Source of the DNA: Podarcis bocagei | Lineage: Eukaryota | DNA: 64,000 nucleotides | Assembly (NCBI GenBank): GCA_964188305.1 | Contig: OZ076893.1 | Reading direction: 5' to 3' (one strand) | Shown: positions 1 to 64,000 of the stretch, piece after piece | How the letters are laid out: each line of letters begins with the position of its first letter | Position numbering within the stretch: position 1 is the first letter of the stretch | Position numbers and translations under genes: made by a program | Notes under the pieces: generated by a model | What the model saw: only the letters and a program-made list of their open reading frames with translations | The model's database searches: none | What the model was told of the DNA's origin: nothing

Positions 1-277
1 CTCTTCCTGTCTCACGCTATGCAGTTTTCCATGGCAGAACGTGGAGCCAGTCACTAAAGCCACGTTCAACTCAGCTTCCTCTGCCCCGACAGTAGGGAAC
101 ACTGGGGGGCAGCCCCCCAAAATTATTGGGGGGGATGCACCAGCAAGCAAATAGCACACAAGGTTTGAATAGCAGGGAGCCATTTTCCATGCAGTAAGTA
201 GGAGTTCTATGAGCTTCCAAAGCTTGCTATCCAATTCCCATATTTCATGCAGTAAAGACGAGTTCTATGAGATTCCA

Positions 278-627
278 GTGCAGGTGGCACTGTGGGTTAA
301 ACCACAGAGCTTAGGACTTGCCGATCAGAAGGTCGGCGGTTCGAATCCCCATGACGGGGTGAGCTCCCATTGCTCGGTCCCTGCTCCTGCCAACCTAGCA
401 GTTCAAAAGCACGTCAAAGTGCAAGTAGATAAATAGGTATCGCTCCAGCGGGAAGGTAAATGGCGTTTCCGTGCGCTGCTCTGGTTCGCCAGAAGCGGCT
501 TAGTCTTGCTGGCCACATGACCCGGAAGCTATACGCCGGCTCCCTCGGCCAATAAAGTGAGATGAGCGCCGCAACCCCAGAGTCGGCCACAACTGGACCT
601 AATGGTCAGGGGTCCCTTTACCTTTAC
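278..627 (+). mobile_element. Sauria SINE, full length
   Basis: tRNA-like head (GTGGCACTGTGGGTTAAA...GGTTCGAATCC), ACCTTT tail, TSD CTATGAGATTCCA (265-277 / 628-640). Confidence 0.9.
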
Positions 628-1239
628 CTATGAGATTCCAAAGCTTGCTATCCTATTCCTACATTTGATCCAACTAAGTGAACAATCCTATCCACAAGAC
701 ACTGGTGTAAAGCAAGTCAGTATAAGTTAAGCTGATGTAAATTTACAGTGGATCCAAACTGTTCAGTAGTGGGAGTACTGCTGGCTGAGCAGGCCTAAGG
801 CTGGCAGAGGGAAAACCAGTCCTTAAAATAGTGTTTGAGTTATACCACCTTTTTCGCCAGCTTAATTTACACTGGATTTCCAGGTCTGACCTGAATGGGC
901 TTACGATCAAGCCTAACCACACCCTCTCTGGTCCAACCCCAGAATGCCCCTTTCCCAAGCCTTATGCCAGTTTACGATTTGCTTTGTCCCATCTGAGCTT
1001 GGATAGAGGAGATATGTTGACATATCTCTCTGACTGTGCCAAAGATGAGGGATCTAATCTGGTTTAGTCTGACTGTGCCAGGAACCTCCCAGGTCAACTG
1101 GATATTCACTAGATTCCAACCCTCTCATTCCAGCAGATCTTGCTATAGGTTTGATCTCTAAATGTGTTATTTGAAGAACTTTTTCCTCTTTCAGACTAAT
1201 GCAGAACTGCTCTTATAACAAACAAATAAAATAGTTTAG

Positions 1240-1453
1240 TAATAGCTCTGATAATACAACGTAGCTGACAGTCTTTCAGCTTCGCAGCAGACAATGCTGT
1301 CAGTTGATAGAGGCAGAGAGGATGGGCAAGGTGTTGAAATGGAGGATATAAAAGAGGAGAAGTGAAGGTTGCTCTGTATTTATTGCTACAGAACTGTGTC
1401 TTCACAAACACCACAACCTGTCAGAGGAATCGCCAACAGCGTAGCAGCTGCAG
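1240..1453 (+). promoter_or_regulatory. Putative promoter and non-coding exon 1 of the SERPINB10-like gene
   Basis: TATAAAA at 1347-1353; donor-like CAG|GTACTG at 1453/1454; exon 2 acceptor at 3653 just before the ATG, as in clade B serpins with a non-coding first exon. Confidence 0.5.
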
Positions 1454-1738
1454 GTACTGTGACATTTTAAGCTTGTATAACTTGTTTTGCCACGAAACCT
1501 TAAACTTGGGTGAAAAGGGCAAAAGATTGCTATCTATAAATGTGAAAAAGCAATGTTGCAAGTGTCAGATATTCCTTGTGCTTATAACAGAAGAGCAGGA
1601 TTTAATTTGCTTATTAAAAGTGCATAAACAATTGGCAACAGTGCTTTCATTTGTCAAGTAGATAATGCTAGGCAAGGATATAGGGTGACCAGGATGCCCT
1701 TGGGCATTATAAGTAGAAAGGTGAAACTTCAAATGAAC

Positions 1739-1740
<2 letters not shown>

Positions 1741-1795
<55 letters not shown>

Positions 1796-1806
1796 CAGAC
1801 AGATAG
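1741..1806. repeat. (GATA)n microsatellite
   Basis: Direct reading. Confidence 0.95.
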
Positions 1807-2629
1807 AGTGCTTTTTCTGGGGGGATGCAGGGGGATTCTAGGTAAGGGCTGACGGTCCCCACTGCAGCTCCCTGGATAAACATATGTGCCAAATAGGACC
1901 AAACAGCTATTTATGATCTGCAACATACTGCTTTTCAAACTCCCACTAGCCTCTCAACACAATTTCTCAAATGACTTGAGAGGCTGTTGCTGTTCAGTAG
2001 ATTGCAAAATACAAGGACCTTGAGCTCACTGGACCAACTGCAAGGCTCTGTGTACCCTACTTCTCCACGCTGCACCCATGAGGCAAGGTGAGGCACGGTG
2101 CCTCAGGCGGCAGGATCCGCAGGGCAGCAGAACCCAACGTAGATCTTTATTTCCCCTTTGTTCCTGATGTAGATCTTCACTCACCCCTTCTTCCCTGGCG
2201 GGGGGTGGGGGTGCCATTTTGTGGTTTGCATCAGGTGCAAAAATGTCTCGGGCTGCCCCTGGCTGCAACTGCAAAGGAGAAAGTGTCTAACTTACCATAT
2301 GGATCATCCACACCGTGTAGGTTCTCTGTGCTACCACCAGAGGTTGCTGGTGATTGCTAATAAATAACATGGAAGTCTTGCCATACGGCTCAGGTCAACT
2401 ACATTCTTCATGCACACAGCAGGCAGAAACTACCAAGACAGTTATTTTCAGGCGGTTTTCAAAGGATGTGGTAACACATATGGTTGCACATTGCATCAAA
2501 CAAACAAAAGAAAGATTTTTAACTGCTTCAGAACCTCCTTGATGAACTTAATGCGCTGTAATTCTATGTATTACAGACCAGGTATGTTCCTTCACCTCTC
2601 TTAAGGTATACTGCATTGAACTTGCAATT

Positions 2630-3230
2630 TTTTTGTTTTATTTGTTTTATTTATGCTTTTCAGAATTATAAATTTTACTAATTTTACAATCATTTTCACA
2701 TTTCAAAACTTGACTTCCTTCCCCTTCTTTCTGTGGTTCCTTAAATTTATTTTTAATATCTTCTGCATATCCAAATTAACTCAATTTGCTTTTTTATTCA
2801 TCTTCTTTAAATATACAGTAGTACCTGTTTACAAACTTAATCCGTTCTGGAAGTCCGTTCTTAAAGCGAAACCATTCTTAAACCGAGGAGCGCTTTCTCT
2901 AATGAGGCCTCCTGCTGCCGGTACCCTTCCACCGTTCGGATTCCATTCTTAGACCAAGGTAAAGTTCTCAAACCAAGACACTATTTCCAGTTTTGCGGAG
3001 TTTGTAAACCAAATCGTTCTTAAACTGGACTGTTCTTAAACCGAGGTACCACTATATACTCATAAAACTGCAGGTTATTGCAATAACCCTGCCAATGTTC
3101 TTATCTGTTTACAATTTATCTGTAAATCCCCAATAAACCATTTCCATTCTTTTATAAAAAGTTTGTTGTCTTGATTTCTTATTCTTCCAGTAAGTTTCTG
3201 TATATTCCATACGTCCTTGTATCCATTCTT
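2630..3230 (-). mobile_element. L1-like LINE 3' fragment interrupted by a MITE
   Basis: Minus-strand KLTGRIRNQDNKLFIKEWKWF resembles the ORF2 end seen at 12586-13083; T-rich tail. Confidence 0.55.
2817..3053. mobile_element. Tc1/mariner (Tigger/pogo-like) MITE
   Basis: TA|CAGTAGTACCT ... AGGTACCACT termini. Confidence 0.75.
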
Positions 3231-3662
3231 CCTTTGATGGAAATGTACTTGCAATTTATTAAGAACATACAAATTGCAGGCACAGCACATAATATTTCAT
3301 TGGGGCTGCAAACTTAAAAAATTGTTTGGGAGAAAATCCCACTGAACACAGCTAGCCTTTCTTCCTTGTTAACATACAGAGAATTGGGCCCTAAGGCACC
3401 AATATTGCCAAGTTATGTGTGGTAACAAATCTAGAGTTCAGTGAGGTTTACAGAACATTAGGATTAGGTGTCATATACAGAGTGCATGGATTGATTGGGA
3501 ATGTATGGGGTGGGGTTATTTTTTATCCAGTTGCATGAATGCTTTAGCATCTAACATTGGGACGAACTAATGAAAGTGCTATTTTTGTGGGAAAGAAAGA
3601 AACGCTTGTTTTGTCAGAGCAATGATTTGTCCTGTCTATTGCATTTTTCACAGGTTGCAGTA

Positions 3663-6600
3663 ATGGACTCCCTCTCAGTAGCCAACGGCAGCTTTCTTCT
3701 AGATCTTTACAAAAAGCTGATCCAGTCATCTGAAGGCAATATTTTCTTTTCTCCTTGGAGCATCACATCTGTTCTAGCCATGGTCCACATGGGAGCAAGA
3801 GGTAGAACTGCCAGCCAGATGGCTGAGGTAGGCTCTTGAATTTGTCTGCGACCATCACACATTTCAATCTTGCACATAGTTTGGAGATACAGTGGTACCT
3901 TGGTTCTCAAACTTAATCCATTCTGAGAGTCCGTTCGACTCCCGAAACCATTCAGAAACCAAGGCGTGGCTTCCAATTGGCTGCTGGAACGTCTTGCACT
4001 CAAGCGGAAGCTGTGGAAGCTGCGTAGAACATTTGGCTTCCAAAAATCATTCACAAACCAGAACACTCACTTCCAGGTTTGCAGCATTAAGGAGCTGATT
4101 TGTTCAACAACTAAGCCATTCGGGAACCAAGGTACCACTGTACAATAAATGCTGTTCTAACATACGGCATCTGTTAAAGTGCTTTATTTCAATGTGGTGT
4201 CCCAGATGTTATTGGACTACAACTACCTTCTTCCTTAACCATTGATTAAGTTTTTGGGGGGTTGATGGGTTTTGTAGGCCAGCAGAATCTGGGGACCCAA
4301 GATTGAAGAACACTGATGTGAAGAACATTGTTGTGTACACGAACAGGAGGAAGATAGGAAACCAGATAACCAACTGATACTAATAATGTCAACATGCACG
4401 TGCAAACAAATCCACAGATTAGCCATAGAAGAAAATGAAACTATAATTTGAAATTGTCAGAATTAAAACTACGATTTGAGAAAAACATTTCAGTGTTGAA
4501 AACAAGCTGGTCGTAATCTTGAATGCCATGTAAATATTTTATCAGTCTAGGTTCAATTGCTGAATTACTAAGAAATTATTGTATGTATCTGTTTTATGTA
4601 ATTATCTTAAAAATAAATCTTTACAACGCTGCTTACAGGTGCTTCGTTTCAATGCATCATCAGAAGAGTCTGAAAGGCCTTCACAGGTAATATCATTCTA
4701 TAACAGGTTTGGCAATCCTAAACACTCTGGAAGTAAGTTATGTTGCCTTCCATGGGATTTACTGGTAAGGCAGCAGTCCTATGAAATTTACAACCCCTCC
4801 AACATCTGTGTTTTTGTACACTTTGAAGAGCTGCATTGCAAAATTTGGAGATGTGGACATTTTGAAGGATAGCTGTGTTCAGGTTAGCATATTGGTTGGA
4901 CAAGTGGGAGTTAGGTAGCTTCTCATTCAAATGCAAATAAAATTAAATTTCTCCATCTTCTTCTTTGGCAATCACTTGTAACTGAGTAAGATTGTCTCCC
5001 ATGAACGCAGTCTCAGCATAAGGTTACCAGGTATTTTTCCAATGACTCTGGGGACACTTTTCAACTTCAGTCAAATTCAGTGGATTTTGTCAGGCGACTG
5101 ATCTGTAAATCTGGGGACTGTTCCCGGGAAATGGGGATGTCTGGTAACCTTATCTTAGCAGTGATTCCGTAAGTGACTGTGGAGGCCAATTCTGGATCCA
5201 CATGTCCTTCCACAGTAGGGACATAGGTTTCTGGGCGGGAGCTGATCATGGTGAGGGTTTGCCAAATGTGCCTTCTTCTTAGCATGTTTCTCCCTTGCAT
5301 CCTGAGTTGGAGTGTCTTCAAAGCCCATGACACCTTTGGTAAAGGCTGTTCTCCAATTGGAGCACTTGCAGGCCAGTGTTTCCCAATTATCGGTGTTTAT
5401 ATTACATTTTAACAAAGATTTGCCTTGAGTGAGTCTTTAAACCTCTTGTTGACCACCAGCAACAAATGCACTTTCCATTTTTAAGTTTGGAATGAAATAG
5501 TTCTTCTGGAAGATGATAATCAGGCATCCGTACAACATAACCAGTTCAAGCAGAACATAATATATAACATAACATATAACATAACATAACATAACATAAC
5601 ATAACATAACATAACATAACATAACATAACATAACAACATAACATAAAACATAACATATGTTAATTAGAACATAGTATAAATTATTGCATTGAGCATACT
5701 AAAGTTTAGTCATTTTCCAAAGGAGGATGGAAGAGAAAAGCTAAACTCTGGGCAGCAACTAGTTTTGCATGATTGTCATTCTGAACAAGGTGAGGCAGAC
5801 CTTCACACTATTTACCCTAAAATGATGTCAAGCAAGGCTGGATTTGGCCCTGGAGCCTCCAGTTGCTGATTCTTAGACTAAATTAATCACAAATGGCAAT
5901 CATTCAATTTTCCGCTGGCAAATCCCCACCCCCAACTAAACTGCTACAGTCATACCTTGGATCTTAAACACCTGAACAAATCAGTTCCTGAACGATCAAA
6001 ACCCGAAAGTGAGTGTTCCGGTTTTCAAATGTTCTTTTGGAAGAGGAGCACCCAACGGGGCTTCTGCGGCTTCCGATTGGCTGCAGGAGTCTCCTGCAGC
6101 CAATCAGAAGCCGTGCTTTGGTTTCCAAACATTTTGGAAGCCAAACGGACTTCCAGAATGGATTCCGTTCGACTTTCAAGGTATGATTATTTGGAATTGT
6201 TATCTACCTATGCAGTACCATCGACTCTAATGCAAATGAGATTTTTATATGCAATCGTGTCTCCCTGTAAAGGAACCAGGACTCAGCAAAGATGAAACCA
6301 TCAACAGTCAATTCCAGGAACTGATTTCTAAAATCAACCAACCCAATAACACCTACCTGCTGAAAACTGCTAATAGAGTATATGGAGAAAAGACTTTCGA
6401 TTTTAACAGCGTGAGTATTTTATACTAAGCCACCATGTTTCACTTGAAAATAGTTACATATATAAAAATATAGTTCTAATCACAAAGATTACTTCCACAC
6501 AGTATAATTAGATAATATGGTGCTAAGAAAAACTGAAAGTGTTGTATGCGGTATATGATGCAATAATACTGAGCTAGAGGGTCATCATTATTGAATTTAA

Positions 6601-9600
6601 TATACATTTTTTTGTGGTGCTTATTTATAGATCTGTTTTTCCACAGTAATAATTTCACAATGCCAATTTAAACATTTGCTTTTATTCAACATGTTTGTAT
6701 CCTGCTTTTCTTACAAGGATCTCAGAATGATATATATGGATTTATTCATTTTTTGTGTTTACAACCATTCTGTAAAGTAGGTTGGGCTTTCCAAAGACAA
6801 TGAGTAGCAGCCACAAATGAGTCCGGATTCTAACCTGAGTTTCCACTGCAGTCTGATATCCTGCTCTGTGGTGAATCCATATGTGGATTGCACACCACCC
6901 CAATCTCTGAGCGGTGTGAGATTCTGGAGATTCCAGGGGTTGTGTTACCTTTGGAAATGAGGCACTGCACAGACTGTGGCGTCTTTATGCTATATGGTTT
7001 ATTTACGCATATTGCAACCTTAGCCTAAAATGGAGGGGTTCACAGCATCAACACCCCATGGGCATAGCTGTCAACGTTTCCCTTTTTTTAAGGGAAATTC
7101 CCTTATTCCGAATAGGATTCCTCCCAAGAAAAGGGAAAAGTTGACAGCTACACCTATGGGTCATGTTTTTCTCATAGCCGCAACCTTAGACATTTTGGTT
7201 TCTCTTCAGATTGTATAAAACTTCTGCCTTAAATTCAAACCAAAATCAAACATTGGTCTTGTCTCTCCGCATTCTCTCAGCTTGCTGGTTTATATCTGGC
7301 CCACATCACTGCAGACTCTCAGCTCTCATCTTTGTCTTTTTCTACCAGCCAGTTGAGGGACAGGGGTGGGCACCCATTTGCTGCCTCACCCAAATCCACT
7401 TCCTTTGTTCCCCCAATGACCCATCACCCAGGCTATCACCTTAATAGAAAGCTGTCTTCTATTTTGACACTTTCTGCATCCAGGGGTTAGAAGGGTCTCT
7501 GCATGCAACCTACCTCCCCCTTCCCCCTTCCCCAAAAAGAGAGAAACTCATAACAATTTATATTTTTGCCCCAATAATTTTCAGGAGTACCTTCAGCTCA
7601 CTAAGAAGTACTATCATGCAGAACTACAACCGGTTGATTTTTTGAATGCTGCAGAACAAGTCAGAGACCAGATCAACGTTTGGGTTCAAAAACAAACTGA
7701 CAGTAAGCTTATTTATTCAGCCACTGCAGACTGTAATTCCAAGTATTACTCCACTGAATGCTCAGTTCCAGACCTGTCCTTGAGTCTTAATGTCCTTAGA
7801 ACCACTTAGGCAGTCAAGGGAATAAACCCTAAGCTACAAGAAAAGCAGAGAAAACAGTTTTAAAGTTAATTAAAGATTTACAAAATCCACCGTATCTCCA
7901 GGCTTGAAAACTGGATTCTGATTTCTATAGAGGGATAGAATGGCCCAGTTCTGGTCCCCTGAAAATGCTTCATCACCTCTAGACAGCATGTCCAGTGGTC
8001 AGGGATGACATGTGTTTTAATCTTAAACATCTGGAGGATACCCTTGATGAGCGTTATGAGAAAGGGCTACAGCAAATCTTGGGTTTCTCCCAGGGCTGTC
8101 TTAAGCATATGCGGCACCAGGGTGCAAAGATCCGCCCGATGCCCCCCCCCCAGGTTGCCCAGTCCCAGGCGCACAGGAGGGCGGAGCCAGCCAGCCGCCT
8201 CAGCATCTTGTTGGTCCGGTTGCCCCCGAACTTGCAGCGCAGAGCCGTGCGCAGCAGAAGAGCCCGCCGCGGTGCTCCAACTGAAGGGCGGGTTCTTCCC
8301 CGGACTCAACTCTTGGGCCCCGGACTCTTGGCCTGGCGCCCCTGAGAGCCCAGCGTCCGGGTGCCCCACACCCCTAGCGCCTATGGGTAAGGCGGCCCTG
8401 GTTTGTCCACCCCCATCTTCTCTGATGCACCTGTGAGATCAGAAGCTTGCACTTCCAATTGGGATTAACCGTGGATTAGTGTGTTAGCCAAACCCTGAAC
8501 CATGGTTAATCTTAACTATAGTCAGCTGAAACAAGTCAGCTTCAAAAAGTGTAGTTTATGTTTCAACTAAAGATCTCTGCTTGTCTGAGTTTAGTTGATA
8601 CAGCAAGTTGCAGTAATCTAAATAAAAACTTCTTAACTCCTCCTTGGAGGTACACCGGGGGCAAGGGAAGCGCATGAAACTGAGGTTTGCTAAAGCTAGT
8701 TCTACATCCAAATCGTCCCATTTGTACAGGAAACCATGTGCAATTCCAATGTAAATGTATTTGAGAAACCGACACATTTTTCTGAGTTTTTTTTAAAAAA
8801 AGAACTGACTTTCTGGGCATAATGTGCAATCCCTAGCTGCTTAAATATTGAAATCCATTTGTTCTATTTAGTTTCTCCCTGTAATGGCTTAATAATTGGT
8901 TCCCATCATGCTAGCTGCTTCCCCTTTACAGCTCCAAGTAATATTCATGCAGGTGAATCAGCCAGCTAGAGCCTGGGTCTGGGAAAAGCAAGGTGCTTTA
9001 ATGACAGAAATTCACTTTTCCATTTCACCTGAAGCACCCCACAAGTCATGGGGGAAGCAGTCGTGAGATTTATAGAAGAACTGGGAAAGAGTTCAGATGA
9101 GCGACTCCTAGGCTTGGCTCAGAACACCATTCCTTTTAGAGCCATATCCTATTTGTATAGCAACACTGGGATGCCAATACATTAACAACACCCTTCTGTT
9201 TTCCAAAAGACAAAATCAAGAATCTTCTGCCTAAAGATTCGGTTGGTGCTCAAACAGCACTGGTCATAGTAAATGCCATTTACTTCAAAGGAAAGTGGGA
9301 AAAAAGATTTGAGAAAGCAAACACTACTGAGAAGCCTTTCAGACTGAATAAGGTACGCATGTGTTAATAAAATAAAAGGTGTGTTTTTCCATGAATATGA
9401 CACATTCTGCTGGTATCAATTCTCTGTAAAATTATTCAGAGCTCTGTGCACAAGGAAAACCACTAAATGTTTATATTAAGAAAGAGAATTGTGGGTTTAT
9501 TCTTGGTTTGAAAGTGTTGTCGTTAATTGAGTGTATCTCTTGAAAAGCTACAGTGCAATTCTAAACATGTCTATCCAGACGTAAGTCCTACTGATTTCAA

Positions 9601-12600
9601 TGAGGGCTTGCTCCCAGGTAAAGCGTGTTTTAGATTGTGGCTTTATTCTTATTAAACTTACAAAGTTGCTACTGTAACGAATTCTGCTTAAATCTGGCAT
9701 TGTGACTTATGCCTACCTTAATTGCTACTAATATGATGGTGAAACTTGGTTGGGGGGAAATAAACATGTGATGATATAACACTCTGAATTAAAGTGGCCA
9801 GGAGCAAAACAAAATATAGTGAAACAAGTAGGATTCAAACACAGAAGGACTGTGCACCAGCAGCTGCTCTCATTGCTATCCAAAGAATTACCAGCGCAGC
9901 AGAAAACCCTGATGTCACCCACTCAACCACACTCCCTCTGCACCTTTTGGACTAATCTAAAGCCACCTCAGATTGCCCAGGGCTAGATCTACATCGCCCT
10001 GTTTAATGTAATTAGAATGATACCAGGTACATCATTCTAAAACAGGGCATACTTGTAAATCAAAGTGTTTCTTACCTTTGTCCCCCCCCCCATCAAAACA
10101 CTGTCTCCCTACTGCTGGTTGTTCTGTAGTGCCACCTGGTGTCCCATTTTTAATAAAACATTATGAACATAAAAAAGTAGAGTGTCATGTGTCCAAATAC
10201 GTTAGGAAAACCAGGTTTAGATACGAGTGCTTGTTTTTAGCTTTTCAGTGCTGTCCCCTGGTGGAAACAACACTATTCCATTGTTCCCATTCTCATAACA
10301 ACCCCCCCCAAAGAAAAGTAATGAGGGGTGGGGTGGGAAGTTGCCCGTGTTTGAGAGAGAAAGGCCCTTTATTTAGTTTTAATGCTTCAAGCTTCTTGGT
10401 CTCTGACACATCTGAATGGCAGTTCATTTCAGTTGGGAAAAGGATCGCATGTGTTTTTTATTACAGACCCAGTCAAAGCCTGTGCAAATGATGTTTCTAA
10501 AAGGTACATTGCCAACCTTCTACATTGATATCCTGAGGGTTCGTATTCTTGAGCTCCCATACGAGAACAATGATGTCAGCATGTTCATCATGCTTCCAGA
10601 CGACATCGAAGATGAGTCGACTGGTCTGGAAATGGTAAAACACTTGCTTTCATGTCTCCAGAGACTGTTAGACATTTCATTTCATCCCTAAATAAATCAG
10701 GGGTGGGGAAATCTGTGAGCCTCCAAAATGTTCCTGGACAACATTTGGACAGAGATGATGGGGTGGGGGGTTGTAGTTCACTAGCACATAGAGGACCACA
10801 ATTTCCTCAGCCCTGATTTATATAAACAGAGATAGATGCACAAAACATTGTCTGATTTTTCCCGCATTGTCACATCCACCTCCATACATTTAAAGCACAT
10901 GATTTTGAGGCATTCTCAAAGTAAAGGAAGGATTGAACTCTGATTAATAAGAGTACACACAGAGGCTTGAACTAGCAAGACTCTGGGAAGGGTGCGTATA
11001 ATAATATCTGTCTCCACCCTTCAGCCCAGGTCGTTTTATTCACAAAAGAACTTTTTACAGAGTGTTCGTAAGAACCAATCAGATTTCTTCTGAGCATTTC
11101 AACAAACCCCACGTGGGGACAAAGTCAGATCAAAAGAAATTCTTTTGACTACAAAGACTACTCTGAGCATGCATACATAATCTGAGAGTAAATAAAAGAG
11201 GACTAGAGAAACTCCGGAGATCACAAACAGGAGTAAACAGGAGAGGATAGAAGGATGGCAAGGAGATAGGCATCTTTATCACCTTCCTGTGAAACTATTT
11301 CCAGGCCCTAAGATCAACATCCTGAGATTAACATATTGGAAAGGCTACTTCAAAGAAGCTGTCCACTATCTTTCACAGCCCAGGATGCATGATGCAGCAA
11401 CTGGCACCTGGCTGTGTACGTGACTTGTCAAGCCAGAGAAATGGAACAGGGATGCAGAGGTGTGGATTGATCAAAAAACGTATCAAAATAGTTTAAACCC
11501 AGTCAACGCAATGCTTTCATTGCTGACACAGATGGCTTACTCTATTGTTATAATTCCTCATAACAATCCCACCTGATCACTACATGACTTCCCCCAAAGG
11601 ATCCTGGGAACTGCAGGTTATTCCCAAAGAGCAACAGTTCCCTGCACTCTTAATGAACTACAGTTCCCAGGTTTCTTTGGGGGGGGGGGAGCCATGTGCT
11701 TTAAATGTAAGGTGTGAATGTGATGGAGCCTTATAAACCACAGGCTAGCCCAAGTCCACGAAAGTACAATTTTTTGCTTGTTTACTCAGAAGTAACTCCC
11801 ATTGTGATCAGTGGGGCTTAATCTCAAGTGCATACAGTCGTACCTTGGATCCCAAACGCCCTGGAACTCGGATCTTTTGGCTCCCAAATGTCGCAAACCC
11901 AGAAGTGATTGTTCTGGTTTGCGAATGTTCTTTTGGAAGCCGAATGTCCGACGGGGCTTCTGTGGCTTCTGATTGGCTGCAGGAGCTTTCCGCAGCCAAT
12001 CAGAAGCCGTGCTTTGGTTTGCGAATGTTTTGGAAGTCGAACGGACTTCTGGAATGGATTCCATTCGACTTCCAAGGTACAACTGTATATGAGTCAGCAT
12101 AGAAGGGCTTGTTGCATTGTGAGCATAATCACCTAATTTTAAAAGAAAAACGAAAGAAAATAACATGCAGTAACCGTATGTATTTAGCAGCGACAAGAGT
12201 GGGTTGCAGATACAGTGGCCAGATTTGGGGGTAGATTAGGGTGGTGAAAGCACTATGGGCTCTTCAAGCTTGGAAATGCCTTTTATTTTCTTTTTTCAAA
12301 AATTTTATTGATTTTCCAAAATTTATAAACAAACAAACAAACAAACAAACATAAATCCTAACTGTAATTATTCCACTCTTAATAACATTGTTACATGACT
12401 TCCTCGAATCCCCCTGGTTGAGTTTAAAAATATATCATTGTAACAGTTTTCCAAAACAAATTTCTCATGCAATTTACTTAATCAATTAATGTCTTTCTTT
12501 CTTTTCATATTAAATTTAAACATGTTATTCTATAACATCACATATTTAAATCCTAAGCCTATCTGGTGTTTGCAGATATTCCTATTTAAATTATCTTAGC

Positions 12601-14000
12601 ATATTTAACTAAATAGTCTTTGAATTTCCTCCATTCCTCCTGGTGCTCCTCCTCCTTCTGGTCGCGGACTCTTCCGATGAGGTCGGCTAGCTCCGCAAAG
12701 TCCATCATCTTCATCTGCCATTCCTCCAGTATTGGCACTTCTTGTGTTTTCCAATTCTTGGCTAACAAAATTCTAGCTGCAGTTGTGGCATACAAAAACA
12801 ATCTAACATCTTTCTTGGGCAATTCCAAACCTGTTGTTCCAAGAAGAAAGGCCTCTGGTTTCTTAATAAATGTATATTTCAACATTTTTTTCAATTCATT
12901 ATAAATCTTCTCCCAGAAGTCTTTCACCTTGGGGCAGGTCCACCACATATGATAAAAGGTACCTTCTTTTTCTTTACATTTCCAACATAGATTATCACTA
13001 TTGTGATATATCTTTGCTAATTTTACAGGGGTTAAATACCATCTATACATCATTTTCATAATATTTTCCTTTAACACTGTACATGTTGGGAAAGAAACAT
13101 TCTGCACAGAAACAGTAAAGATGTTTGTACCTTTAAGAACAGTTTTTGTGAGCTCTGGGCTCATTGGTTGCAGCTGACCATGGCTACAAAAAGAGAAAAG
13201 CTGCAGTTTGAACTCTGCCTGCAGGAAAAACACCCACAAGCTTTGCTGTTTGTTGTTTTGAAATAAAGTCCTTATTTGATTTGGTTTTACACCGGTCTCG
13301 TGGTGTCACGGTCTTCTGTCATCTGCCACCAGTGGAAAATCCCCCTCTAACAGTACATGCAGTGAACTTGACCCCTTTCCTCCACAACCTTTCCCAGTCT
13401 TCACACATTATTTTATGTCCCACATCACTTGCCTTTTCTCCTTGCATCACATTCCCTAGCAAAGTAAACAGCAGGCTGTTTTGAAAGCCCTCATAACTTT
13501 GTGGTGAGAAGAGTTACTGGTTGTAGGGTTGTTGTTTTTAAGAGTCACTTTTGTTTTAATTTTGCTGTCTAACTTGCTTTATTATACAACCACAGCTGGA
13601 AAAAGAACTAACATATGAGAGATTGTCGATATGGACGAGTTCGGATATGATGCAGAAAAGGAAGGTGGAGCTTCACTTACCAAGGATCAAACTGGAAGAG
13701 AGTTTCGACCTCAAGTCCACCCTAAGCAGTATGGGGATGAAGGATGCTTTCATTCCAGGCCAAGCTAACTTCTTGGGAATGTCAAAAAAAGGCGACTTGG
13801 CTTTGTCAGAGGTGTATCACAAGTCCTTTGTGGAGATCAATGAAGAGGGCACTGAGGCAGCAGCTGCCTCAGCAGCCACCATTGTAATAAGGTCATCTCA
13901 GAAGCCCATAAAATTCGAAGCAAACCATCCTTTTATCTTCTTTATCAAGCACAAGGCAACAAAAAACACCCTCTTCTTGGGCAGATTCTCTTCTCCATAG
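3663..14000 (+). CDS. SERPINB10: Clade B serpin, SERPINB10/bomapin-like (8-exon type with CD-loop exon), ~394 aa
   Basis: Coding exons 3663-3827, 4639-4686 (CD loop [16 protein letters not shown]), 6273-6410, 7585-7702, 9210-9352, 10467-10634, 13596-14000, all AG/GT flanked, with canonical sizes 138/118/143/168. Motifs [43 protein letters not shown]; predicted P1-P1' Arg-Ser. SERPINB10 rather than SERPINB2 is inferred from the position directly upstream of SERPINB6/SERPINB1, as in the chicken cluster. Confidence 0.8.
3890..4140. mobile_element. Tc1/mariner (Tigger/pogo-like) MITE
   Basis: TIR CAGTGGTACCTTGGTTC / GAACCAAGGTACCACTG, TA flanks. Confidence 0.85.
4957..5470 (-). mobile_element. 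RTE-clade LINE 3' fragment
   Basis: Minus-strand ...WETLA...[19 protein letters not shown], the C2H2-type C-terminus typical of RTE elements. Confidence 0.8.
5019..5152. mobile_element. hAT-like MITE nested in the RTE fragment
   Basis: TIR TAAGGTTACCAG / CTGGTAACCTTA; 8-bp TSD TCTCAGCA / TCTTAGCA. Confidence 0.8.
5554..5657. repeat. (CATAA)n microsatellite
   Basis: Direct reading. Confidence 0.95.
5948..6188. mobile_element. Tc1/mariner-type MITE (same family as 11834)
   Basis: CAGTCATACCTTGG ... CAAGGTATGAT termini; internal hairpin GATTGGCTGCAGGAG...CTCCTGCAGCCAATC. Confidence 0.75.
7065..7150. mobile_element. Small hAT-like MITE
   Basis: TIR TAGCTGTCAAC / GTTGACAGCTA; related copies at ~28324-28467 and ~36841-37013. 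Confidence 0.65.
8091..8400. mobile_element. GC-rich hAT-like MITE
   Basis: CAGGGCTGTCTTA ... TAAGGCGGCCCTG; 8-bp TSD GTTTCTCC / GTTTGTCC. Confidence 0.75.
11834..12085. mobile_element. Tc1/mariner-type MITE
   Basis: CAGTCGTACCTTGGA ... TCCAAGGTACAACTG, TA flanks. Confidence 0.8.
12290..13490 (-). mobile_element. L1 LINE 3' fragment (ORF2 C-terminus) interrupted by a solo LTR
   Basis: Minus-strand YRWYLTP...[18 protein letters not shown] zinc-knuckle region typical of non-mammalian vertebrate L1. Confidence 0.85.
13084..13352 (+). mobile_element. Solo LTR
   Basis: TGTTGG...CTAACA ends, perfect 5-bp TSD GTACA (13079-13083 / 13353-13357), AATAAA at 13262. Confidence 0.8.
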
Positions 14001-14464
14001 AATGTGGTTGCCAATGTAATGAACCTACCAGTACATCCCATGGTAAACACACCCTCAAAAATAAAAAATGCATAAGAGAACTTCTTGCCCTTCCTCCCAA
14101 GTTAATGTTGACACTGGATTTGCCTCTCTTTCTCTCCTCTGCCAACAGCCATTTTGTGTCATGCCACACGCCCCATGGCAGCCATTTTGTGATTGGCACC
14201 ATAGCAGTTTCTCAAAATTCCAAATGTCCTCATTGGTCCAAAAAGGTTGGACCAATCTGAATATAAATGCTTAAGAGCAGGCTGAAATGCCATAGACCTC
14301 ACATTTAGGCCTCATGCTGTTTTAGGCATAACCTATATAAGCTTTTCTGCCTTCCTTCTGTTGCCCAAATCTGTCTCTGTACATGACAAGAGTGTGCAGC
14401 ATAACATTCTTAATTCTTCTCTAAATGCCAGTCATCATTGTCTGTAAAACATGGATTTTAAATC

Positions 14465-14470
14465 AATAAA
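14465..14470 (+). terminator. Poly(A) signal of the SERPINB10-like gene
   Basis: AATAAA ~465 nt after the stop codon; a proximal AATAAA also lies at 14060-14065. Confidence 0.55.
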
Positions 14471-14487
14471 TTTATTTTAGAAAATTA

Positions 14488-14988
14488 CTGTACTTTTCCG
14501 TGTATTGGATGAGCTTTTCTACAGATAAAAGAATCTCTCAAATTGGGGGTCGTCTTATACATGGGTAGTGCTGAGTGGGGACATGGGATTGGTCGCTGGC
14601 ACGGAGCATTTCAGCGGCCATTTTGGCTGATGATTGGTTGCAGCATCAAGGGTTGCTCTAAATTTGGTGCTGCCTCGTCAACTGGGCAGGCGATTTGCTG
14701 TTGCTTTCGGCATGCGGGCAGAAGATTTTCTTCTGCAGTGTGAGTGGTTGTTTTCGTTGTTCCGGTGGATGAGTGTTTATCGTTAAACCCCCTCTCCCGA
14801 AACAACTTAAAAACTGTGGGCAATGGGCAATCGCCCTCCAAAAAAGCTCAATAGCTTTGGCATTCCTCCAATCCTCCCCCCAAAAAGCTCAACAATTCTG
14901 GGCAATCTCCCCCAATTTTCTAAATTTTGAGTCCACCAAAATAGGGGCGTCTTATACATGGGGGCGTGTTATACACGGAAAAATGTGG
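14488..14988. mobile_element. Non-autonomous Tc1/mariner (Tc2-like) element
   Basis: Imperfect TIR CTGTACTTTTCCGTGTAT / ATACACGGAAAAATGTGG, TA TSD; empty sites (TTATGTTTCCACT) in units 2 and 3. Confidence 0.75.
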
Positions 14989-15691
14989 TACGTTTCCACT
15001 ATGCAAAACAATAGTATTTTAAAAGCTCTTATCCTCTCTCCCTGTGCTACATGACACGGACTGCAGCCCACTTCAATTAAAATAATTGACAACACTCCTA
15101 TTTATTTTATATATTCATCATCTCACCAGCTGATTAGTAGAAAGCTAGAGCAATTAGATGGAACATGTTCCAAACTGGAGGATATATTACAGACCAGTTG
15201 AGACACTATGCTGCACTTGAGAATGCATGCAAAATCCAGAAGCTTGTGGGAGAAAGTCCTTTGGCAAGTTGTAATTGACTCGAGTCTCAAGAAATTTGTA
15301 TTTTCTTCAAGTGTCGTGATCTGAGTTCTCCTTCTGCATCACTGATAGGCACATTCTGGTACTTCTGATTCCTCACGGCTTGCTTGCATTTCAGGCATTA
15401 GAGGTTTGCCCTCTGCATTTATGCACCAACTGTCCATTATGCTTAACCTTACTCAGTTGCAACACAGCATCACCAGGGTCAGAATCCTAACTGGTACCCG
15501 TCCTCGTTTCCCAATAGCAATGGTCTTAGAAACTATAGCAGGATCTCCTTCTCAGGCCTCAACATGGTTCTAACAGGGCATCATAATCTCACCCAGGTAG
15601 TCTGACCTTTGTTTTAAGCATCGTAGTTGTGTGTATTGGGCAACAAATTGAAGGCATGAATACGTTTATTACCCAGGTTCCCCACATGGTT

Positions 15692-15865
15692 ATAATAATA
15701 ATAATAATAATTTATTATTTATACCCCGCCCATCTGGCTGGGTTTCCCCAGCCACTCTGGGCGGCTTCCAAAAGAATATTAAAATACTATGATACATCAA
15801 ACATTAAAAGCTTCCCTAAACAGGGCTGCCTTCAGATGTCTTCTAAAAGTCTGGTAGTTGTTGTT
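15692..15865 (-). mobile_element. L2 LINE 3'-end fragment (paralogous copy at ~27566-27730)
   Basis: Reverse complement of the 3' end of the L2 at 19217-20122, with its (AAT)n tail. Confidence 0.75.
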
Positions 15866-16475
15866 CTCTGGTCGCTTTCAGTAGATCAAATGGTGTCCCG
15901 CCGTGCTTTCATTTGAAGAGATGGGACTCCTTCAACACTCCTCATAAACACACTCTTATGGGCAGGACACCCAAATCCCAACACTTCTCCAGAATAGTCC
16001 ACAGATTAATCACCACATACCCAGAGATTCCTCTGAACTGTACAAGCTTACCCAATCTTTCCGGAGAATACTGCAGTCATCAAAAAATCAGACTGGGTGT
16101 TCACATCCTTCACCCAGCATGTCCGGGAAAAAGATATTTCAACACTCAATATGGCCAAAAGAATTCAAGCCTGCATATCTAGAATATACACCTCAAAGGA
16201 GCTGATTTCACCCAAAGGTCATAGTGGTTCCTTGGTTTACAGAAGTACGTGCGTCGCCTCTTTTTTCAGGTTGTATTTTCTAGGGATCAATTCCATTTGT
16301 TGGGAGACATTCGTGTTCGTAGAATAACCCTAGCTCCCCGCACACACAACCTCTCTCACCACCAAGGAAATACAATAAATCAGTGTTATGTATTGGGCTT
16401 AACACATTTTATGTTTCAAAGCGCGTTCTAACCAATCATAGAAGTGTTGGTAGACTAACATTCTAATGGCAAGTA

Positions 16476-16698
16476 CAGTCATACCTCGGGTTGAAGTACC
16501 TTCGGGATAAGTATTTTCGGGTTGCGAGCTGCGGTGACCTGGAAGTAACAAGCATGTTACTTCCGGGTTTCGCCGCTCACGCATGCGCAGATGGTCAAAA
16601 TGACGTCACACGCATGCGCGGAAGCGGCGAATCGGGTTCGCTTCTGGATGCGAACGGGGCTCCGGAACGGATCCCGTTCGCATCCAGAGGTACCACAG
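16476..16698. mobile_element. Tc1/mariner-type MITE, unit 1 only
   Basis: TA-flanked CAGTCATACCTC ... GAGGTACCACAG; empty site GGCAAGTAAGC in units 2 and 3. Confidence 0.8.
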
Positions 16699-16959
16699 TA
16701 AGCGCATGCTCTTTGAACTGTCAACTGTCAACGATGCTGGGGATTATTATCGTGTTGTCCAGTCAGTTTGGTTCTTGTGTTCCTATGAGTGAGCTGTTGT
16801 CACTGACAAATGCTGAATAAACTTACACTGCCTTGGGCTTCTGACTTTTTCCGAACATTTAACGATCAGCGAATAGAAAGATCATCTACCCAAGCCACGC
16901 TGACACTAAGTAAAAGAATATGAGCTTTACCCTATAAACTGCATTGTCTGTATTAATGT

Positions 16960-17530
16960 CAGGCTCCCCGGGTTTGCGCAGCCAGGCGCCCTTACTCGGG
17001 AATAAGCCTGCGGGGATTACTTCTGCAGCGCCAACAACCAGCGCGAGCAGGGCGCAATTGCGCTTTCGCAGCGCCACCTTCCTGCTCCGAGGGGCTTCTC
17101 CGTTTCTGAAAAAGCAGGCGGCGATGGGGAAAAAGGCGTGCCGCTCTCAAAGGCAACGGGCAGCGGCTTCGTTTCCTCCTCCTGGACCTGTGCGAGCCGA
17201 TCTGCACATGCTCAGTGGCAATGGAAGCCGGCCGCAAACTTGGGGGCTCGAAGCTGCGGCTCCTTCCCCTCCCCACCCTATTAGGTTCCTGGATAGCGGC
17301 TGAGTCAGGGGCTGAGTCACAGGAAGGAGCGCCTCCCCTGACAGGACGGGATGGTTTCGTTTCCCCTTCTCTGGTTTCCCGTCGCCACTCGGTGCCTCTC
17401 TTTGCTCGCAGCCGGAGCCCTTCCTGCGACCCGTGCGTAACAGCCGCGCCCATTCCTCCCGGTACAGTCCTCTTCTCTTTGGGGTGCCAATTGCACCGTT
17501 GCGTGTCCTTTAAAAGAAGGGGGGGTTCCT
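16960..17530 (+). promoter_or_regulatory. CpG-island promoter/exon 1 of SERPINB6 copy A
   Basis: CpG-rich, ~0.9 kb upstream of exon 2; tandem GCTGAGTCA at 17299-17307 and 17311-17319; ETS-like CAGGAAG follows. Confidence 0.7.
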
Positions 17531-18404
17531 GATGTTGTGTGTGTGTGTGGTTAAAAGCTGCCTCGTCTTGGACTGCTTTTGGTAAGCCGAGGAAGAAAAT
17601 CAATATCTGATTCTAACTTCCAGAAAGGTAGGCGTATTACGAGTGGCTTGCGCGCAACGAATGTTCTAGGAGCGCCTTAAAGGCTGCCAGCATCATTTTG
17701 CACAAAAAACGTCCAGGGTCTTAAAAGAGTCCATTGCATCATATACGCCTGCAAAAAAGTTTGTGCCATAACTGATGAAGCGGTTTCTTTTTTTCTGAAG
17801 TTCATGATGCGGTAAAAAAAAAAAACATGTCAGTGGTAACTACCAACTTAAGTCGTTGCTTACTGGTTTGCAGAGAGTAAGTCAGGTGGATTGCTTGGCA
17901 TCAGCGTCTGGGACTTCCTTTGTTGAGGAAGTAAGTAATCTGGGAGGGTCTCAGGGTGTTGTCACCTGTGGGACCTGCACTTCGGTGTACACTTCTGTCC
18001 TTTGAACAGCTGCATGACACAGGCAGAAATTTAATAGCTGCGCCTTTCCATACTGTGTTTCTCTACTGGGAAAGTCTTCACCTGCAGGATTTCTGCCTGC
18101 TGCACTCAGCTGTTAGCGCACAGGAGCTTTGCAAGGGGGGGGGGAGAGATAAAACTGACACTGGTTCCTGTTCTTTATTGGTGTTTGTTGGGTTTGCACT
18201 GAAAAATCTAATCATCTGCATAGCATGGAAGCAGTGGGTTTTTATGTTCCAGCTTGGTTGATATGCAGGTTGATATGCCCTTAGGACACACGTGTGGGAT
18301 CTGAAAACAAATGCTTAGGTTTGGGTTTTTTTCTGTAAAAGTGACCTCCGAGCGGACAAACTGGATGACTGTCTTCTCTGTGCTTGTTTCGTAGGTTATA
18401 AGAC

Positions 18405-20073
18405 ATGGACCGCCTCACTGCAGCAAACAGTGCCTTTGCCCTCAATCTGTTCAAGAAGCTAAGTCAAAATGATAATACAGCGAACATGTTTTTTTCTCCT
18501 TTGAGCATTTCTGCTGCTTTGACGATGCTCTCTCTGGGGGCGGCAGGGAACACTGCAGCCCAAATGGCAAAGGTATATCCAGATAAATACTATTAAGGGG
18601 ATGGGGGAGCTTGACTTTTGACTCTTAAATGAGGCATGCATGGTGCATCCTTTTCTTTGCAGCAGGTCAGGCTGAAATATGCATTTATTAGCGGGCCCTT
18701 AAGGCTACTAGTGAACTCCCGTTGCGCGGTCCCTGCTCCTGCCCACCTAGCTGTTCCAAAGCACGTCAAAATGCAAGTAAATAAATAGGTACCACTCCGG
18801 CAGGAAGGTAAACAGCGTTTCCGTGCGCTCTGCTGGTTTCACCAGAAGTGGCTTAGTCATGCTGGCCACATGACCTGGAAAAACTATCTGCGGACAAACA
18901 ACTCTGGGGTTGCGGTGCTCATCTTGCTTTACTGGCTGAGGGAGCCAACGTACAGCTTCCGGCTCATGTGGCCAGCGTGACTAAGCCGCTTCTGGCGAAC
19001 CAGAGCAGCACATGGAAATGCCGTTTACCTTCCCGCCGGAGCGGTACCTATTTATCTACTTGCACTTTGACGTGCTTTTGAACTGCTAGGTTGGCAGGAG
19101 CAGGGACCGAGCAACAGGAGCTCACCCAGTCACAGGGATTCGAACTGCTGACCTTTCACTCTCTTGTTTGCCAAAAGACGTGGATTTTCAACTGATAACA
19201 TGTTTTTTAGGATTACGTGGAGGCGGTTGGAGGATGGATGGCGGCTAACAGATTGAGGTTGAATCCTGACAAGACAGAAGTACTGTTTTTGGGGGACAGG
19301 AGGCGGGCAGGTGTAGAGGATTCCCTGGTCCTGAATGGGGTAACTGTGCCCCTGAAGGACCAGGTGCGCAGCCTGGGAGTCATTTTGGACTCACAGCTGT
19401 CCATGGAGGCACAGGTCAAATCTGCGTCCAGGGCAGCTGTTTACCAGCTCCATCTGGTACGTAGGCTGAGACCCTATCTGCCTGCGGACTGTCTCGCCAG
19501 AGTGGTGCATGCTCTGGTTATCTCCCGCTTGGACTACTGCAATGCACTCTACGTGGGGCTACCTTTGAAGATGACCCGGAAACTGCAATTAATCCAGAAT
19601 GCAGCAGCTAGACCGGTGACTGGGAGTGGCCGCCGAGACCATATAACACCGGTCTTGAAAGACCTGCATTGGCTCCCAGTACGTTTCCGAGCACAATTCA
19701 AAGTGTTGGTGCTGACCTTTAAAGCCCTAAACGGCCTCGGTCCAGTATATCTGAAGGAGCGTCTCCACCCCCATCATTCTGCCCGGACGCTGAGGTCCAG
19801 CGCCGAGGGCCTTCTGGCGGTTCCCTCATTGCGAGAAGCAAAGCTACAGGGAACCAGGCAGAGGGCCTTCTCGGTAGTGGCGCCCGCCCTGTGGAACGCC
19901 CTTCCAGCAGATGTCAAAGCGATAAACAACCACCTGACATTCAGGAGACATCTTAAGGCAGCCCTGTTCAGGGAAGTTTTTAACGTGTGATATTTTATTG
20001 TATTTTTGGTTTTTATGGAAGCCGCCCAGAGTGGCTGGGGAGGCCCAGCCAGATGGGCGGGGTATAAATAATA

Positions 20074-20127
<54 letters not shown>

Positions 20128-23100
20128 CTGTATTTAAATTACTTAACATTATCTGTTAACCATTTATCATCTTACAGGTGCTGTCTGTGACCAACGACGT
20201 CGAGTTTCACCAGGGATACGAGAAACTTATTTCTGAAATCAACAAGCCAGACACCAAGTACTTGCTTAGGCTAGCCAACAGGCTCTTTGGAGAAACATCC
20301 TATGAGTTTATTTCAGTAAGTTACATGGTTTACAAATATGCTAGAGAACAGGAAGTGGTCTCTGTTCAGATAGTGAACCGTGTTCTGTCGCAGATCAGAA
20401 ACGCAGCTAAGCACACACTATCCCTTCTGTACTTTCCAGTAAAACCTTCCATCAAACTGAAAGGGACATTTGAATTCGCAGCAGTGATCAGCTTGAGTCC
20501 AGGTGGCAGGTTGTACCAGCCAATCTACTTGGTGGATAGATTCATTTCTTTCTCTTTCCCCCTGTCCTTACTTGGCACCACTCGCACTGGATGCTTTTTG
20601 TAAGCTGCTCTTGTAAAGCTCCAAAACTGCAGGGTAGCTAATGCTGGATCATAACATTCTTTGTTTGGGAAAAGAGACTGCTTATGGGATGTTGGATCCC
20701 AAAGCACCCTTTTGTTTCTAGCATGTTGGCTCATGAATTTGGTCTAGCCTGCCCAGCCTTTTACAGAGGTCTGCCAACCCCCAAAACCATTGTTGACAGA
20801 AGCTTCAGAGGCAGTGAGCAGCAGATCAGAGTGCTCTCCATTTTGGTGACTTGCTTCCCCAGCAAGAAGCAGAATGAAGTACTCAGGAAATGGGAGGGAA
20901 TGCGACTACATTTTCTGAGCTCTTGACTATCTGCAGCCTGTGCTTCTCTCCTTCTCTCATTCGCATTTTTTTTTATATTGTGTAAATGATGGCATTGCAC
21001 TGGAAGGCAATTTCCCTTAGCATTTGCACGGGAGTTCACAGACCAGCACTACTGCATTTCCCACTGTGTGTTACATTTATGACATGCTTGTGAACTTCCA
21101 GGGACAGAACGGTAGACTAAGTGGAGCTTTTGCTAGATCAAGCCAAGAGGATAATTACATTTAAAAAACAACTGTAATACAACAGGTAGATGCGGTGGCG
21201 CAGCGGCAGCAGGAGGCCCCATTAACTAAAGTGATGCTTCAGGTTAAGAACAGTTTCAGGTTAAGAACGGACCTCCGGAATGAATTAAGTACATAACCCG
21301 AGGTACCACTGTACATTTTTAAAAGAACAACTGTAATATAGCAGGTAGTCGGCACTTTCCAAAGACTTACCAAATTTGGGGACGAATAAGTATTGCTTAA
21401 ATAACAGTTTTACTCCATAGAGAAACAGAAAGAGAAAATACCACATTGGAATTCATTATCCGCCTGCATTGAGCAGGATTGATACGGGGCAAATATTGGT
21501 AAGCATTTAGCATCCTGCATACAGACCTTTCATGTAGGACTCTCATATACAGTGGTACCTCGGGTTAAGTACTTAATTCGTTCCGGAGGTCCATTCTTAA
21601 CCTGAAACTGTTCTTAACATGAGGTACTACTTTAGCTAGTGGGGACTCTTACTGCTGCCGTGCTGCCGGAGCACGATTTCTGTTCTCAACCTGAAGCAAA
21701 GTTCTTAACCTGAAGCACTATTTCTGGGTTAGCAGAGTGTGTAACCTGAAGCGTATGTAACCTGAAGCGTATGTAACCCGAGGTACCACTGTATAAGAAT
21801 AAGACAATGATTGCTATGTGTATTCTTGAGCAAAAGAAGTTTGTTTGGGTCCGGTTCAGTCCATCTGTTTTGGCTGATAGGAATCTATTGCACATGCCAT
21901 GACCTTTTTCTTATCAACTGAAGTTAAATTAAGCATCTGCATACGTGTTTCACATCTTTCGGTATCTGAAAATGGAAGAAACATCCTTCTCTCCCTCTCT
22001 TTTCTGTGGGACAAAACCTGAATGAAATCAAAGTTTGTTTGTATATGATATATACAGATCCATATATAGCTTTTAATTCTGAAACATATTTGTTTAAGTC
22101 ATTCATAGACTCCAGCCAGAAATTCTATCGAGCAGGTCTAGAGAAACTAGACTTCATTAAAGCATCAGAGGATTCCAGAAAATACATTAATAATTGGGTG
22201 GAAGAACAGACAGCAAGTGAGTAGCAAATTCTTGGGCTTCCATATTGTCTGAGGTTTAGTTCTTAAAATATGAGTTTGTGTCTAAAAAATATGTACTTAT
22301 TAAAACAGCTCTTTAATCCCTCTTCAAGGTAAAATCCAAAATCTGCTCACCCCAGGACTAATTGACTCCAGTACAAGGCTGGTCTTGGTGAATGCTATCT
22401 ATTTCAAGGGAAACTGGGCAAATCAGTTCCTCAAAGATGACACTGAGGAAAGGCCGTTCAAAGTTAGCAAGGTATGAGGTGGGAAATAATGTGAAGAACA
22501 TCACTGAGCACAGTCTTTATCATTTTGATTACATACACACATTCTGATATTTGGAGTGTTCCCTCCTTCTGTTTTTTTCTTTCATCAGTTGACCAGTTGG
22601 GATTTCCCTTCCCACCATGTCCTAAGGACATTCTTTTGCAGAGATAACAGAGGATGAACAGTACACAAGGTGCAGAGCAGCTCAAGCAATGCAATAGAAA
22701 AGATTACATGCTTAAAACGAAATTCTTCTCCGTTTGCAGAATGAAAGCAAACCGGTGCAGATGATGTTCAAGGAAGCTAAATTCAACATGACATACATAT
22801 CGGAACTTCGCACCCAAATTCTTGAGATTCCTTATGTTGATAACGAGCTCAGCATGATCATCCTGCTTCCTGATGAGATTGCAGATAATTCTACAGGCCT
22901 GGAAAAGGTGAGGCATTTTTGATAAGAATAAAACCATCTAAATTCTTGCCCGTAAAAATTGCCCTTGTATGACGAGAGCATTCTAGCTTCCAACTTCTAA
23001 GTGATTCTTCCAAGTGCCCAGTGTAACTTATTATATTGTTGGCATCTGTCTGTCTTGAGAGACAATGGAGTGTGCCTTCAGAGGTGAAGTCAAACCACCA

Positions 23101-26100
23101 TGCTAGCAGCGCCGAAATGACCTCCTTGGGGTCAGTGCCGAATTTACGTATAAGCTAAACAAGCTGTAGCTTAGGGTCCCACTATTTTGGGGGCCCCCCC
23201 CCCCAAATATGTAAGGGGAAAAAAACCTAGATGTACTTTTCCAAAATATAAGATAAAAAACAAATAAAATAAAACCTACACATAGCAACAGTGTTTTGTG
23301 TTGTATAGGCTCCTATAATGTAAGTAATGCGTCCCGCCTGCCAGCCTGCTCCCTAAAATATCACTGGTTTGCTCATTTCTATGTATGTGGTGCCTGCATT
23401 CTGCATGTGCAAATAGCTTTAGATACCTTTTAGGTCCATAAATTACTATACTGGAGAATTTCCTTCATTCTTTCAGCTAAAATATAGGTATACAATTTAT
23501 AAACATTGTTCAACATGCTGACAGCTTCTAGGAGACACAGGTGAGAGCCGAGTACAGGGTGGGGGAACCAAAGGTGGATAAATTACCCCAGAAGGAGCAA
23601 TATAGCTGTTTATATTTCTATAAGCATAGTTAAGTCTGCCAGTGTTCTGTCTTATTCAGAAAGATGGAAGGCATAAAAGCAAGTTGAGCAGAAAGGAATT
23701 CTACCCGGACAGACAGGGCAATTGTAAAACAAGTTTACCGTATTTTTCGCCCTATAGGACGCACCGGCCCATAGGATGCACCTAGATTTTTTGGGGGGGG
23801 AATAAAGGGAAAAAAATTATTTCCCCCCCCCCAGGCGCAGGGCTGGGGCGGGAGAAGCCCGAGCTTCCCCCGACCCCAGCCCCCAGAATGGGAGCCAGAG
23901 CGATGCCAAAGGTGAGCGCACCGGCATCGCTCTGGGACCTTGCGCGGCTGGGGGCGGGGGGAGCTGGAGCTTCCCCCGACCCCAGCCCCCCGAACGGGTT
24001 GGAGAGCGATGGCGAAGGTGCTCGCACCTTCGGCATCACTCTGGGACCTTGCGCGGCTGGGGGCGGGGGGAGCCGGAGCTTCCCCAGTCCCCAGAGCAGG
24101 TCCGAGAGTGCTGGCGAAGGTGAGCGCACCTTCGCCATCACTCCCAGAGCTTGCGGGGCTGGGGGTGGGGGAAGCCCAAGCTGGGGGTGGGGGAGGTTGA
24201 GCCGCGCAAAGTCCCAGAGCGATGGCGAAGGTGCGCGCACCTTCGGCATCGCTCTCCGACCCGTTCGCCGGGCTGGGGACGGGGAAAACTCCGGCTCCCC
24301 CCGCCCCCAGCCGCGCAAGCTCCGAGAGCGATGGCGAACGTGCGCGCACCATCGCCATCGCTCTCTGACCTGTTCTGGGGGCTGCGGTCGGGGGAAGCTC
24401 CGGCTTCCCCCGCCCCCAGCCGCGCAAGCTCCGAGAGCGATGGCGAACGTGCGCGCACCTTCGGCATCGCTCTCCGACCCGTTCGCGGGGCTGGGGACGG
24501 AGGAAACTCCGGCTTCCCCCACCCCCAGCCCCGCAAGCTCTGGGAGTGATGGCGAAGGTGCGCTCACCTTTGCCATTGCTCCCGGAGCTTGCAGGGGCTG
24601 GGGGTGGTGGAAGCCCGAGCTTCCCCCGCCCCCAGTCCCCAGAGCAGGTCGGAGAGCACTGGCGAAGGTGCGCGCACGTTCGCCATCGCTCTCGGAGCTT
24701 GCGCGGCTGGGGGCGGGGGAAGCCGGAGCTTCCCCCGACCGCAGCCCCCAGAACAGGTCAGAGAGCGATGGCGATGGTGCGCGCACGTTCGCCATCGCTC
24801 TCGGAGCTTGCGCGGCTGGGGGCGGGGGGAGCCGGAGTTTTCCCCGTCCCCAGCACGGCGAACGGGTCGGAGAGCGATGGCGATGGTGCGCGCACCTTCG
24901 CCATCGCTCTGGGACTTTGCGCGGCTCGACCTCCCCCACCCCCAGCTTGGGCTTCCCCCAGTCCCCAGAGCAGGTCCGAGAGTGCTGGCGAAGGTGAGCG
25001 CACCTTCGCCATCACTCCCAGAGCTTGCGGGGCTGGGGGTGGGGGAAGCCCAAGCTGGGGGTGGGGGAGGTCGAGCCGCGCAAAGTCCCAGAGCGATGGC
25101 GAAGGTGCGCGCACCTTCGGCATCGCTCTCCGACCCGTTCGCCGGGCTGGGGACGGGGAAAACTCCGGCTCCCCCCGCCCCCAGCCGCGCAAGCTCCGAG
25201 AGCAATGGCGAACGTGCGCGCACCTTCGGCATCGCTCTCCGACCCGTTCGCGGGGCTGGGGACGGAGGAAACTCCGGCTTCCCCCACCCCCAGCCCCGCA
25301 AGCTCTGGGAGTGATGGCGAAGGTGCGCTCACCTTTGCCATTGCTCCCGGAGCTTGCAGGGGCTGGGGGTGGTGGAAGCCCGAGCTTCCCCCGCCCCCAG
25401 TCCCCAGAGCAGGTCGGAGAGCGCTGGCGAAGGTGAGCGCACCTTCGCCATCACTCCCAGAGCTTGCGGGGCTGGGGGTGGGGGAAGCCGGAGTTTCCCC
25501 AGCCCCCAGAACAGGTCAGAGAGCGATGGCGATGGTGCACGCACCTTCGGCATCGCTCTGGGACCTTGCGCGGCTGGGGGGATAGCTTCCTGAAGCCTGG
25601 AGAGCTGGGGGGGGGGAGTGCGTCCTATAGGGCGAAAAATACGGTAAGTGATGTACATGGAGTCATTTGAGTCACTGTGGATCCAGTGAAAATGGTTTTA
25701 TGTAAGAAATGTGAGGATTTATATATGCAGCCAGGATTTCCTTTTTTCCTTGAATGCCTTGTATTTGTCTTATTTTAGCTGGAGAAAGAAATGACCTATG
25801 AGAAACTCAAGGATTGGATTAACCCTGAGAAGATGGACCTAACTGAAGTTCAGCTGTCTCTACCCAAATTTAAACTGGAGGAAAAATACGACCTGAAGCC
25901 TGTTCTGAGCAGCATGGGAATGGCTGAGGCGTTTGACCCAAGCAAGGCGGATTTCTCCAAGATGTCTCCCAACAATGACTTGGTTTTGTCAGAGGTTGTT
26001 CACAAATCCTTTGTAGAGGTAAACGAAGAGGGAACTGAGGCTGCTGCTGCTACTGCTCCTGTTATGAATTTCCTGTGTTATAATTTTGTGCTGAGTTTCA

Positions 26101-26183
26101 CAGCCGACCATCCCTTTCTCTTCCTCATTCGGCACAACAAAACACAAAGCCTTCTCTTCTATGGTAGGTTTTGCTCTCCCTGA
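18405..26183 (+). CDS. SERPINB6: SERPINB6-like paralogue A (379 aa; RCL ...APVMNFL|CYNFV)
   Basis: Exons 18405-18572, 20178-20315, 22099-22216, 22329-22471, 22740-22907, 25779-26183; open frame, no CD-loop exon, C-terminus GRFCSP; near-identical to copy C outside the RCL. Confidence 0.88.
18712..18900 (+). mobile_element. Sauria SINE fragment
   Basis: Similar to 278-627; same position as the fuller copy at 43256. Confidence 0.8.
18901..19155 (-). mobile_element. Sauria SINE fragment, inverted
   Basis: Reverse complement of the SINE body. Confidence 0.85.
19217..20122 (+). mobile_element. Young 5'-truncated L2-clade LINE (RT C-terminal region intact)
   Basis: 257-aa stop-free ORF with [41 protein letters not shown]; (TAT)n tail; absent from copies B and C. 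Confidence 0.9.
21550..21791. mobile_element. Tc1/mariner (Tigger-like) MITE, copy A only; a partial inverted copy lies at ~21190-21311
   Basis: TIR CAGTGGTACCTCGGGTTA, TA TSD; empty site CTCTCATATATAAGAATAAG in copy B. Confidence 0.85.
23738..25644. mobile_element. 1.9-kb non-autonomous Tc1/mariner-superfamily element filled with a palindromic ~109-bp minisatellite
   Basis: Perfect TIR CCGTATTTTTCGCCCTATAGGACGCAC, TA TSD (23736-37 / 25645-46); empty site in copies B and C; 16 palindromic cores inside. Confidence 0.88.
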
Positions 26184-26185
26184 AG

Positions 26186-26402
26186 CAAGCTAACTTCTCA
26201 GGAATGTCAAAGAAAAGTGACTTGGCTTTGTCAGAGGTGTATCACAAGTCCTTTGTGGAGATCAATGAAGAGGGCATTGAGGCAGCAGCTGCCTCAGCAG
26301 CCACCGTTGTAATAAGGTCATCTCAGCATCCCATAAAATTAGAAGCAAACCACCCTTTCATCTTCAAGCACCCTCTTCTTTGGCAGATTCTCTTTGCCAT
26401 AG
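26186..26402 (+). pseudogene. Duplicated 3' half of the SERPINB10-like last exon fused directly after the copy A stop codon
   Basis: Homologous to 13761-14000 ([30 protein letters not shown]); no splice acceptor; hinge T->I; 12-nt plus 11-nt deletions (frameshift); followed by a copy of the SERPINB10-like 3' UTR. Confidence 0.9.
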
Positions 26403-28759
26403 AATGGGGTTGCTGATGCAATGAACCCACTGGTACCTCCCATGGTAAACACACTCTCAAAAATAAAAAATGCATAAGACAACTTCCTGCCCTTCCTGCT
26501 AATTTAATGTTGACACTGGCTTTGCCTTTCTTTCTCTCCTCTGCCAACAGCCATTTTGTGTCAGACCACACGCCCCATGGCAGCCATTTTGTGACTGGCG
26601 CCCATAGCAGTTTCTCAAAATTCCACATTTCCTCATTGGTCCAAAAAGTTTGGCAATCTGAGTATAAATGCTTAGGAGCAGGCTGATATACCACAGGCAT
26701 CACATTGAGGCCTAATGCTGTTTTAGACATAACCTATATAAGCTTTTCTGCCTTCCTTCTGTTACCCAAATCTGTCTCTGTACATGACAAGTGTGCAGCA
26801 TCACATTCTTAATTCTTCTCTAAATGCCGGTCATTATTGTCTGTAAAACATGCATTTTAAAGCAAGAAATGTAGTTTTGAAACTTATGTTTCCACTGTGA
26901 AAACAGTGCAGCCCACTTGCATTAAAATAATTGACAACACTCCTGTTTGTTTGTTTGTTTATTTATTTTATATATTCATCATCTCACCAACTGGTTAGTA
27001 CAAAGAAAGAGCAATTAGACGGAACCTGTTCCAAACTGGAGGATATATTCCGGACCAGTTGGGATAGAATGGGAAATGCATGCAAAATCCAGAGGCTTCT
27101 GGGAGAACGTCATTTGACAAGTTCTAATTGAGTCAAGTCTCTGCTCTTCAGAAATGGTTAATGTTCCTATACGTATTTTCTTCAAGTGTCGTGATCTGAG
27201 TTCTCCTTTTGCATCACTGATAGGCACATTCTGGTACCTCTGTTTCCTCACGGCTTGCTTGCATTTCAGGCATTAGAAGTTTGCTCTCTGCATTTATGCA
27301 CCAGCTGTCCGTTATGCTTAACCTTACTCAGTTGCAACACAGCATCACCAGGGTCAGAATCCTAACTGGTACCCGTCCTCGTTTCCCAATAGCAATGGTC
27401 TTAGAAACTATAGCAGGATCTCCTTCTCAGGCCTCAACATGGTTCTAACAGGGCATCATAATCTCACCCAGGTAGTCTGACCTTTGTTTTAAGCATCGTA
27501 GTTGTGTGTATTGGGCAACAAATTGAAGGCATGAATACGTTTATAACCCAGGTTCCCCACATGGTTATAATAATTTATTATTTATACCCCGCCCATCTGG
27601 CTGGGTTTCCCCAGCCACTCTGGGCGGCTTCCAAAAGAATATTAAAATACTATGATACATCAAACATTAAAAGCTTCCCTAAACAGGGCTGCCTTCAGAT
27701 GTCTTCTAAAAGTCTGGTAGTTGTTGTTCTCTGGTCGCTTTCAGTAGATCAAATGGTGTCCCGCCGTGCTTTCATTTGAAGAGATGGGACTCCCTCAACA
27801 CTCCTCATAAACACACTCTTATGGGCAGGACACCCAAATCCCAACACTTCTCCGGAATAGTCCACAGATTAATCACCACATACCCAGAGATTCCTCTGAA
27901 CTGTACAAGCTTACCCAATCTTTCCGGAGAATATTGCAGTCATCAAAAAATCAGACTGGATGTTCACATCCTTCCCCCAGCATGTCCGGGAAAAAACAAC
28001 AACACTCAGTATGGCCAGAAATATTCAAGCCTGCATATCTAGAATATACACCTCAAAGGAGCTGATTTCACCCAAAGGTCATAGTGGTTCCTTGGTTTAC
28101 AGAAGTACGTGCGTCGTCTCTTTTTTCAGGTTGTATTTTCTAGGGATCAATTCCATTTGTTGCGAGACATTCATGTTCGTAAAATAACCCAAGGCTCCCC
28201 GCACGCACAACCTCTCTCACTACCAAGGAAATGCAATAAATCAGTGTTATGTATTGAGTTTAACACATTTTATGTTACAAGGCGCATTCTAACCAATCAC
28301 AGAAGCGTTGGTAGATGAACACTTAGCTGTCAACCTTCCCTTTTTTTGCGGGAAATTCCCTTATTCCAACGCCGTTTCCCGCTGCTATCCCGGATTGTTA
28401 GATATCCCATAGACTGTCCCCTGGACTGGTGAGGCTGCTGATCCCTTATTTTCTAATCTGACAGCTATGGACCTGCGTTCTAATGGCAAGTAAGCACATG
28501 CTCTTTCAACTGTCAAACTGTCAACGGTCAGTTTATCCTCGGCATTATTATCGTGTTGTCCAGTCAGTTTGGTTCTTGTGTTCCTATGAGTGAGCTGTTG
28601 TCACTGACAAATGCTGAATAAACTTACACTGCCTTGGGCTTCTGACTTCTTCCGAACATTTAACAATCAGCGAATAGAAAGAGGATCTATCCAAACGACG
28701 CCGACACTAAGTAAAAGAATATGAGCTTTACCCTATAAACTGCATTGTCTGTATTAATG

Positions 28760-29300
28760 TCAGGCTCCCCGGGTTTGCGCAGCCAGGCGCCTTTACTCGG
28801 GAGTAAGCCTGCGGGGATTACTTCTGCAGCGCCAACAACCAGCGCGAGCAGGGCGCAATTGCGCTTTCGCAGCGCCACCTTCCTGCTCCGAGAGGCTTCT
28901 CCGTTTCTGAAAAAGCAGGCGGCGATGGGGAAAAAGAAGACGGGCAGCGGCTTCGTTTCCTCCTGCTGGGCATGTGCGAGCCGTTCTGCACATGCTCAGT
29001 GGCAATGGAAGCCGGCCGCAAACTTGGGGGCTCGAAGCTGCGGCTCCTTCCCCTCCCCACCCTATTAGGTTCCTGGATAGCGGCTGAGTCAGGGGCTGAG
29101 TCACAGGAAGGAGCGCCTCCCCTGGCAGGACGGGATGGTTTCGTACCTCCTACTCGGGTTTCCCGTCGCCACTCGGTGCCTCTCTTTGCTCGCAGCCGGA
29201 GCCCTTCCTGCGATCCGTGCGTAACAGCCGCGCGCATTTCTCACGGTACAGTCCTCTTCTCTTTGGGTTGCCATTTGTACCTGTTGCGTGTCTTTTAAAG
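28760..29300 (+). promoter_or_regulatory. CpG-island promoter/exon 1 of SERPINB6 copy B
   Basis: Paralogous to 16960-17530; tandem GCTGAGTCA at 29083-29104. Confidence 0.68.
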
Positions 29301-29875
29301 GAAATGCGGTGGGTCCTGATGTTGTCTGGGACTTCCTTTGGTGAGGAAGTAATTAATCTGGGAGGGTCTCAGGGTGTTGTCACCTGTGGGACCTGCACTT
29401 CTGTGCACACTTCTGTCCTTTGAACAGCTGCACGACACAGGCAGAAATTTAATAGCTGCGGCTTTCCATACTGTGTTTCTCTACCAAAGTTGTTGAGCTT
29501 TCTTTTTAGGATTGAAGTTGCTGAGCATTTTTTTTTTTTTTTTGGATTTTACCCCAGGACAGAAGGGGCTGAATTAAACCCCCGAACCAGACTTTGGACA
29601 TGCCTGCCCTAATATTGGTAGAAGGAGTTTTGAAAGATTTGTACATCTTAGTGCCAGTAGTCACAATATAGTTATAAAAGCATCAAACAGGACTTCATGC
29701 AAGCTTGATCCCGTTCAGGACACGGTTTATCAAACATAGACTTAATTGCGAAAGTCAGGCTATTATAGCTGTTGGCTTGCTAACTTAATTCTGCGGCCTG
29801 AGGCTTTAATAGTCCTGTTTTTGAGGCTAGAATTATGCAGTGGGGAGGGACAACAGGCTCTCAAATGATGCTTTA

Positions 29876-30120
29876 CAGTGGTATCTCGGGTTACATACAC
29901 TTCAGGTTACATACGCTACAGGTTACAGACTCCGCTAACCCAGAAATAGTACCTCGGGTTAAGAACTTTGCTTCAGGATGAGAACAGAAATAGTGCAGCG
30001 GCGGCGGCACGGCAGCAGCAGGAGGCTCCATTAGCTAAAGTGGTGCTTCAGGTTAAGAACAGTTTCAGGTTAAGAACGGATCTCCGGGATGAATTAAGTA
30101 CTTAACCCGAAGTACCACTG
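29876..30120. mobile_element. Tc1/mariner (Tigger-like) MITE
   Basis: Same family as 21550, opposite orientation, TA flanks. Confidence 0.8.
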
Positions 30121-30515
30121 TATGTCCCAAAGGGGGTAATGTGGCATATAAGATGCAATAGACTTTTAATTTAAAGCTGATCTTCTTAGAAATCAAGTGA
30201 GGGCAAATTACTGTCTGCTGGGCATTTTTGCAAATTACTGTCTGCTGGCCATTGCTTTCATCTAAAGAAATGTAGCATGTGATTGACGGATCCTCTGTGG
30301 GCTGCAGCCTCCCCCACACCAGAAAACGGTGGGTGGGTGGCATTTTGGAGAGCATGAAAATGTTCCAGCATGGGAATTACAGGTTGATATGCATTTGGAT
30401 ACGTGTGGGATCTGAAAACAAATGCTTAGGTTTGGGTTTTTTCTTGTAAAAGTGACCTCCGAGCGGATAAACTGGATGACTGTCTTCTCTGTGCTTGTTT
30501 CGTAGGTTATAAGAC

Positions 30516-33500
30516 ATGGACCGCCTCACTGCAGCAAACAGTGCCTTTGCCCTCAATCTGTTCAAGAAGCTAAGTCAAAATGATAATACAGCGAACGTGT
30601 TTTTTTCTCCTTTGAGCATTTCTTCTGCTTTGACGATGGTCTCTCTGGGTGCGGCAGGGAGCACTGCAGCCCAAATGGCAAAGGTATATCCAGATAAATA
30701 CTATTAAGGGGAGGGGGGAGCTTGACTTTTGCCTCCATGCATGGTGCTTCCTTTTCTTTGTAGCAGGTCAGGCTGAAATATGCATTTACAGTATTTCACT
30801 CTCTTGTTTGCTGAAAGGCATGGATTTTTCAACTAATACAGTTTTTAAGGAGTACGTAGATAAATGTATTTAAATTACTGCACTTAACATTATCTGTTAA
30901 CCATTTATTGTCTTACAGGTGCTGTCTGTGACCAACGACGTCGAGTTTCACCAGGGATACGAGAAACTTATTTCTGAAATCAACAAGCCAGACACCAAGT
31001 ACTTGCTTAGGCTAGCCAACAGGCTCTTTGGAGAAACATCCTATGAGTTTATTTCAGTAAGTTACATGGTTTACAAATATGCTAGAGAAGAGGAAGTGGT
31101 CTCTGTTCAGATAGTGAACCGTGTTCTGTCACAGATCAGAAACGCAGCTAAGCACTCACTATCCCTTCTGTACTTTCCAGTAAAACCTTCCATCAAACTG
31201 AAAGGGACATTTGAATTCGCAGCAGTGATCAGCTTGAGTCCAGGTGGCAGGTTGTACCAGCCAATCTACTTGGTGGATAGATTCATTTCTTTCTCTTTTC
31301 CCCTGTCCTTACTTGGCACCAGGACATTAGCTGGGATAATAATAATATTTATTATTTATACCCTGCCCATATGGCTGGGTTTCCCCAGGCACTCTATGCA
31401 GCTCCCAGCAGAACATTAAAACAGAAGAAAACTACAAACATTAAAAACTTCCCTAAACAGGTCTGCCTTCAGATGTTTCTAAATTCTAAAAGTCATATAG
31501 TTGCTTATTTCCTTGACATCTGATGGAAGGGCATTCCAAAGGGCGGACTCCACTACCAAGAAGGCCCTCTGCCTGGTTCCCTGTAGCTTAGCTTCTCGCA
31601 GGGAGGGAACCACCGGAAGGCCCTTAGCGTCCGGGCTGAATAATGGGGGTGGAGACGCTCCTTCAACTATACAGAGCCGAGGCTTTTTAGGGCTTTAAAG
31701 GTCAGCTCCAACACTTTTGACTTGTGCATGGAAATATACTGGGAACCAATGTAGGTCTTTCAGGACGGGTGTTATACTGTCTCGTCGGCCACTCTGAAGA
31801 TGCACCTCTTTACCCTATGGCCTATGTGTTTTCAGGACCCAGGCCATTGCTGTGACTTTTTAATATATGTAATACGTACAGAATTTTAAATTGTTGTAAT
31901 CTGTCATGGGACCTGGAAGGCAAAGTCCCCCAGCGTTTGCACAAAGAGTTCACAGACCAGCACTGCTGCATTTCCCCATCTGTTTATGGGCCTTTGAATC
32001 CAGGCCATTATAGAGAAATGTGTGTTAATTTTATGACATGCTTGTGAGCTTCCAGGGACAGAATGTTAGACTAAGAGGAGCTTTTCCTAGATCAAGCCAA
32101 GAGGATAATTACATTAAAAAAACAACTGTAATACAACAGGTAGTTGGCACTTTCCAAAGAGTAACCAAATTTGGAGACAAATAAGTATTGCTTACGTAAC
32201 GTTTTTTCCTCCATAGAGGAATGGAAAGAAAAAACACCACATTGGAATTCATTATCCGCCTGCATTGAGCAGGATTGATACAGGGGCAAATCTTGGTAAG
32301 CATTTAGCATCCTGCAAATGGACCTTTCATGTAGGACTCTCATATATAAGAATAAGACAAGGATTGCTATGTATATTCTTGAGCAAAAGAAGTTTGTTTG
32401 GGTCAGGTTCAGTTTATCTGTTTTGGCTGATAGGAATCTATTGCACATGCCATGAGCTTTTTCTTATCAACTGAAGTTAAATTAAGCATCTGCATACGTG
32501 TTTCACATCTTTCGGTATCTGAAAATGGAAGAAACATCCTTCTCTCCCTCTCTTTTCTGTGGGACAAAACCTGAATGAAATCAAAGTTTGTGTGTATATG
32601 ATATATACAGATCCATATATAGCTTTTAATTCTGAAACTTATTTGTTTAAGTCATTCATAGACTCCAGCCAGAAATTCTATCGAGCAGGTCTAGAGAAAC
32701 TAGACTTCATAAAAGCATCAGAGGATTCCAGGAAATACATTAATAATTGGGTGGAAGAACAGACAGCAAGTGAGTAGCAAATTCTTGGGCTTCCATATTG
32801 TCTGAGTTTTACTTCTTAAAATATGAGTTTGTGTCTGAAAAATATGTTCTTTAATCCCTCTTCAAGGTAAAATCCAAAATCTGCTCGCCCCAGGAATAAT
32901 TGACTCCAGTACAAGGCTGGTCTTGGTGAATGCTATCTATTTCAAGGGAAACTGGGCAAATCAGTTCCGCAAAGATCTCACTGAGGAAACGCCGTTCAAA
33001 ATTAGCAAGGTATGAGGTGGGAAATAATGTGAAGCACATCACTGAGCAAAGAGTCTTTATCGTTTTGATTAAATTACATACATTGTGATATTTGGAGTGT
33101 TCCCTCCTTCTGTTTTTTTTCTTTCATCAGTTGACCAAGTAGGATTTACCTTCCCACCATGTCCTAAGGACATTCTTTTGCAGAGACAACAGAGGATGAA
33201 CAGTAAACAAGGTGCAGAGCAGCTCAAGCAATGCAATAGAAAAGATTATATGCTTAAAACAAAATTCTTCTCCATTTGCAGAATGAAAGCAAACCAGTGC
33301 AGATGATGTTCAAGAAAGCTAAATTCAACATGACATGGATATCGGAACTTCGCACCAAAATTCTTGAGATTCCTTATGTTGAAAACGAGCTCAGCATGAT
33401 CATCCTGCTTCCTGATGAGATTGCAGATAATTCTACAGGCCTGGAAAAGGTGAGGCATTGTTGCTGAGAATAAAACCATCTAAATTCTTGCCCATAAAAA

Positions 33501-34839
33501 TTGCCCTTGTTGGTACATGACCAGAGCATTCTAGCTTCCAACTTCTACGTGATTCTTCCAAGTGCCCAGTGTAACTTATTATATTGTTGGCATCTGTCTC
33601 AAGAGACAATGGAGTGTGCCTTCAGAGGTGAAGTCAAACCACCATGCTAGCAGCGCCGAAATGACCTCCTTGGGGTCAGTGCCGAATTTACGTATAAGCT
33701 AAACAAGCTATAGCTTAGGGTCCCACTATTTTGGCCCCCCCCAAAAAAAAAATGTAAGGGGAAAAAACCCTAGATGTACATTTCCAAAATATAAGATAAA
33801 AAACAAATAAAATAAAACCTACACATAGCAACAGTGTTTTGTGTTGTATAGGCTCCTGTAATGTAAATAATGGGTCCTGCCTGCCAGCCTGCTCCCTAAA
33901 ATATCACTGGTTTGCTCATTTCTATATATATGGTGCCTGCATTCTGCATGTGCAAATGGCTTTAGATACCTTTTAGGTCCATTACTATACTGTATAATAG
34001 TTTGGAGAATTTTCTTAATTCTTTCAGCTAAAATATAGGTATACAATTTATAAACATTGTTCAACATGCTGACAGCTTCTAGGAGCCACAGGTGAGAGCT
34101 GAGTACAGGGTGGGGGGAACCAAAGGTGGATAAATTACCCCAGAAGGAGCAATATATGTTTAATATAGTGGTTATATTTCTATAAGCATAGTTAAGTCTG
34201 CCAGTGTTCTGTCCTATTCAGAAAGATGGAAGGCATAAAAGCAAGTTGAGCAGAAAGGAATTCTACCCGGACAGACAGTGCAATTGTGAAACAAGTTTGT
34301 TTAAGTGATGTACATGGAGTCATTTGAGTCACTGTGGATCCAGTGAAAATGGTTTTATGTAAGAAATGTGAGGATTTATATATGCAGCCAGGATTTCCTT
34401 TTTCCTTGAATGCCTTGTGTTTGTCTTATTTTAGCTGGAGAGAGAAATGACCTATGAGAAACTGAAGGATTGGATTAACCCTGAGAAGATGGACCTAACT
34501 GAAGTTCAGCTGTCTCTACCCAAATTTAAACTGGAGGAAAAATACGACCTGAAGCCTGTTCTGAGCAGCATGGGAATGGCTGAGGCGTTTGACCCAAGCA
34601 AGGCAGATTTCTCCAGCATGTCTCCCAACAATGACTTGGTTTTGTCTGAGGTTGTTCACAAATCCTTTGTAGAGGTAAATGAAGAGGGAACTGAGGCTGC
34701 TGCTGCTACTGCTGCTGTAATGACTAAGCGGCGTGCTAGGATTGTGCCCTGTGTCACAGCCGACCATCCCTTTCTCTTCTTCATTCGGCACAACAAAACA
34801 CAAAGCCTTCTCTTCTATGGTAGGTTTTGCTCTCCCTGA
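30516..34839 (+). CDS. SERPINB6: SERPINB6-like paralogue B (379 aa; RCL ...AAVMTKR|RARIV)
   Basis: Exons 30516-30683, 30919-31056, 32652-32769, 32867-33009, 33282-33449, 34435-34839; intact frame and splice sites. Confidence 0.88.
31337..31795 (-). mobile_element. L2 LINE 3' fragment
   Basis: Degenerate reverse complement of ~19620-20080. Confidence 0.75.
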
Positions 34840-34841
34840 AG

Positions 34842-35069
34842 CAAGCTAACTTCTCAGGAATGTCTAAGAAAAGTGACTTGGCTTTGTCAGAGGTGTATCA
34901 CAAGTCCTTTGTGGAGATCAATGAAGAGGGCATTGAGGCAGCAACTGCCTCAGCAGCCACCGTTGTAATAAGGTCATCTCAGCATCCCATAAAATTAGAA
35001 GCAAACCACCCTTTCATCTTCAAGGCAACAAAAAGCACCCTCTTCGTTGGCAGATTCTCTTTGTCATAG
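34842..35069 (+). pseudogene. Duplicated 3' half of the SERPINB10-like last exon fused directly after the copy B stop codon
   Basis: Same junction (CCCTGAagCAAGCTAAC), same hinge T->I change and same 12-nt deletion as the fragment at 26186. Confidence 0.9.
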
Positions 35070-37304
35070 AATGGGGTTGCCAGTGCAGTGAACATACTGG
35101 TACCTCCCATGGTAAACACACTCTCAAAAATAAAAAATGCATAAGAGAACTTCCTGCCAAGTTACTGTTGACACCAGCTTTGCTTCTCTTTCTCTCCTCT
35201 GCCAACAGCCATTTTGTGTCATGCCACACGCCCCATGGCAGCCATTTTGTGACTGGCGCCCATAGCAGTTTCTCAAAATTCCAAATTTCCTCATTGTTCC
35301 AAAAAGGTTGGCAATCTGAATATAAATGCTTAGGAGCAGGCTGAAATACCACAGGCATCACATTGAGGCCTAATGCTGTTTTAGACATTATCTCTATAAG
35401 CTTTTCTGCCTTCCTTCTGTTGCCCAAATCTGTCTCTGTACAAAAGTGTGCAGCATCACATTCTTAATTCTTCTCTAAATGCTAGTCATCATTGTCTGTA
35501 AAACATGCATTTTAAAGCAAGAAATGTAGTTTTGAAAATTATGTTTCCACTGTGCAAAACAGTAGTTTTTTAAAGCTCTTATCTTCTCTCCCTGTGCCAC
35601 ATGACACGGAGTGCAGCCCACTTGCATTAAAATAATTGACAGCACTCTATTTATTTATTTTATATATTCATCATCTCACCAGCTGGTTAGTACAAAGAAA
35701 GAGCAATTAGACAGAACCTGTTCCAAACTGGAGGATATATTCCGGACCAGTTGGGATAGTATGGAAAATGCATGCAAAATCCAGAGGCTTCTTGGAGAAC
35801 GTCCTTTGACAAGTTCTAATTGAGTCAAGTCTCTGCTCTGCAGAAATGGTTAATGTTCCTATACGTATTTTCTTCAAGTGTCGTGTTCTGAGTTCTCCTT
35901 CTGCATCACTGATAGGCACATTCTGGTACCTCTGTTTCCTCACGGCTCGCTTGCATTTCAGGCATTAGAAGTTCACCCTCTGCATTTATGCACCAACTGT
36001 CCATTATGCTTAACCTTACTCAGTTGCAACACAGCATCACCAGGGTCAGAATCCTAACTGGTACCCGTCCTCGTTTCCCAATAGCAATGGTCTTAGAAAC
36101 TATAGCAGGATCTCCTTCTCAGGCCTCAACATGGTTTTAACAGGGCATCATAATCTCACCCAGGTAGTCTGACCTTTGTTTTAAGCATCGTAGTTGTGTG
36201 TATTGGGCAACAAATTGAAGGCATGGATATCATTTATTACCCAGGTTCCCCACATGGTTAACAACAATCTGGTCACTTTCAGTAGATCAAATGGTGTCCC
36301 GCCGTGCTTTCATTTGAAGAGATGGGACTCCTTCAACACTCCTCATAAACACACTCTTATGGGCAGGACACCCAAATCCCAACACTTCTCCGGAATAGTC
36401 CACAGATTAATCACCACATACCCAGAGATTCCTCTGAACTGTACAAGCTTACCCAATCTTTCTGGAGAATATTGCAGTCATCAAAAAATCAGACTGGATG
36501 TTCACATCCTTCCCCCAGCATGTCCGGGAAAAAAAACACAACAACACTCACTATGCCCAGAAAGATTCAAGCCTGCATATCTATATCATACACCTCAAAG
36601 TGATCTCACCCTAAGATCATAGTGGTTCCTTGGTTTACAGAAGTACGTGCGTCGTCTCTTTTTTCTGGTTGAATTTGTTGCTGGACATTTGTGCTGTTGG
36701 GATAACCTTAGGCTCCCCGCACACACAACCTCTCTCACTACCAAGGAAATGCAATAAATCAATGTTATGTATTGGGTTTAACACATTTTATGTTACAAGG
36801 CACGTTCTAACCAATCATATAGTGTTTGTAGATGAACACTTAGCTGTCAACCTTCCCTTTTTTGCGGGAAATTCCCTTATTCCAGCACCATTTCCCGCTG
36901 CTATCCCGAATTGTTAGATATGCCGTAGACTGTCCCCGGGACAGGTGAAGCTGCTGATCTCTTATTTTCGAGGCTGCTGATCCCTTATTTTCAAATCTGA
37001 AAGTTGACAGCTATGGGCGAACGTTCTAATGGCAAGTAAGCGCATGCTCTTTCAACTGTCAAACTGTCAACAGTCAGTTCATCCTCGGCATTATTATCGT
37101 GTTGTCCAGTCAGTTTGGTTCTTGTGTTCCTATGAGTGAGCTGTTGTCACTGACAAATGCTGAATAAACTTACACAGCCTTGGGCTTCTGACTTTTTCCG
37201 AACATTTAACGATCAGCGAATAGAAAGAGGATCTATCCAAGCGACGCCGACACTAAGTAAAAGAATATGAGCTTTACTCTATAAACTGCATTGTCTGTAT
37301 TAAT

Positions 37305-37880
37305 GTCAGGCTCCCCGGGATTGCGCGGCCAGGCGCCCTTACTCGGGAGTAAGCCTGCGGGGATTACTTCTGCAGCGCCAACAACCAGCGCGAGCAGGGC
37401 GCAATTGCGTTTTCGCAGCGCCACCTTCCTGCTCCGAGAGGCTTCTCCGTTTCTGGAAAAAGCAGGCGGCGATGGGGAAAAAGGCGTACCGCCCGGCAAA
37501 GGCAACGCACAGCGGCTTCGTTTCCTCCTCCTGGGCATGTGCGAGCCGTTCTGCACATGCTCAGTGGCAATGAAAGCCGGCAGCAAACTTGGGGGGCTCG
37601 AGCCTGCGGCTCCTTCCCCCCCCCCCGCCTCGCCACCCTATTAGGTTCCTGGAGAGCGGCTGAGTCAGGGGCTGAGTCACAGGAAGGAGCGCCTCCCCTG
37701 GCAGGACGGGATGGTTTCGTTTCCCCTTCTCTGGTTTCCCGTCGCCACTCGGTGCCTCTCTTTGCTCGCAGCCGGAGCCCTTCCTGCGACCCGTGCGTAA
37801 CAGCCGCGCCCATTCCTCCCGGTACAGTCCTCTTCTCTTTGGGTTGCCATTTGTACCTGTTGCGTGTCCTTTAAAAGAAA
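37305..37880 (+). promoter_or_regulatory. CpG-island promoter/exon 1 of SERPINB6 copy C
   Basis: Paralogous CpG island; tandem GCTGAGTCA at 37659-37680. Confidence 0.7.
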
Positions 37881-39861
37881 GGGGGGGGTTCCTGATGTTG
37901 TGTGTGTGTGTGTGGTTAAAAGCTGCCTCGTCTTGGACTGCTGTTATTTTGGTAAGCTGAGGAAGAAAATCAATATCTGATCCTAACTTCCAGAAAGGTA
38001 GGCGTGTTGTGAGTGGCTTGCGCGCAACGAAATTTCATGGAGCGCCTTAAAGGCTGCCAGCTTTATTGCGCGCAAAAAACTTCCAGGAACTTAATAGTCC
38101 AATACATCAAATATGCTTGCAAAAAACGTTGTACCATAACTAATAAAAGCAGGTTCTTGCCTTCAGAAGTTGATGCTGCGGTATCTATCTATCTATCTAT
38201 CTATCTATGTCAGTGGTAACTACTAACTGAAGTCGTTGCTTACTGGATTGCAAAGGGCAAGCCTGGTGGATTGCTTGGCAGCAGCGTCTGGGACTTCCTT
38301 TCTTGAAGTCGAGCGCTGAAAGTAATCTGGGAGGGTCCAGGGTGTTGTCCAAGACTGGCACCTGTAGGACTGGCGCTTTTGTGCTTTGAACAGCTGCATG
38401 ACAGAGGCAGAAATTCAATAGTTGCAGCTTTCCATTCTGTGTTTCTCTAATGGGAAAGGCTTCAGCTGCTGGATTTCTGCCTTCTGTGCACAGCTGTTAG
38501 CGCACAGGAGCTTTGCGGGGGGGGGGGGAGGGAGAGATAAAACCCACCTTGGTGCCTGTTCTTGATTGGCGTTTGTTGGGTTTGTTTGTCTTTATATTTG
38601 CACTGAAAAATTTAATCACCTGCAGAGCATGGAAGAAGTGGATTTTAATGAGTTTTCCTTGTGCATGTGCAGCAACCAATTCCTAAAACTCTTTTATTGG
38701 CTTGCTTATTAGGATGCAGCAGACTGCCTACCTGTTCCTTGGAAATAAATTAAAGGGGGAAGTTCCTGGCGTTCCTGCCCACACCTTAGGCTGGGTTCTA
38801 AAGTGTCGGTTAAGCAGGGAGCCTCCCAGCAGCTAGGAAAGAGTGGGGTGCCTGGCAGAGATTGGCATGCCATGCTGTCAATTACGACACCCAACTGAGG
38901 AGTGTAGCAACTGCATTGCCAACACACAGGAGTGAAGCAAATAGAGGAACCGACTTTGTGCCACAGGAAGGATGTGCAGCTTATGTGCCAACACAGAGCC
39001 ATAGTTTTCCATTGTACGTATTCACCAGCCTTGTGAGGGTGGCTCCTCTTCTGTCCCTATCCTTCCCTGAGAGGCTGGGAAACTTCTCATTGTGTATCCT
39101 GGTATCATTAAATACTACTATGACAAAACAGCTGATCTTCAGACACTGGTGCATTTTCAAGGCAGGAGGGAGTAGTAACCGGTTGTTTTCTGTTTCTTTT
39201 TGCTCCGAAATCTCTAAATAGCAGTGGAATGTGGAAGGAATACTTCTGTTTTTAAATACATTCAATTTGTCAGAGTAAACAAGAGATGGAAATCCCTTTA
39301 TGGTACAGATACTATTTTAACCAGGCAGTTTTGAACTGGCAAGCATTGGATGGATAGTAATTAAGAGTTCTTTTTTTAAAAAAACAACAACCCACCAACC
39401 ATAAGACTTTCTAATTATTTGTCTTTTATACTTTGCCGTCTCTAGGAATAGGCAGAAGGCAGCTTAAGATCTATTGGTAAAATCTCTAGGTTATTTGCAG
39501 TAGGTTTTGTGTTTTAACCATTGCAACAGCAAATGACTGCAGCTGAAATGAAGATTGCCTCGTGGGCATCCCTTGAGCACAACTGAGCAAGGATTCTCCC
39601 TGTAGCGTTTGGTAATAATGCAAAGCCTGCCTCCGCTGTTGTGCCCTTCAAACTGAAGCAGAACTTGGCCACATTCTCTCCACCATCTGTAAGAGCATCC
39701 AGATTCTGTCCAGAAGAGCACTCAGAGTACTTCAACAATCAATCCCTCTTCCCTGAGGAATTCTGGCCTTGTAGCTCTGCAGGGAGCGGGGAATGGGGTC
39801 TCTTAGCAACCTTAACAAAGTACAGTTTCTTTGATTCTTTGGAGATGGAAGCTATGGCTGT

Positions 39862-40180
39862 AATAATGATGATGATGATTTATTTATACCCTGCCCATCT
39901 GGCTGAGTTTCCCCAGCCACTTTGGGTGGTTCCCAACAGAATATTAAAAACACGATAAAAGATGAAACATTAAAAACTTCCCTAAACAGGGCTGCCTTCA
40001 GATATCTTCTAAAACTCAGATAGTTGTTTATTTCCTTGACATCTGATGGTAGGGCGTTCCACAGGGTGGGCCCTCTGTCTGGTTCCCTGTAACCTCACTT
40101 CTCGTAGCGAGAGAACCGCCAGAAGGCCCTCGGAGGAGGACCTCAGTGTCCGGGCTGAATGATGGGGCTGGAGACTCCTT
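39862..40180 (-). mobile_element. L2 LINE 3' fragment
   Basis: Reverse complement of the L2 3' end. Confidence 0.75.
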
Positions 40181-41385
40181 TAAAGTGTTATGATACTGCT
40201 TTAAGCACACACTGCAGATGGGGCCATTCACCTTGCTTCTTTTTTATCCATTTGATTGCTTTGTGGAGGGTTTTCTCTTTTTTTGCAATGCCTCTTTGTA
40301 GCTGTGTGGCTGAACTGGATGTAGATCTTGATTGCTAAAACCAACCAACCAATCAAGTAAGGTAATTTGTTGAGGGTGGGAGGAATAACTTTAGGGATGT
40401 GTTTGGAGTGCTTGAGCTCTCGGTGGGTCTATTGTGGTAAAATAACACCAGAGGTGTGGAGCCCTATAATGTGGCCCCCCAACCATCTCTATATCTCGGC
40501 CCTCCCTCCATCAGTAGGCCAAGACCCTCACTGGTCCCACTCTGGACCTCTTCTTGAGTTCTTCTGCCTGGTTGGAATAGTCCTTGGACTGTGATGATTG
40601 ATGCCTCTTGCTTGCCTGGACAAATGCATCATGGGTGTAGAAATCCCTGTCACTTTGTGTGGCTGGAATGTAACCTGCAGTACAAAGGTAAAAGTCACAC
40701 CTGTTGCCGCACCTACGTTTGCCTCTGGCTGCACCCAGCGCTGGCATTCCCTGGAAGGATCTGCGTTCTGGGGAATGAAGAAGGTGACCCACCCTCCTTC
40801 AATAATGGAACAAACAAATTTGGATAGTACAATTCCATGCCTGAAGCTAGAGTGCTTTCCAAGCAGAACTAGCACCCCAGACCAATTCAGAGAACTGCTT
40901 GGTTGTGTATACACTAATACAAAGAGAGAGCACCCGTTCTTTCTCTGTCCCAGGCGGCCTCTGTGTAATCGGAGATCTTTCGTAGAAGGCCTGGCTCAAG
41001 GCCGAGAAGACTGTCTCTGTTACAACGCAAAGCAAACAGAAGACAGGGCTTAATGCCATGTCTTCAACCAGAAGCATATTTTTCATGTTCTTTTTTAAAC
41101 GGTCCTCAATACAAATGTATAAAACATTGTGTCTCGTAATGAACAAAAGAGACATATTATAACTGGAAACGTACCAAAAGAATTAGGAAAGACTGCTTTC
41201 AAAGGCATTGGACAAGAAGCTGGATAACATAGCAAAGGATTTCACTTTAAAAAAATAAAATACAGCATAAGTATGTATTCTGTAACTCAAAAGCTCAAAT
41301 CACACTGTGAATCTTCATGGTTCCCTTATTTACGGTATTATAACCACTCAGAATTCACAAGGTGGTGCCAAAGTTAATTATTCCA

Positions 41386-41388
<3 letters not shown>

Positions 41389-41424
<36 letters not shown>
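41389..41424. repeat. (TG)n microsatellite
   Basis: Direct reading. Confidence 0.9.
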
Positions 41425-41426
<2 letters not shown>

Positions 41427-42948
41427 TCTTTAGAATGTTAGAATTATTTTTTAAAGGAATCAGGATAAACAAAGGCCGGCTGACACCAACTCTGCAGGAT
41501 CAGTGCTCTTTTCAAGTCAGTGGCATCAAGCACCACATTGTGGATTGTGTCGCAGTATGTTTACAGGCTGGCTTCTTGACGTGAAGCAGAGAGTTTTCCA
41601 CAACTGTACTTTTCTGTGGGAAATATTCCGTGCCCAAAAATGCGTTGTTTCATACAGTGAATTAGCATTCTAAATAATGAATACAAGAGATAGCTTTTCC
41701 TCTTTGTCTAGAATAAAGAGATGACCTGCGGTGACTTGAAATTGGCAGTGTGGTAACTAAACAAACCTCCTGAGTAATCCTGATATTAGGTTGCTAAGTT
41801 TATACCCTTATGTATTTTAATTACACTGAATCCTCAGCCATGTCGTATGGTAAAAAATATTATATATAACAGATGTGTTGTATAGCTTTTCTTACCTGCT
41901 TAACCCTGTCTGTATGAGAGTTGTGTATTTCCCTGACTGCTAATGTTTTGCAGAGAGATCAGAGCCATTTGGGATCGCTTCCCTAAGGATTTTTTTCTGT
42001 GCCTTTAAATAGGTTCACAGCTTGGAGCAGTTCTGAAGGCTTCGCTTTCCTTTCCTTTCCCCTGTGATGGAAGAAAAAGCACATGCCAAAATTCTGGTTT
42101 TAAATAACAAGGAAATGTGTGCTAGCTTGGCAAGAGTGCTGTGTGTTTTGTTTTGTTTTGTTTTGTTTTGTTTTGTTTCAAAAACAAGAAAACCTGGGCT
42201 TGGCAGCTCTGCCAGCCAGAAAAAAAATGGCAGAGTTCCTGTGTCTCTGAACCTCCAAGACAGATAAATCCAGCAGGCGAAGCTTGTCCCATTGGATCTT
42301 CATGCCAGGAAAATGTTCAGATGTGAATTTCATGGGGCTGGGTTGATTTAGTGTGCCCAGTATCAAACAGGACTTAATGCAAACTTGATCCCGTTCAGGA
42401 CTCAGTTTATCAAACATAGACTTAATTGCGAAAGTCAGGCTATTATAGCTGTTGGCTTGCTAACTTAATTCTGCGACCTGAGGCTTTAATAGTCCTGTTT
42501 TTGAGGCTAGAATTATGCAGTGGGGAGGGACAACAGGCTCTCAAATGATGCTTTCCCTCCCTCTATGTCTTTTTATGTCCCAAAGCGGGTAATGTTGCAT
42601 GTAAGATGCAATAGACTTTTAATTTAAAGCTGATCTTCTTAGAAATCAAGTGAAGGCGAATGTTATTCTCATCCTGGGCATCTAAAGAAATGTAGCATGT
42701 GATTGACGGTTCCTCTGAGGGCTGCAGGCCCCCCCCCCCACACACACCAGAAAACGGTGGGTGGGTGGCCTTTGGGAGAGCATTAAAATGTTCCAGCTTG
42801 GGACTTGCAGGTTGATATGCCCTTAGGACACATGTGTGGGATCTGAAAACAAATGTTTATTTTTGTTTTGTTTTTCTTGTAAAAGTGACCTCCGAGCGGA
42901 CAAACTGGATGACTGTCTTCTCTGTGCTTGTTTCGTAGGTTATAAGAC

Positions 42949-45900
42949 ATGGACCGCCTCACTGCAGCAAACAGTGCCTTTGCCCTCAATCTGTTCAAGA
43001 AGCTAAGTCAAAATGATAATACAGCGAACGTGTTTTTTTCTCCGTTGAGCATTTCTTCTGCTTTGACGATGGTCTCTCTGGGTGCGGCAGGGAACACTGC
43101 AGCCCAAATGGCAAAGGTATATCCAGATAAATACTATTAAGGGGAGAGGGGAGCTTGAGTTTTGACTCTTAAATGGGGCATGCATGGTGCATCTTTTTCT
43201 CTGTAGCAGGTCAGGCTTAAATATGCATTTATTAGCGGGCCCCTAAGGCTACTAAGGGACGCGGGTGGCGCTGTGGGTTAAACCACAGAGCCTAGCACTT
43301 GCCGATCAGAAGGTCGGTGGTTCGAATCCCCGCGACGGGGTGAGCTCCCATTGCTCGGTCCCAGCTCTTGCCAACCTAGCAGTTCGAAAGCACGTCAGAG
43401 TGCAAGTAGATAAATAGGTACCGCTCTGGCAGGAAGGTAAACGGCGTTTCCGTGCACTGCTCTGTTTCGCCAGAAGCGGCTTAGTCATGCTGGCCACATG
43501 ACCTGGAAAAACTGTCTGCAGACAAATGCCAGGTTCCTCGGCTGGTAAAGCGAGATGATCCCCACAACCCCAGCACTATATACTCTTAAAAAGCCAATGC
43601 CAACTTGGTGTGCGAATGCCACCAAGTTTAGTTTGGCCCTAAGGGAGGACAGCTCATTGTGCTGAATCTAGAGAAAGCTAGTTTAGGATTGAGTGATTTA
43701 GACATACAGAAGGGGTTGGGAGGTAACACATACTGTGATCTGAAAATGATTCACTTTCAGCCTGTAATCATAGAGTCAAAACAGGCCTAGCATAGAGATG
43801 CATGCTCTGAGCCTTCTGCAGTGCATGGTGTATTGATGTGGGCATGTGTGTGTTGTGTCTTTTAAATACAATGAATGTAGAAAAGGTTACATGCTGTTCC
43901 CTAATAGAAAATTCTGCGGAACGTAACACTGAGAAAGGGGACTTCTTACAGCTTTTGCTTGCTGTTTATCACGCCACTGGAATGTTTATAACATAGGGAG
44001 TTTGTATTATCCTACACCACAAGTTGTAATTAACAAGTTTCTCCACAAGTTGCAATTAACTCCGTACGGCAGTAGCCCGGTTCACAAATTACTCACATGT
44101 CAGGCACTTGCATGGTAAATGGGGAGCAGGGCCACATTTTTAGCTACTTGACTGACATCATTTTGCTTCCTGCAATCACCCTGCATTGCATGTGTTTGTC
44201 TGAAGCCTTGACGCACAAGCTTCTGGTTTTATGTGGATGTCCTAGTCTCGTGGAACTCCTACATCCCAGCAAGAGTTTATGCACCGAGTTGATCTGGGAA
44301 GTGTCTGCAAATTGGAGTTGGAGCTAATAGCACGGCCCCATTCCCCAGTCACAATTGCCTTATGTGCAAGTAACACATGAACTGGACTTAGGTCATGGTT
44401 CCATAGGGAAGAATTCCTATTCACACAAAACAGAGTAAAAACCGCCATGCTTTGAATTCTTGAATTTAGTTTGTGGCCGCCTATTCGGCGAGGCCTGCAC
44501 AGCCCACCTAAGGAAATTAAGGCCACCACTCACGTATTTACAGTCTCTTTGATACTTTCAAGTGGGGCAGTCCTGCTAAATCAACAAAAACAGTACCAAA
44601 GAAGGACAATGGAACATGTGGGCTTTCTCTTTCTTGTCTAGCAGGTATTACCAGTATAACGGGAGGGGGGGGGAGCAAATTTAGATTCCATGTTTTTCTT
44701 CGCCAAAGGACACTTAGTTTTGTGTGCCCAGTTTGTCGTCTTGAATAAAGTTGACTTACATTAAAAGTATTTCTTGTTACACCCAGAATACCTTCCCGCT
44801 GCAGGGAGGTTCTTCTCCGTAATTGCAGTGGTTCTTTGGCCCTGTTGGTTTTTCTTAGGCTACTGGCAGCTGCGTGCATCTGTTTCTGCTGTGCCTGTCC
44901 CAAATGTTTCCTGAGCTCCTGATAAGCAGGTTGATCCTTAGCTATGGTTGGTTAGCACTGCCCAGAGTTCAGTTCTCAGTGCATCATCAAATTTTAGTTA
45001 CTCCATCCTTGCACAGAAGAACATGGCCAATGCTGAAACATGACTGCCCAGTTTTATTTAGAAAGTTAAGTTAAATTGTTAGGGGGAAGATAAAAACCCA
45101 GCAATTTAGTATGTGGTTTTTGTTATTGTTTTTTGAAAAGAATATGGGGAAACTAATAGTCACTCTCTTTTGCCTGCTTCCGTTCTAACTGCTTCAGATA
45201 TTTGTCTTGTGAAATCTTGAACAGGAACGGAACAATCTGCTTTCTGCTTCTTCATTTTTATTACTATCAAATCTCATTGTGAATTTGTTTTGTTTTTCCT
45301 CCTCAAACGGTAAGGCCCCCCAACAAATCATTGTTACAATGGTTGTTTGTTTTATATATTTTACTCTCTTGTTTGCTAAAAGACATGGATTTTCAACTGA
45401 TTACGGTTTTTTAGGAGTACATGGATAAATTTCTGTATTTTAATTTCTTAACATTATCCGTTAACCATTTATCATCTTACAGGTGCTGTCTGTGACCAAC
45501 GACGTCGAGTTTCACCAGGGATACGCGAAACTTATTTCTGAAATCAACAAGCCAGACACCAAGTACTTGCTTAGGCTAGCCAACAGGCTCTTTGGAGAAA
45601 CATCCTATGAGTTTATTTCAGTAAGTTACTTGGTTTACAAATATGCTAGAGAACAGGAAGTGGTCTCTGTTCAGATAGTGAACCGTGTTCTGTCGCAGAT
45701 CAAAAACGCACCTAAGCACTCACTATCCCGCCTGCATTGAGCAGGATTGATACAGGGGCAAATCTTGGTAAGAATTTAGCATCCTGCATAAGGACCTTTC
45801 ATGTAGGACTCTCATATATAATAACAAGAGAAGGATTGCTATGTGTATTCTTCAGCAAAAAAAGTTTGTTTGGATCTGGTTCAGTTTATCTGTTTTGGCT

Positions 45901-48362
45901 GATAGGAATCTATTGCACATGCCATGAGCTTTTTCTTATCAACTGAAGTTAAATTAAGCATCTGCATATGTGTTTCACATCTTTCGGTATCTGAAAATGG
46001 AAGAAACATCCTTCTCTCCCTCTCTTTTCTGTGGAACAAAACCTGAATGAAATCAAAGTTTGTGTGTATATGATATATATAGATTATATATAGCTTTTAA
46101 TTCTGAAACATATTTGTTTAAGTCATTTGTAGACTCCAGCCAGAAATTCTATCGAGCAGGTCTAGAGAAACTAGACTTCATTAAAGCATCAGAGGATTCC
46201 AGGAAATACATTAATAATTGGGTGGAAGAACAGACAGCAAGTGAGTAGCAAATTCTTGGGCTTCCATATTGTCTGAGTTTTACTTCTTAAAATATGAGTT
46301 TGTGTCTAAAAAATATGTTCTTATTAAAAAAGCTCTTTAATCCCTCTTCAAGGTAAAATCCAAAATCTGCTCGCCCCAGGACTAATTGACTCCAGTACAA
46401 GGCTGGTCTTGGTGAATGCTATCTATTTCAAGGGAAACTGGGCAAATCAGTTCCGCAAAGATCACACACAGGAAAGGCCGTTCAAAATTAGCAAGGTATG
46501 AGGTGGGAAATAATGTGAAGCACATCACTGAGCAAACAGTCTTTATCGTTTTGATTAAATACACACATTCTGATATTTGGAGTGTTCCCTCCTTCTGTTT
46601 TTTTCTTTCATCAGTTGACCAGCTAGGATTTCCCTTCCCACCATGTCCTAAGGACATTCTTTTGCAGAGACAACAGAGGATGAACAGTAAACAAGGTGCA
46701 GAGCAGCTCAAGCAATAGAAAAGATTATATGCTTAAAACGAAATTCTTCTCCATTTGCAGAATGAAAGCAAACCGGTGCAGATGATGTTCAAGAAAGCTA
46801 AATTCAACATGACATGGATATCGGAACTTCGCACCAAAATTCTTGAGATTCCTTATGTTGATAACGAGCTCAGCATGATCATCCTGCTTCCTGATGAGAT
46901 TGCAGATAATTCTACAGGCCTGGAAAAGGTGAGGCATTTTTGATAAGAATAAAACCATCTAAATTCTTGCCCGTAAAAATTGCCCTTGTTGGTCGCTGTA
47001 CACGACAAGAGAAAGATTATTCCAGCTTCTACGTGATTCTTCCAAGTGCCCAGTGTAACATGTTACATTGTTGGCATTTGTCTGTCTTGAGAGAGAATGG
47101 AGTGTGCCTCCAGGGGTGAAGTCAAACCACCATGCCAGCAGCGCCAAAGTGACCTCCCTGGGGTGTTAACCTGGGCAGTGTGTATAGACATCTTGGGCTG
47201 CCCAGACATGTTTGGCACCAGTTTGGCTGCAGGAGTTGCTGGAAAGAGGCGTGCAAGGCACCATCCAAGCATCTTGGGGACTCCATTCTGGATTTGTATA
47301 GAGTCTACTCCTTAGCCTTTCTTCTCCTGAAGTTATCCTGCAAGACAGTGGAGGTTTAGGATCAGAATTTCCCTTCTCCTAGATGGGCTACTTTCCCAGG
47401 TGATTAGCTGCATTTGCCCTTCATTTCCCTCTACAGCACTAACTGCCTTCTCGACCATTGCACCCACTATGGTCTTCTCCACTCAATCTGCCAGAGCCTA
47501 TATTTGCATGCAGGGCAAGTCCCTAACACACTGAGGGTTTGAGACCCATTGGCTACCCTCGCCTGATTTAGCCGGCCAGTCAAAGACATTTCCCAGATTG
47601 TGGCTTCTAGGAGCCACAGGTGAGAGCTGCGTGCAGGGTAGGAACCAAAGGTGGTTAAACTACCCCAGAAGGAGCAATATATGTGTAATATAGCTGTTTA
47701 TATTTCTATAAGCATAGTTAAGTCTGCCAGCATTCTGTCTTGTTCAGAAAGATGGAAGGCATAAAAGCAAGTTGAGCAGAAAGGAATTCTACCCGGACAG
47801 ACAGGGTAATTGTGAAACAAGTTTAATTGATGTACATGGAGTCATTTGACTCACCGAGAATCCAGTGAAAATGGTTTTATGTAAGAATTTTGAGGATTTT
47901 TATATGCAGCCAGGATTTCCTTTTTTCCTTGAATGCCTTGTGTTTGTCGTCTTTTAGCTGGAGAGAGAAATGACCTATGAGAAACTCAAGGATTGGATTA
48001 ACCCTGAGATGATGGACCTAACTGAAGTTCAGCTGTTTCTACCCAAATTTAAACTGGAGGAAAAATACGACCTGAAGCCTGTTCTGAGCAGCATGGGAAT
48101 GGCTGAGGCGTTTGACCCAAGCAAGGCAGATTTCTCCAGCATGTCTCCCAACAATGACTTGGTTTTGTCTGAGGTTGTTCACAAATCCTTTGTAGAGGTA
48201 AATGAAGAGGGAACTGAGGCTGCTGCTGCTACTGCTGCTGTTATGATGCTGCGGTGTGCTAGGATTGTGCCCTGTGTCACAGCCGACCATCCCTTTCTCT
48301 TCTTCATTCGGCACAACAAAACACAAAGCCTTCTCTTCTATGGTAGGTTTTGCTCTCCCTGA
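42949..48362 (+). CDS. SERPINB6: SERPINB6 canonical-type copy C (379 aa; RCL ...AAVMMLR|CARIV)
   Basis: Exons 42949-43116, 45483-45620, 46123-46240, 46353-46495, 46761-46928, 47958-48362. RCL MMLRCAR matches the mammalian SERPINB6 pattern (MMMRCAR). Has its own unique 3' UTR with AATAAA at 48741 and 49273. Confidence 0.92.
43256..43573 (+). mobile_element. Sauria SINE
   Basis: GGGACGCGGGTGGCGCTGTGGGTTAAACC head and SINE body. Confidence 0.88.
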
Positions 48363-50639
48363 ACAATGGGTGTCCTGTATGTGCAGCACAAACATTCCCC
48401 GCCGCAGCTTGCTGGCAGCATATCAAGTTTTCGATTTCTCATCCTGTTATTTCGAAGTTATATTGTCTAAGCCCAAGTCTTCACTGCTATGCCTCTGCTT
48501 GCGGCAGCTTTTCCCAACTCCATTCATATTTGATTAACAGTTGTGCATAAGGGGATCACATCTTAAAATGGGCCAACTGAGAACTGTGGCCTTCCTTAAA
48601 CCCTACGCCTAATGCACATTGATGCATTGTGTGTGCCTTATTTAGTATAGGAGGCACTTGTATCACAGACCATTAGCAATATTGGTGAAGATGAAGCAGG
48701 TCTTATTAACTGCACACCTCTTCATCTTTTGCATGCTCTTAATAAAAATGTAGAGGGCTCTTTTTTTATTATCAGGCAGCTTTGCTTCAAGTGCGAATAT
48801 TTGTGAGGTCCATTTTGTTCTGGACCTTTATTTTCATAGGATACTTCGGGGTGGGCGTGAGGAGGTGGTTTTGTTCTTAAAGAGGTATTAGCAACCACCA
48901 AAACCAGCTTCTATCAAAGGAGATCCTACCGTATAACCTCATGTGCATTTGATAAACAAACACAGTTGTAGTACCAGTTTCTGGCATTCACACCAGCATA
49001 TAAATTTAAGATACTGGTAACCAAAGTGAAAATGAAGAGCCTTATTTAGTTATTGCAGCGCAGAAAAAGTGCAGTGATTTCTACAACACACAGAAAAATT
49101 TGGCCTTGCAAAGAATGCAGTGCACAAGCAGAAGTATGAATGATGTTCGGTCTACAGTGTATTATTCTTTGACATTACATGCAAAAAAAAGTAGTCACAG
49201 AATTTTGACTTGGCAACCTGTAAGTGACATTTATGTATGAATGGATATCGATTCATGTATTATTGGATTTAAAATAAAAATGAAATTGTTTTGTGTTCTG
49301 ATTGTACTGCTACTGAATTAATTAAACAGCAGCTCAGGGCGAGATTTATTCTGACCCCGTAGCTCCAACGTCACCAGTCTCTTCCCCGCTTAAGACACTG
49401 GTTGCCAACAACATGTGTAAACAGTCAGTCAACTAATTTCCGCATGAGTACAGGTGAAGTCCTCTCTCTGGGTGTGGCATTTGCCAATCCATTCAGTTTA
49501 AGCTGACTGTGCTACGACTGCCAACAATACTTTGCTTATGCTGCCTCTTCCCTAGCACGTAAGCAATTTCATATGACCTTTGAGATGCACCCACTTGCGG
49601 AAAAATGAGACAAGTGAAGCACTGCAGAAACATTTCAGCAGTCTGCTTATCAGGGACAATCTCTGTACCTGGTACTTGTCGCTGGCAAATTGTTCTTCAA
49701 TGTGACTCTGTTTTCGTCTCCTGGGAAAGTTTAGTGGGGTGCCTCCCCCACAAAAAATGTGCTAGCACGAATTGGATCTGTGTAAAAGCACACAAACAAC
49801 GTCGGTGCATTCTTCCAAAACAAGTGCAGCTGAATGGGTTTTGAGTTGAGGCTATGCCTCTACCGTACCCATTTCTGTCGTAGAATATACTAATCAATCT
49901 TTGTCTTAAGGGTGCTTTTTTATTTTTCTAAGTTAGTAACGTTGCCCTGCTTTGGAAGCTGTGCTGAAAGAGCTGTGTAACACACTGGAAGAAAGAATTT
50001 CATTGCACTGTTCAATTCAGTATTGTGAGCACGCTTTATTTCACCCAATACATTTAGGCGCATTATCGCAGCTTTCGTATTGTGACTACAGCTTGAAACT
50101 AAAAAGGAACAATGGTCCAATGAGGCCATTAATTGTTTTCCTTTTATTTTTTTTTGCAAGTGAGTGGGGAAGAGATGTTGCTCAAAGTGAAAAAGGAGTT
50201 CTAAAAAAGTCCACAGTAATTGAGAGTGAACGATGTAACATAATGAGCCTCACTTATGTTACTTCTACGAAGCCTCATTTTCAATTATCATCAGGCTGAC
50301 AGATGACCAGGCTGATCAGTGTGTTTGTTCCATTGGTGATGCCTTGCCAGTCAAAGGCTTACTACTACCTGAAAACTAGATGACCAGCCCTTCCTCCTTG
50401 CTGAAGGTGTCAAGTTAGGCAACAGCCCACTTTAACCTACCTGTAATTCTATTCCCTGTTGTGGCTGTGAGTGGGAAAATGCCCTGTATACTGCATAGTA
50501 AGTGGAGGAATTTGGAGTCAGTGCATTCCACCAGTAATCAGCAAAACCTGAGTTGTACTTTTCCCCTTCTGTGTCTGGATTTCTGTTCCTGAAAAACACT
50601 GGCTGTATTTACCTGGTAAACCCTTGGCACTGACCTGTG

Positions 50640-50951
50640 CAGGGCCGGATTTAGGTTTGATGAGGCCCTAAGCTACTGAAGGTAAGGGGGCCGTTTATAT
50701 GTCCAGCTGTCATTTTGTCGTCAACAAATTGTCGCTGTTTTTATGTGTTGAATATATGCTATATGGTAATTTATGGACCCATTACTTACATCATAGGAGC
50801 CTACACAACACAACACTTGCTGTATGTACCGGTAGGTTTTATTTTATTTGTTTTTTATATTTTGGAAATGTACATCCAGATTTGGGGGGGGGGGCAAGAG
50901 AGTGGGGCCCTAAACTATAACTTGCTTAGTTTATAGGTTAATCTGGCACTG
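50640..50951. mobile_element. hAT-like MITE (related fragments at ~23133-23450 and ~33677-33990)
   Basis: CAGGGCCGGATT ... AATCTGGCACTG; perfect 8-bp TSD GACCTGTG. Confidence 0.8.
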
Positions 50952-51042
50952 GACCTGTGTCACAGTGTTTTACACAATTGTCATAGTTAATGGCGGAAAT
51001 TGATTCTGAACGTGATTGTGCAAACTATGGTATGTCTTGATT

Positions 51043-51165
51043 TAAGGTTACCAGATTTTTTTCAATGAATCTGGGGACCCTTTTCAACTTAAATGGATTT
51101 TGTCAGCGGACTGATTTGTAAATCTGGCGACTGTCCCCGGGAAACGGGGATGTCTGGTAACCTTA
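51043..51165. mobile_element. hAT-like MITE (same family as 5019)
   Basis: TIR TAAGGTTACCAG; TSD TCTTGATT / TCTTAATT. Confidence 0.8.
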
Positions 51166-52239
51166 TCTTAATTTACCATGTTGTCAGACAATCCTAACAA
51201 TCTCTGACAAAAAGTTTAAAAATGACGCGCTGTTTCTCACAAGGTGTGCCCACCGATTATATTCTTCAAAAGTCTTCCTCGTACAGGGTGGCATGGCTTC
51301 TGTTCCAAATAATCTCCTGGTATCAAAAGCAAAATGTAAAGTAACACCAACTTTTAAGCCTTGCAATAGTACACATACAAACCCCTGCACCCGCAATTAA
51401 CACATCTCTTCAGTTCCAGCACTTTTCTCCTAATTCCTGCAGGCAATTTAGAGTGTCTGATGAGTAGGGCTGCCATATTTCAAAAAGTAAAAACCAGGAC
51501 ATCCCAAAGGTTTTTGAGCTTTTTTGGACATGCCCCAAAGTTACTGAACTTTTTTATGTTTACAAAAACACCAAAAAACACACGATCTTGACTTGCCTAA
51601 GATCCAAGACAAAACACCATTCAGAAATCCACCCCCGCAATCAATTCTGCCTTTGGTGAAGCTTTTGGGAAACAAAATAATTTTAATTTTGCCTTCTGGA
51701 AATGTCCGGTATTGATATAGAAGAATAACTTATCATACTAATAATATGTAATATAACTGCAAGGATTTGGCCATCATTTGTAATGGTTTCCATGCCATTT
51801 TACACATATTTTCCTTACCGAGCAAAACTAAATTCATAGAATCGTAGTTTGAAGGGATCCCCACAAGGCTCATCAAGCGCAACCCTCTGCAATACAGGAA
51901 TAAATCACATTAATTTAACCAAAAAGGGTCTTCCGAATTCCCAAGGCACAGTCGCAGCCTTTGACCGCCCCTCATTTTGGGGACCTGGAAGTTGGAAAAA
52001 AAATCGGCACGCCCATGCGACCAGGTAAATCTTTATTTGCGTCAGCCATCGGTCGTAGCAATAAAACAACAATACGATATACAAAGACTAGAAATAAAAA
52101 GTCAATTATATAAAATAATTTTTTTGGGTTTTGAAACCATAGTCAAATAGTGGATCTTATTCTGATTGCCCCAGCTAAAAACCTTGCAACCTTTGCTGTC
52201 ACCTGCTCATCTTGGATCAAGAGAAAGGTTCTTTCTGGT

Positions 52240-52990
52240 CTCCCGCACCGTCGCACCTGTCAAACGCCCTCCGGGTTCCCTCCGTCGAAGGGCGGCGCCT
52301 AAGGCGTTGCTCCGCTTTCAGTCTCCCCTGGCAGCTTTAGACCCGCCCGGGGCGCTTCCCTCCGCCCTGCCTTCCAGCCTCTTTCAGTAGAGCGGGGTTC
52401 CCTCGACGGTGACTGAGGCTCCCGGGAAACTTGGCTCTTGGTCTTGCCGCCCACCAGGTAAGAAAAAGCACAATTTCTGGCCCAGTCGTGGCAGGAGGAG
52501 AAGGGAGCGCAGCGTCTTTGCCTCGAGGGGCGCGGCGCGCTCCGAAGGGCGCACAGCCTGGACGGCTGCCACATTTCGCCCCCTCTCGGCGCTGCAAGAC
52601 GGGAAAGCTGCACTTCGAAATCTCTTGCAGAAGAAAAGCAGGGATGCATTGGGCGGAGCTGCTGACATCCGATCCTTGGGGGCTTGGGATTTCTCAAGAA
52701 AGGGATGGAGGGAGGAGGAACAGAAACGACACGCTCGTCGGCAGGGTGAAGTTGCGCTTTGGGGCAGAGGGATGTTTCGTCGAATGGTGGAATTGGAAGG
52801 GGATTCCCCTAGGGCAGGAATGTCCAGTAGGCCAATCGCGATCTACTGGTCGCGATAGATCGTGGGCTCCTTTTCCTAGCGCTTGCAAAAGAGCATCCTG
52901 CCGTGCGCGCCCCCCCCCCCCGTCGTCCATTCGCGCATGATTCGCGCATGAACCTTATTGATCTTCCGCCGAGCGACCTTTTCCATTTCC
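52240..52990 (+). promoter_or_regulatory. CpG-island promoter and non-coding exon 1 of SERPINB1
   Basis: CpG-rich with GC boxes; strong donor CAG|GTAAGA at 52457/52458; ~2 kb upstream of the ATG exon. Confidence 0.7.
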
Positions 52991-53365
52991 TGCCTAAAAT
53001 CAGGTCAACAAAAACGGGGCTTTCCTCCCTAAAAGCGCAACAATTTTGATCTGAACCCGCCAAAAGGGGGTAAATCACTGACAGTTTTTAATTCTGTGAG
53101 TAGATCGCAGTCTCTTGAGAGTTGGACGCCTCTGCCCTGGGGTCATCCAACCCCAGGAACATGGGCGACTGCGTTATCCTGAGTCATCAAACTCAGTACT
53201 GCAGCCCTTGGGCGTAGCCAGGATTTATTTATTAGTGGGGGGAGAGAGAGACACGTAGCCAGGATTTATGTTTGGAGGAGGGTTAGGACACCCACCAGCG
53301 ATCACCCTCAGTCTGGCTCTGTCTAGCAGGTTCGGAATGAAATGTCTCAACAACAGTTGTTTATG

Positions 53366-53366
<1 letters not shown>

Positions 53367-53458
<92 letters not shown>

Positions 53459-53490
53459 ACCCTGCCCATCTGGCTGGGTTTCCCCAGTCA
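53367..53490 (-). repeat. (ATT)n microsatellite, the tail of an L2 3' fragment
   Basis: Long ATT run followed by ACCCTGCCCATCTGGCTGGG. Confidence 0.85.
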
Positions 53491-54518
53491 CTCAAATTAC
53501 CTTCTTTTGACCCCAAGTGCTGGGGTGGGCGTGGAATCTGTCAAAATCTTTCCATGCTTTCTACTTTTAGTTAAGTATTTTTATTTATTTACTTGATTTA
53601 GGGGATGGGGCAAATGCTCCCCCTGGCTATGCCCATTCTGCAGGCTACACTACCTGGTAGTGGATCTGAACTGGAGGCTTTCATACGGCCTGAATATACT
53701 AGTGATTAAACCTGCAGGCAGAGATGTATTATTATTAATAATAATTTTATTATTTCTACCCTGCCCATCTGGCTTTCCCCAGCCACTCTGGCGGTTTATA
53801 GCACATAGTAAATCATCAAATATTAAAAATGTTTTTAAGATCCTGCATGCCGCAGATTTTATGGAGAAGAGCTCCTGCTGTTGATATCTTTTCCCCATCA
53901 TACAGCTGTTTAAAAACTGTCAGGGAAAGAGCTGGGAAGCTCAGGTTTCTGTGTTTGGCAGAGGGAGGAGTCCAGAGTTTAACCACTTTAACAGAAAACC
54001 AGCAGGTGGAGTTTTTCCTCTGGGCATGAATGAGACAAACAGAACTTCCTTCTTCTCTGGCTGCCAGGCTGATAATAAAATCCTAGAACCATAGAGTTGG
54101 AAGGGAGCCTGCAAGGCAGCTTCCTCTCCTAAATTGCTGCTCACCTGTGATGTCCGTGTGCCTGGAAGGTGCATTTAGAGGCGACTCAAGACAGGTTGCT
54201 GAGCTTCCCAAAGCTCAGTCATGTGGATCTAGCACTTGGTGGTTGCAGGGAGATTTTAGAAAGTTTATTAACTTGAAGAGAATTTGGGGAAAGAGCCCTT
54301 TTTGCACATACCAGGCTGCTGCCCCACGGCACTATCACAAAAAGGATGTGGACAGAGGCAGAGAGAGAGACCATAACTATATTTGTTATTTTGTGACACG
54401 TCTGCCGAAGTCAGCTTCCTGTTTTCCTGACTGCGTATAGATTGTGTGTGTGTGTGTTGGTCAAAAGTAATAAGTGACATGGGTTTTTCTTTCCTTTTCA
54501 TGCTTTTCAGATTCCACC

Positions 54519-57500
54519 ATGGAGAAGCTGGCTAACGCAAACACACATTTTGCCCTTGATCTCTTCCAAAAGTTCAGTGAAGCCAACAAAACAGGCAACA
54601 TCTTTTTTTCGCCGCTTAGCGTATCTGCTGCAATCGCCATGGTTTCCTTGGGGGCTAAAGGGAACACAGCCGCACAACTCTCAAAGGTCAGCAAAAATCT
54701 TTTCAGTTTCATCTTGATTTCTGGTTATTTTTCTAAGGTGGTTCAACTTTCACCATTCAAAGAACTTTACATTTAATATCCCACAAAGTAGGAGCAGTTT
54801 TGTTGCGATTTAATTATGCATCAGAATATATTCTGAATGTTTCTGTTTATAGTCCCATGATTTCATTGCAGTGGTGTTTCCCCCCCATCATGACAGTAAC
54901 ACAGCAGGGAAATAAAGCTAATTATTTTCCTTCCATTTCCTAAAACCTTTTACAGTAATTTATTAAAAATATTAAAATACTGTAATACATCAAACATTAA
55001 AAGCATCTGCCTTCAGATGTCTTCTAAAAGTCTGGTAGTTGTTGTTCTCTTTGACATCTGGTGGGAGGGTGTTCCACAGGGAGATTTATTTGATTGGTCC
55101 TAGTGATAAGGACTTCTCTTTTCCCTTGTGCAGACATTTCACTTTGATGTCGTGGAAGACCTTCACTCAAGGTTCCAGGCACTGAATACCGACATTAACA
55201 AGAGCGGAGCACCCTACACTTTGAAGCTTGCTAATAGGCTGTTTGGAGAAAAGACCTATGCTTTTTTGCAAGTAAGTTAATTGCTGGGATATAAATGAAA
55301 CTCTGCAAAATTAGCTGGCCGGGAGATTTTCTTTTTATTTCCCTAGATGTGGAACTGGGCGAGGCAGGGTTGTAATTCTTCATTTGGGAGAATTGGTATG
55401 CTATGAAACTGCTGCATCAGAACATTAAAAGCCACAAATGTCAAGCTCACAAATGAAGCGCTGCCTCATGTAGGTTGTGGGCATTTTCTTTTTGCCAGCT
55501 TTATTGTGTTTGACATTCCTGGATAAAGCTAAACATTCAAATTCGTTTACAACATCACATTCATTCGTGTTGAAACAACTTTTATAGAACGCTTTCGGAT
55601 TGTATCTTCTGTGTTAAGCAGAGTAGGTAGAACTTTTCCACAGGAACGTCCGCACAGAATGAGGAAAAACCCAAACTACTACTACTGCTCAGCGCCTGAG
55701 GGCCCCAGTCCTGCCACTCACCACCTGGCCCAGGGCAGGCATGACGGGCTCTATAAAGGACTACTGCTGCCACTGCTGCTGCTGGGCAGAAAGGGCTCCA
55801 TTTTGTTTTTGTTTTTTTGTTTAAATTGCTGTTATTTTTTACTTATGTCATTTTAAACTGATATTAATGCTGTATTCTTAGTTTCAGATTTTGATGGTAA
55901 TTGTTTCCCATTTGGTTGTGTATTTTCTTGATGCGGTTTATTTATTGTTTGTGACTTTTGTAATTATGTACATCTTGTCATGCTGTAAGCCGCCTTGAAC
56001 ATTGTTTTTTTAACTGTGGAAAGGCGGCATACAAATAAAAAAATGATGATTATGATGATTTATACTCCACCCATCTGGCTGGGTAAACCATCAAATGTTT
56101 AAAACTTCCCTAAACTGGGAATTGAGTGTTTTTACTAATTGGTGCATTATGAGATAACTGGCATTCTTTCAATAGATTGACGAACGATGCCAACAAAAGT
56201 AACTGTCACCCCCAGCCAGGAATGGGAAGACCAATTTATAGTCCGCAGATGGGTGATACCCCCCTCCCCCTTGTACATTGATATCTGTCTTCTGTGATTT
56301 CTCCAGGATTTCTTGGCTAGCACCCAGAAGATGTATGGAGCTGAGTTAGCCACAGTGGATTTTCTCAATGCTTCAGATGATGCACGAAAGCAAATTAACC
56401 AGTGGGTTGAGAATCATACAGAAGGTGAATGGTGCCTGGAAAACTCTCAACTTAGAGAATCATAGAATCATCAAGTTGAAAGGAACAACAGGGACCTGTA
56501 GATCACAACCCTGATCTAAGTGTCTCATGCTTTACTGACTGAACTACCTCAGTTTCTTTAAAAAATGATTAGGAAGGACTACCAGGGTTTCTTTCTTTCC
56601 TTCCTTCCTTCCTTCCTTCCTTCCTTCCTTCCTTCCTTCCTTCCTTTGTTTTGGCCCTACCTTGTCTCCAGTCAGATCTTGACTTAATAAGCCCAGGATA
56701 TGCATGAGTTTCAGGCATATTCACACGCTTGCTTAACAAAAGCAGCAAAACAAGCCACTGAGCCACAGTTATCCACAGCCTCCTGTCATGTCTGAACCAA
56801 TGTCTTGATTCTTACAGAGCTAATTTGTTCTGTAACTTCAATTTCCAGGTAAAATACGTGACTTGTTATCCGAAGGCTCACTGAATGAACTGACCAAACT
56901 TGTTTTGGTAAATGCCATCTACTTCAAAGGCAGCTGGGCCGAGAAATTTCAAGAGGAGGACACTGAGGAACTCCCTTTTAGACTCAGTAAGGTAAGAAAA
57001 GGCCTATATTCCATACATTCCACTGTCCTGTTATTAAAAAGGTAAAGGGACCCCTGACCATTAGGTCCAGTCATGACCGACTCTGGGGTTGTGGCGCTCA
57101 TCTCGCTTTATTGGCCGAGGGAGCCGGCGTACAGCTTCCGGGTCATGTGGCCAGCATGACTAAGCCGCTTCTGGCAAACCAGAGCAGCACACGGAAACGC
57201 CGTTTACCTTCCCGTCACAGCAGTACCTATTTATCTACTTGCACTTTGACGTACTTTCGAACTGCTGGGTTGGCAGGAGCAGGGACTGAGCAACGGGAGC
57301 TCACCCTGTCACGGGATTTGAACTACCGACCTTCCGATAGGCAAGCCCTGGGTTCAGTGGTTTAACCCACAGTGCCACCCGCGACCGTCTTATAAAGAGT
57401 TGTATCCAAAGTAGCGCTGAGTAGCACTTCCCATCAGTGCAAGGATTTCTGTTTTGTGCAGCAGGACTTCCCCACTTGTCCTCCCCTCCCATGTACCCCA

Positions 57501-59736
57501 TAAATTTGTTCTAGGGGTTTTGGAGCACATCTGGGGAGGGTATGGGGTGTGTGAGGAGAGGAGGGAAATCCTTACACTGAGAGAATGCTTTAGTCGGATG
57601 CTACCCAAAATTTAGGTTTAAGGGTGATAGTCAGCTTGCTAATACTTTTCTTTTAGCAGCTCTAAAACACGTAAAAGTTATTTGTACATGACTGGGAGTA
57701 AAAAACACCAAACATGGTAGGACACCTGTGGATTCAACCCAGTGTGTTCTCTGAATGGAAACTATTAAATTTGAACCAATATTTTCATTTTAAAATATTT
57801 TACTGAGCTTTTATTGGACTTCAGTTTCCATTGGCCAGCTTCAGTGCTTGAAGGGGAACAGCTGAAAAGAACAAATTTGGTTTTAGTAATTCGCTGGCTT
57901 GATTAACTTTGCCTTTAGATGACAAAATGCAATATTGAGTGTGCCATGAACTGATTACAGCGGTGTCCACATTTTTTTCAAAGAGGGCCAGATTAGATGA
58001 AGTGAAGGGCCGTGGGGGCCAACCAAAGTTGTTGACATTTTTTAGGATTGAAGTTGTTGAGGTTTTTTTAGGATTTTACCCCAGGAAATAAACTGCCACA
58101 GGGGCCGGATTAAACCGACCAGATTAGGCCCCCGAAACGGACTTTGGACATGCCTGGATTACAGTGTGAATGGTTGCATCCTTTGCACACTTAGCCCTAG
58201 GAGTAAGTCCCAATTGACCCAAATCTAGCTTTCTTCTGAGTAGGACCCTCAGCACAACTGTTAACATAGTTTTGGAAAGAACCTTTTTCTTTGCACGAAC
58301 TCTTAGGTGTCTAAACATACTCTTTTACCTGCAATATGTTTTTGCATGCTCATAGTTGTGCCTTTTTAAAAAACTACCCAGAAGGAAAAGAAGACGGTGA
58401 AGATGATGTTTCTGAAAAAGAAGCTTCCTTTCGGATATATCCCTGAGTGCAAATGCCGTGTGCTGGAACTTCCTTACAAGGGGGACAAACTTAGCATGAT
58501 AATCCTGTTGCCTGATGACATTGAGGATAACTCTACTGGCCTGGAACAGGTAATTCTGATTTCTCCCTTTCTTTCTCTATAATAATTTTTTCAAATGGCA
58601 CATTACCAATAATTTTTTTTTTTTTAAAAACGACAACCTGTAGTAGCAGTGCTCATGGTATATGCATGTGAAATTGAGATCAGAATTTTTGAACTATATT
58701 ATTACTATTATTGATTATTACAGCTGAGTCTTCATAGAACTGTAGAGTTGGAGGGGACCCTGGGGTCATCTAGTCCAACCCCCTTGAAATGCAGGAACAT
58801 GCAGATGTCCCAAACCTGCAACCTTGGCGTTATCAGCATGGCACTCTAACCAGCTGAGCTATCCAGTTGATTGTCGAAGGAGTATTCTTGGATAAGACAT
58901 GAAGCAGCCTTGCAGCAATCCTCTCTTTTGTAGGAACATTTTACTTTTCAGGATCAAAGGCTGTGTTTCTGAGAGGATGGAGAAGTATCGGAGTCTCTCC
59001 TCCCAGCCCCAGAGAAAAGCAAAGCAGAGCGCCTGGCTTCTTCAGCACGTGCTCTGAATTATCTGCAGATCGATTCATTTGCAGACTTGAAATCAAATAG
59101 GGACAAGTTGGACTTTGCTTCAAAATAAATGCCTTCAATATGTTGCTTTGACACAATTTTCCTACCGTTCCACAGTTTCTAAAGACTGAGTACACAGGAG
59201 TGGCTAAATGCTTTTGGGAGTATTTCCGTGTGGAATTTTATAAAACTCTCTGTGTGTCTTACACTTGCTAATGTCATTTTTTTCATACACGAATCCCCAT
59301 TAAAGCAGGAGCTGTTCTACAGACAAGGTTTCCTTTTATCGGACCAATGCAGCATTGAGTATCATATTATCAGATAGTGAGTCTCCAAGGTCTTGGGTAG
59401 CAAACCGTCTCTTTCAAGTCCTGGTACCATTCTGAGGTGGAGATAAACGAAGTTAAAGTTGGGATACCCTTCTTCAATATTTATTTCTCTGTTCTCCACA
59501 GACACTCCCTAGCTTTCCATTCTGACTTTCTATATAAGCACTGCTATTGTTGTTGTTGTTACTGTACATGAAGTAGATATATTTGAGCTGCGATTAGAAG
59601 ACATCTGAAGGCAGCCCTGTTTAGGGAAGCTTTTAATGTTTGATGCATTACTGTATTTTAATATTTTGTTGGAAGCTGGGGAGGCCCGGCCAGATGAGCC
59701 GGGTATAAATAAATTATTATTATTATTATTATTATT

Positions 59737-59789
<53 letters not shown>

Positions 59790-60542
59790 CAGGGGTTCAG
59801 GAGCAGAGGCAAGGGCAAGGGAGGAAACAGAGAGCGAGGGGGAGGAGGCAGAAGAAAAGATGAGTGATGACGACTACCCGAGATCTCCGAGTCTTTCCAG
59901 TGAATCAGAAGATTCACAGAAAGGAGCACCAGTGGCCAGGGCAAGGGGGGAGCCTAGGGGGACACCCCAGGAAGATAGAGCCAGAGGGGACTCAGAGGGG
60001 AGCAGTTGGAAATCGGGACCAGCGTCACCGCCAGAGAGTAGGGAAGAGGAAGGGCGCCAGGGATCAAGCGCTGGCAGCTCACAACAGGAGGGAGGGCACG
60101 AGTCAGGAGTGGCCACACCTCCATCGGGGAGCGAAGAAACGGTCAGACGGAAAGTGGAAGGTTGGGCGCGCGCGCCAAGTTCAAATGCACAGGAAAGTGA
60201 CGCAGTAGGCAGCCCGGAGAGGGAGCCAGGTCCTAAAGCCCGGCGCAAGGAGACAGGAGGGTCCGGGGGGTCGGCGTCAGAGGAATCCTGGAGGGAAGAG
60301 ACCCCGGGGGGCAGAGGGACCCAGAGGAGAACAGTCAGGCGGAAAAGGTGGAGCAGGGCTAGGATATTAAGTTGGTGCACAAGGGGCGGAGACTCAGACG
60401 GAGCTTCGCCGATCTAACCACAAGATGTAGAGTTGCACGCAGCAGCTTGAGAATGGAAACTGTAACTCAATAAAGACTTTTACTTAATGATCGCTGGCTA
60501 GCGTGATCCTCTGTGAGCTAGGATCGGGGAGCAGCTCTGACA

Positions 60543-60595
<53 letters not shown>

Positions 60596-61037
60596 ATTCA
60601 TCCTCTCTCTCTCTCTCTCTAAATTCTAGCTAGAGAAGCAGCTCACCTTAGGAAAGCTCCAAGAGTGGACACACCCAGGAAAAATGTACAGCGACTCTGA
60701 AGTTAGGGTGCATCTGCCGAAATTTAAGCTGGAGGAGACCTATGATCTTAAAACTCCCTTGGCAGGATTGGGAGTGCTGGATGTCTTTGACAGCGGAAAG
60801 GCAGATTTGTCTGGAATGTCAGGAGCCCGGGACCTCCATGTGTCCAAAATTGTTCACAAGTCATTTGTAGAAGTGAATGAAGAAGGAACAGAAGCAGCAG
60901 CAGCAACTGCTGGTATGATAATGCTATGTAGTTTGCCTATGGAAGAGGATTTCAACGCTGACCACCCCTTCCTATTTTTTATCCGCCACAACCCAACAAA
61001 AAGTATACTTTTCTTGGGCAGGTTTGCTTCTCCATGA
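54519..61037 (+). CDS. SERPINB1: Leukocyte elastase inhibitor, 380 aa
   Basis: Exons 54519-54686 (Kozak ccaccATGg), 55134-55271 ([30 protein letters not shown]1-like), 56307-56424, 56849-56991, 58382-58549, 60630-61037; RCL GMIMLC|SLPMEEDF with P1 Cys; AATAAA 61045-61050. Confidence 0.93.
56597..56644. repeat. (TTCC)n microsatellite
   Basis: Direct reading. Confidence 0.9.
57038..57387 (-). mobile_element. Sauria SINE, full length
   Basis: Reverse complement including AAAGGTAAAGGGACCCCTG tail and tRNA-like head. Confidence 0.88.
57958..58156. mobile_element. hAT-like MITE (fragment also at ~29485-29606)
   Basis: CAGCGGTGTCC ... GGACATGCCTG termini. Confidence 0.6.
59787..60542 (+). mobile_element. 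Solo LTR-like element inserted in an L2 (TTA/TTG)n tail
   Basis: TGTCAG...CTGACA ends, AATAAA at 60469-60474; flanked on both sides by the microsatellite tail of the L2 fragment starting ~59598. Confidence 0.7.
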
Positions 61038-61497
61038 AAAGTAAAATAAATGAATGAACCAAATGCCCTTAGATCTGCTCCTCAAAAAACACTCTTTGTT
61101 CCTTTGCTTTTTTGAGAGGGAGAGAAAGAAGAATCATTACTGGGCACCAGGTTTTTCAGAAACTGATTTATAAGAGAAGTTGCTTTTCTTGTATCCGTTT
61201 GCTGCGTGTCATTAGCAAGCTTTTGGTTTATTACATTGTGACACGCTACTTAAAATGAAGCCATTGTAGTAAAACTATGCAATATATATCTGATTTAATA
61301 GAGGTGTGGTTTTTTTTAAAAAAGGGATGTTGCTCCAAAGCTGGATATGAATTAATTTGGGTAATCTGTTCAATCTTTGTGTATCATGGTGTCCCTTGTC
61401 TTCCCCTGCAGCCTATCTTGCTCTTTGAATTTGTTTGTTATACTCAAACAAATTGAGTCTCATTTCACAAAGACACTGCTTTTACAGACATACTAAT

Positions 61498-61751
61498 CCA
61501 TGGGTAGGCAAACTAAGGCCCGGAGGCCGGATCCGCCCCAATCACCTTCTCAATCTGGCCCACAGACGGTCCAGGAATCAGCGTGTTTTTACATGAGTAG
61601 AATGTGTCCTTTGATTTAAAATGCATCTCTGGGTTATTTGTGGGGCATAGGAATTCGTTCAATTCCCCCCCCTCCAAAATATAGTCCGGCCCCCCACAAG
61701 GCCTGAGGGACAGTGGACCAGACCCTTGCTGAAAAAGTTTGCTGACCCCTG
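61498..61751. mobile_element. hAT-like MITE
   Basis: CCATGGGTAGGCAAACT ... AGTTTGCTGACCCCTG termini. Confidence 0.65.
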
Positions 61752-62082
61752 TTTGACATCCACAACATCCTGGGATCCAGCAACACAGTTCTAAAAGCAT
61801 ACACTTCGTTGGTCTATGAGGGGTAGATGAGACGAGGCTGCTTTACAATTTGCATCCCACTCGCCATCCAGATCCTGGATTTCAGCTTCCTACATAGCAA
61901 CCCAGTACAGTGCTTTGGACTGTACAACATTTATCCACATCATTGGTGCTAAGATTCCCACTGTTGATTCCCTCTTCCTCTCCCCCAACTATCTGCCAGA
62001 TTATTTTCTGATAGGTAATAGTTGCTGAAAGAGCCTGTCAAGAGCAAAAAATATAAAGTATTCTTGTATTCAGATCCATTTA

Positions 62083-62324
62083 CAGTGGTACCTCGGGTTA
62101 AGTACTTAATTCGTTCTGGAGGTCCGTTCTTAACCTGAAACTGTTCTTAACCTGAGGTACCACTTTAGCTAATAGGGCCTCCCATTGCCGCCGCGCCGCC
62201 GGAGCACGATTTCTGTTCTCATCCTGAAGCAAAGTTCTTAACCCGAGGTACTATTTCTGGGTTAGCAGAGTCTGTAACCTGAAGCATATGTAACCTGAAG
62301 CGTATGTAACCCAATGTACCGCTG
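62083..62324. mobile_element. Tc1/mariner (Tigger-like) MITE
   Basis: Near-identical to 21550-21791. Confidence 0.85.
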
Positions 62325-62499
62325 TATGCTATTGAAAAACGTTTGCACCCAACCCCCCGTCAGGAAGAAATTCCTAATAAGCACATTCCCTTATCCATCA
62401 CAGGCATGTGCATCTTGTCTCTGAGGTTGGTGAATAATGCCAGGAACAGGTAGGTAGCCGTGTTGGTCTGATGCAGTCGAAATAAAAATTAAAAAAATA

Positions 62500-62650
62500 A
62501 AATAAATTGTCCAGTAGCACCTTATAGACCAACTAAGTTTGTTCCTGTATAAGCTATTGTGTGCCTGAAGAAGTGTGCATGCACACGAAAGCTTATACCC
62601 AAACAAACTTAGTTGGTCTATAAGGTGCCGCTGGACAATTTTTTAAATTT
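62500..62650. mobile_element. Penelope-like inverted terminal fragment
   Basis: AATTGTCCAGTAGCACCTTATAGACCAACTAAGTTTGTT and its reverse complement flank CCTGAAGAAG...GAAAGCTTATAC. Confidence 0.6.
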
Positions 62651-62939
62651 TTATTTTGAATGCTAGGCACAGACTGCATTAGCGGTATGCTACCTCCAGA
62701 ATCAGAAACAGCAAGTCTCTGAATACCAGTGACTGGGAAACAACAGTCGGTAAGAGCTGCATTCCCATAACACACCCAATTATCTGTTTTCTTAATTATT
62801 GAACCACCCGCTGCATGGATCCCTCCACCCCTCCCTCCCAGAGAAGTATCCTCAACACAACAGGATATCTGTTCATTCTCCAAGGAATTGGTCCCTTGTA
62901 AAGGAATGTTTCCATCTCCTTCCCTGAGACTCATGCTTC

Positions 62940-63500
62940 CTCACAGCAGGTGAATTATCACCTTAGGATAAAGCTGATGCTATTCTAGGCTGCATCAGCA
63001 GAACTATAGATTCCAGGTCAAGGGAAGTCACAGTCCCACTCAATTCTGCTTTGGTCAGACCACAGCTGGAATACTGTGTCCGGTTCTGGGCACCACAATT
63101 TAAAAAGGATATTGACAAGTTGGAACATGGGCAGAGGATTGTGACCGAGGGTCTGGAAACTAAGCCTTATGAGAAACAGTTGAGTATATTTAGCCTGCAA
63201 AAGAGGAGACTGATACACTAGCCATCTAAAAATATCCATGGAAGATGTGTTTTCTCCTGCTCTGGAGGGTAAGACCTAAACCAGTAGCTTCAGGTTACAA
63301 GGAAGGCGATTCCAACTCAAGTCCAGGAAGACCTTTCTGACAGTCAGTAAGAGCTGTTTGACAGTGGAACCTTGGGAGGTTGTGGACTCCTTCATCGGAT
63401 GTTTTTTTTTAGCAGAGGTTGGATGGCCATCTGTCATGGATGCTTTAGTTGTGATTTCTGCTTTTCAGGGGGTTCCAGCTCTACAGTTCTATGATTCTAG
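62940..63500 (+). mobile_element. CR1 LINE 3' fragment
   Basis: Degenerate RT tail (ILGCI...[25 protein letters not shown]) ending in TTCTATGATTCT. Confidence 0.85.
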
Positions 63501-63939
63501 GAGCAGGGCACATCTATAAGGCCCCTAAAGGCCTCATCCACCAACGTCTCTGCCTCTCTTAGTTTTTTTCCAGGTCAGCCTTCAACACAAGGGAACAAAC
63601 ATGTTCACAGCAGCGCATTGCACCCCAGAGGCAGCCACACCTTCTGCCCAACAAGGGAGATAGTTATACAAGTGATGAAGAGTTCAAAACACTGGAAATC
63701 CTTCACACCCCTGCTGACATTCTACCTGCAAAATTGTTTTTGTAGTTTTAAGTTACTTTACTAAGAGCTTGGGTTTTCTTTAGGTCAAGGAAAGGAGGGG
63801 TAGAGACCTCCACATAAGGTCTGCTTAATACACCTTGACACTTGGTCAGCTGGGGCCAAGATGCTTCATCAGCTGGGGCTCCTTGAAGCTCATGGAATCG
63901 GCCTATACAGTATGTTGTTACCCAAAGTATCCTCCCCCT

Positions 63940-64000
63940 AGGAGCAGGTGGCGCTGTGGTGTAAACAACTGAGCCTCTTGGGCTTGCTGATCAGAAGGTT
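63940..64000 (+). mobile_element. Sauria SINE 5' end (runs off the window)
   Basis: CAGGTGGCGCTGTGG...GATCAGAAGGT. Confidence 0.7.

Follow-up and report, generated by a model that had tools for sequence, protein, structure and literature searches.

Reactive-centre loop divergence in a tandem array of three SERPINB6-like genes of a lacertid lizard

Three SERPINB6-like genes, referred to here as A, B and C, lie intact and in tandem in the 64-kb window, that is, the whole stretch of DNA that was analysed. They raise the question of whether the reactive-centre loops that distinguish them were rebuilt by selection for new target specificity or diverged through a loss of constraint. We consider it likely that the genes form a lacertid-specific array of three functional SERPINB6 paralogues, and that the excess of replacements in their loops reflects positive selection for new specificity. 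A search of the literature on lizard SERPINB6 found no relevant paper.

Gene models and family membership

Gene models for A and B were obtained by mapping the exons of C gaplessly onto each of them (Table 1). The three genes have coding exons of the same lengths (168+138+118+143+168+405 nt = 1140 nt), and these six exons encode 379 codons and a stop, with no internal stop. All introns are GT-AG, and no indel separates the coding sequences in any pair (0 in each), which bears out the three intact 379-aa paralogues described in the initial annotation. The array is flanked on one side by a SERPINB2/B10-like gene (U) and downstream by a SERPINB1-like gene (D), which has a SERPINB1-type loop (..IMLC/S, where the slash stands between P1 and P1'). 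The solved structures nearest to U are PAI-2 and then MENT. Noncoding divergence between the copies is 4-5.5%, the same size as between species, and the copies differ in intron sizes and in transposon content, with insertions on a kilobase scale. The window contains no N characters.

Table 1. Positions of the genes, loops, duplication fragments and putative regulatory features in the window.
Feature	Position	Strand	Basis
Gene A, SERPINB6-like, 379 aa	18405..26183	+	gapless exon mapping from C
A coding exons	18405-18572, 20178-20315, 22099-22216, 22329-22471, 22740-22907, 25779-26183	+	
Gene B, SERPINB6-like, 379 aa	30516..34839	+	exon mapping from C
B coding exons	30516-30683, 30919-31056, 32652-32769, 32867-33009, 33282-33449, 34435-34839	+	
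Gene C, SERPINB6-like, 379 aa, ancestral reactive loop	42949..48362	+	gene model
C coding exons	42949-43116, 45483-45620, 46123-46240, 46353-46495, 46761-46928, 47958-48362	+	
Reactive-centre loop of A, P17-P8' (..ATAPVMNFL/CYNFVLSF)	26025..26099	+	
Reactive-centre loop of B (..ATAAVMTKR/RARIVPCV)	34681..34755	+	
Reactive-centre loop of C (..ATAAVMMLR/CARIVPCV)	48204..48278	+	
Last exon of U (upstream clade B serpin, SERPINB2/B10-like)	13596..14000	+	ORF, Pfam match
U last-exon fragment after A, start of A 3' UTR	26186..26402 (end approximate)	+	self-alignment
U last-exon fragment after B stop codon	34842..35069	+	self-alignment
Poly(A) hexamer derived from U 3' UTR, after A	26462..26467	+	motif only; 279 nt past A stop
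Equivalent poly(A) hexamer after B	~35129-35134		motif only
Original poly(A) hexamer after U	~14060-14065		motif only
C own poly(A) hexamer	~48741-48746		motif only
CpG-island-like block upstream of A, putative promoter	16405..17904	+	
Homologous CpG-rich block, B	~28516-29515		
Homologous CpG-rich block, C	~37000-37999		

Against the Pfam Serpin profile (PF00079), exons 2, 6 and 7 of A matched positions 2-51, 186-237 and 237-370 of 370, respectively, with E-values of 8e-16 to 2e-48, and the matches of the B and C last exons were equally good. Homology searches used the last exon as the query, with Podarcis or newt proteins serving as proxies for the full proteins; the best matches were 'serpin B6' or 'serpin B6-like' of lacertids, other squamates, turtles and birds. 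Identity between the full-length products and annotated Podarcis serpins is 92-97%. Specifically, A shares 92% identity with a Podarcis raffonei 'serpin B6-like' protein, and the difference amounts to 9-10 residues for B against P. muralis copy 1 and to 13 residues for C against P. raffonei copy 2. Intron phases derived from the coding exon lengths are 0,0,1,0,0 in all three genes, and the same exon/phase pattern is listed for 7-exon clade B genes (PMC1308813). Helix A opens the protein directly ([11 protein letters not shown]..), and the last residues are ..GRFCSP; a reading of the sequence revealed no signal peptide, and there is no C-terminal extension.

The hinge, P17-P9, reads EEGTEAAAA in A, B and C and is identical in 114/119 orthologues. 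It agrees with the inhibitory consensus of Glu at P17, Gly at P15, Thr or Ser at P14 and small residues at P12-P9. Because the scaffold and this inhibitory hinge are kept in all three proteins, they are probable suicide-substrate inhibitors, a mechanism that has most likely been retained throughout the array. A Met-(Met/Leu)-Arg-Cys-Ala bait is present in C (MMLR/CA), but not in A (NFL/CY) or B (TKR/RA). By sequence, A and B appear to be SERPINB6 paralogues by descent, yet without a SERPINB6-like bait.

Duplication junction and copy history across lacertids

The tandem unit begins at 13761, within the last exon of U, and self-alignment of the window matched the sequence from 13761 onward to that from 26186 onward and from 34842 onward. 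The U fragment is joined 2 nt past the A stop codon. A and B have this junction (..CCCTGAA/GCAAGC..) in exactly the form found in Podarcis copy 1, and it was seen in two independent chromosome-level Podarcis assemblies; the junction fragments share a 12-nt deletion, and an 11-nt deletion is private to the A fragment. We propose that a segment that begins midway through the last exon of U and ends 2 nt beyond the SERPINB6 stop was duplicated in tandem, and that the duplicated unit was copied again via unequal crossing-over. Given the boundaries of this unit, the 3' UTRs of A and B would consist of the U exon fragment followed by the U poly(A) signal, with a coding exon of one gene put to new use as the 3' UTR of the genes beside it. 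Each unit keeps a poly(A) hexamer and a CpG-rich block, the latter with a GC content of 0.47-0.59 and a CpG observed/expected ratio of 0.8-1.1, compared with 0.2-0.4 in the flanks.

The window was compared with the genomes of Podarcis raffonei, P. muralis and Zootoca. SERPINB6 is present in one copy in Zootoca, in two copies each in P. raffonei and P. muralis, and in three copies here. Since Zootoca has a single copy, the array is lacertid-specific. The initial annotation had proposed a young triplet arising from an independent squamate expansion; a lineage-specific tandem expansion of clade B genes was confirmed, but it is confined to lacertids rather than squamate-wide. Nor is the array very young, because A and B share an identical junction with Podarcis copy 1, which places the first duplication before the split from the compared Podarcis.

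A history of simple bifurcation was rejected for the copies: their site patterns are mosaic, and a coding tree without the loop was unresolved. The copy phylogeny is instead reticulate and weakly resolved (bootstrap 53-83, with no resolution once the loop is left out), so indel markers were used in its place. By these structural markers, the A/B split also appears to be older than that speciation; B has in common with Podarcis copy 1 a short intron 2 and upstream indels. Both B and C have one orthologue each in P. raffonei and P. muralis, with loops of like type. No counterpart of A was found in either genome, so A is dispensable at least there, and it was probably lost from the compared Podarcis by unequal crossing-over. 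Such a loss is more parsimonious than a recent gain of A in this lineage from an array of two copies, which was therefore rejected. A 367-nt deletion is missing from the first spacer and present in the second; one unequal crossover cannot yield both spacer states, and one deletion by unequal crossover accounts for the Podarcis spacer.

Reactive-centre loops and the pattern of substitution

Loop residues were numbered by taking the first Glu of EEGT as P17, which places P1 at codon 344 and P6-P8' at codons 339-352. The P1 codon is CTG in A (26073-26075) and CGG in B (34729-34731) and C (48252-48254), and the P1' codons are TGT, CGT and TGT, respectively. The codons read Leu/Cys in A, Arg/Arg in B and Arg/Cys in C, as had been noted at the outset. 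The bait of A is hydrophobic (Asn-Phe-Leu/Cys-Tyr-Asn-Phe) and that of B is basic (Lys-Arg/Arg-Ala-Arg), and C carries Met-Leu-Arg/Cys. As 108/119 collinear SERPINB6-like proteins have Arg/Cys at P1/P1', the C bait is the ancestral state, which agrees with the earlier designation of C as the ancestral copy. Lys-Arg at P2-P1 is found in copy 1 (B, P. raffonei and P. muralis) and Met-Leu-Arg/Cys in copy 2 (C, P. raffonei and P. muralis); the P2 Lys of B thus also occurs in Podarcis copy 1, which leaves P3 Thr and P1' Arg as the only loop changes peculiar to B. In A, P6 is Pro, a residue found there in 0/119 orthologues, P6' is Leu where 116/119 have Pro, and Ser37, present in 118/119, is replaced by Ala. 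A also has ancestral states that are missing in B and C, for example Tyr208.

Between A and C, 15/42 nt differ in P6-P8' and 9/360 nt in the last exon outside this segment, exactly the hand counts given in the initial annotation. Ten codons of the segment differ between these two genes, and all ten change the amino acid (10/10), again as claimed. Among A, B and C, 33 amino-acid columns vary; 11 of them fall inside the 14-codon window from codon 339, whereas the next best non-overlapping 14-codon window has 5, and 0/100000 permutations reached 11. As the copy phylogeny is weakly resolved, changes on each branch were counted by parsimony. Counted in this way, unique changes of the A lineage affect 11/42 loop nt vs 14/1095 elsewhere (Fisher p = 1.4e-10), with eight changed loop codons, all of them replacements, and those of the B lineage affect 3/42 vs 5/1095 (Fisher p = 0.002). 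The same count found no loop excess in the Podarcis and Zootoca genes. Outside the loop, the ratio of replacement to silent changes is 10:4 in A and between about 4:5 and 10:15 in the other lineages. Noncoding sequence carries small indels at about 6 per kb, a rate that predicts about 7 between the coding sequences of A and B, where 0 were seen.

Together, these counts show that the A loop, and less strongly the B loop, changed far faster than synonymous or noncoding sites, and loop change almost entirely by replacement is the signature of positive selection. The diversifying selection on the loop that had been postulated is supported by a loop dN of 0.57-0.73 vs a gene-wide dS of 0.035-0.042, with changes that are essentially only replacements. 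We propose that, after duplication, the baits of A and B were altered by positive selection for new target specificity. B and C differ at 0/198 positions around the loop, and the scaffold is best explained as having meanwhile been under constraint and in part homogenised by recombination or gene conversion.

Origin of the A loop and relation to known serpin clusters

Other origins of the A loop can be envisaged. As a redundant duplicate under relaxed constraint, A might be turning into a pseudogene or a non-inhibitory serpin, its loop reflecting a loss of function. Such a gene could show the high proportion of scaffold replacements on the A branch, above that of the other lineages, the P6 Pro seen in none of 119 orthologues together with the loss of P6' Pro and Ser37, and the absence of A from the P. 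raffonei and P. muralis genomes. However, neutral drift could not have changed 26% of 42 nt where the A noncoding branch amounts to about 3%, nor would it be expected to leave replacements in 8/8 changed loop codons while the frame, the hinge, the serpin C-terminal motif and the splice sites stayed intact, and none of the roughly 3-4 neutral indels expected in the A coding sequence is seen. We regard relaxed constraint as unlikely. A compensated frameshift was also rejected as the source of the A loop: the loops align codon-for-codon, with no indels and four codons unchanged.

It is more improbable still that the A loop was rewritten at once, with a diverged serpin at another place in the genome as the source for short ectopic gene conversion or templated repair, rather than built up from selected point substitutions. 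Interlocus exchange is evident in this array from the mosaic site patterns and the identity of B and C around the loop, and one proposed explanation of reactive-centre hypervariability is gene conversion with subsequent selection (PMC3966226). A blastn-short search of the 64-kb window with the 60-nt patch, however, matched nothing but the loops of B and C, and these at the edges of the patch, and no A-like or B-like loop peptide was found in loop position among about 310 fetched serpins. The 15 new bases of A match D at 4 positions and U at 5, which is the chance level, codons 340, 341, 345 and 349 are unchanged inside the patch, which has no indel, and its fixation would need selection or drift even so; a donor may lie elsewhere in the genome, beyond the 64-kb window. 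An assembly artefact, in which alleles or collapsed or expanded repeats were set in tandem, is hardly credible. Although tandem arrays are prone to mis-assembly and this assembly alone shows the third copy, the sequence is free of N, the copies diverge in noncoding sequence, transposons and introns as described above, and the junction fragments differ, for example by the deletion private to A. Moreover, B and C have their own orthologues in two Podarcis genomes, and A keeps ancestral states such as Tyr208.

Under positive selection for new specificity, which we favour, transcription, inhibitory activity and target classes of the copies are predictions. The P1 and P2 residues suggest a chymotrypsin/cathepsin G/chymase-type target for A and a dibasic-type target for B; the hydrophobic P2 of A would equally fit papain-like cysteine cathepsins. 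Given P6 Pro, the loss of P6' Pro and Ser37Ala, the inhibitory competence of A should not be taken for granted. Tentatively, A could be a neofunctionalised intracellular inhibitor engaged in an arms race with an endogenous granule protease or a pathogen protease, and a presence/absence gene among lacertids. Its bait, hydrophobic or aromatic across P6-P8', might be one unlike that of any SERPINB6 so far, and it has possibly switched to chymotrypsin-like or papain-like cysteine proteases. If A is neofunctionalised and was deleted in the compared Podarcis, the locus would offer a natural system for the rebuilding of a bait within about 3% neutral divergence.

The Serpinb6 paralogues of the mouse have divergent reactive loops. 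The mouse Serpinb6a-e and Serpinb9 expansions are located on chromosome 13 (PMC3880077). Like the lizard array, they are lineage-specific tandem copies of intracellular clade B SERPINB6 at the SERPINB1/B6 locus, and in both the scaffold is kept and the reactive loop varied. The lizard array differs in its independent lacertid origin, in its size of only three copies, which diverge by about 4% at synonymous sites, and in that its duplication junction and history are resolved. Accelerated evolution of the reactive centre after duplication was described by Hill and Hastie (1987), as cited in PMC3966226 and PMC4136820, and examples include the rodent Serpina1/Serpina3 clusters, great-ape SERPINB3/B4 and prey SERPINA arrays (PMC12646145). 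Those clusters resemble the lizard array in a replacement excess limited to P/P' residues near the scissile bond, with the rest of the gene conserved and partly homogenised. They are mostly secreted clade A or 18q21-type clade B serpins, whereas the lizard genes encode cytoplasmic SERPINB6, and in lizard A 8-9/14 loop residues changed within about 3% neutral divergence.

Among human serpins, SERPINB8 belongs to clade B, inhibits furin and has an Arg-X-X-Arg loop; cathepsin G or chymase is the target of SERPINB1 or SERPINB4, in which P1 or P2 is hydrophobic. The target assignment of SERPINB4 is also given in PMC3880077. The Lys-Arg-Arg-Ala-Arg of B and the Phe-Leu of A recall the baits of these inhibitors, and from this likeness B may be predicted to act on convertases or trypsin-like proteases and A on chymotrypsin-like ones; it is limited to a few loop residues, and A and B are not orthologues of these genes. 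The lizard triplet adds a further case to the rapid evolution of reactive centres that has long been known to follow gene duplication, and it leaves the established view of serpin evolution unaltered. It provides a clean natural example of a protease inhibitor gaining specificities, with 14 codons rewritten on a nearly constant scaffold and four genomes whose comparison at one junction and a few indels reveals the order of events, as well as three near-isogenic natural serpins with which the effect of loop sequence alone on target range could be tested.

Gene content and gene models

Five clade B serpin genes lie in the window (64 kb, zero N), all on the + strand: three tandem SERPINB6-like genes (A, B and C), an upstream SERPINB2/B10-like gene (U), whose best solved relative is PAI-2, with MENT next, and a downstream SERPINB1-like gene (D). 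To model C, splice sites were combined with tblastx alignments against both U and D, and the six coding exons of C were then placed on A and B with zero gaps. Exon lengths (168, 138, 118, 143, 168 and 405 nt) are the same in all three genes, each of which has an open 379-codon frame, AG...GT at every intron and intron phases 0,0,1,0,0, as in clade B genes of the 7-exon type (PMC1308813). The Pfam Serpin profile matched exons 2, 6 and 7 of A, the three tried, at positions 2-51, 186-237 and 237-370 of 370. A 217-aa ORF within the last intron of U is without serpin similarity and looks like a transposon-derived fragment.

Features of the SERPINB6 array and its surroundings
Feature	Position	Strand	Remarks
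SINE-like dispersed repeat	280-625; 18901-19155; 43261-43508; 57038-57383	both	about 250-340 nt, about 90% identity
ORF in last intron of U	12586-13239	-	
U, last exon	13596-14000	+	loop ..TIVIR/SSQKP
Unit with A	13761-26185		
A	18405-26183	+	intron 2, 1605 nt; P1 CTG (Leu) at 26073; P1' Cys
Repeat array, intron 6 of A	23836-25580		65% GC
Unit with B	26186-34841		
B	30516-34839	+	intron 2, 235 nt; P1 CGG (Arg) at 34729; P1' Arg
Unit with C	34842-48365		
C	42949-48362	+	intron 2, 2366 nt; P1 CGG (Arg) at 48252; P1' Cys
D	about 54519-61037	+	SERPINB1-type loop ..IMLC/S

Divergence of the reactive-centre loop

The initial annotation had described near-identical copies with divergent reactive-centre loops, and both the gene models and our recounts confirm this. 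Its hand counts for A versus C were exact: codons 339-352 (P6-P8') differ at 15/42 nt and the remainder of the last exon at 9/360 nt. Every differing loop codon changes the residue, and the P1 and P1' residues hold with the first Glu of EEGT taken as P17, which places P1 at codon 344. Among the three proteins, 11 of the 33 differing columns sit in the 14-codon window from codon 339 (next best window, 5); none of 100,000 permutations reached 11 in such a window.

When 1.8 billion representatives were searched with the last exon, a full-length newt protein was recovered; this protein, and then the closest match to it, served as the next queries. The nearest annotated proteins were 'serpin B6-like' of Podarcis raffonei and P. 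muralis, then 'serpin B6' of Zootoca vivipara, and these three loci were fetched for comparison. In a panel of 119 collinear amphibian, reptile and bird SERPINB6-like proteins, P1/P1' is Arg/Cys in 108, and therefore the bait of C is ancestral, as had been proposed. The hinge EEGTEAAAA is found in 114 and Pro at P6' in 116 of these proteins; Pro at P6 occurs in none.

Lineage-unique changes in A fall at 11/42 nt of the loop and 14/1095 nt elsewhere (Fisher p 1.4e-10), and in B at 3/42 and 5/1095 (p 0.002); C, the Podarcis genes and Zootoca carry 0-1/42 and 3-26/1095, with no excess. All eight changed loop codons of A are replacements. Pairwise loop dN is 0.57-0.73 versus a gene-wide dS of 0.035-0.042, and the non-coding length of the A branch is near 3%. 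P. raffonei and P. muralis each have two SERPINB6 genes (copies 1 and 2), and both loop types are stable between species, the Lys-Arg of copy 1 and the Met-Leu-Arg/Cys of copy 2 each being conserved in three. The coding sequences are all free of indels, versus a non-coding density of about 6 per kb. No donor for the loop of A was found within the 64-kb window, its new bases matching D and U at chance level only. This is the classic mark of reactive centres whose evolution has accelerated following gene duplication (Hill and Hastie 1987, as cited in PMC3966226 and PMC4136820). The evolutionary core of the earlier reading, loop-focused divergence after lineage-specific duplication, is supported.

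Duplication junction and history of the array

Self-alignment resolved three tandem units that begin midway through the last exon of U and end 2 nt past the SERPINB6 stop codon; consequently, in A and B the stop codon is directly followed by a piece of U's coding exon, 217-228 nt long. The 3' flank of U, with AATAAA, comes next (+279 in A, +290 in B), and native downstream sequence is retained after C. A CpG-island-like block 5' of the ATG exon is kept in all units, and kilobase-scale insertions distinguish the three genes. The 1.7-kb GC-rich array in intron 6 of A, composed of direct and inverted repeats of 72-87% mutual identity, occupies most of the intron's 3' part, stops about 200 nt short of the last-exon acceptor and is absent from B and C. 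Intron 2 of A and intron 2 of C contain independent copies of the SINE-like repeat.

In P. raffonei and P. muralis the gene order is U, copy 1, copy 2, SERPINB1-like gene. The single SERPINB6 gene of Zootoca is flanked by the upstream spacer and the SERPINB1-like gene, and the locus has no U-exon fragment. B is orthologous to copy 1, from which it differs by 9-10 residues, and C to copy 2. Three markers unite B with copy 1 and are missing from A: a short intron 2, an upstream deletion of 367 nt and, likewise upstream, an insertion of about 870 nt; 14 derived sites just 5' of the gene are common to A, B and copy 1. The coding-sequence tree, ((A,(B,(Pr1,Pm1))),(C,(Pr2,Pm2)),Zootoca), places A beside the B/copy 1 clade (bootstrap 53-83; Pr and Pm, P. 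raffonei and P. muralis copies). A, B and copy 1 of both species have the same junction, ..CCCTGAA followed by GCAAGCTAAC.., and the same 12-nt deletion within the U fragment, so that all junctions descend from one event older than the split from these Podarcis lineages. In P. raffonei copy 1 (locus L001 15057-15126), the final 70 nt of the coding sequence are present once more, in direct orientation, between the stop codon and the U fragment, a duplication seen neither in P. muralis nor in the window.

The spacer between U and copy 1 in these two species resembles the A spacer at its 5' end and the B spacer at its 3' end. This mixture is explained by one unequal crossover that deleted A, and not by a recent gain of that gene. 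With moderate confidence, the three-copy array was ancestral to this species and the other two Podarcis, and A was lost in P. raffonei and P. muralis. Non-coding divergence is 4.4-5.5% between copies, 3.3-5.3% between species and 7-8% from Zootoca. Of the 'young' squamate expansion first suggested, the lineage-specific array stands; with one copy in Zootoca it is lacertid-specific, and it is not very young, because the shared junction predates the split and divergence between copies matches that between species.

Site patterns among the copies are mosaic. Outside the loop, the 3' half of the last exon is the same in B and C (0/198 differences), so exchange between copies is ongoing. The exons point to concerted evolution by gene conversion in both lineages. 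At codons 92, 126, 132 and 333, several substitutions are common to all paralogues within a species and differ between this species and the other two Podarcis, unlike loop codons 342-343, which are copy-specific.

Predicted targets and known parallels

The replacement-to-silent ratio of the A scaffold is raised (10:4), and A carries rare residues at Ser37, P6 and P6'; its inhibitory function may be reduced or altered. As judged from the P2-P1' residues only, the predicted targets of A are chymotrypsin, cathepsin G or chymase-like enzymes, or papain-like cathepsins, and those of B are dibasic or convertase-type.

Non-canonical loops also occur in SERPINB6-like proteins of Tiliqua (..IIVPK/FFVP, P0286) and Chelydra (..VFRTL/CARI, P0187), and these two, together with Sphenodon (P0267/P0285) and Naja (P0291/P0297), have such loops or more than one copy. 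Lineage-specific diversification of SERPINB6 may be common in reptiles. The triplet is a new, well-resolved case of a type of event already known, and the mouse Serpinb6a-e expansion (PMC3880077) provides a parallel to the lizard array.

Follow-up and report, generated by a model that had tools for sequence, protein, structure and literature searches.

A serpin gene triplication in which two copies probably gained the 3′ end of a neighbouring serpin gene as 3′ UTR

The window, a stretch of 64 kb, carries five clade-B serpin genes, all on the + strand, and three of these, copies A, B and C of a gene labelled B6-like, are arranged as a head-to-tail triplication next to a gene labelled B10L. Both names serve as labels only; the checks covered membership in clade B and the nearest solved structures. 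Copies A, B and C have six open coding exons of 168, 138, 118, 143, 168 and 405 nt with consistent phases (379 codons each). Exons were searched singly and continuity of the frame was judged from the coordinates. Translations of the six exons tile positions 2–370 of Pfam PF00079 (Serpin) in both copy A and B10L, and copies B, C and G5 match exon by exon. Spliced RNA contigs begin at 25777–25779, at the start of copy A exon 6, with exon 5 sequence upstream. The top solved structures for copy A exon 6 were leukocyte elastase inhibitor, PAI-2, MENT and SERPINB3/4, those nearest to B10L exon 6 were PAI-2 and MENT, and the closest relatives of both exons are clade-B members. No SERPINB6 chain was among the solved-structure matches listed for these single-exon searches, and an exact-product look-up of the copy A exon 6 ORF (25791–26180) gave no record in public assemblies. 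Intron 5 of copy A contains a 1.9-kb repeat array (23738–25644). The gene features are as follows.

13596–14000, + strand: last coding exon of B10L (Pfam Serpin positions 237–370, E = 6.2e-45), stop TAG at 13998–14000
17461/17462, + strand: donor site of the copy A noncoding exon
18405–26183, + strand: coding span of copy A, from the ATG at 18405 to the stop at 26183
22907/22908, + strand: donor site of copy A exon 5
25779–26183, + strand: last coding exon of copy A (Pfam Serpin positions 237–370, E = 2e-48), stop TGA at 26181–26183
30516–34839, + strand: coding span of copy B, from the ATG at 30516 to the stop at 34839
42949–48362, + strand: coding span of copy C, from the ATG at 42949 to the stop at 48362
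48363–48770, + strand: 3′ UTR native to the B6-like gene, present only behind copy C, first AATAAA at 48741

The order along the array is B10L, copy A, junction, copy B, junction, copy C and native downstream DNA. It divides into three adjacent units of the same orientation.

13761–26185, + strand: duplication unit 1 (self-BLAST, three-way alignment), with the B10L exon fragment still within the intact B10L gene, an intergenic stretch, and copy A with its promoter and noncoding exon
26186–34841, + strand: duplication unit 2 (self-BLAST, three-way alignment), with a B10L fragment, an intergenic stretch, and copy B with its noncoding exon, which ends at 29245
34842–48363, + strand: duplication unit 3, with a B10L fragment, intergenic DNA and copy C

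Colinear BLAST blocks between the units are 87–98% identical, in agreement with the three-way alignment. Each unit has its own promoter region and noncoding first exon, the donor and acceptor of which are conserved in all three, and the copy B splice joints 29245>30506 and 30683>30919 are backed by RNA reads. Private insertions are present in every unit, and similarity along the units is mosaic. By self-BLAST and three-way alignment, approximately 4.5 kb of DNA from downstream of B10L (homology to 13761–18246) trails both copy A and copy B, and this homology reaches beyond the borrowed exon as far as the next copy's promoter and first exon. Since it runs on to the next promoter, the event is a tandem duplication of a 9–13 kb unit and not an insertion. 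The outer flanks are unbroken, as the B10L exon is continuous over 13760/13761 and copy C continues into unique DNA at 48363.

These comparisons place the left breakpoint at 13760/13761, inside the last coding exon of B10L, and the right breakpoint 1–2 nt past the stop codon of the B6-like gene. In copy A, the TGA at 26181–26183 is followed by A (26184), G (26185) and, starting at 26186, CAAGCTAACTTC. These letters recur in copy B at 34837–34842 onward, so that TGA-A-G-CAAGCT is identical in both (26181–26191 and 34837–34847). In copy C, the TGA at 48360–48362 is followed by ACAATGGG and then by sequence without similarity to copies A and B or to B10L. A four-way alignment thus agrees with the sequence-only reading, which had placed TGA-AG and a B10L-type exon behind the stops of copies A and B and a unique UTR behind that of copy C. 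The claim that the full ORF was kept while the 3′ UTR was replaced within a few bases of the stop is likewise upheld by self-BLAST and the alignments. The same reading had offered CAA as a possible microhomology at the join. CAA does occur in the junction, where it can count as a possible microhomology only; a simple CAA-mediated join is unsupported because it does not predict the extra G at 26185 in TGAA-G-CAAGCT, a base of uncertain origin, and this mechanism was rejected as stated. The features at and behind the junctions are given below.

13761–14487, + strand: source segment, the 3′ 240 nt of the last B10L exon plus the B10L 3′ UTR, with AATAAA at 14060 and 14465
26184–26186, + strand: copy A junction (four-way alignment); A 26184 is common to copy C and C 26186 is the first B10L-homologous base
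26186–26402, + strand: former B10L coding sequence behind the copy A stop (alignment, Pfam hit, stranded RNA depth 18–27)
26403–26886, + strand: former B10L 3′ UTR behind copy A (alignment, hexamer scan; A-specific contigs 26568–26932 in runs X3 and X12)
26921–26926, + strand: ATTAAA, candidate distal poly(A) signal of copy A, with a GT-rich run after it; X3 and X12 contigs end at 26932
34840–35541, + strand: copy B junction (A, G) and borrowed B10L segment (alignment, hexamers)

Self-BLAST aligned the source segment (13761–14487) with 26186–26886 and with 34842–35541, each over 728 columns with 87.9% identity and E = 0, which excludes chance in both cases. Approximately 217 nt of former B10L coding sequence, followed by former B10L UTR, thus sits behind the stops of copies A and B. 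In copy A, the former coding part is out of frame with the gene, lacks the splice acceptor of the exon and has suffered a 23-nt deletion at 26369/26370; the copy B fragment has a 12-nt deletion at the same place, and the two deletions are nested. Translated in the B10L frame, 26183–26398 still matches Pfam Serpin positions 292–351 (E = 1.8e-17). The native UTR has no similarity to copies A and B or to B10L after 48363.

The proximal AATAAA of B10L (14060) is retained at 26462–26467 in copy A and at 35129 in copy B, and the distal AATAAA (14465) has become AAGAAA in copy A (26864–26869) and likewise in copy B. The letters at these positions were as the sequence-only reading had given them. A third hexamer, ATTAAA, lies just past the segment considered there, at 15076, 26921 and 35626.

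Transcription across the copy A junction was followed with RNA reads placed on this stretch at a 97% identity threshold. Sense reads of X24, a stranded RNA run whose reads here are oriented like the reads on the copy B exons, cross 26185/26186 from exon 6 and reach at least some 180 nt beyond it, or as much as about 230 nt if judged by depth bin. Mean depth per bin was 50.6 (25842–26033), 27.4 (26034–26225), 17.9 (26226–26417) and 0.31 (26418–26609), and 0 beyond. B-specific letters (26209, 26288) were not flagged in X24 reads over the junction. The junction is also present in an independent sample with another organism label, X12, in which an RNA contig (26135–26224) bridges it with 51 and 39 letters on the two sides. 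Further downstream, X12 and X3 contigs cover 26568–26932; they are A-specific with two mismatches each and carry no strand information. Depth is zero over 26994–27377 in all runs. Altogether, 20 runs from seven studies with seven organism labels contain 54–62% of the sampled words of 25900–26900 (maximum 0.62).

The borrowed segment is thus transcribed as a 3′ UTR, which the RNA data support for an A-like copy. Assignment to the reference copy A is uncertain, because reads carry letters absent from every copy in the window (25814 A, 25851 G, 26042 C, 26289 T, 26339 G) and depth dips over the copy A-specific bait-loop region (4–16 reads at 26009–26042); in other animals, the transcribed copy could be an allele of A type or a paralogue that was not sampled, and divergent alleles or a fourth copy may exist. 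Of the earlier proposal that coding sequence serves as UTR, the use as 3′ UTR is borne out by the stranded reads and the bridging contig. Since the segment supplies the next poly(A) signal, such use appears to be one by default rather than for a selected function.

Coverage in X24 and X22 stops between about 26340 and 26568, bracketing the AATAAA at 26462, and the X3 and X12 contigs end at 26932, past the ATTAAA at 26921; the listed reads included none with a poly(A) tail. Judged from the hexamers and from where coverage ends, the A-type transcript would run into the former B10L UTR and end at the inherited AATAAA approximately 280 nt past the stop, and in some samples at the ATTAAA approximately 740 nt past the stop. 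The loss of X24 coverage at about 26340–26420 coincides with an indel-rich stretch (approximately 26370–26430) and may reflect mapping failure at the 97% threshold rather than a true end. No read or contig covers 26349–26567, and therefore none links the short part to the 26568–26932 contigs.

It could be argued that the borrowed segment is inert debris, that copies A and B are silent or end elsewhere, and that the RNA is cross-mapped from B10L or copy C. Exon 6 reads do mix haplotypes or copies, with C-type letters in approximately 30% of the reads at 25831, depth drops between 26165 (60) and 26194 (24), and the former coding part is 95–96% identical to B10L over 26216–26316. However, copy C sequence is unalignable past 26185, a 90-nt contig spans the junction, and at the 97% threshold no B10L-specific letters were flagged in X24 reads over 26202–26222, an interval in which B10L has several adjacent differences; of the three fixed differences, only that at 26306 agrees with B10L. 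We regard this explanation as improbable. Tandem arrays of 90–96% identical units are hard to assemble, and none of the runs listed contains more than 62% of the sampled words, so that a misjoin or a collapsed or expanded repeat might be suspected behind the junctions. Such an artefact is very hard to reconcile with two junctions 8.66 kb apart whose flanks have diverged, with A–B identities ranging from 84 to 99% per 100-column window, with indels that differ between copies A and B, with the differing bait loops at 26058–26097 in copy A and 34714–34753 in copy B, with the private insertions of each unit, or with the bridging contig from an independent run under another organism label.

Finally, the B10L fragment might be coding, either as an alternative bait-loop exon reached through a cryptic splice site or as a 70-codon ORF, and give rise to a chimeric serpin or a mini serpin. 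Serpin genes of invertebrates can have alternative bait-loop exons, and the hinge and bait-loop region lies here in an open frame of 70 codons, from the ATG at 26204 to 26413. Yet the acceptor and the first 165 nt of the exon were left out of the duplication, copy A has a frame-shifting 23-nt deletion, no splice joint into the fragment was reported, the reads being continuous from exon 6, and the C-terminal third of a serpin cannot fold alone. A coding role for the fragment is accordingly highly unlikely.

A tandem duplication that swapped the 3′ UTR of copies A and B is very probably the best explanation for this array. A non-homologous tandem duplication would have copied the block from the last B10L exon (13760/13761) to 1–2 nt past the B6-like stop, and the join would have set the start of the block directly behind the stop codon. 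The borrowed segments of copies A and B are approximately 96% identical to each other and approximately 91% identical to B10L. Among 686 sites of the borrowed segment, B10L alone differs at 42, and fragments A and B are each the odd one out at 16. By these site patterns the two fragments are sisters, which points to a single origin of the junction and its subsequent copying. The third unit, together with its junction, would have been added later by unequal exchange between two units. Only the last copy, C, retains the presumed ancestral 3′ UTR. Transcripts of copies A and B would run through the stop into approximately 217 nt of dead B10L coding sequence (out of frame, without acceptor and with deletions), and the borrowed tail may change the regulation of their mRNAs.

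Tandem duplications with intragenic breakpoints are known to create chimeric transcripts and novel UTRs, as surveyed in Drosophila yakuba (Rogers et al., 2017, PMC5460883). As in the cases described there, a head-to-tail duplication with its ends in or beside genes fuses the 5′ part of one unit to other sequence. Compared with those cases, the recipient coding sequence is untouched here and only the UTR is chimeric, the breakpoint being 1–2 nt past the stop; the donor piece is former coding sequence and the host a vertebrate serpin cluster; and the event is old and re-duplicated rather than a segregating polymorphism. The locus resembles other clade-B (ov-serpin) clusters in its adjacent intracellular-type serpins of one orientation with the same exon plan (118-nt and 143-nt exons) and a bait loop as the most variable part, whereas the interest here lies in the breakpoint of the duplication and the 3′ UTR that it produced rather than in bait-loop diversification. 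It is also reminiscent of alternative polyadenylation, since AATAAA (26462) and ATTAAA (26921) lie in one continuous terminal exon and some runs cover its proximal part only, others the distal part too; unlike in alternative polyadenylation, the short form and the long form were read from coverage in different runs with different organism labels. Our search for literature on SERPINB6 duplication in lizards found no relevant paper.

The array is a clean but ordinary example of tandem duplication reshuffling gene ends. Events of this type are known, and since chimeric UTRs produced by tandem duplication have been well documented, no new mechanism is added. It provides a base-resolved vertebrate case in which the coding sequence stayed intact and the 3′ UTR of the new copies derives from a dead coding exon of the neighbour. 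The array places the native (C) and swapped (A, B) states next to each other and could therefore be used as a natural experiment on the effect of a UTR swap on paralogue expression after duplication.

The approximately 700 nt of B10L 3′ end might place copies A and B under the microRNA or RNA-binding-protein control of B10L, with a choice between the short (26462) and long (26921) tail that varies by tissue or lineage and selection on the tail reflected in the tract 26098–26399. We consider this rather unlikely. A–B divergence is indeed approximately 1.7% over this tract, which runs across the junction, compared with approximately 6% further on. Constraint was rejected as the main reading of this low divergence, because the tract extends into the end of intron 5 as well and the units show a mosaic pattern of similarity; gene conversion or unequal exchange accounts for it more simply. 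At the end of intron 5, copies A and B agree against copy C at 10 sites and differ at one.

The window contains no N or masked stretches, and comparison of its six-frame open stretches with each other and with Pfam identified five serpin genes, all on the + strand. In each, six coding exons tile positions 2 to 370 of the Pfam Serpin profile. Exons were searched singly, by reference, and frame continuity was judged from coordinates only.

Coding spans of the serpin genes
First coding exon near 3.6 kb, last exon 13596-14000, + strand: B10L, the upstream clade-B serpin
ATG 18405, stop 26181-26183, + strand: copy A, B6-like serpin
ATG 30516, stop 34837-34839, + strand: copy B, B6-like serpin
ATG 42949, stop 48360-48362, + strand: copy C, B6-like serpin
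54.5-61.0 kb, + strand: G5, the fifth gene

The coding exons of copies A, B and C measure 168, 138, 118, 143, 168 and 405 nt, and the coordinate-only frame check gave 379 codons for each copy, with GT/AG borders and consistent phases. The solved structures nearest to exon 6 are clade-B serpins, namely leukocyte elastase inhibitor, PAI-2 and MENT for copy A and PAI-2 and MENT for B10L; copies A-C and B10L can thus plausibly be labelled SERPINB6 and SERPINB10, respectively. G5 (54474-61034), downstream of the array, is an intact-looking clade-B serpin that keeps the six-exon plan and has a different bait loop. Intron 5 of copy A (23738-25644) carries a 1.9-kb array of ~110-bp units, which is absent from copies B and C.

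The sequence-only reading had placed a breakpoint at the stop codon, joining copies A and B to the B10L last exon from position 13761, and this join was seen in a four-way alignment, in the raw sequence and by self-BLAST. Copies A, B and C match up to ...CTCTCCCTGAA. Past this shared stop end, copy C reads CAATGGG and then unique DNA, and copies A and B read G-CAAGCTAACTTC, matching the last exon of B10L from 13761 on. By self-BLAST, 13761-14487 aligned with 26186-26886 and with 34842-35541 (728 columns, 87.9% identity, E = 0 each). A CAA microhomology, as suggested earlier, is possible, but an extra G lies between TGAA and CAAGCT, and the breakpoint can be resolved no closer than 26184-26186 because of the ~9% divergence since.

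The borrowed fragment lacks the first 165 nt and the acceptor of the B10L last exon. Read in the former B10L frame, which differs from the frame of copy A, 26183-26398 still matches Pfam Serpin positions 292-351. Behind copy A, a 70-codon open reading frame (26204-26413) runs from an ATG over the old hinge and bait loop; its translation is unlikely. The proximal AATAAA of B10L (14060) survives at 26462 and 35129, and both copies have AAGAAA (26864-26869 in copy A) in place of the distal one (14465), just as the sequence-only reading had it. An ATTAAA follows at 15076, 26921 and 35626, just past the segment delimited in that reading.

The locus is a head-to-tail triplication. Homology outlasts the borrowed exon: DNA from downstream of B10L (to ~18246) trails both copy A and copy B and leads to the promoter region and exons of the next copy.

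Duplication units
13761-26185, + strand: unit 1
26186-34841, + strand: unit 2
34842-48363, + strand: unit 3

The B10L exon is intact and unbroken across 13760/13761, and after 48363 copy C runs uninterrupted into unique DNA; the two identical junctions are therefore the only new joins. These units, the identical junctions and the native flank of copy C support the structural interpretation that the full ORF was kept while the 3′ UTR was swapped. One noncoding first exon is common to all three units, with donors at 17461/17462 (A), 29245/29246 (B) and 37821/37822 (C) and acceptors just before 18395 (A), 30506 (B) and 42939 (C). In copy B, this exon, whose 3′ end is 29245, splices to 30506, 10 nt upstream of the ATG; the 29245 to 30506 splice, with GT..AG ends, was present in 9 reads of X24 (stranded bulk RNA) and 23 reads of X22 (single-cell RNA).

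Shares of 0.54-0.62 of the sampled words of 25900-26900 were found in 20 public sequencing runs from seven studies with seven organism labels, among which the small contig sets (62-145 million letters) behave as transcriptome-like. Reads were mapped at 97% identity to 25650-31400, a start chosen to avoid the copy A intron repeat. In X24, the first mate lies on the - strand in all reads here, as on the copy B exons, and the RNA is therefore sense.

X24 read depth around the copy A junction
25842-26033: 50.6
26034-26225: 27.4
26226-26417: 17.9
26418-26609: 0.31
Past 26609, up to repeats: 0

X24 has 24-27 reads over 26194-26306 and 18 over 26339. None was flagged with B-specific letters at 26209 and 26288 or with B10L-specific letters at 26202-26222; these reads are thus A-like rather than cross-mapped from B10L or copy B. 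X22, at low depth, reaches the same limit. A contig of run X12 (26135-26224) bridges the junction and another (26195-26348) has no mismatches. In X3 and X12, spliced contigs beginning at exon 6 are preceded by exon 5 sequence and hence represent RNA; both runs also have A-specific contigs over 26568-26932 with two mismatches, whose word depths in X12 are near those of the exon. No run showed depth over 26994-27377. RNA reads and the bridging contig thus support the junction, and the X24 depth of 17.9 over 26226-26417 shows that transcripts do not end before the B10L-derived segment. These data support a role of the borrowed segment as 3′ UTR of an A-like copy, with copy assignment and 3′ ends uncertain.

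Some letters of the reads and contigs (25814 A, 25851 G, 26042 C, 26289 T and 26339 G) are absent from every copy in the window, and at four sites unique to copy A (25786, 25949, 25991 and 26124) the RNA has the B/C letter. The novel letters (25786-26339) came from four runs, some at intermediate frequency; the sequenced animals may therefore have divergent alleles or an additional copy. The copy C letter at 25831 occurs in ~30% of reads, and across the junction the depth drops from 60 to 24. Given the non-reference letters and a depth of only 4-16 reads over the private bait-loop region of copy A, the source of the RNA is either an allele resembling copy A or a paralogue carried by other animals or lineages, with copy C-type reads mixed in.

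X24 coverage disappears over ~26340-26420; an indel-rich, poorly conserved stretch (~26370-26430) lies at the same place, and the loss may therefore be a mapping effect. X24 and X22 stop short of 26568, a position that X3, with the same organism label, covers at 99% identity; their 3′ end would therefore lie, with some uncertainty, between ~26340 and 26568, an interval containing the AATAAA at 26462. Contigs, which are strandless and leave 26349-26567 unbridged, point to a putative long form ending near 26932-26990, downstream of the ATTAAA at 26921 and upstream of a GT-rich run.

Chimeric transcripts, novel UTRs and the recruitment of sequence that affects regulation are documented outcomes of tandem duplications with ends inside genes (Rogers et al., 2017, PMC5460883). 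The serpin locus is a vertebrate member of this already known kind and as such of modest interest. Its particular features are a breakpoint 1-2 nt past the stop, so that the protein is untouched, a dead coding exon as the donor piece, and native and swapped states side by side in one array. Nearness to the stop partly reflects survivorship, because a breakpoint inside the ORF would give a truncated copy. We infer that exaptation and immediate post-transcriptional divergence of copies A and B, both proposed earlier, may have followed.

Among 686 sites compared in the borrowed segment, the odd one out is B10L at 42, the fragment behind copy A at 16 and that behind copy B at 16, and the two fragments are therefore sisters. 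Both have a deletion starting at one common place (23 nt in A, 12 nt in B). The junction probably had a single origin and was then copied by the second duplication. Ungapped divergence is ~9% between B10L and the fragments and ~6% between the fragments, and we infer that the duplication events are likely old rather than recent polymorphisms. The units form a mosaic of similarity: copy B is closer to A in intron 5 and the intron end, and closer to copy C than to copy A in the bait loop, a pattern in keeping with unequal exchange and gene conversion inside the array.

Copies A and B are ~98-99% identical over 25645-26399 and 34302-35055, bait loop excepted. This tract spans the intron 5 end, exon 6 and ~215 nt beyond the junction, after which divergence is ~6% or more; fragment A has no private substitutions in 214 aligned former coding sites. 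Because the tract takes in intron sequence, gene conversion would be the simpler reading. An intergenic block (15400-16120, 27280-27984 and 35970-36520) shows 97-99.7% identity between the three units vs ~90-95% around it, which could reflect recent gene conversion or conservation of an element; the interspersed repeat within it (27567-27732) attracts RNA reads from other parts of the genome to very high depth. Unit 1 carries a ~490-bp insertion (14480-14996), lacking in units 2 and 3, that separates the distal AATAAA of B10L from the remaining downstream DNA. Its edges form 26-nt inverted arms (14480-14505 and 14971-14996; 77% complementary), and it resembles a small TIR element that integrated once the duplication had taken place.

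Follow-up and report, generated by a model that had tools for sequence, protein, structure and literature searches.

The window, by which we mean the whole 64,000-nucleotide stretch of Podarcis bocagei DNA that was analysed, is free of N runs and contains a cluster of clade-B serpin genes, all on the same strand. Comparison of the window against itself (tblastn and tblastx) located five serpin last exons: those of a SERPINB10-like gene (gene D), of three copies of a SERPINB6-like gene (copies A, B, and C), and of a SERPINB1-like gene (gene E; Table 1). Coding-exon positions are identical in all five genes, with six coding exons in each. In copy B, the gene of main interest here, the six exons span positions 30516-34839, all with canonical AG/GT boundaries, and encode 379 amino acids in a coding sequence of 1140 nt with no internal stop. 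Copies A and C have exons of the same lengths and are likewise intact.

Together the six exons of copy B tile positions 2-370 of the 370-position Pfam Serpin profile (PF00079) without a gap. The match runs from residue 7 to the last residue of the protein, leaving no N- or C-terminal extensions. The first 11 residues are charged and weakly hydrophobic, with no cleavable signal peptide apparent, a judgement based on the start of the profile match and on N-terminal composition. Genes of the seven-exon clade-B (ov-serpin) type have conserved intron positions (PMC1308813); copy B agrees with this type, and with its linkage to SERPINB1, on its six coding exons, that is, for the coding part of the gene. 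The solved structures nearest to copy B are those of leukocyte elastase inhibitor, PAI-2, and MENT, all of clade B.

Table 1. Features of the serpin cluster in the window; positions are those of the window, and the arrow, here as in the text, marks the scissile bond
Feature	Position	Strand	Basis and remarks
Gene D, SERPINB10-like	ends ~13998	same as other cluster genes	tblastn/tblastx self-comparison of the window
Copy A, last exon	25779-26183	+	Comparator; 14-residue loop differing from those of B and C
Copy B, first coding exon (Met1-Lys56)	30516-30683	+	ATG start, GT donor; Pfam Serpin 2-51
Copy B, second coding exon	30919-31056	+	AG/GT boundaries, phase 0; Serpin profile 58-97
Copy B, third coding exon	32652-32769	+	Serpin profile 100-136; joint 32769>32867 in 28 RNA reads
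Copy B, fourth coding exon	32867-33009	+	Serpin profile 139-183; joint 33009>33282 in 29 RNA reads
Copy B, fifth coding exon	33282-33449	+	Serpin profile 186-237; joint 33449>34435 in 76 RNA reads
Copy B, last coding exon (reactive-centre loop and stop)	34435-34839	+	Serpin profile 237-370, E = 2e-48; TGA at 34837-34839
Copy B, hinge P15-P8, G-T-E-A-A-A-A-T (Gly330-Thr337)	34687-34710	+	Same in copies A, B, and C; shared by nearly all fetched SERPINB6-like proteins
Copy B, P4-P4′, M-T-K-R↓R-A-R-I	34720-34743	+	Met341 is P4
Copy B, P3 Thr342	34723-34725	+	
Copy B, P2 Lys343	34726-34728	+	
Copy B, P1 Arg344	34729-34731	+	
Copy B, P1′ Arg345	34732-34734	+	
Copy B, 3′ UTR from last-exon fragment of SERPINB10-like gene D	34842-35070	+	Serpin profile 292-367, E = 2.5e-18
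Copy C, last exon	47958-48362	+	Comparator with ancestral SERPINB6 loop V-M-M-L-R↓C-A-R; P4-P4′ at 48243-48266
Gene E, SERPINB1-like	~54.5-61.0 kb, ending ~61037	same as cluster	Self-comparison of the window

Upstream of the start codon of copy B, a 196-nt block (29679-29874) is 96.9% identical to one upstream of copy C (42359-42554) and is absent upstream of copy A; it could represent a promoter or a non-coding first exon. In copy B the block is followed by a 250-nt repeat insertion (29874-30123), further copies of which lie at 62081-62326, 21547-21793, and 2813-3056. Intron 6 of copy B holds a very high-copy repeat (33510-34146) with a contig word depth about 10 to 3000 times that of its flanks in three DNA runs; RNA reads with loose ends at 33948 and 33982 fall inside it.

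Downstream, the gene is chimeric. The fragment that forms its 3′ UTR matches gene D at 13761-14096 (tblastx), and it also follows the copy B orthologue in Podarcis muralis and P. raffonei (14699-14920 of L001 and 15129-15350 of L002, the loci of these two species), so the chimeric junction is older than the splits between those species. The fragment begins about 90 nt past the stop codon in P. raffonei and directly after it in the window. A D-derived fragment is likewise found near copy A (26186-26500).

The reactive-centre loop of copy B

Positions 34681-34760 (80 bases) are in frame within the last exon of copy B and encode 26 residues. P1 was assigned to Arg344 by counting from P15 Gly330, a register that coincides with the conserved Arg↓Cys bond of 231 SERPINB6-like homologues. 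The small residues that characterize a serpin hinge are present (Gly at P15, Thr at P14, Ala at P12-P9), and the loop is as long as in copy C and in the 231 homologues. A preliminary description of this locus had reported five substitutions relative to copy C and an intact inhibitory hinge; both observations were confirmed. Codons 342-345 read ACT AAG CGG CGT in copy B (34723-34734) and ATG CTG CGG TGT in copy C (48246-48257), with the five nucleotide differences in codons 342, 343, and 345 and an additional synonymous difference in codon 340 (GTA in copy B, GTT in copy C). Over the entire coding sequence the two copies differ at 22 of 1140 positions, 5 of which are contained in a single 12-nt span (permutation p = 0.0005). 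No donor from which the T-K-R-R stretch could have been copied by gene conversion was found in the window, where the 21-mer occurs once even with 3 mismatches allowed.

The signature loop of SERPINB6, M-M/L-R↓C-A, is present in copy C and absent from copy B, which reads M-T-K-R↓R-A; copy B is therefore a SERPINB6 paralogue and not a functional orthologue. The loop also contains a minimal R-X-X-R (R344-R-A-R347), three residues off the canonical scissile bond. Copy C has its equivalent (R-C-A-R), as do many SERPINB6 loops, so this motif is not what changed in copy B. The two caveats voiced in the preliminary description, that P4 is Met and that the downstream R-X-X-R is shared with copy C, were thus well placed: Met341 occupies P4 in the canonical register.

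The comparison set of 231 fetched SERPINB6-like proteins illustrates how unusual this loop is. P1 is Arg in 165 of them and P1′ is Cys in 190, and a basic P1 combined with a basic P1′ was found in none of the 231. A dibasic P2-P1 pair occurs in five, three of which are Podarcis orthologues of copy B.

History of the loop within Podarcis

When the last exon alone was used as the query (134 aa), the matches were fragments of 74-236 aa, the best of them 79% identical (birds, turtles) and none from a close relative. Full-length relatives were reached by a profile of a 224-aa turtle fragment, as the lead sequence, and exons 5-7 of the window. The best full-length matches were serpin B6 or B6-like proteins of P. 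muralis and P. raffonei, followed by those of Zootoca and Rhineura, with turtles and birds also represented. The loop type V-M-M-L/M-R↓C-A is standard for SERPINB6 in birds, turtles, squamates, fish, and mammals.

Orthologues of copy B were recovered from P. muralis (P0121, 370 of 379 residues identical, and P0122) and P. raffonei (P0123, 364 of 379); the three are 96-98% identical to it in protein. P0121 and P0123 share the loop A-V-M-N-K-R↓C-A-R-I-V-P-C-V. A second P. raffonei protein (P0124) is identical to copy C at 366 of 379 residues and has the loop M-M-L-R↓C-A-M. In both species the gene order is D, B-type, C-type, and in either syntenic locus D is followed by B with no counterpart of copy A in between. 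At the DNA level, the stretch is GTT ATG AAT AAG CGG TGT in P. muralis and P. raffonei and GTA ATG ACT AAG CGG CGT in the window; the changes specific to the window's own branch are AAT to ACT (Asn to Thr at P3), TGT to CGT (Cys to Arg at P1′), and the silent GTT to GTA. Since the orthologues of both relatives read N-K-R↓C, the loop changed in two stages, in which the P2 Lys is old and the Asn to Thr and Cys to Arg replacements are recent. The preliminary description had attributed the Lys-Arg pair, the P1′ Arg, and the loss of the P1′ Cys to five substitutions; the residues are as it claimed, but five is a pairwise count between copies and does not describe one event. Judged from these sequences, N-K-R↓C reads as the genus-wide state of the Podarcis B lineage.

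Contigs and reads of four sequencing runs, from organisms coded A, C, and E, were compared with the window over positions 32600-35300. Coded organisms A and C yielded contigs with the window's letters at 34719, 34724, and 34732 and with no other letters at those sites; the contig pieces are 353 and 165 nt long and carry 3 and 2 other letters elsewhere. Coded organism E has T, A, and T at the three sites (GTT ATG AAT AAG CGG TGT). Eight sites of its last exon vary, among them these three, and the variants it shows there match P. muralis, one of them in only part of the contig depth. T-K-R-R is neither a private variant nor an assembly error, and it is not genus-wide. That the motif might be a private variant, which the preliminary description had named among the grounds for abandoning its proposal, was not borne out, the letters being present in the contigs of coded organisms A and C. 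The check it had named, conservation of K-R-R-A-R in related species, gave N-K-R-C in P. muralis, P. raffonei, and organism E. The T-K-R↓R form is found in the window's species and in these other sampled contigs, although coded organisms A and C may themselves belong to the window's species.

The age of the duplication that produced copies A and B was considered from a tree of the genomic stretch from exon 4 to exon 7, which is based on introns. Copies A and B and the two orthologues came out as a star without resolved branches, which places the A/B duplication at about the age of the species splits. An impression from BLAST identities that the duplication was older than the species split was not upheld by this tree.

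Selection, possible gene conversion, and transcription

Outside the loop, copies B and C differ with dN of 0.0117 and dS of 0.0261; within P4-P4′, dN is 0.30. Seven changes are unique to the branch of copy B, four of them synonymous and three replacements (N49S, N342T, and C345R). The eight codons of P4-P4′ account for two of these replacements (p = 0.0013). For the region outside the loop, omega on this branch is about 0.09; across estimates it ranges from about 0.09 to 0.45. Copy B is thus under purifying selection outside the loop, and its replacements cluster in P4-P4′; these selection tests are nonetheless weak, as few changes are available and the window's loop is just two replacements away from N-K-R↓C. 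After serpin duplication, positive selection concentrates on the reactive-centre loop, the body staying conserved while the bait changes fast (PMC12646145, PMC4136820), and copy B follows this classic pattern.

Five further changes on the copy B branch (codons 92, 126, 132, 306, and 333, within 30919-34698) match copy C and differ from both Podarcis orthologues, and the contig of coded organism A carries the state of copy A (AAG) at codon 306. These sites suggest patchy gene conversion among the copies that spared the loop. The exons of the copies are 98% alike and their introns about 88-94%, a difference which likewise suggests a homogenisation of exons that the loop escaped.

Transcription was evaluated in RNA run X24 of the P. 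muralis-like coded organism E. Reads crossed three splice joints (28, 29, and 76 reads; Table 1), most of them assignable to any of the paralogues. At least 4 reads, with three different start points, carried the B-type codons AAT AAG, which are absent from copies A and C. Reads with more than 3% mismatch were left out (97% identity threshold). Since the window and the P. muralis-like gene show six differences within 68 nt, the loop is under-counted in depth and the B-specific reads are few. Thirty-five RNA reads of this organism run off at 34840 into sequence of the copy C 3′ UTR; 3′ UTR reads do not separate copy A from copy B. The B orthologue is transcribed in this P. muralis-like relative of the window's species.

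Probable function and candidate targets

The closest system for comparison is vertebrate SERPINB6 (PI-6), represented in the window by copy C. Copy B resembles it in fold, in its length of 379 aa, in the six-coding-exon layout and intron phases, in hinge, loop length, and P1 Arg, and in its neighbourhood of adjoining SERPINB1-like and SERPINB10-like genes; copies B and C are 98% identical in coding DNA. The differences are Met-Leu or Met-Met at P3-P2 (Thr-Lys in copy B), Cys at P1′ (Arg in copy B), and the 3′ UTR that copy B derived from a SERPINB10-like exon. The orthologues in P. muralis (P0121, P0122) and P. raffonei (P0123) share with copy B the syntenic order D-B-C, the chimeric 3′ UTR, the P2 Lys, and the P1 Arg, but with M-N-K-R↓C-A-R they have Asn at P3 and lack the P1′ Arg.

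We consider it probable that copy B is a working, Podarcis-specific SERPINB6 paralogue, an intracellular inhibitory clade-B serpin that would trap Arg-specific proteases with a shifted subsite preference. It would present its reactive-centre loop as bait, and a protease cutting after P1 Arg344 would stay covalently bound while the loop inserts into beta-sheet A; we infer this suicide-substrate mechanism because fold, hinge, and loop length are intact. Following duplication the bait would have shifted in two steps: from M-M/L-R↓C to N-K-R↓C, the form common to the B orthologues of P. muralis and P. raffonei, and from there to T-K-R↓R, the form of the window's species, with letters also seen in coded organisms A and C. 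As P1 has stayed Arg, copy B most likely remains a trap for Arg-specific (trypsin-like) serine proteases entering the cytosol, and its preference would have moved towards enzymes that accept a basic P2 and P1′. A basic P1′, unusual among serpin baits, could steer the reaction to the substrate pathway at the expense of a stable complex. Loss of the P1′ Cys may also have removed an oxidative off-switch, by analogy with SERPINB9, which is inactivated by oxidation of its redox-sensitive loop cysteines (PMC11222584).

The preferred candidate target, proposed with low confidence, would be a granzyme A/K-type granule tryptase, a guess made because a mouse Serpinb6 paralogue took on that role. Mouse Serpinb6b, part of the Serpinb6a-e expansion, specifically inhibits the Arg/Lys-specific granule protease granzyme A (PMC6971054, PMC3880077), a new target for the Serpinb6 line. 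Like copy B it is a lineage-specific tandem duplicate of Serpinb6, although it arose by an independent duplication in rodents. KLK8, a known target of SERPINB6, was considered and rejected: it prefers an aliphatic P2 and a small P1′ (PMC6048020), so copy B has moved away from it. A further resemblance, to human SERPINB2 (PAI-2; PDB 2arq_A), is probably coincidental: in an ungapped comparison V-M-T-G-R of PAI-2 aligns with V-M-T-K-R at P5-P1 of copy B (34717-34731), with Gly instead of Lys at P2 and, beyond the bond, Thr instead of Arg at P1′.

The preliminary description had gone further and proposed that copy B inhibits furin or the prohormone convertases PC1/3 and PC2, by convergence with human SERPINB8 (PI-8). 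SERPINB8 is indeed comparable: it is intracellular and belongs to clade B, has Arg at P1 and additional Arg around the scissile bond, lacks a signal peptide, as does copy B, and inhibits furin effectively (PMC9604144, PMC12528359), and Lys-Arg at P2-P1 is the classic convertase pair, with R344-R-A-R347 supplying the minimal R-X-X-R. The details of the loop make this proposal a conjecture that we regard as very unlikely. Serpins directed at furin, of the SERPINB8 or alpha1-PDX type, have Arg at both P4 and P1, and the determinant in SERPINB8 is R-N-S-R at P4-P1 within V-V-R-N-S-R at P6-P1 (PMC9604144), followed by Cys at P1′; copy B, a SERPINB6 duplicate and not a SERPINB8 orthologue, has Met341 at canonical P4 and Arg at P1′. 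Its R-X-X-R is both off the bond and ancestral, being present as R-C-A-R in copy C. Convertases work in the secretory lumen, and copy B has no N-terminal signal peptide or ER-retention signal. Finally, P. muralis and P. raffonei read K-R↓C, so any fit to convertases comes down to the P2 Lys alone. The other proposal made there, an antiviral decoy for a cytosolic dibasic viral protease such as flaviviral NS2B-NS3, we find scarcely credible. No viral partner is known for wall lizards, and nothing in the window ties copy B to infection. With no signal peptide copy B would share the cytosol with such an enzyme, and its Lys-Arg fits a protease that cuts after RR, RK, or KR pairs, but NS3 favours a small unbranched P1′, Ser or Gly (PMC2933675), and Arg is exactly what the newest change placed there. 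A cross-class role, with copy B guarding the cytosol after leakage of a lysosomal cysteine protease that accepts a basic P2 (cathepsin B type), also appears highly improbable. Copy B is cytosolic, papain-like cathepsins are inhibited by the clade-B serpins SERPINB3, B13, and MENT, and cathepsin B cleaves Arg-Arg substrates; the serpins known to inhibit cathepsins, however, have a hydrophobic P2. SERPINB3, B13, and MENT are listed as positive controls in PMC12528359, whereas SERPINB6-type proteins are known as inhibitors of serine proteases (PMC3880077, PMC6048020).

There is also the simpler reading that the loop changes are neutral, copy B being a redundant duplicate in which constraint on the loop has been relaxed and T-K-R↓R carrying no new function. 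It draws on the fact that the window's branch holds just two loop replacements, on the fragility of clustering tests with such small counts, and on neighbouring copy A, which shows that the cluster tolerates radical rewriting of a loop. We nonetheless think it unlikely: at least three genomes have an undamaged reading frame and undamaged splice sites, omega is about 0.09-0.45 outside the loop, the B orthologue is transcribed, loop differences persist in exons that are otherwise more alike than the introns, and the P1 Arg and hinge are unchanged. Also unlikely is a reading in which the series M-L-R↓C to N-K-R↓C to T-K-R↓R would record adaptive retargeting onto a protease that cuts at basic clusters, whether an enzyme of a pathogen or parasite or a granule tryptase of the lizard. 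Were retargeting true, the intermediate bait loops of Podarcis would form a natural series that can be dated, of use for studying how serpin specificity evolves, in which related wall lizards carry the successive intermediates (the copy C form, N-K-R↓C, and T-K-R↓R) with a rewritten copy A beside them. Such a series would be suited to testing how single substitutions shift specificity, and whether redox control is lost with the P1′ Cys. With regard to the family as a whole, copy B is an ordinary case of the known hypervariability of serpin loops after tandem duplication, a new paralogue state within a known family.

Copy A (18405-26183) provides a further example in the same cluster; its loop was rewritten very fast. 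Its intron 6 contains an insertion of about 1.9 kb (23738-25644) that is absent from copies B and C and from the Podarcis orthologues and that sits in a stretch of 65% G+C (24001-26000).
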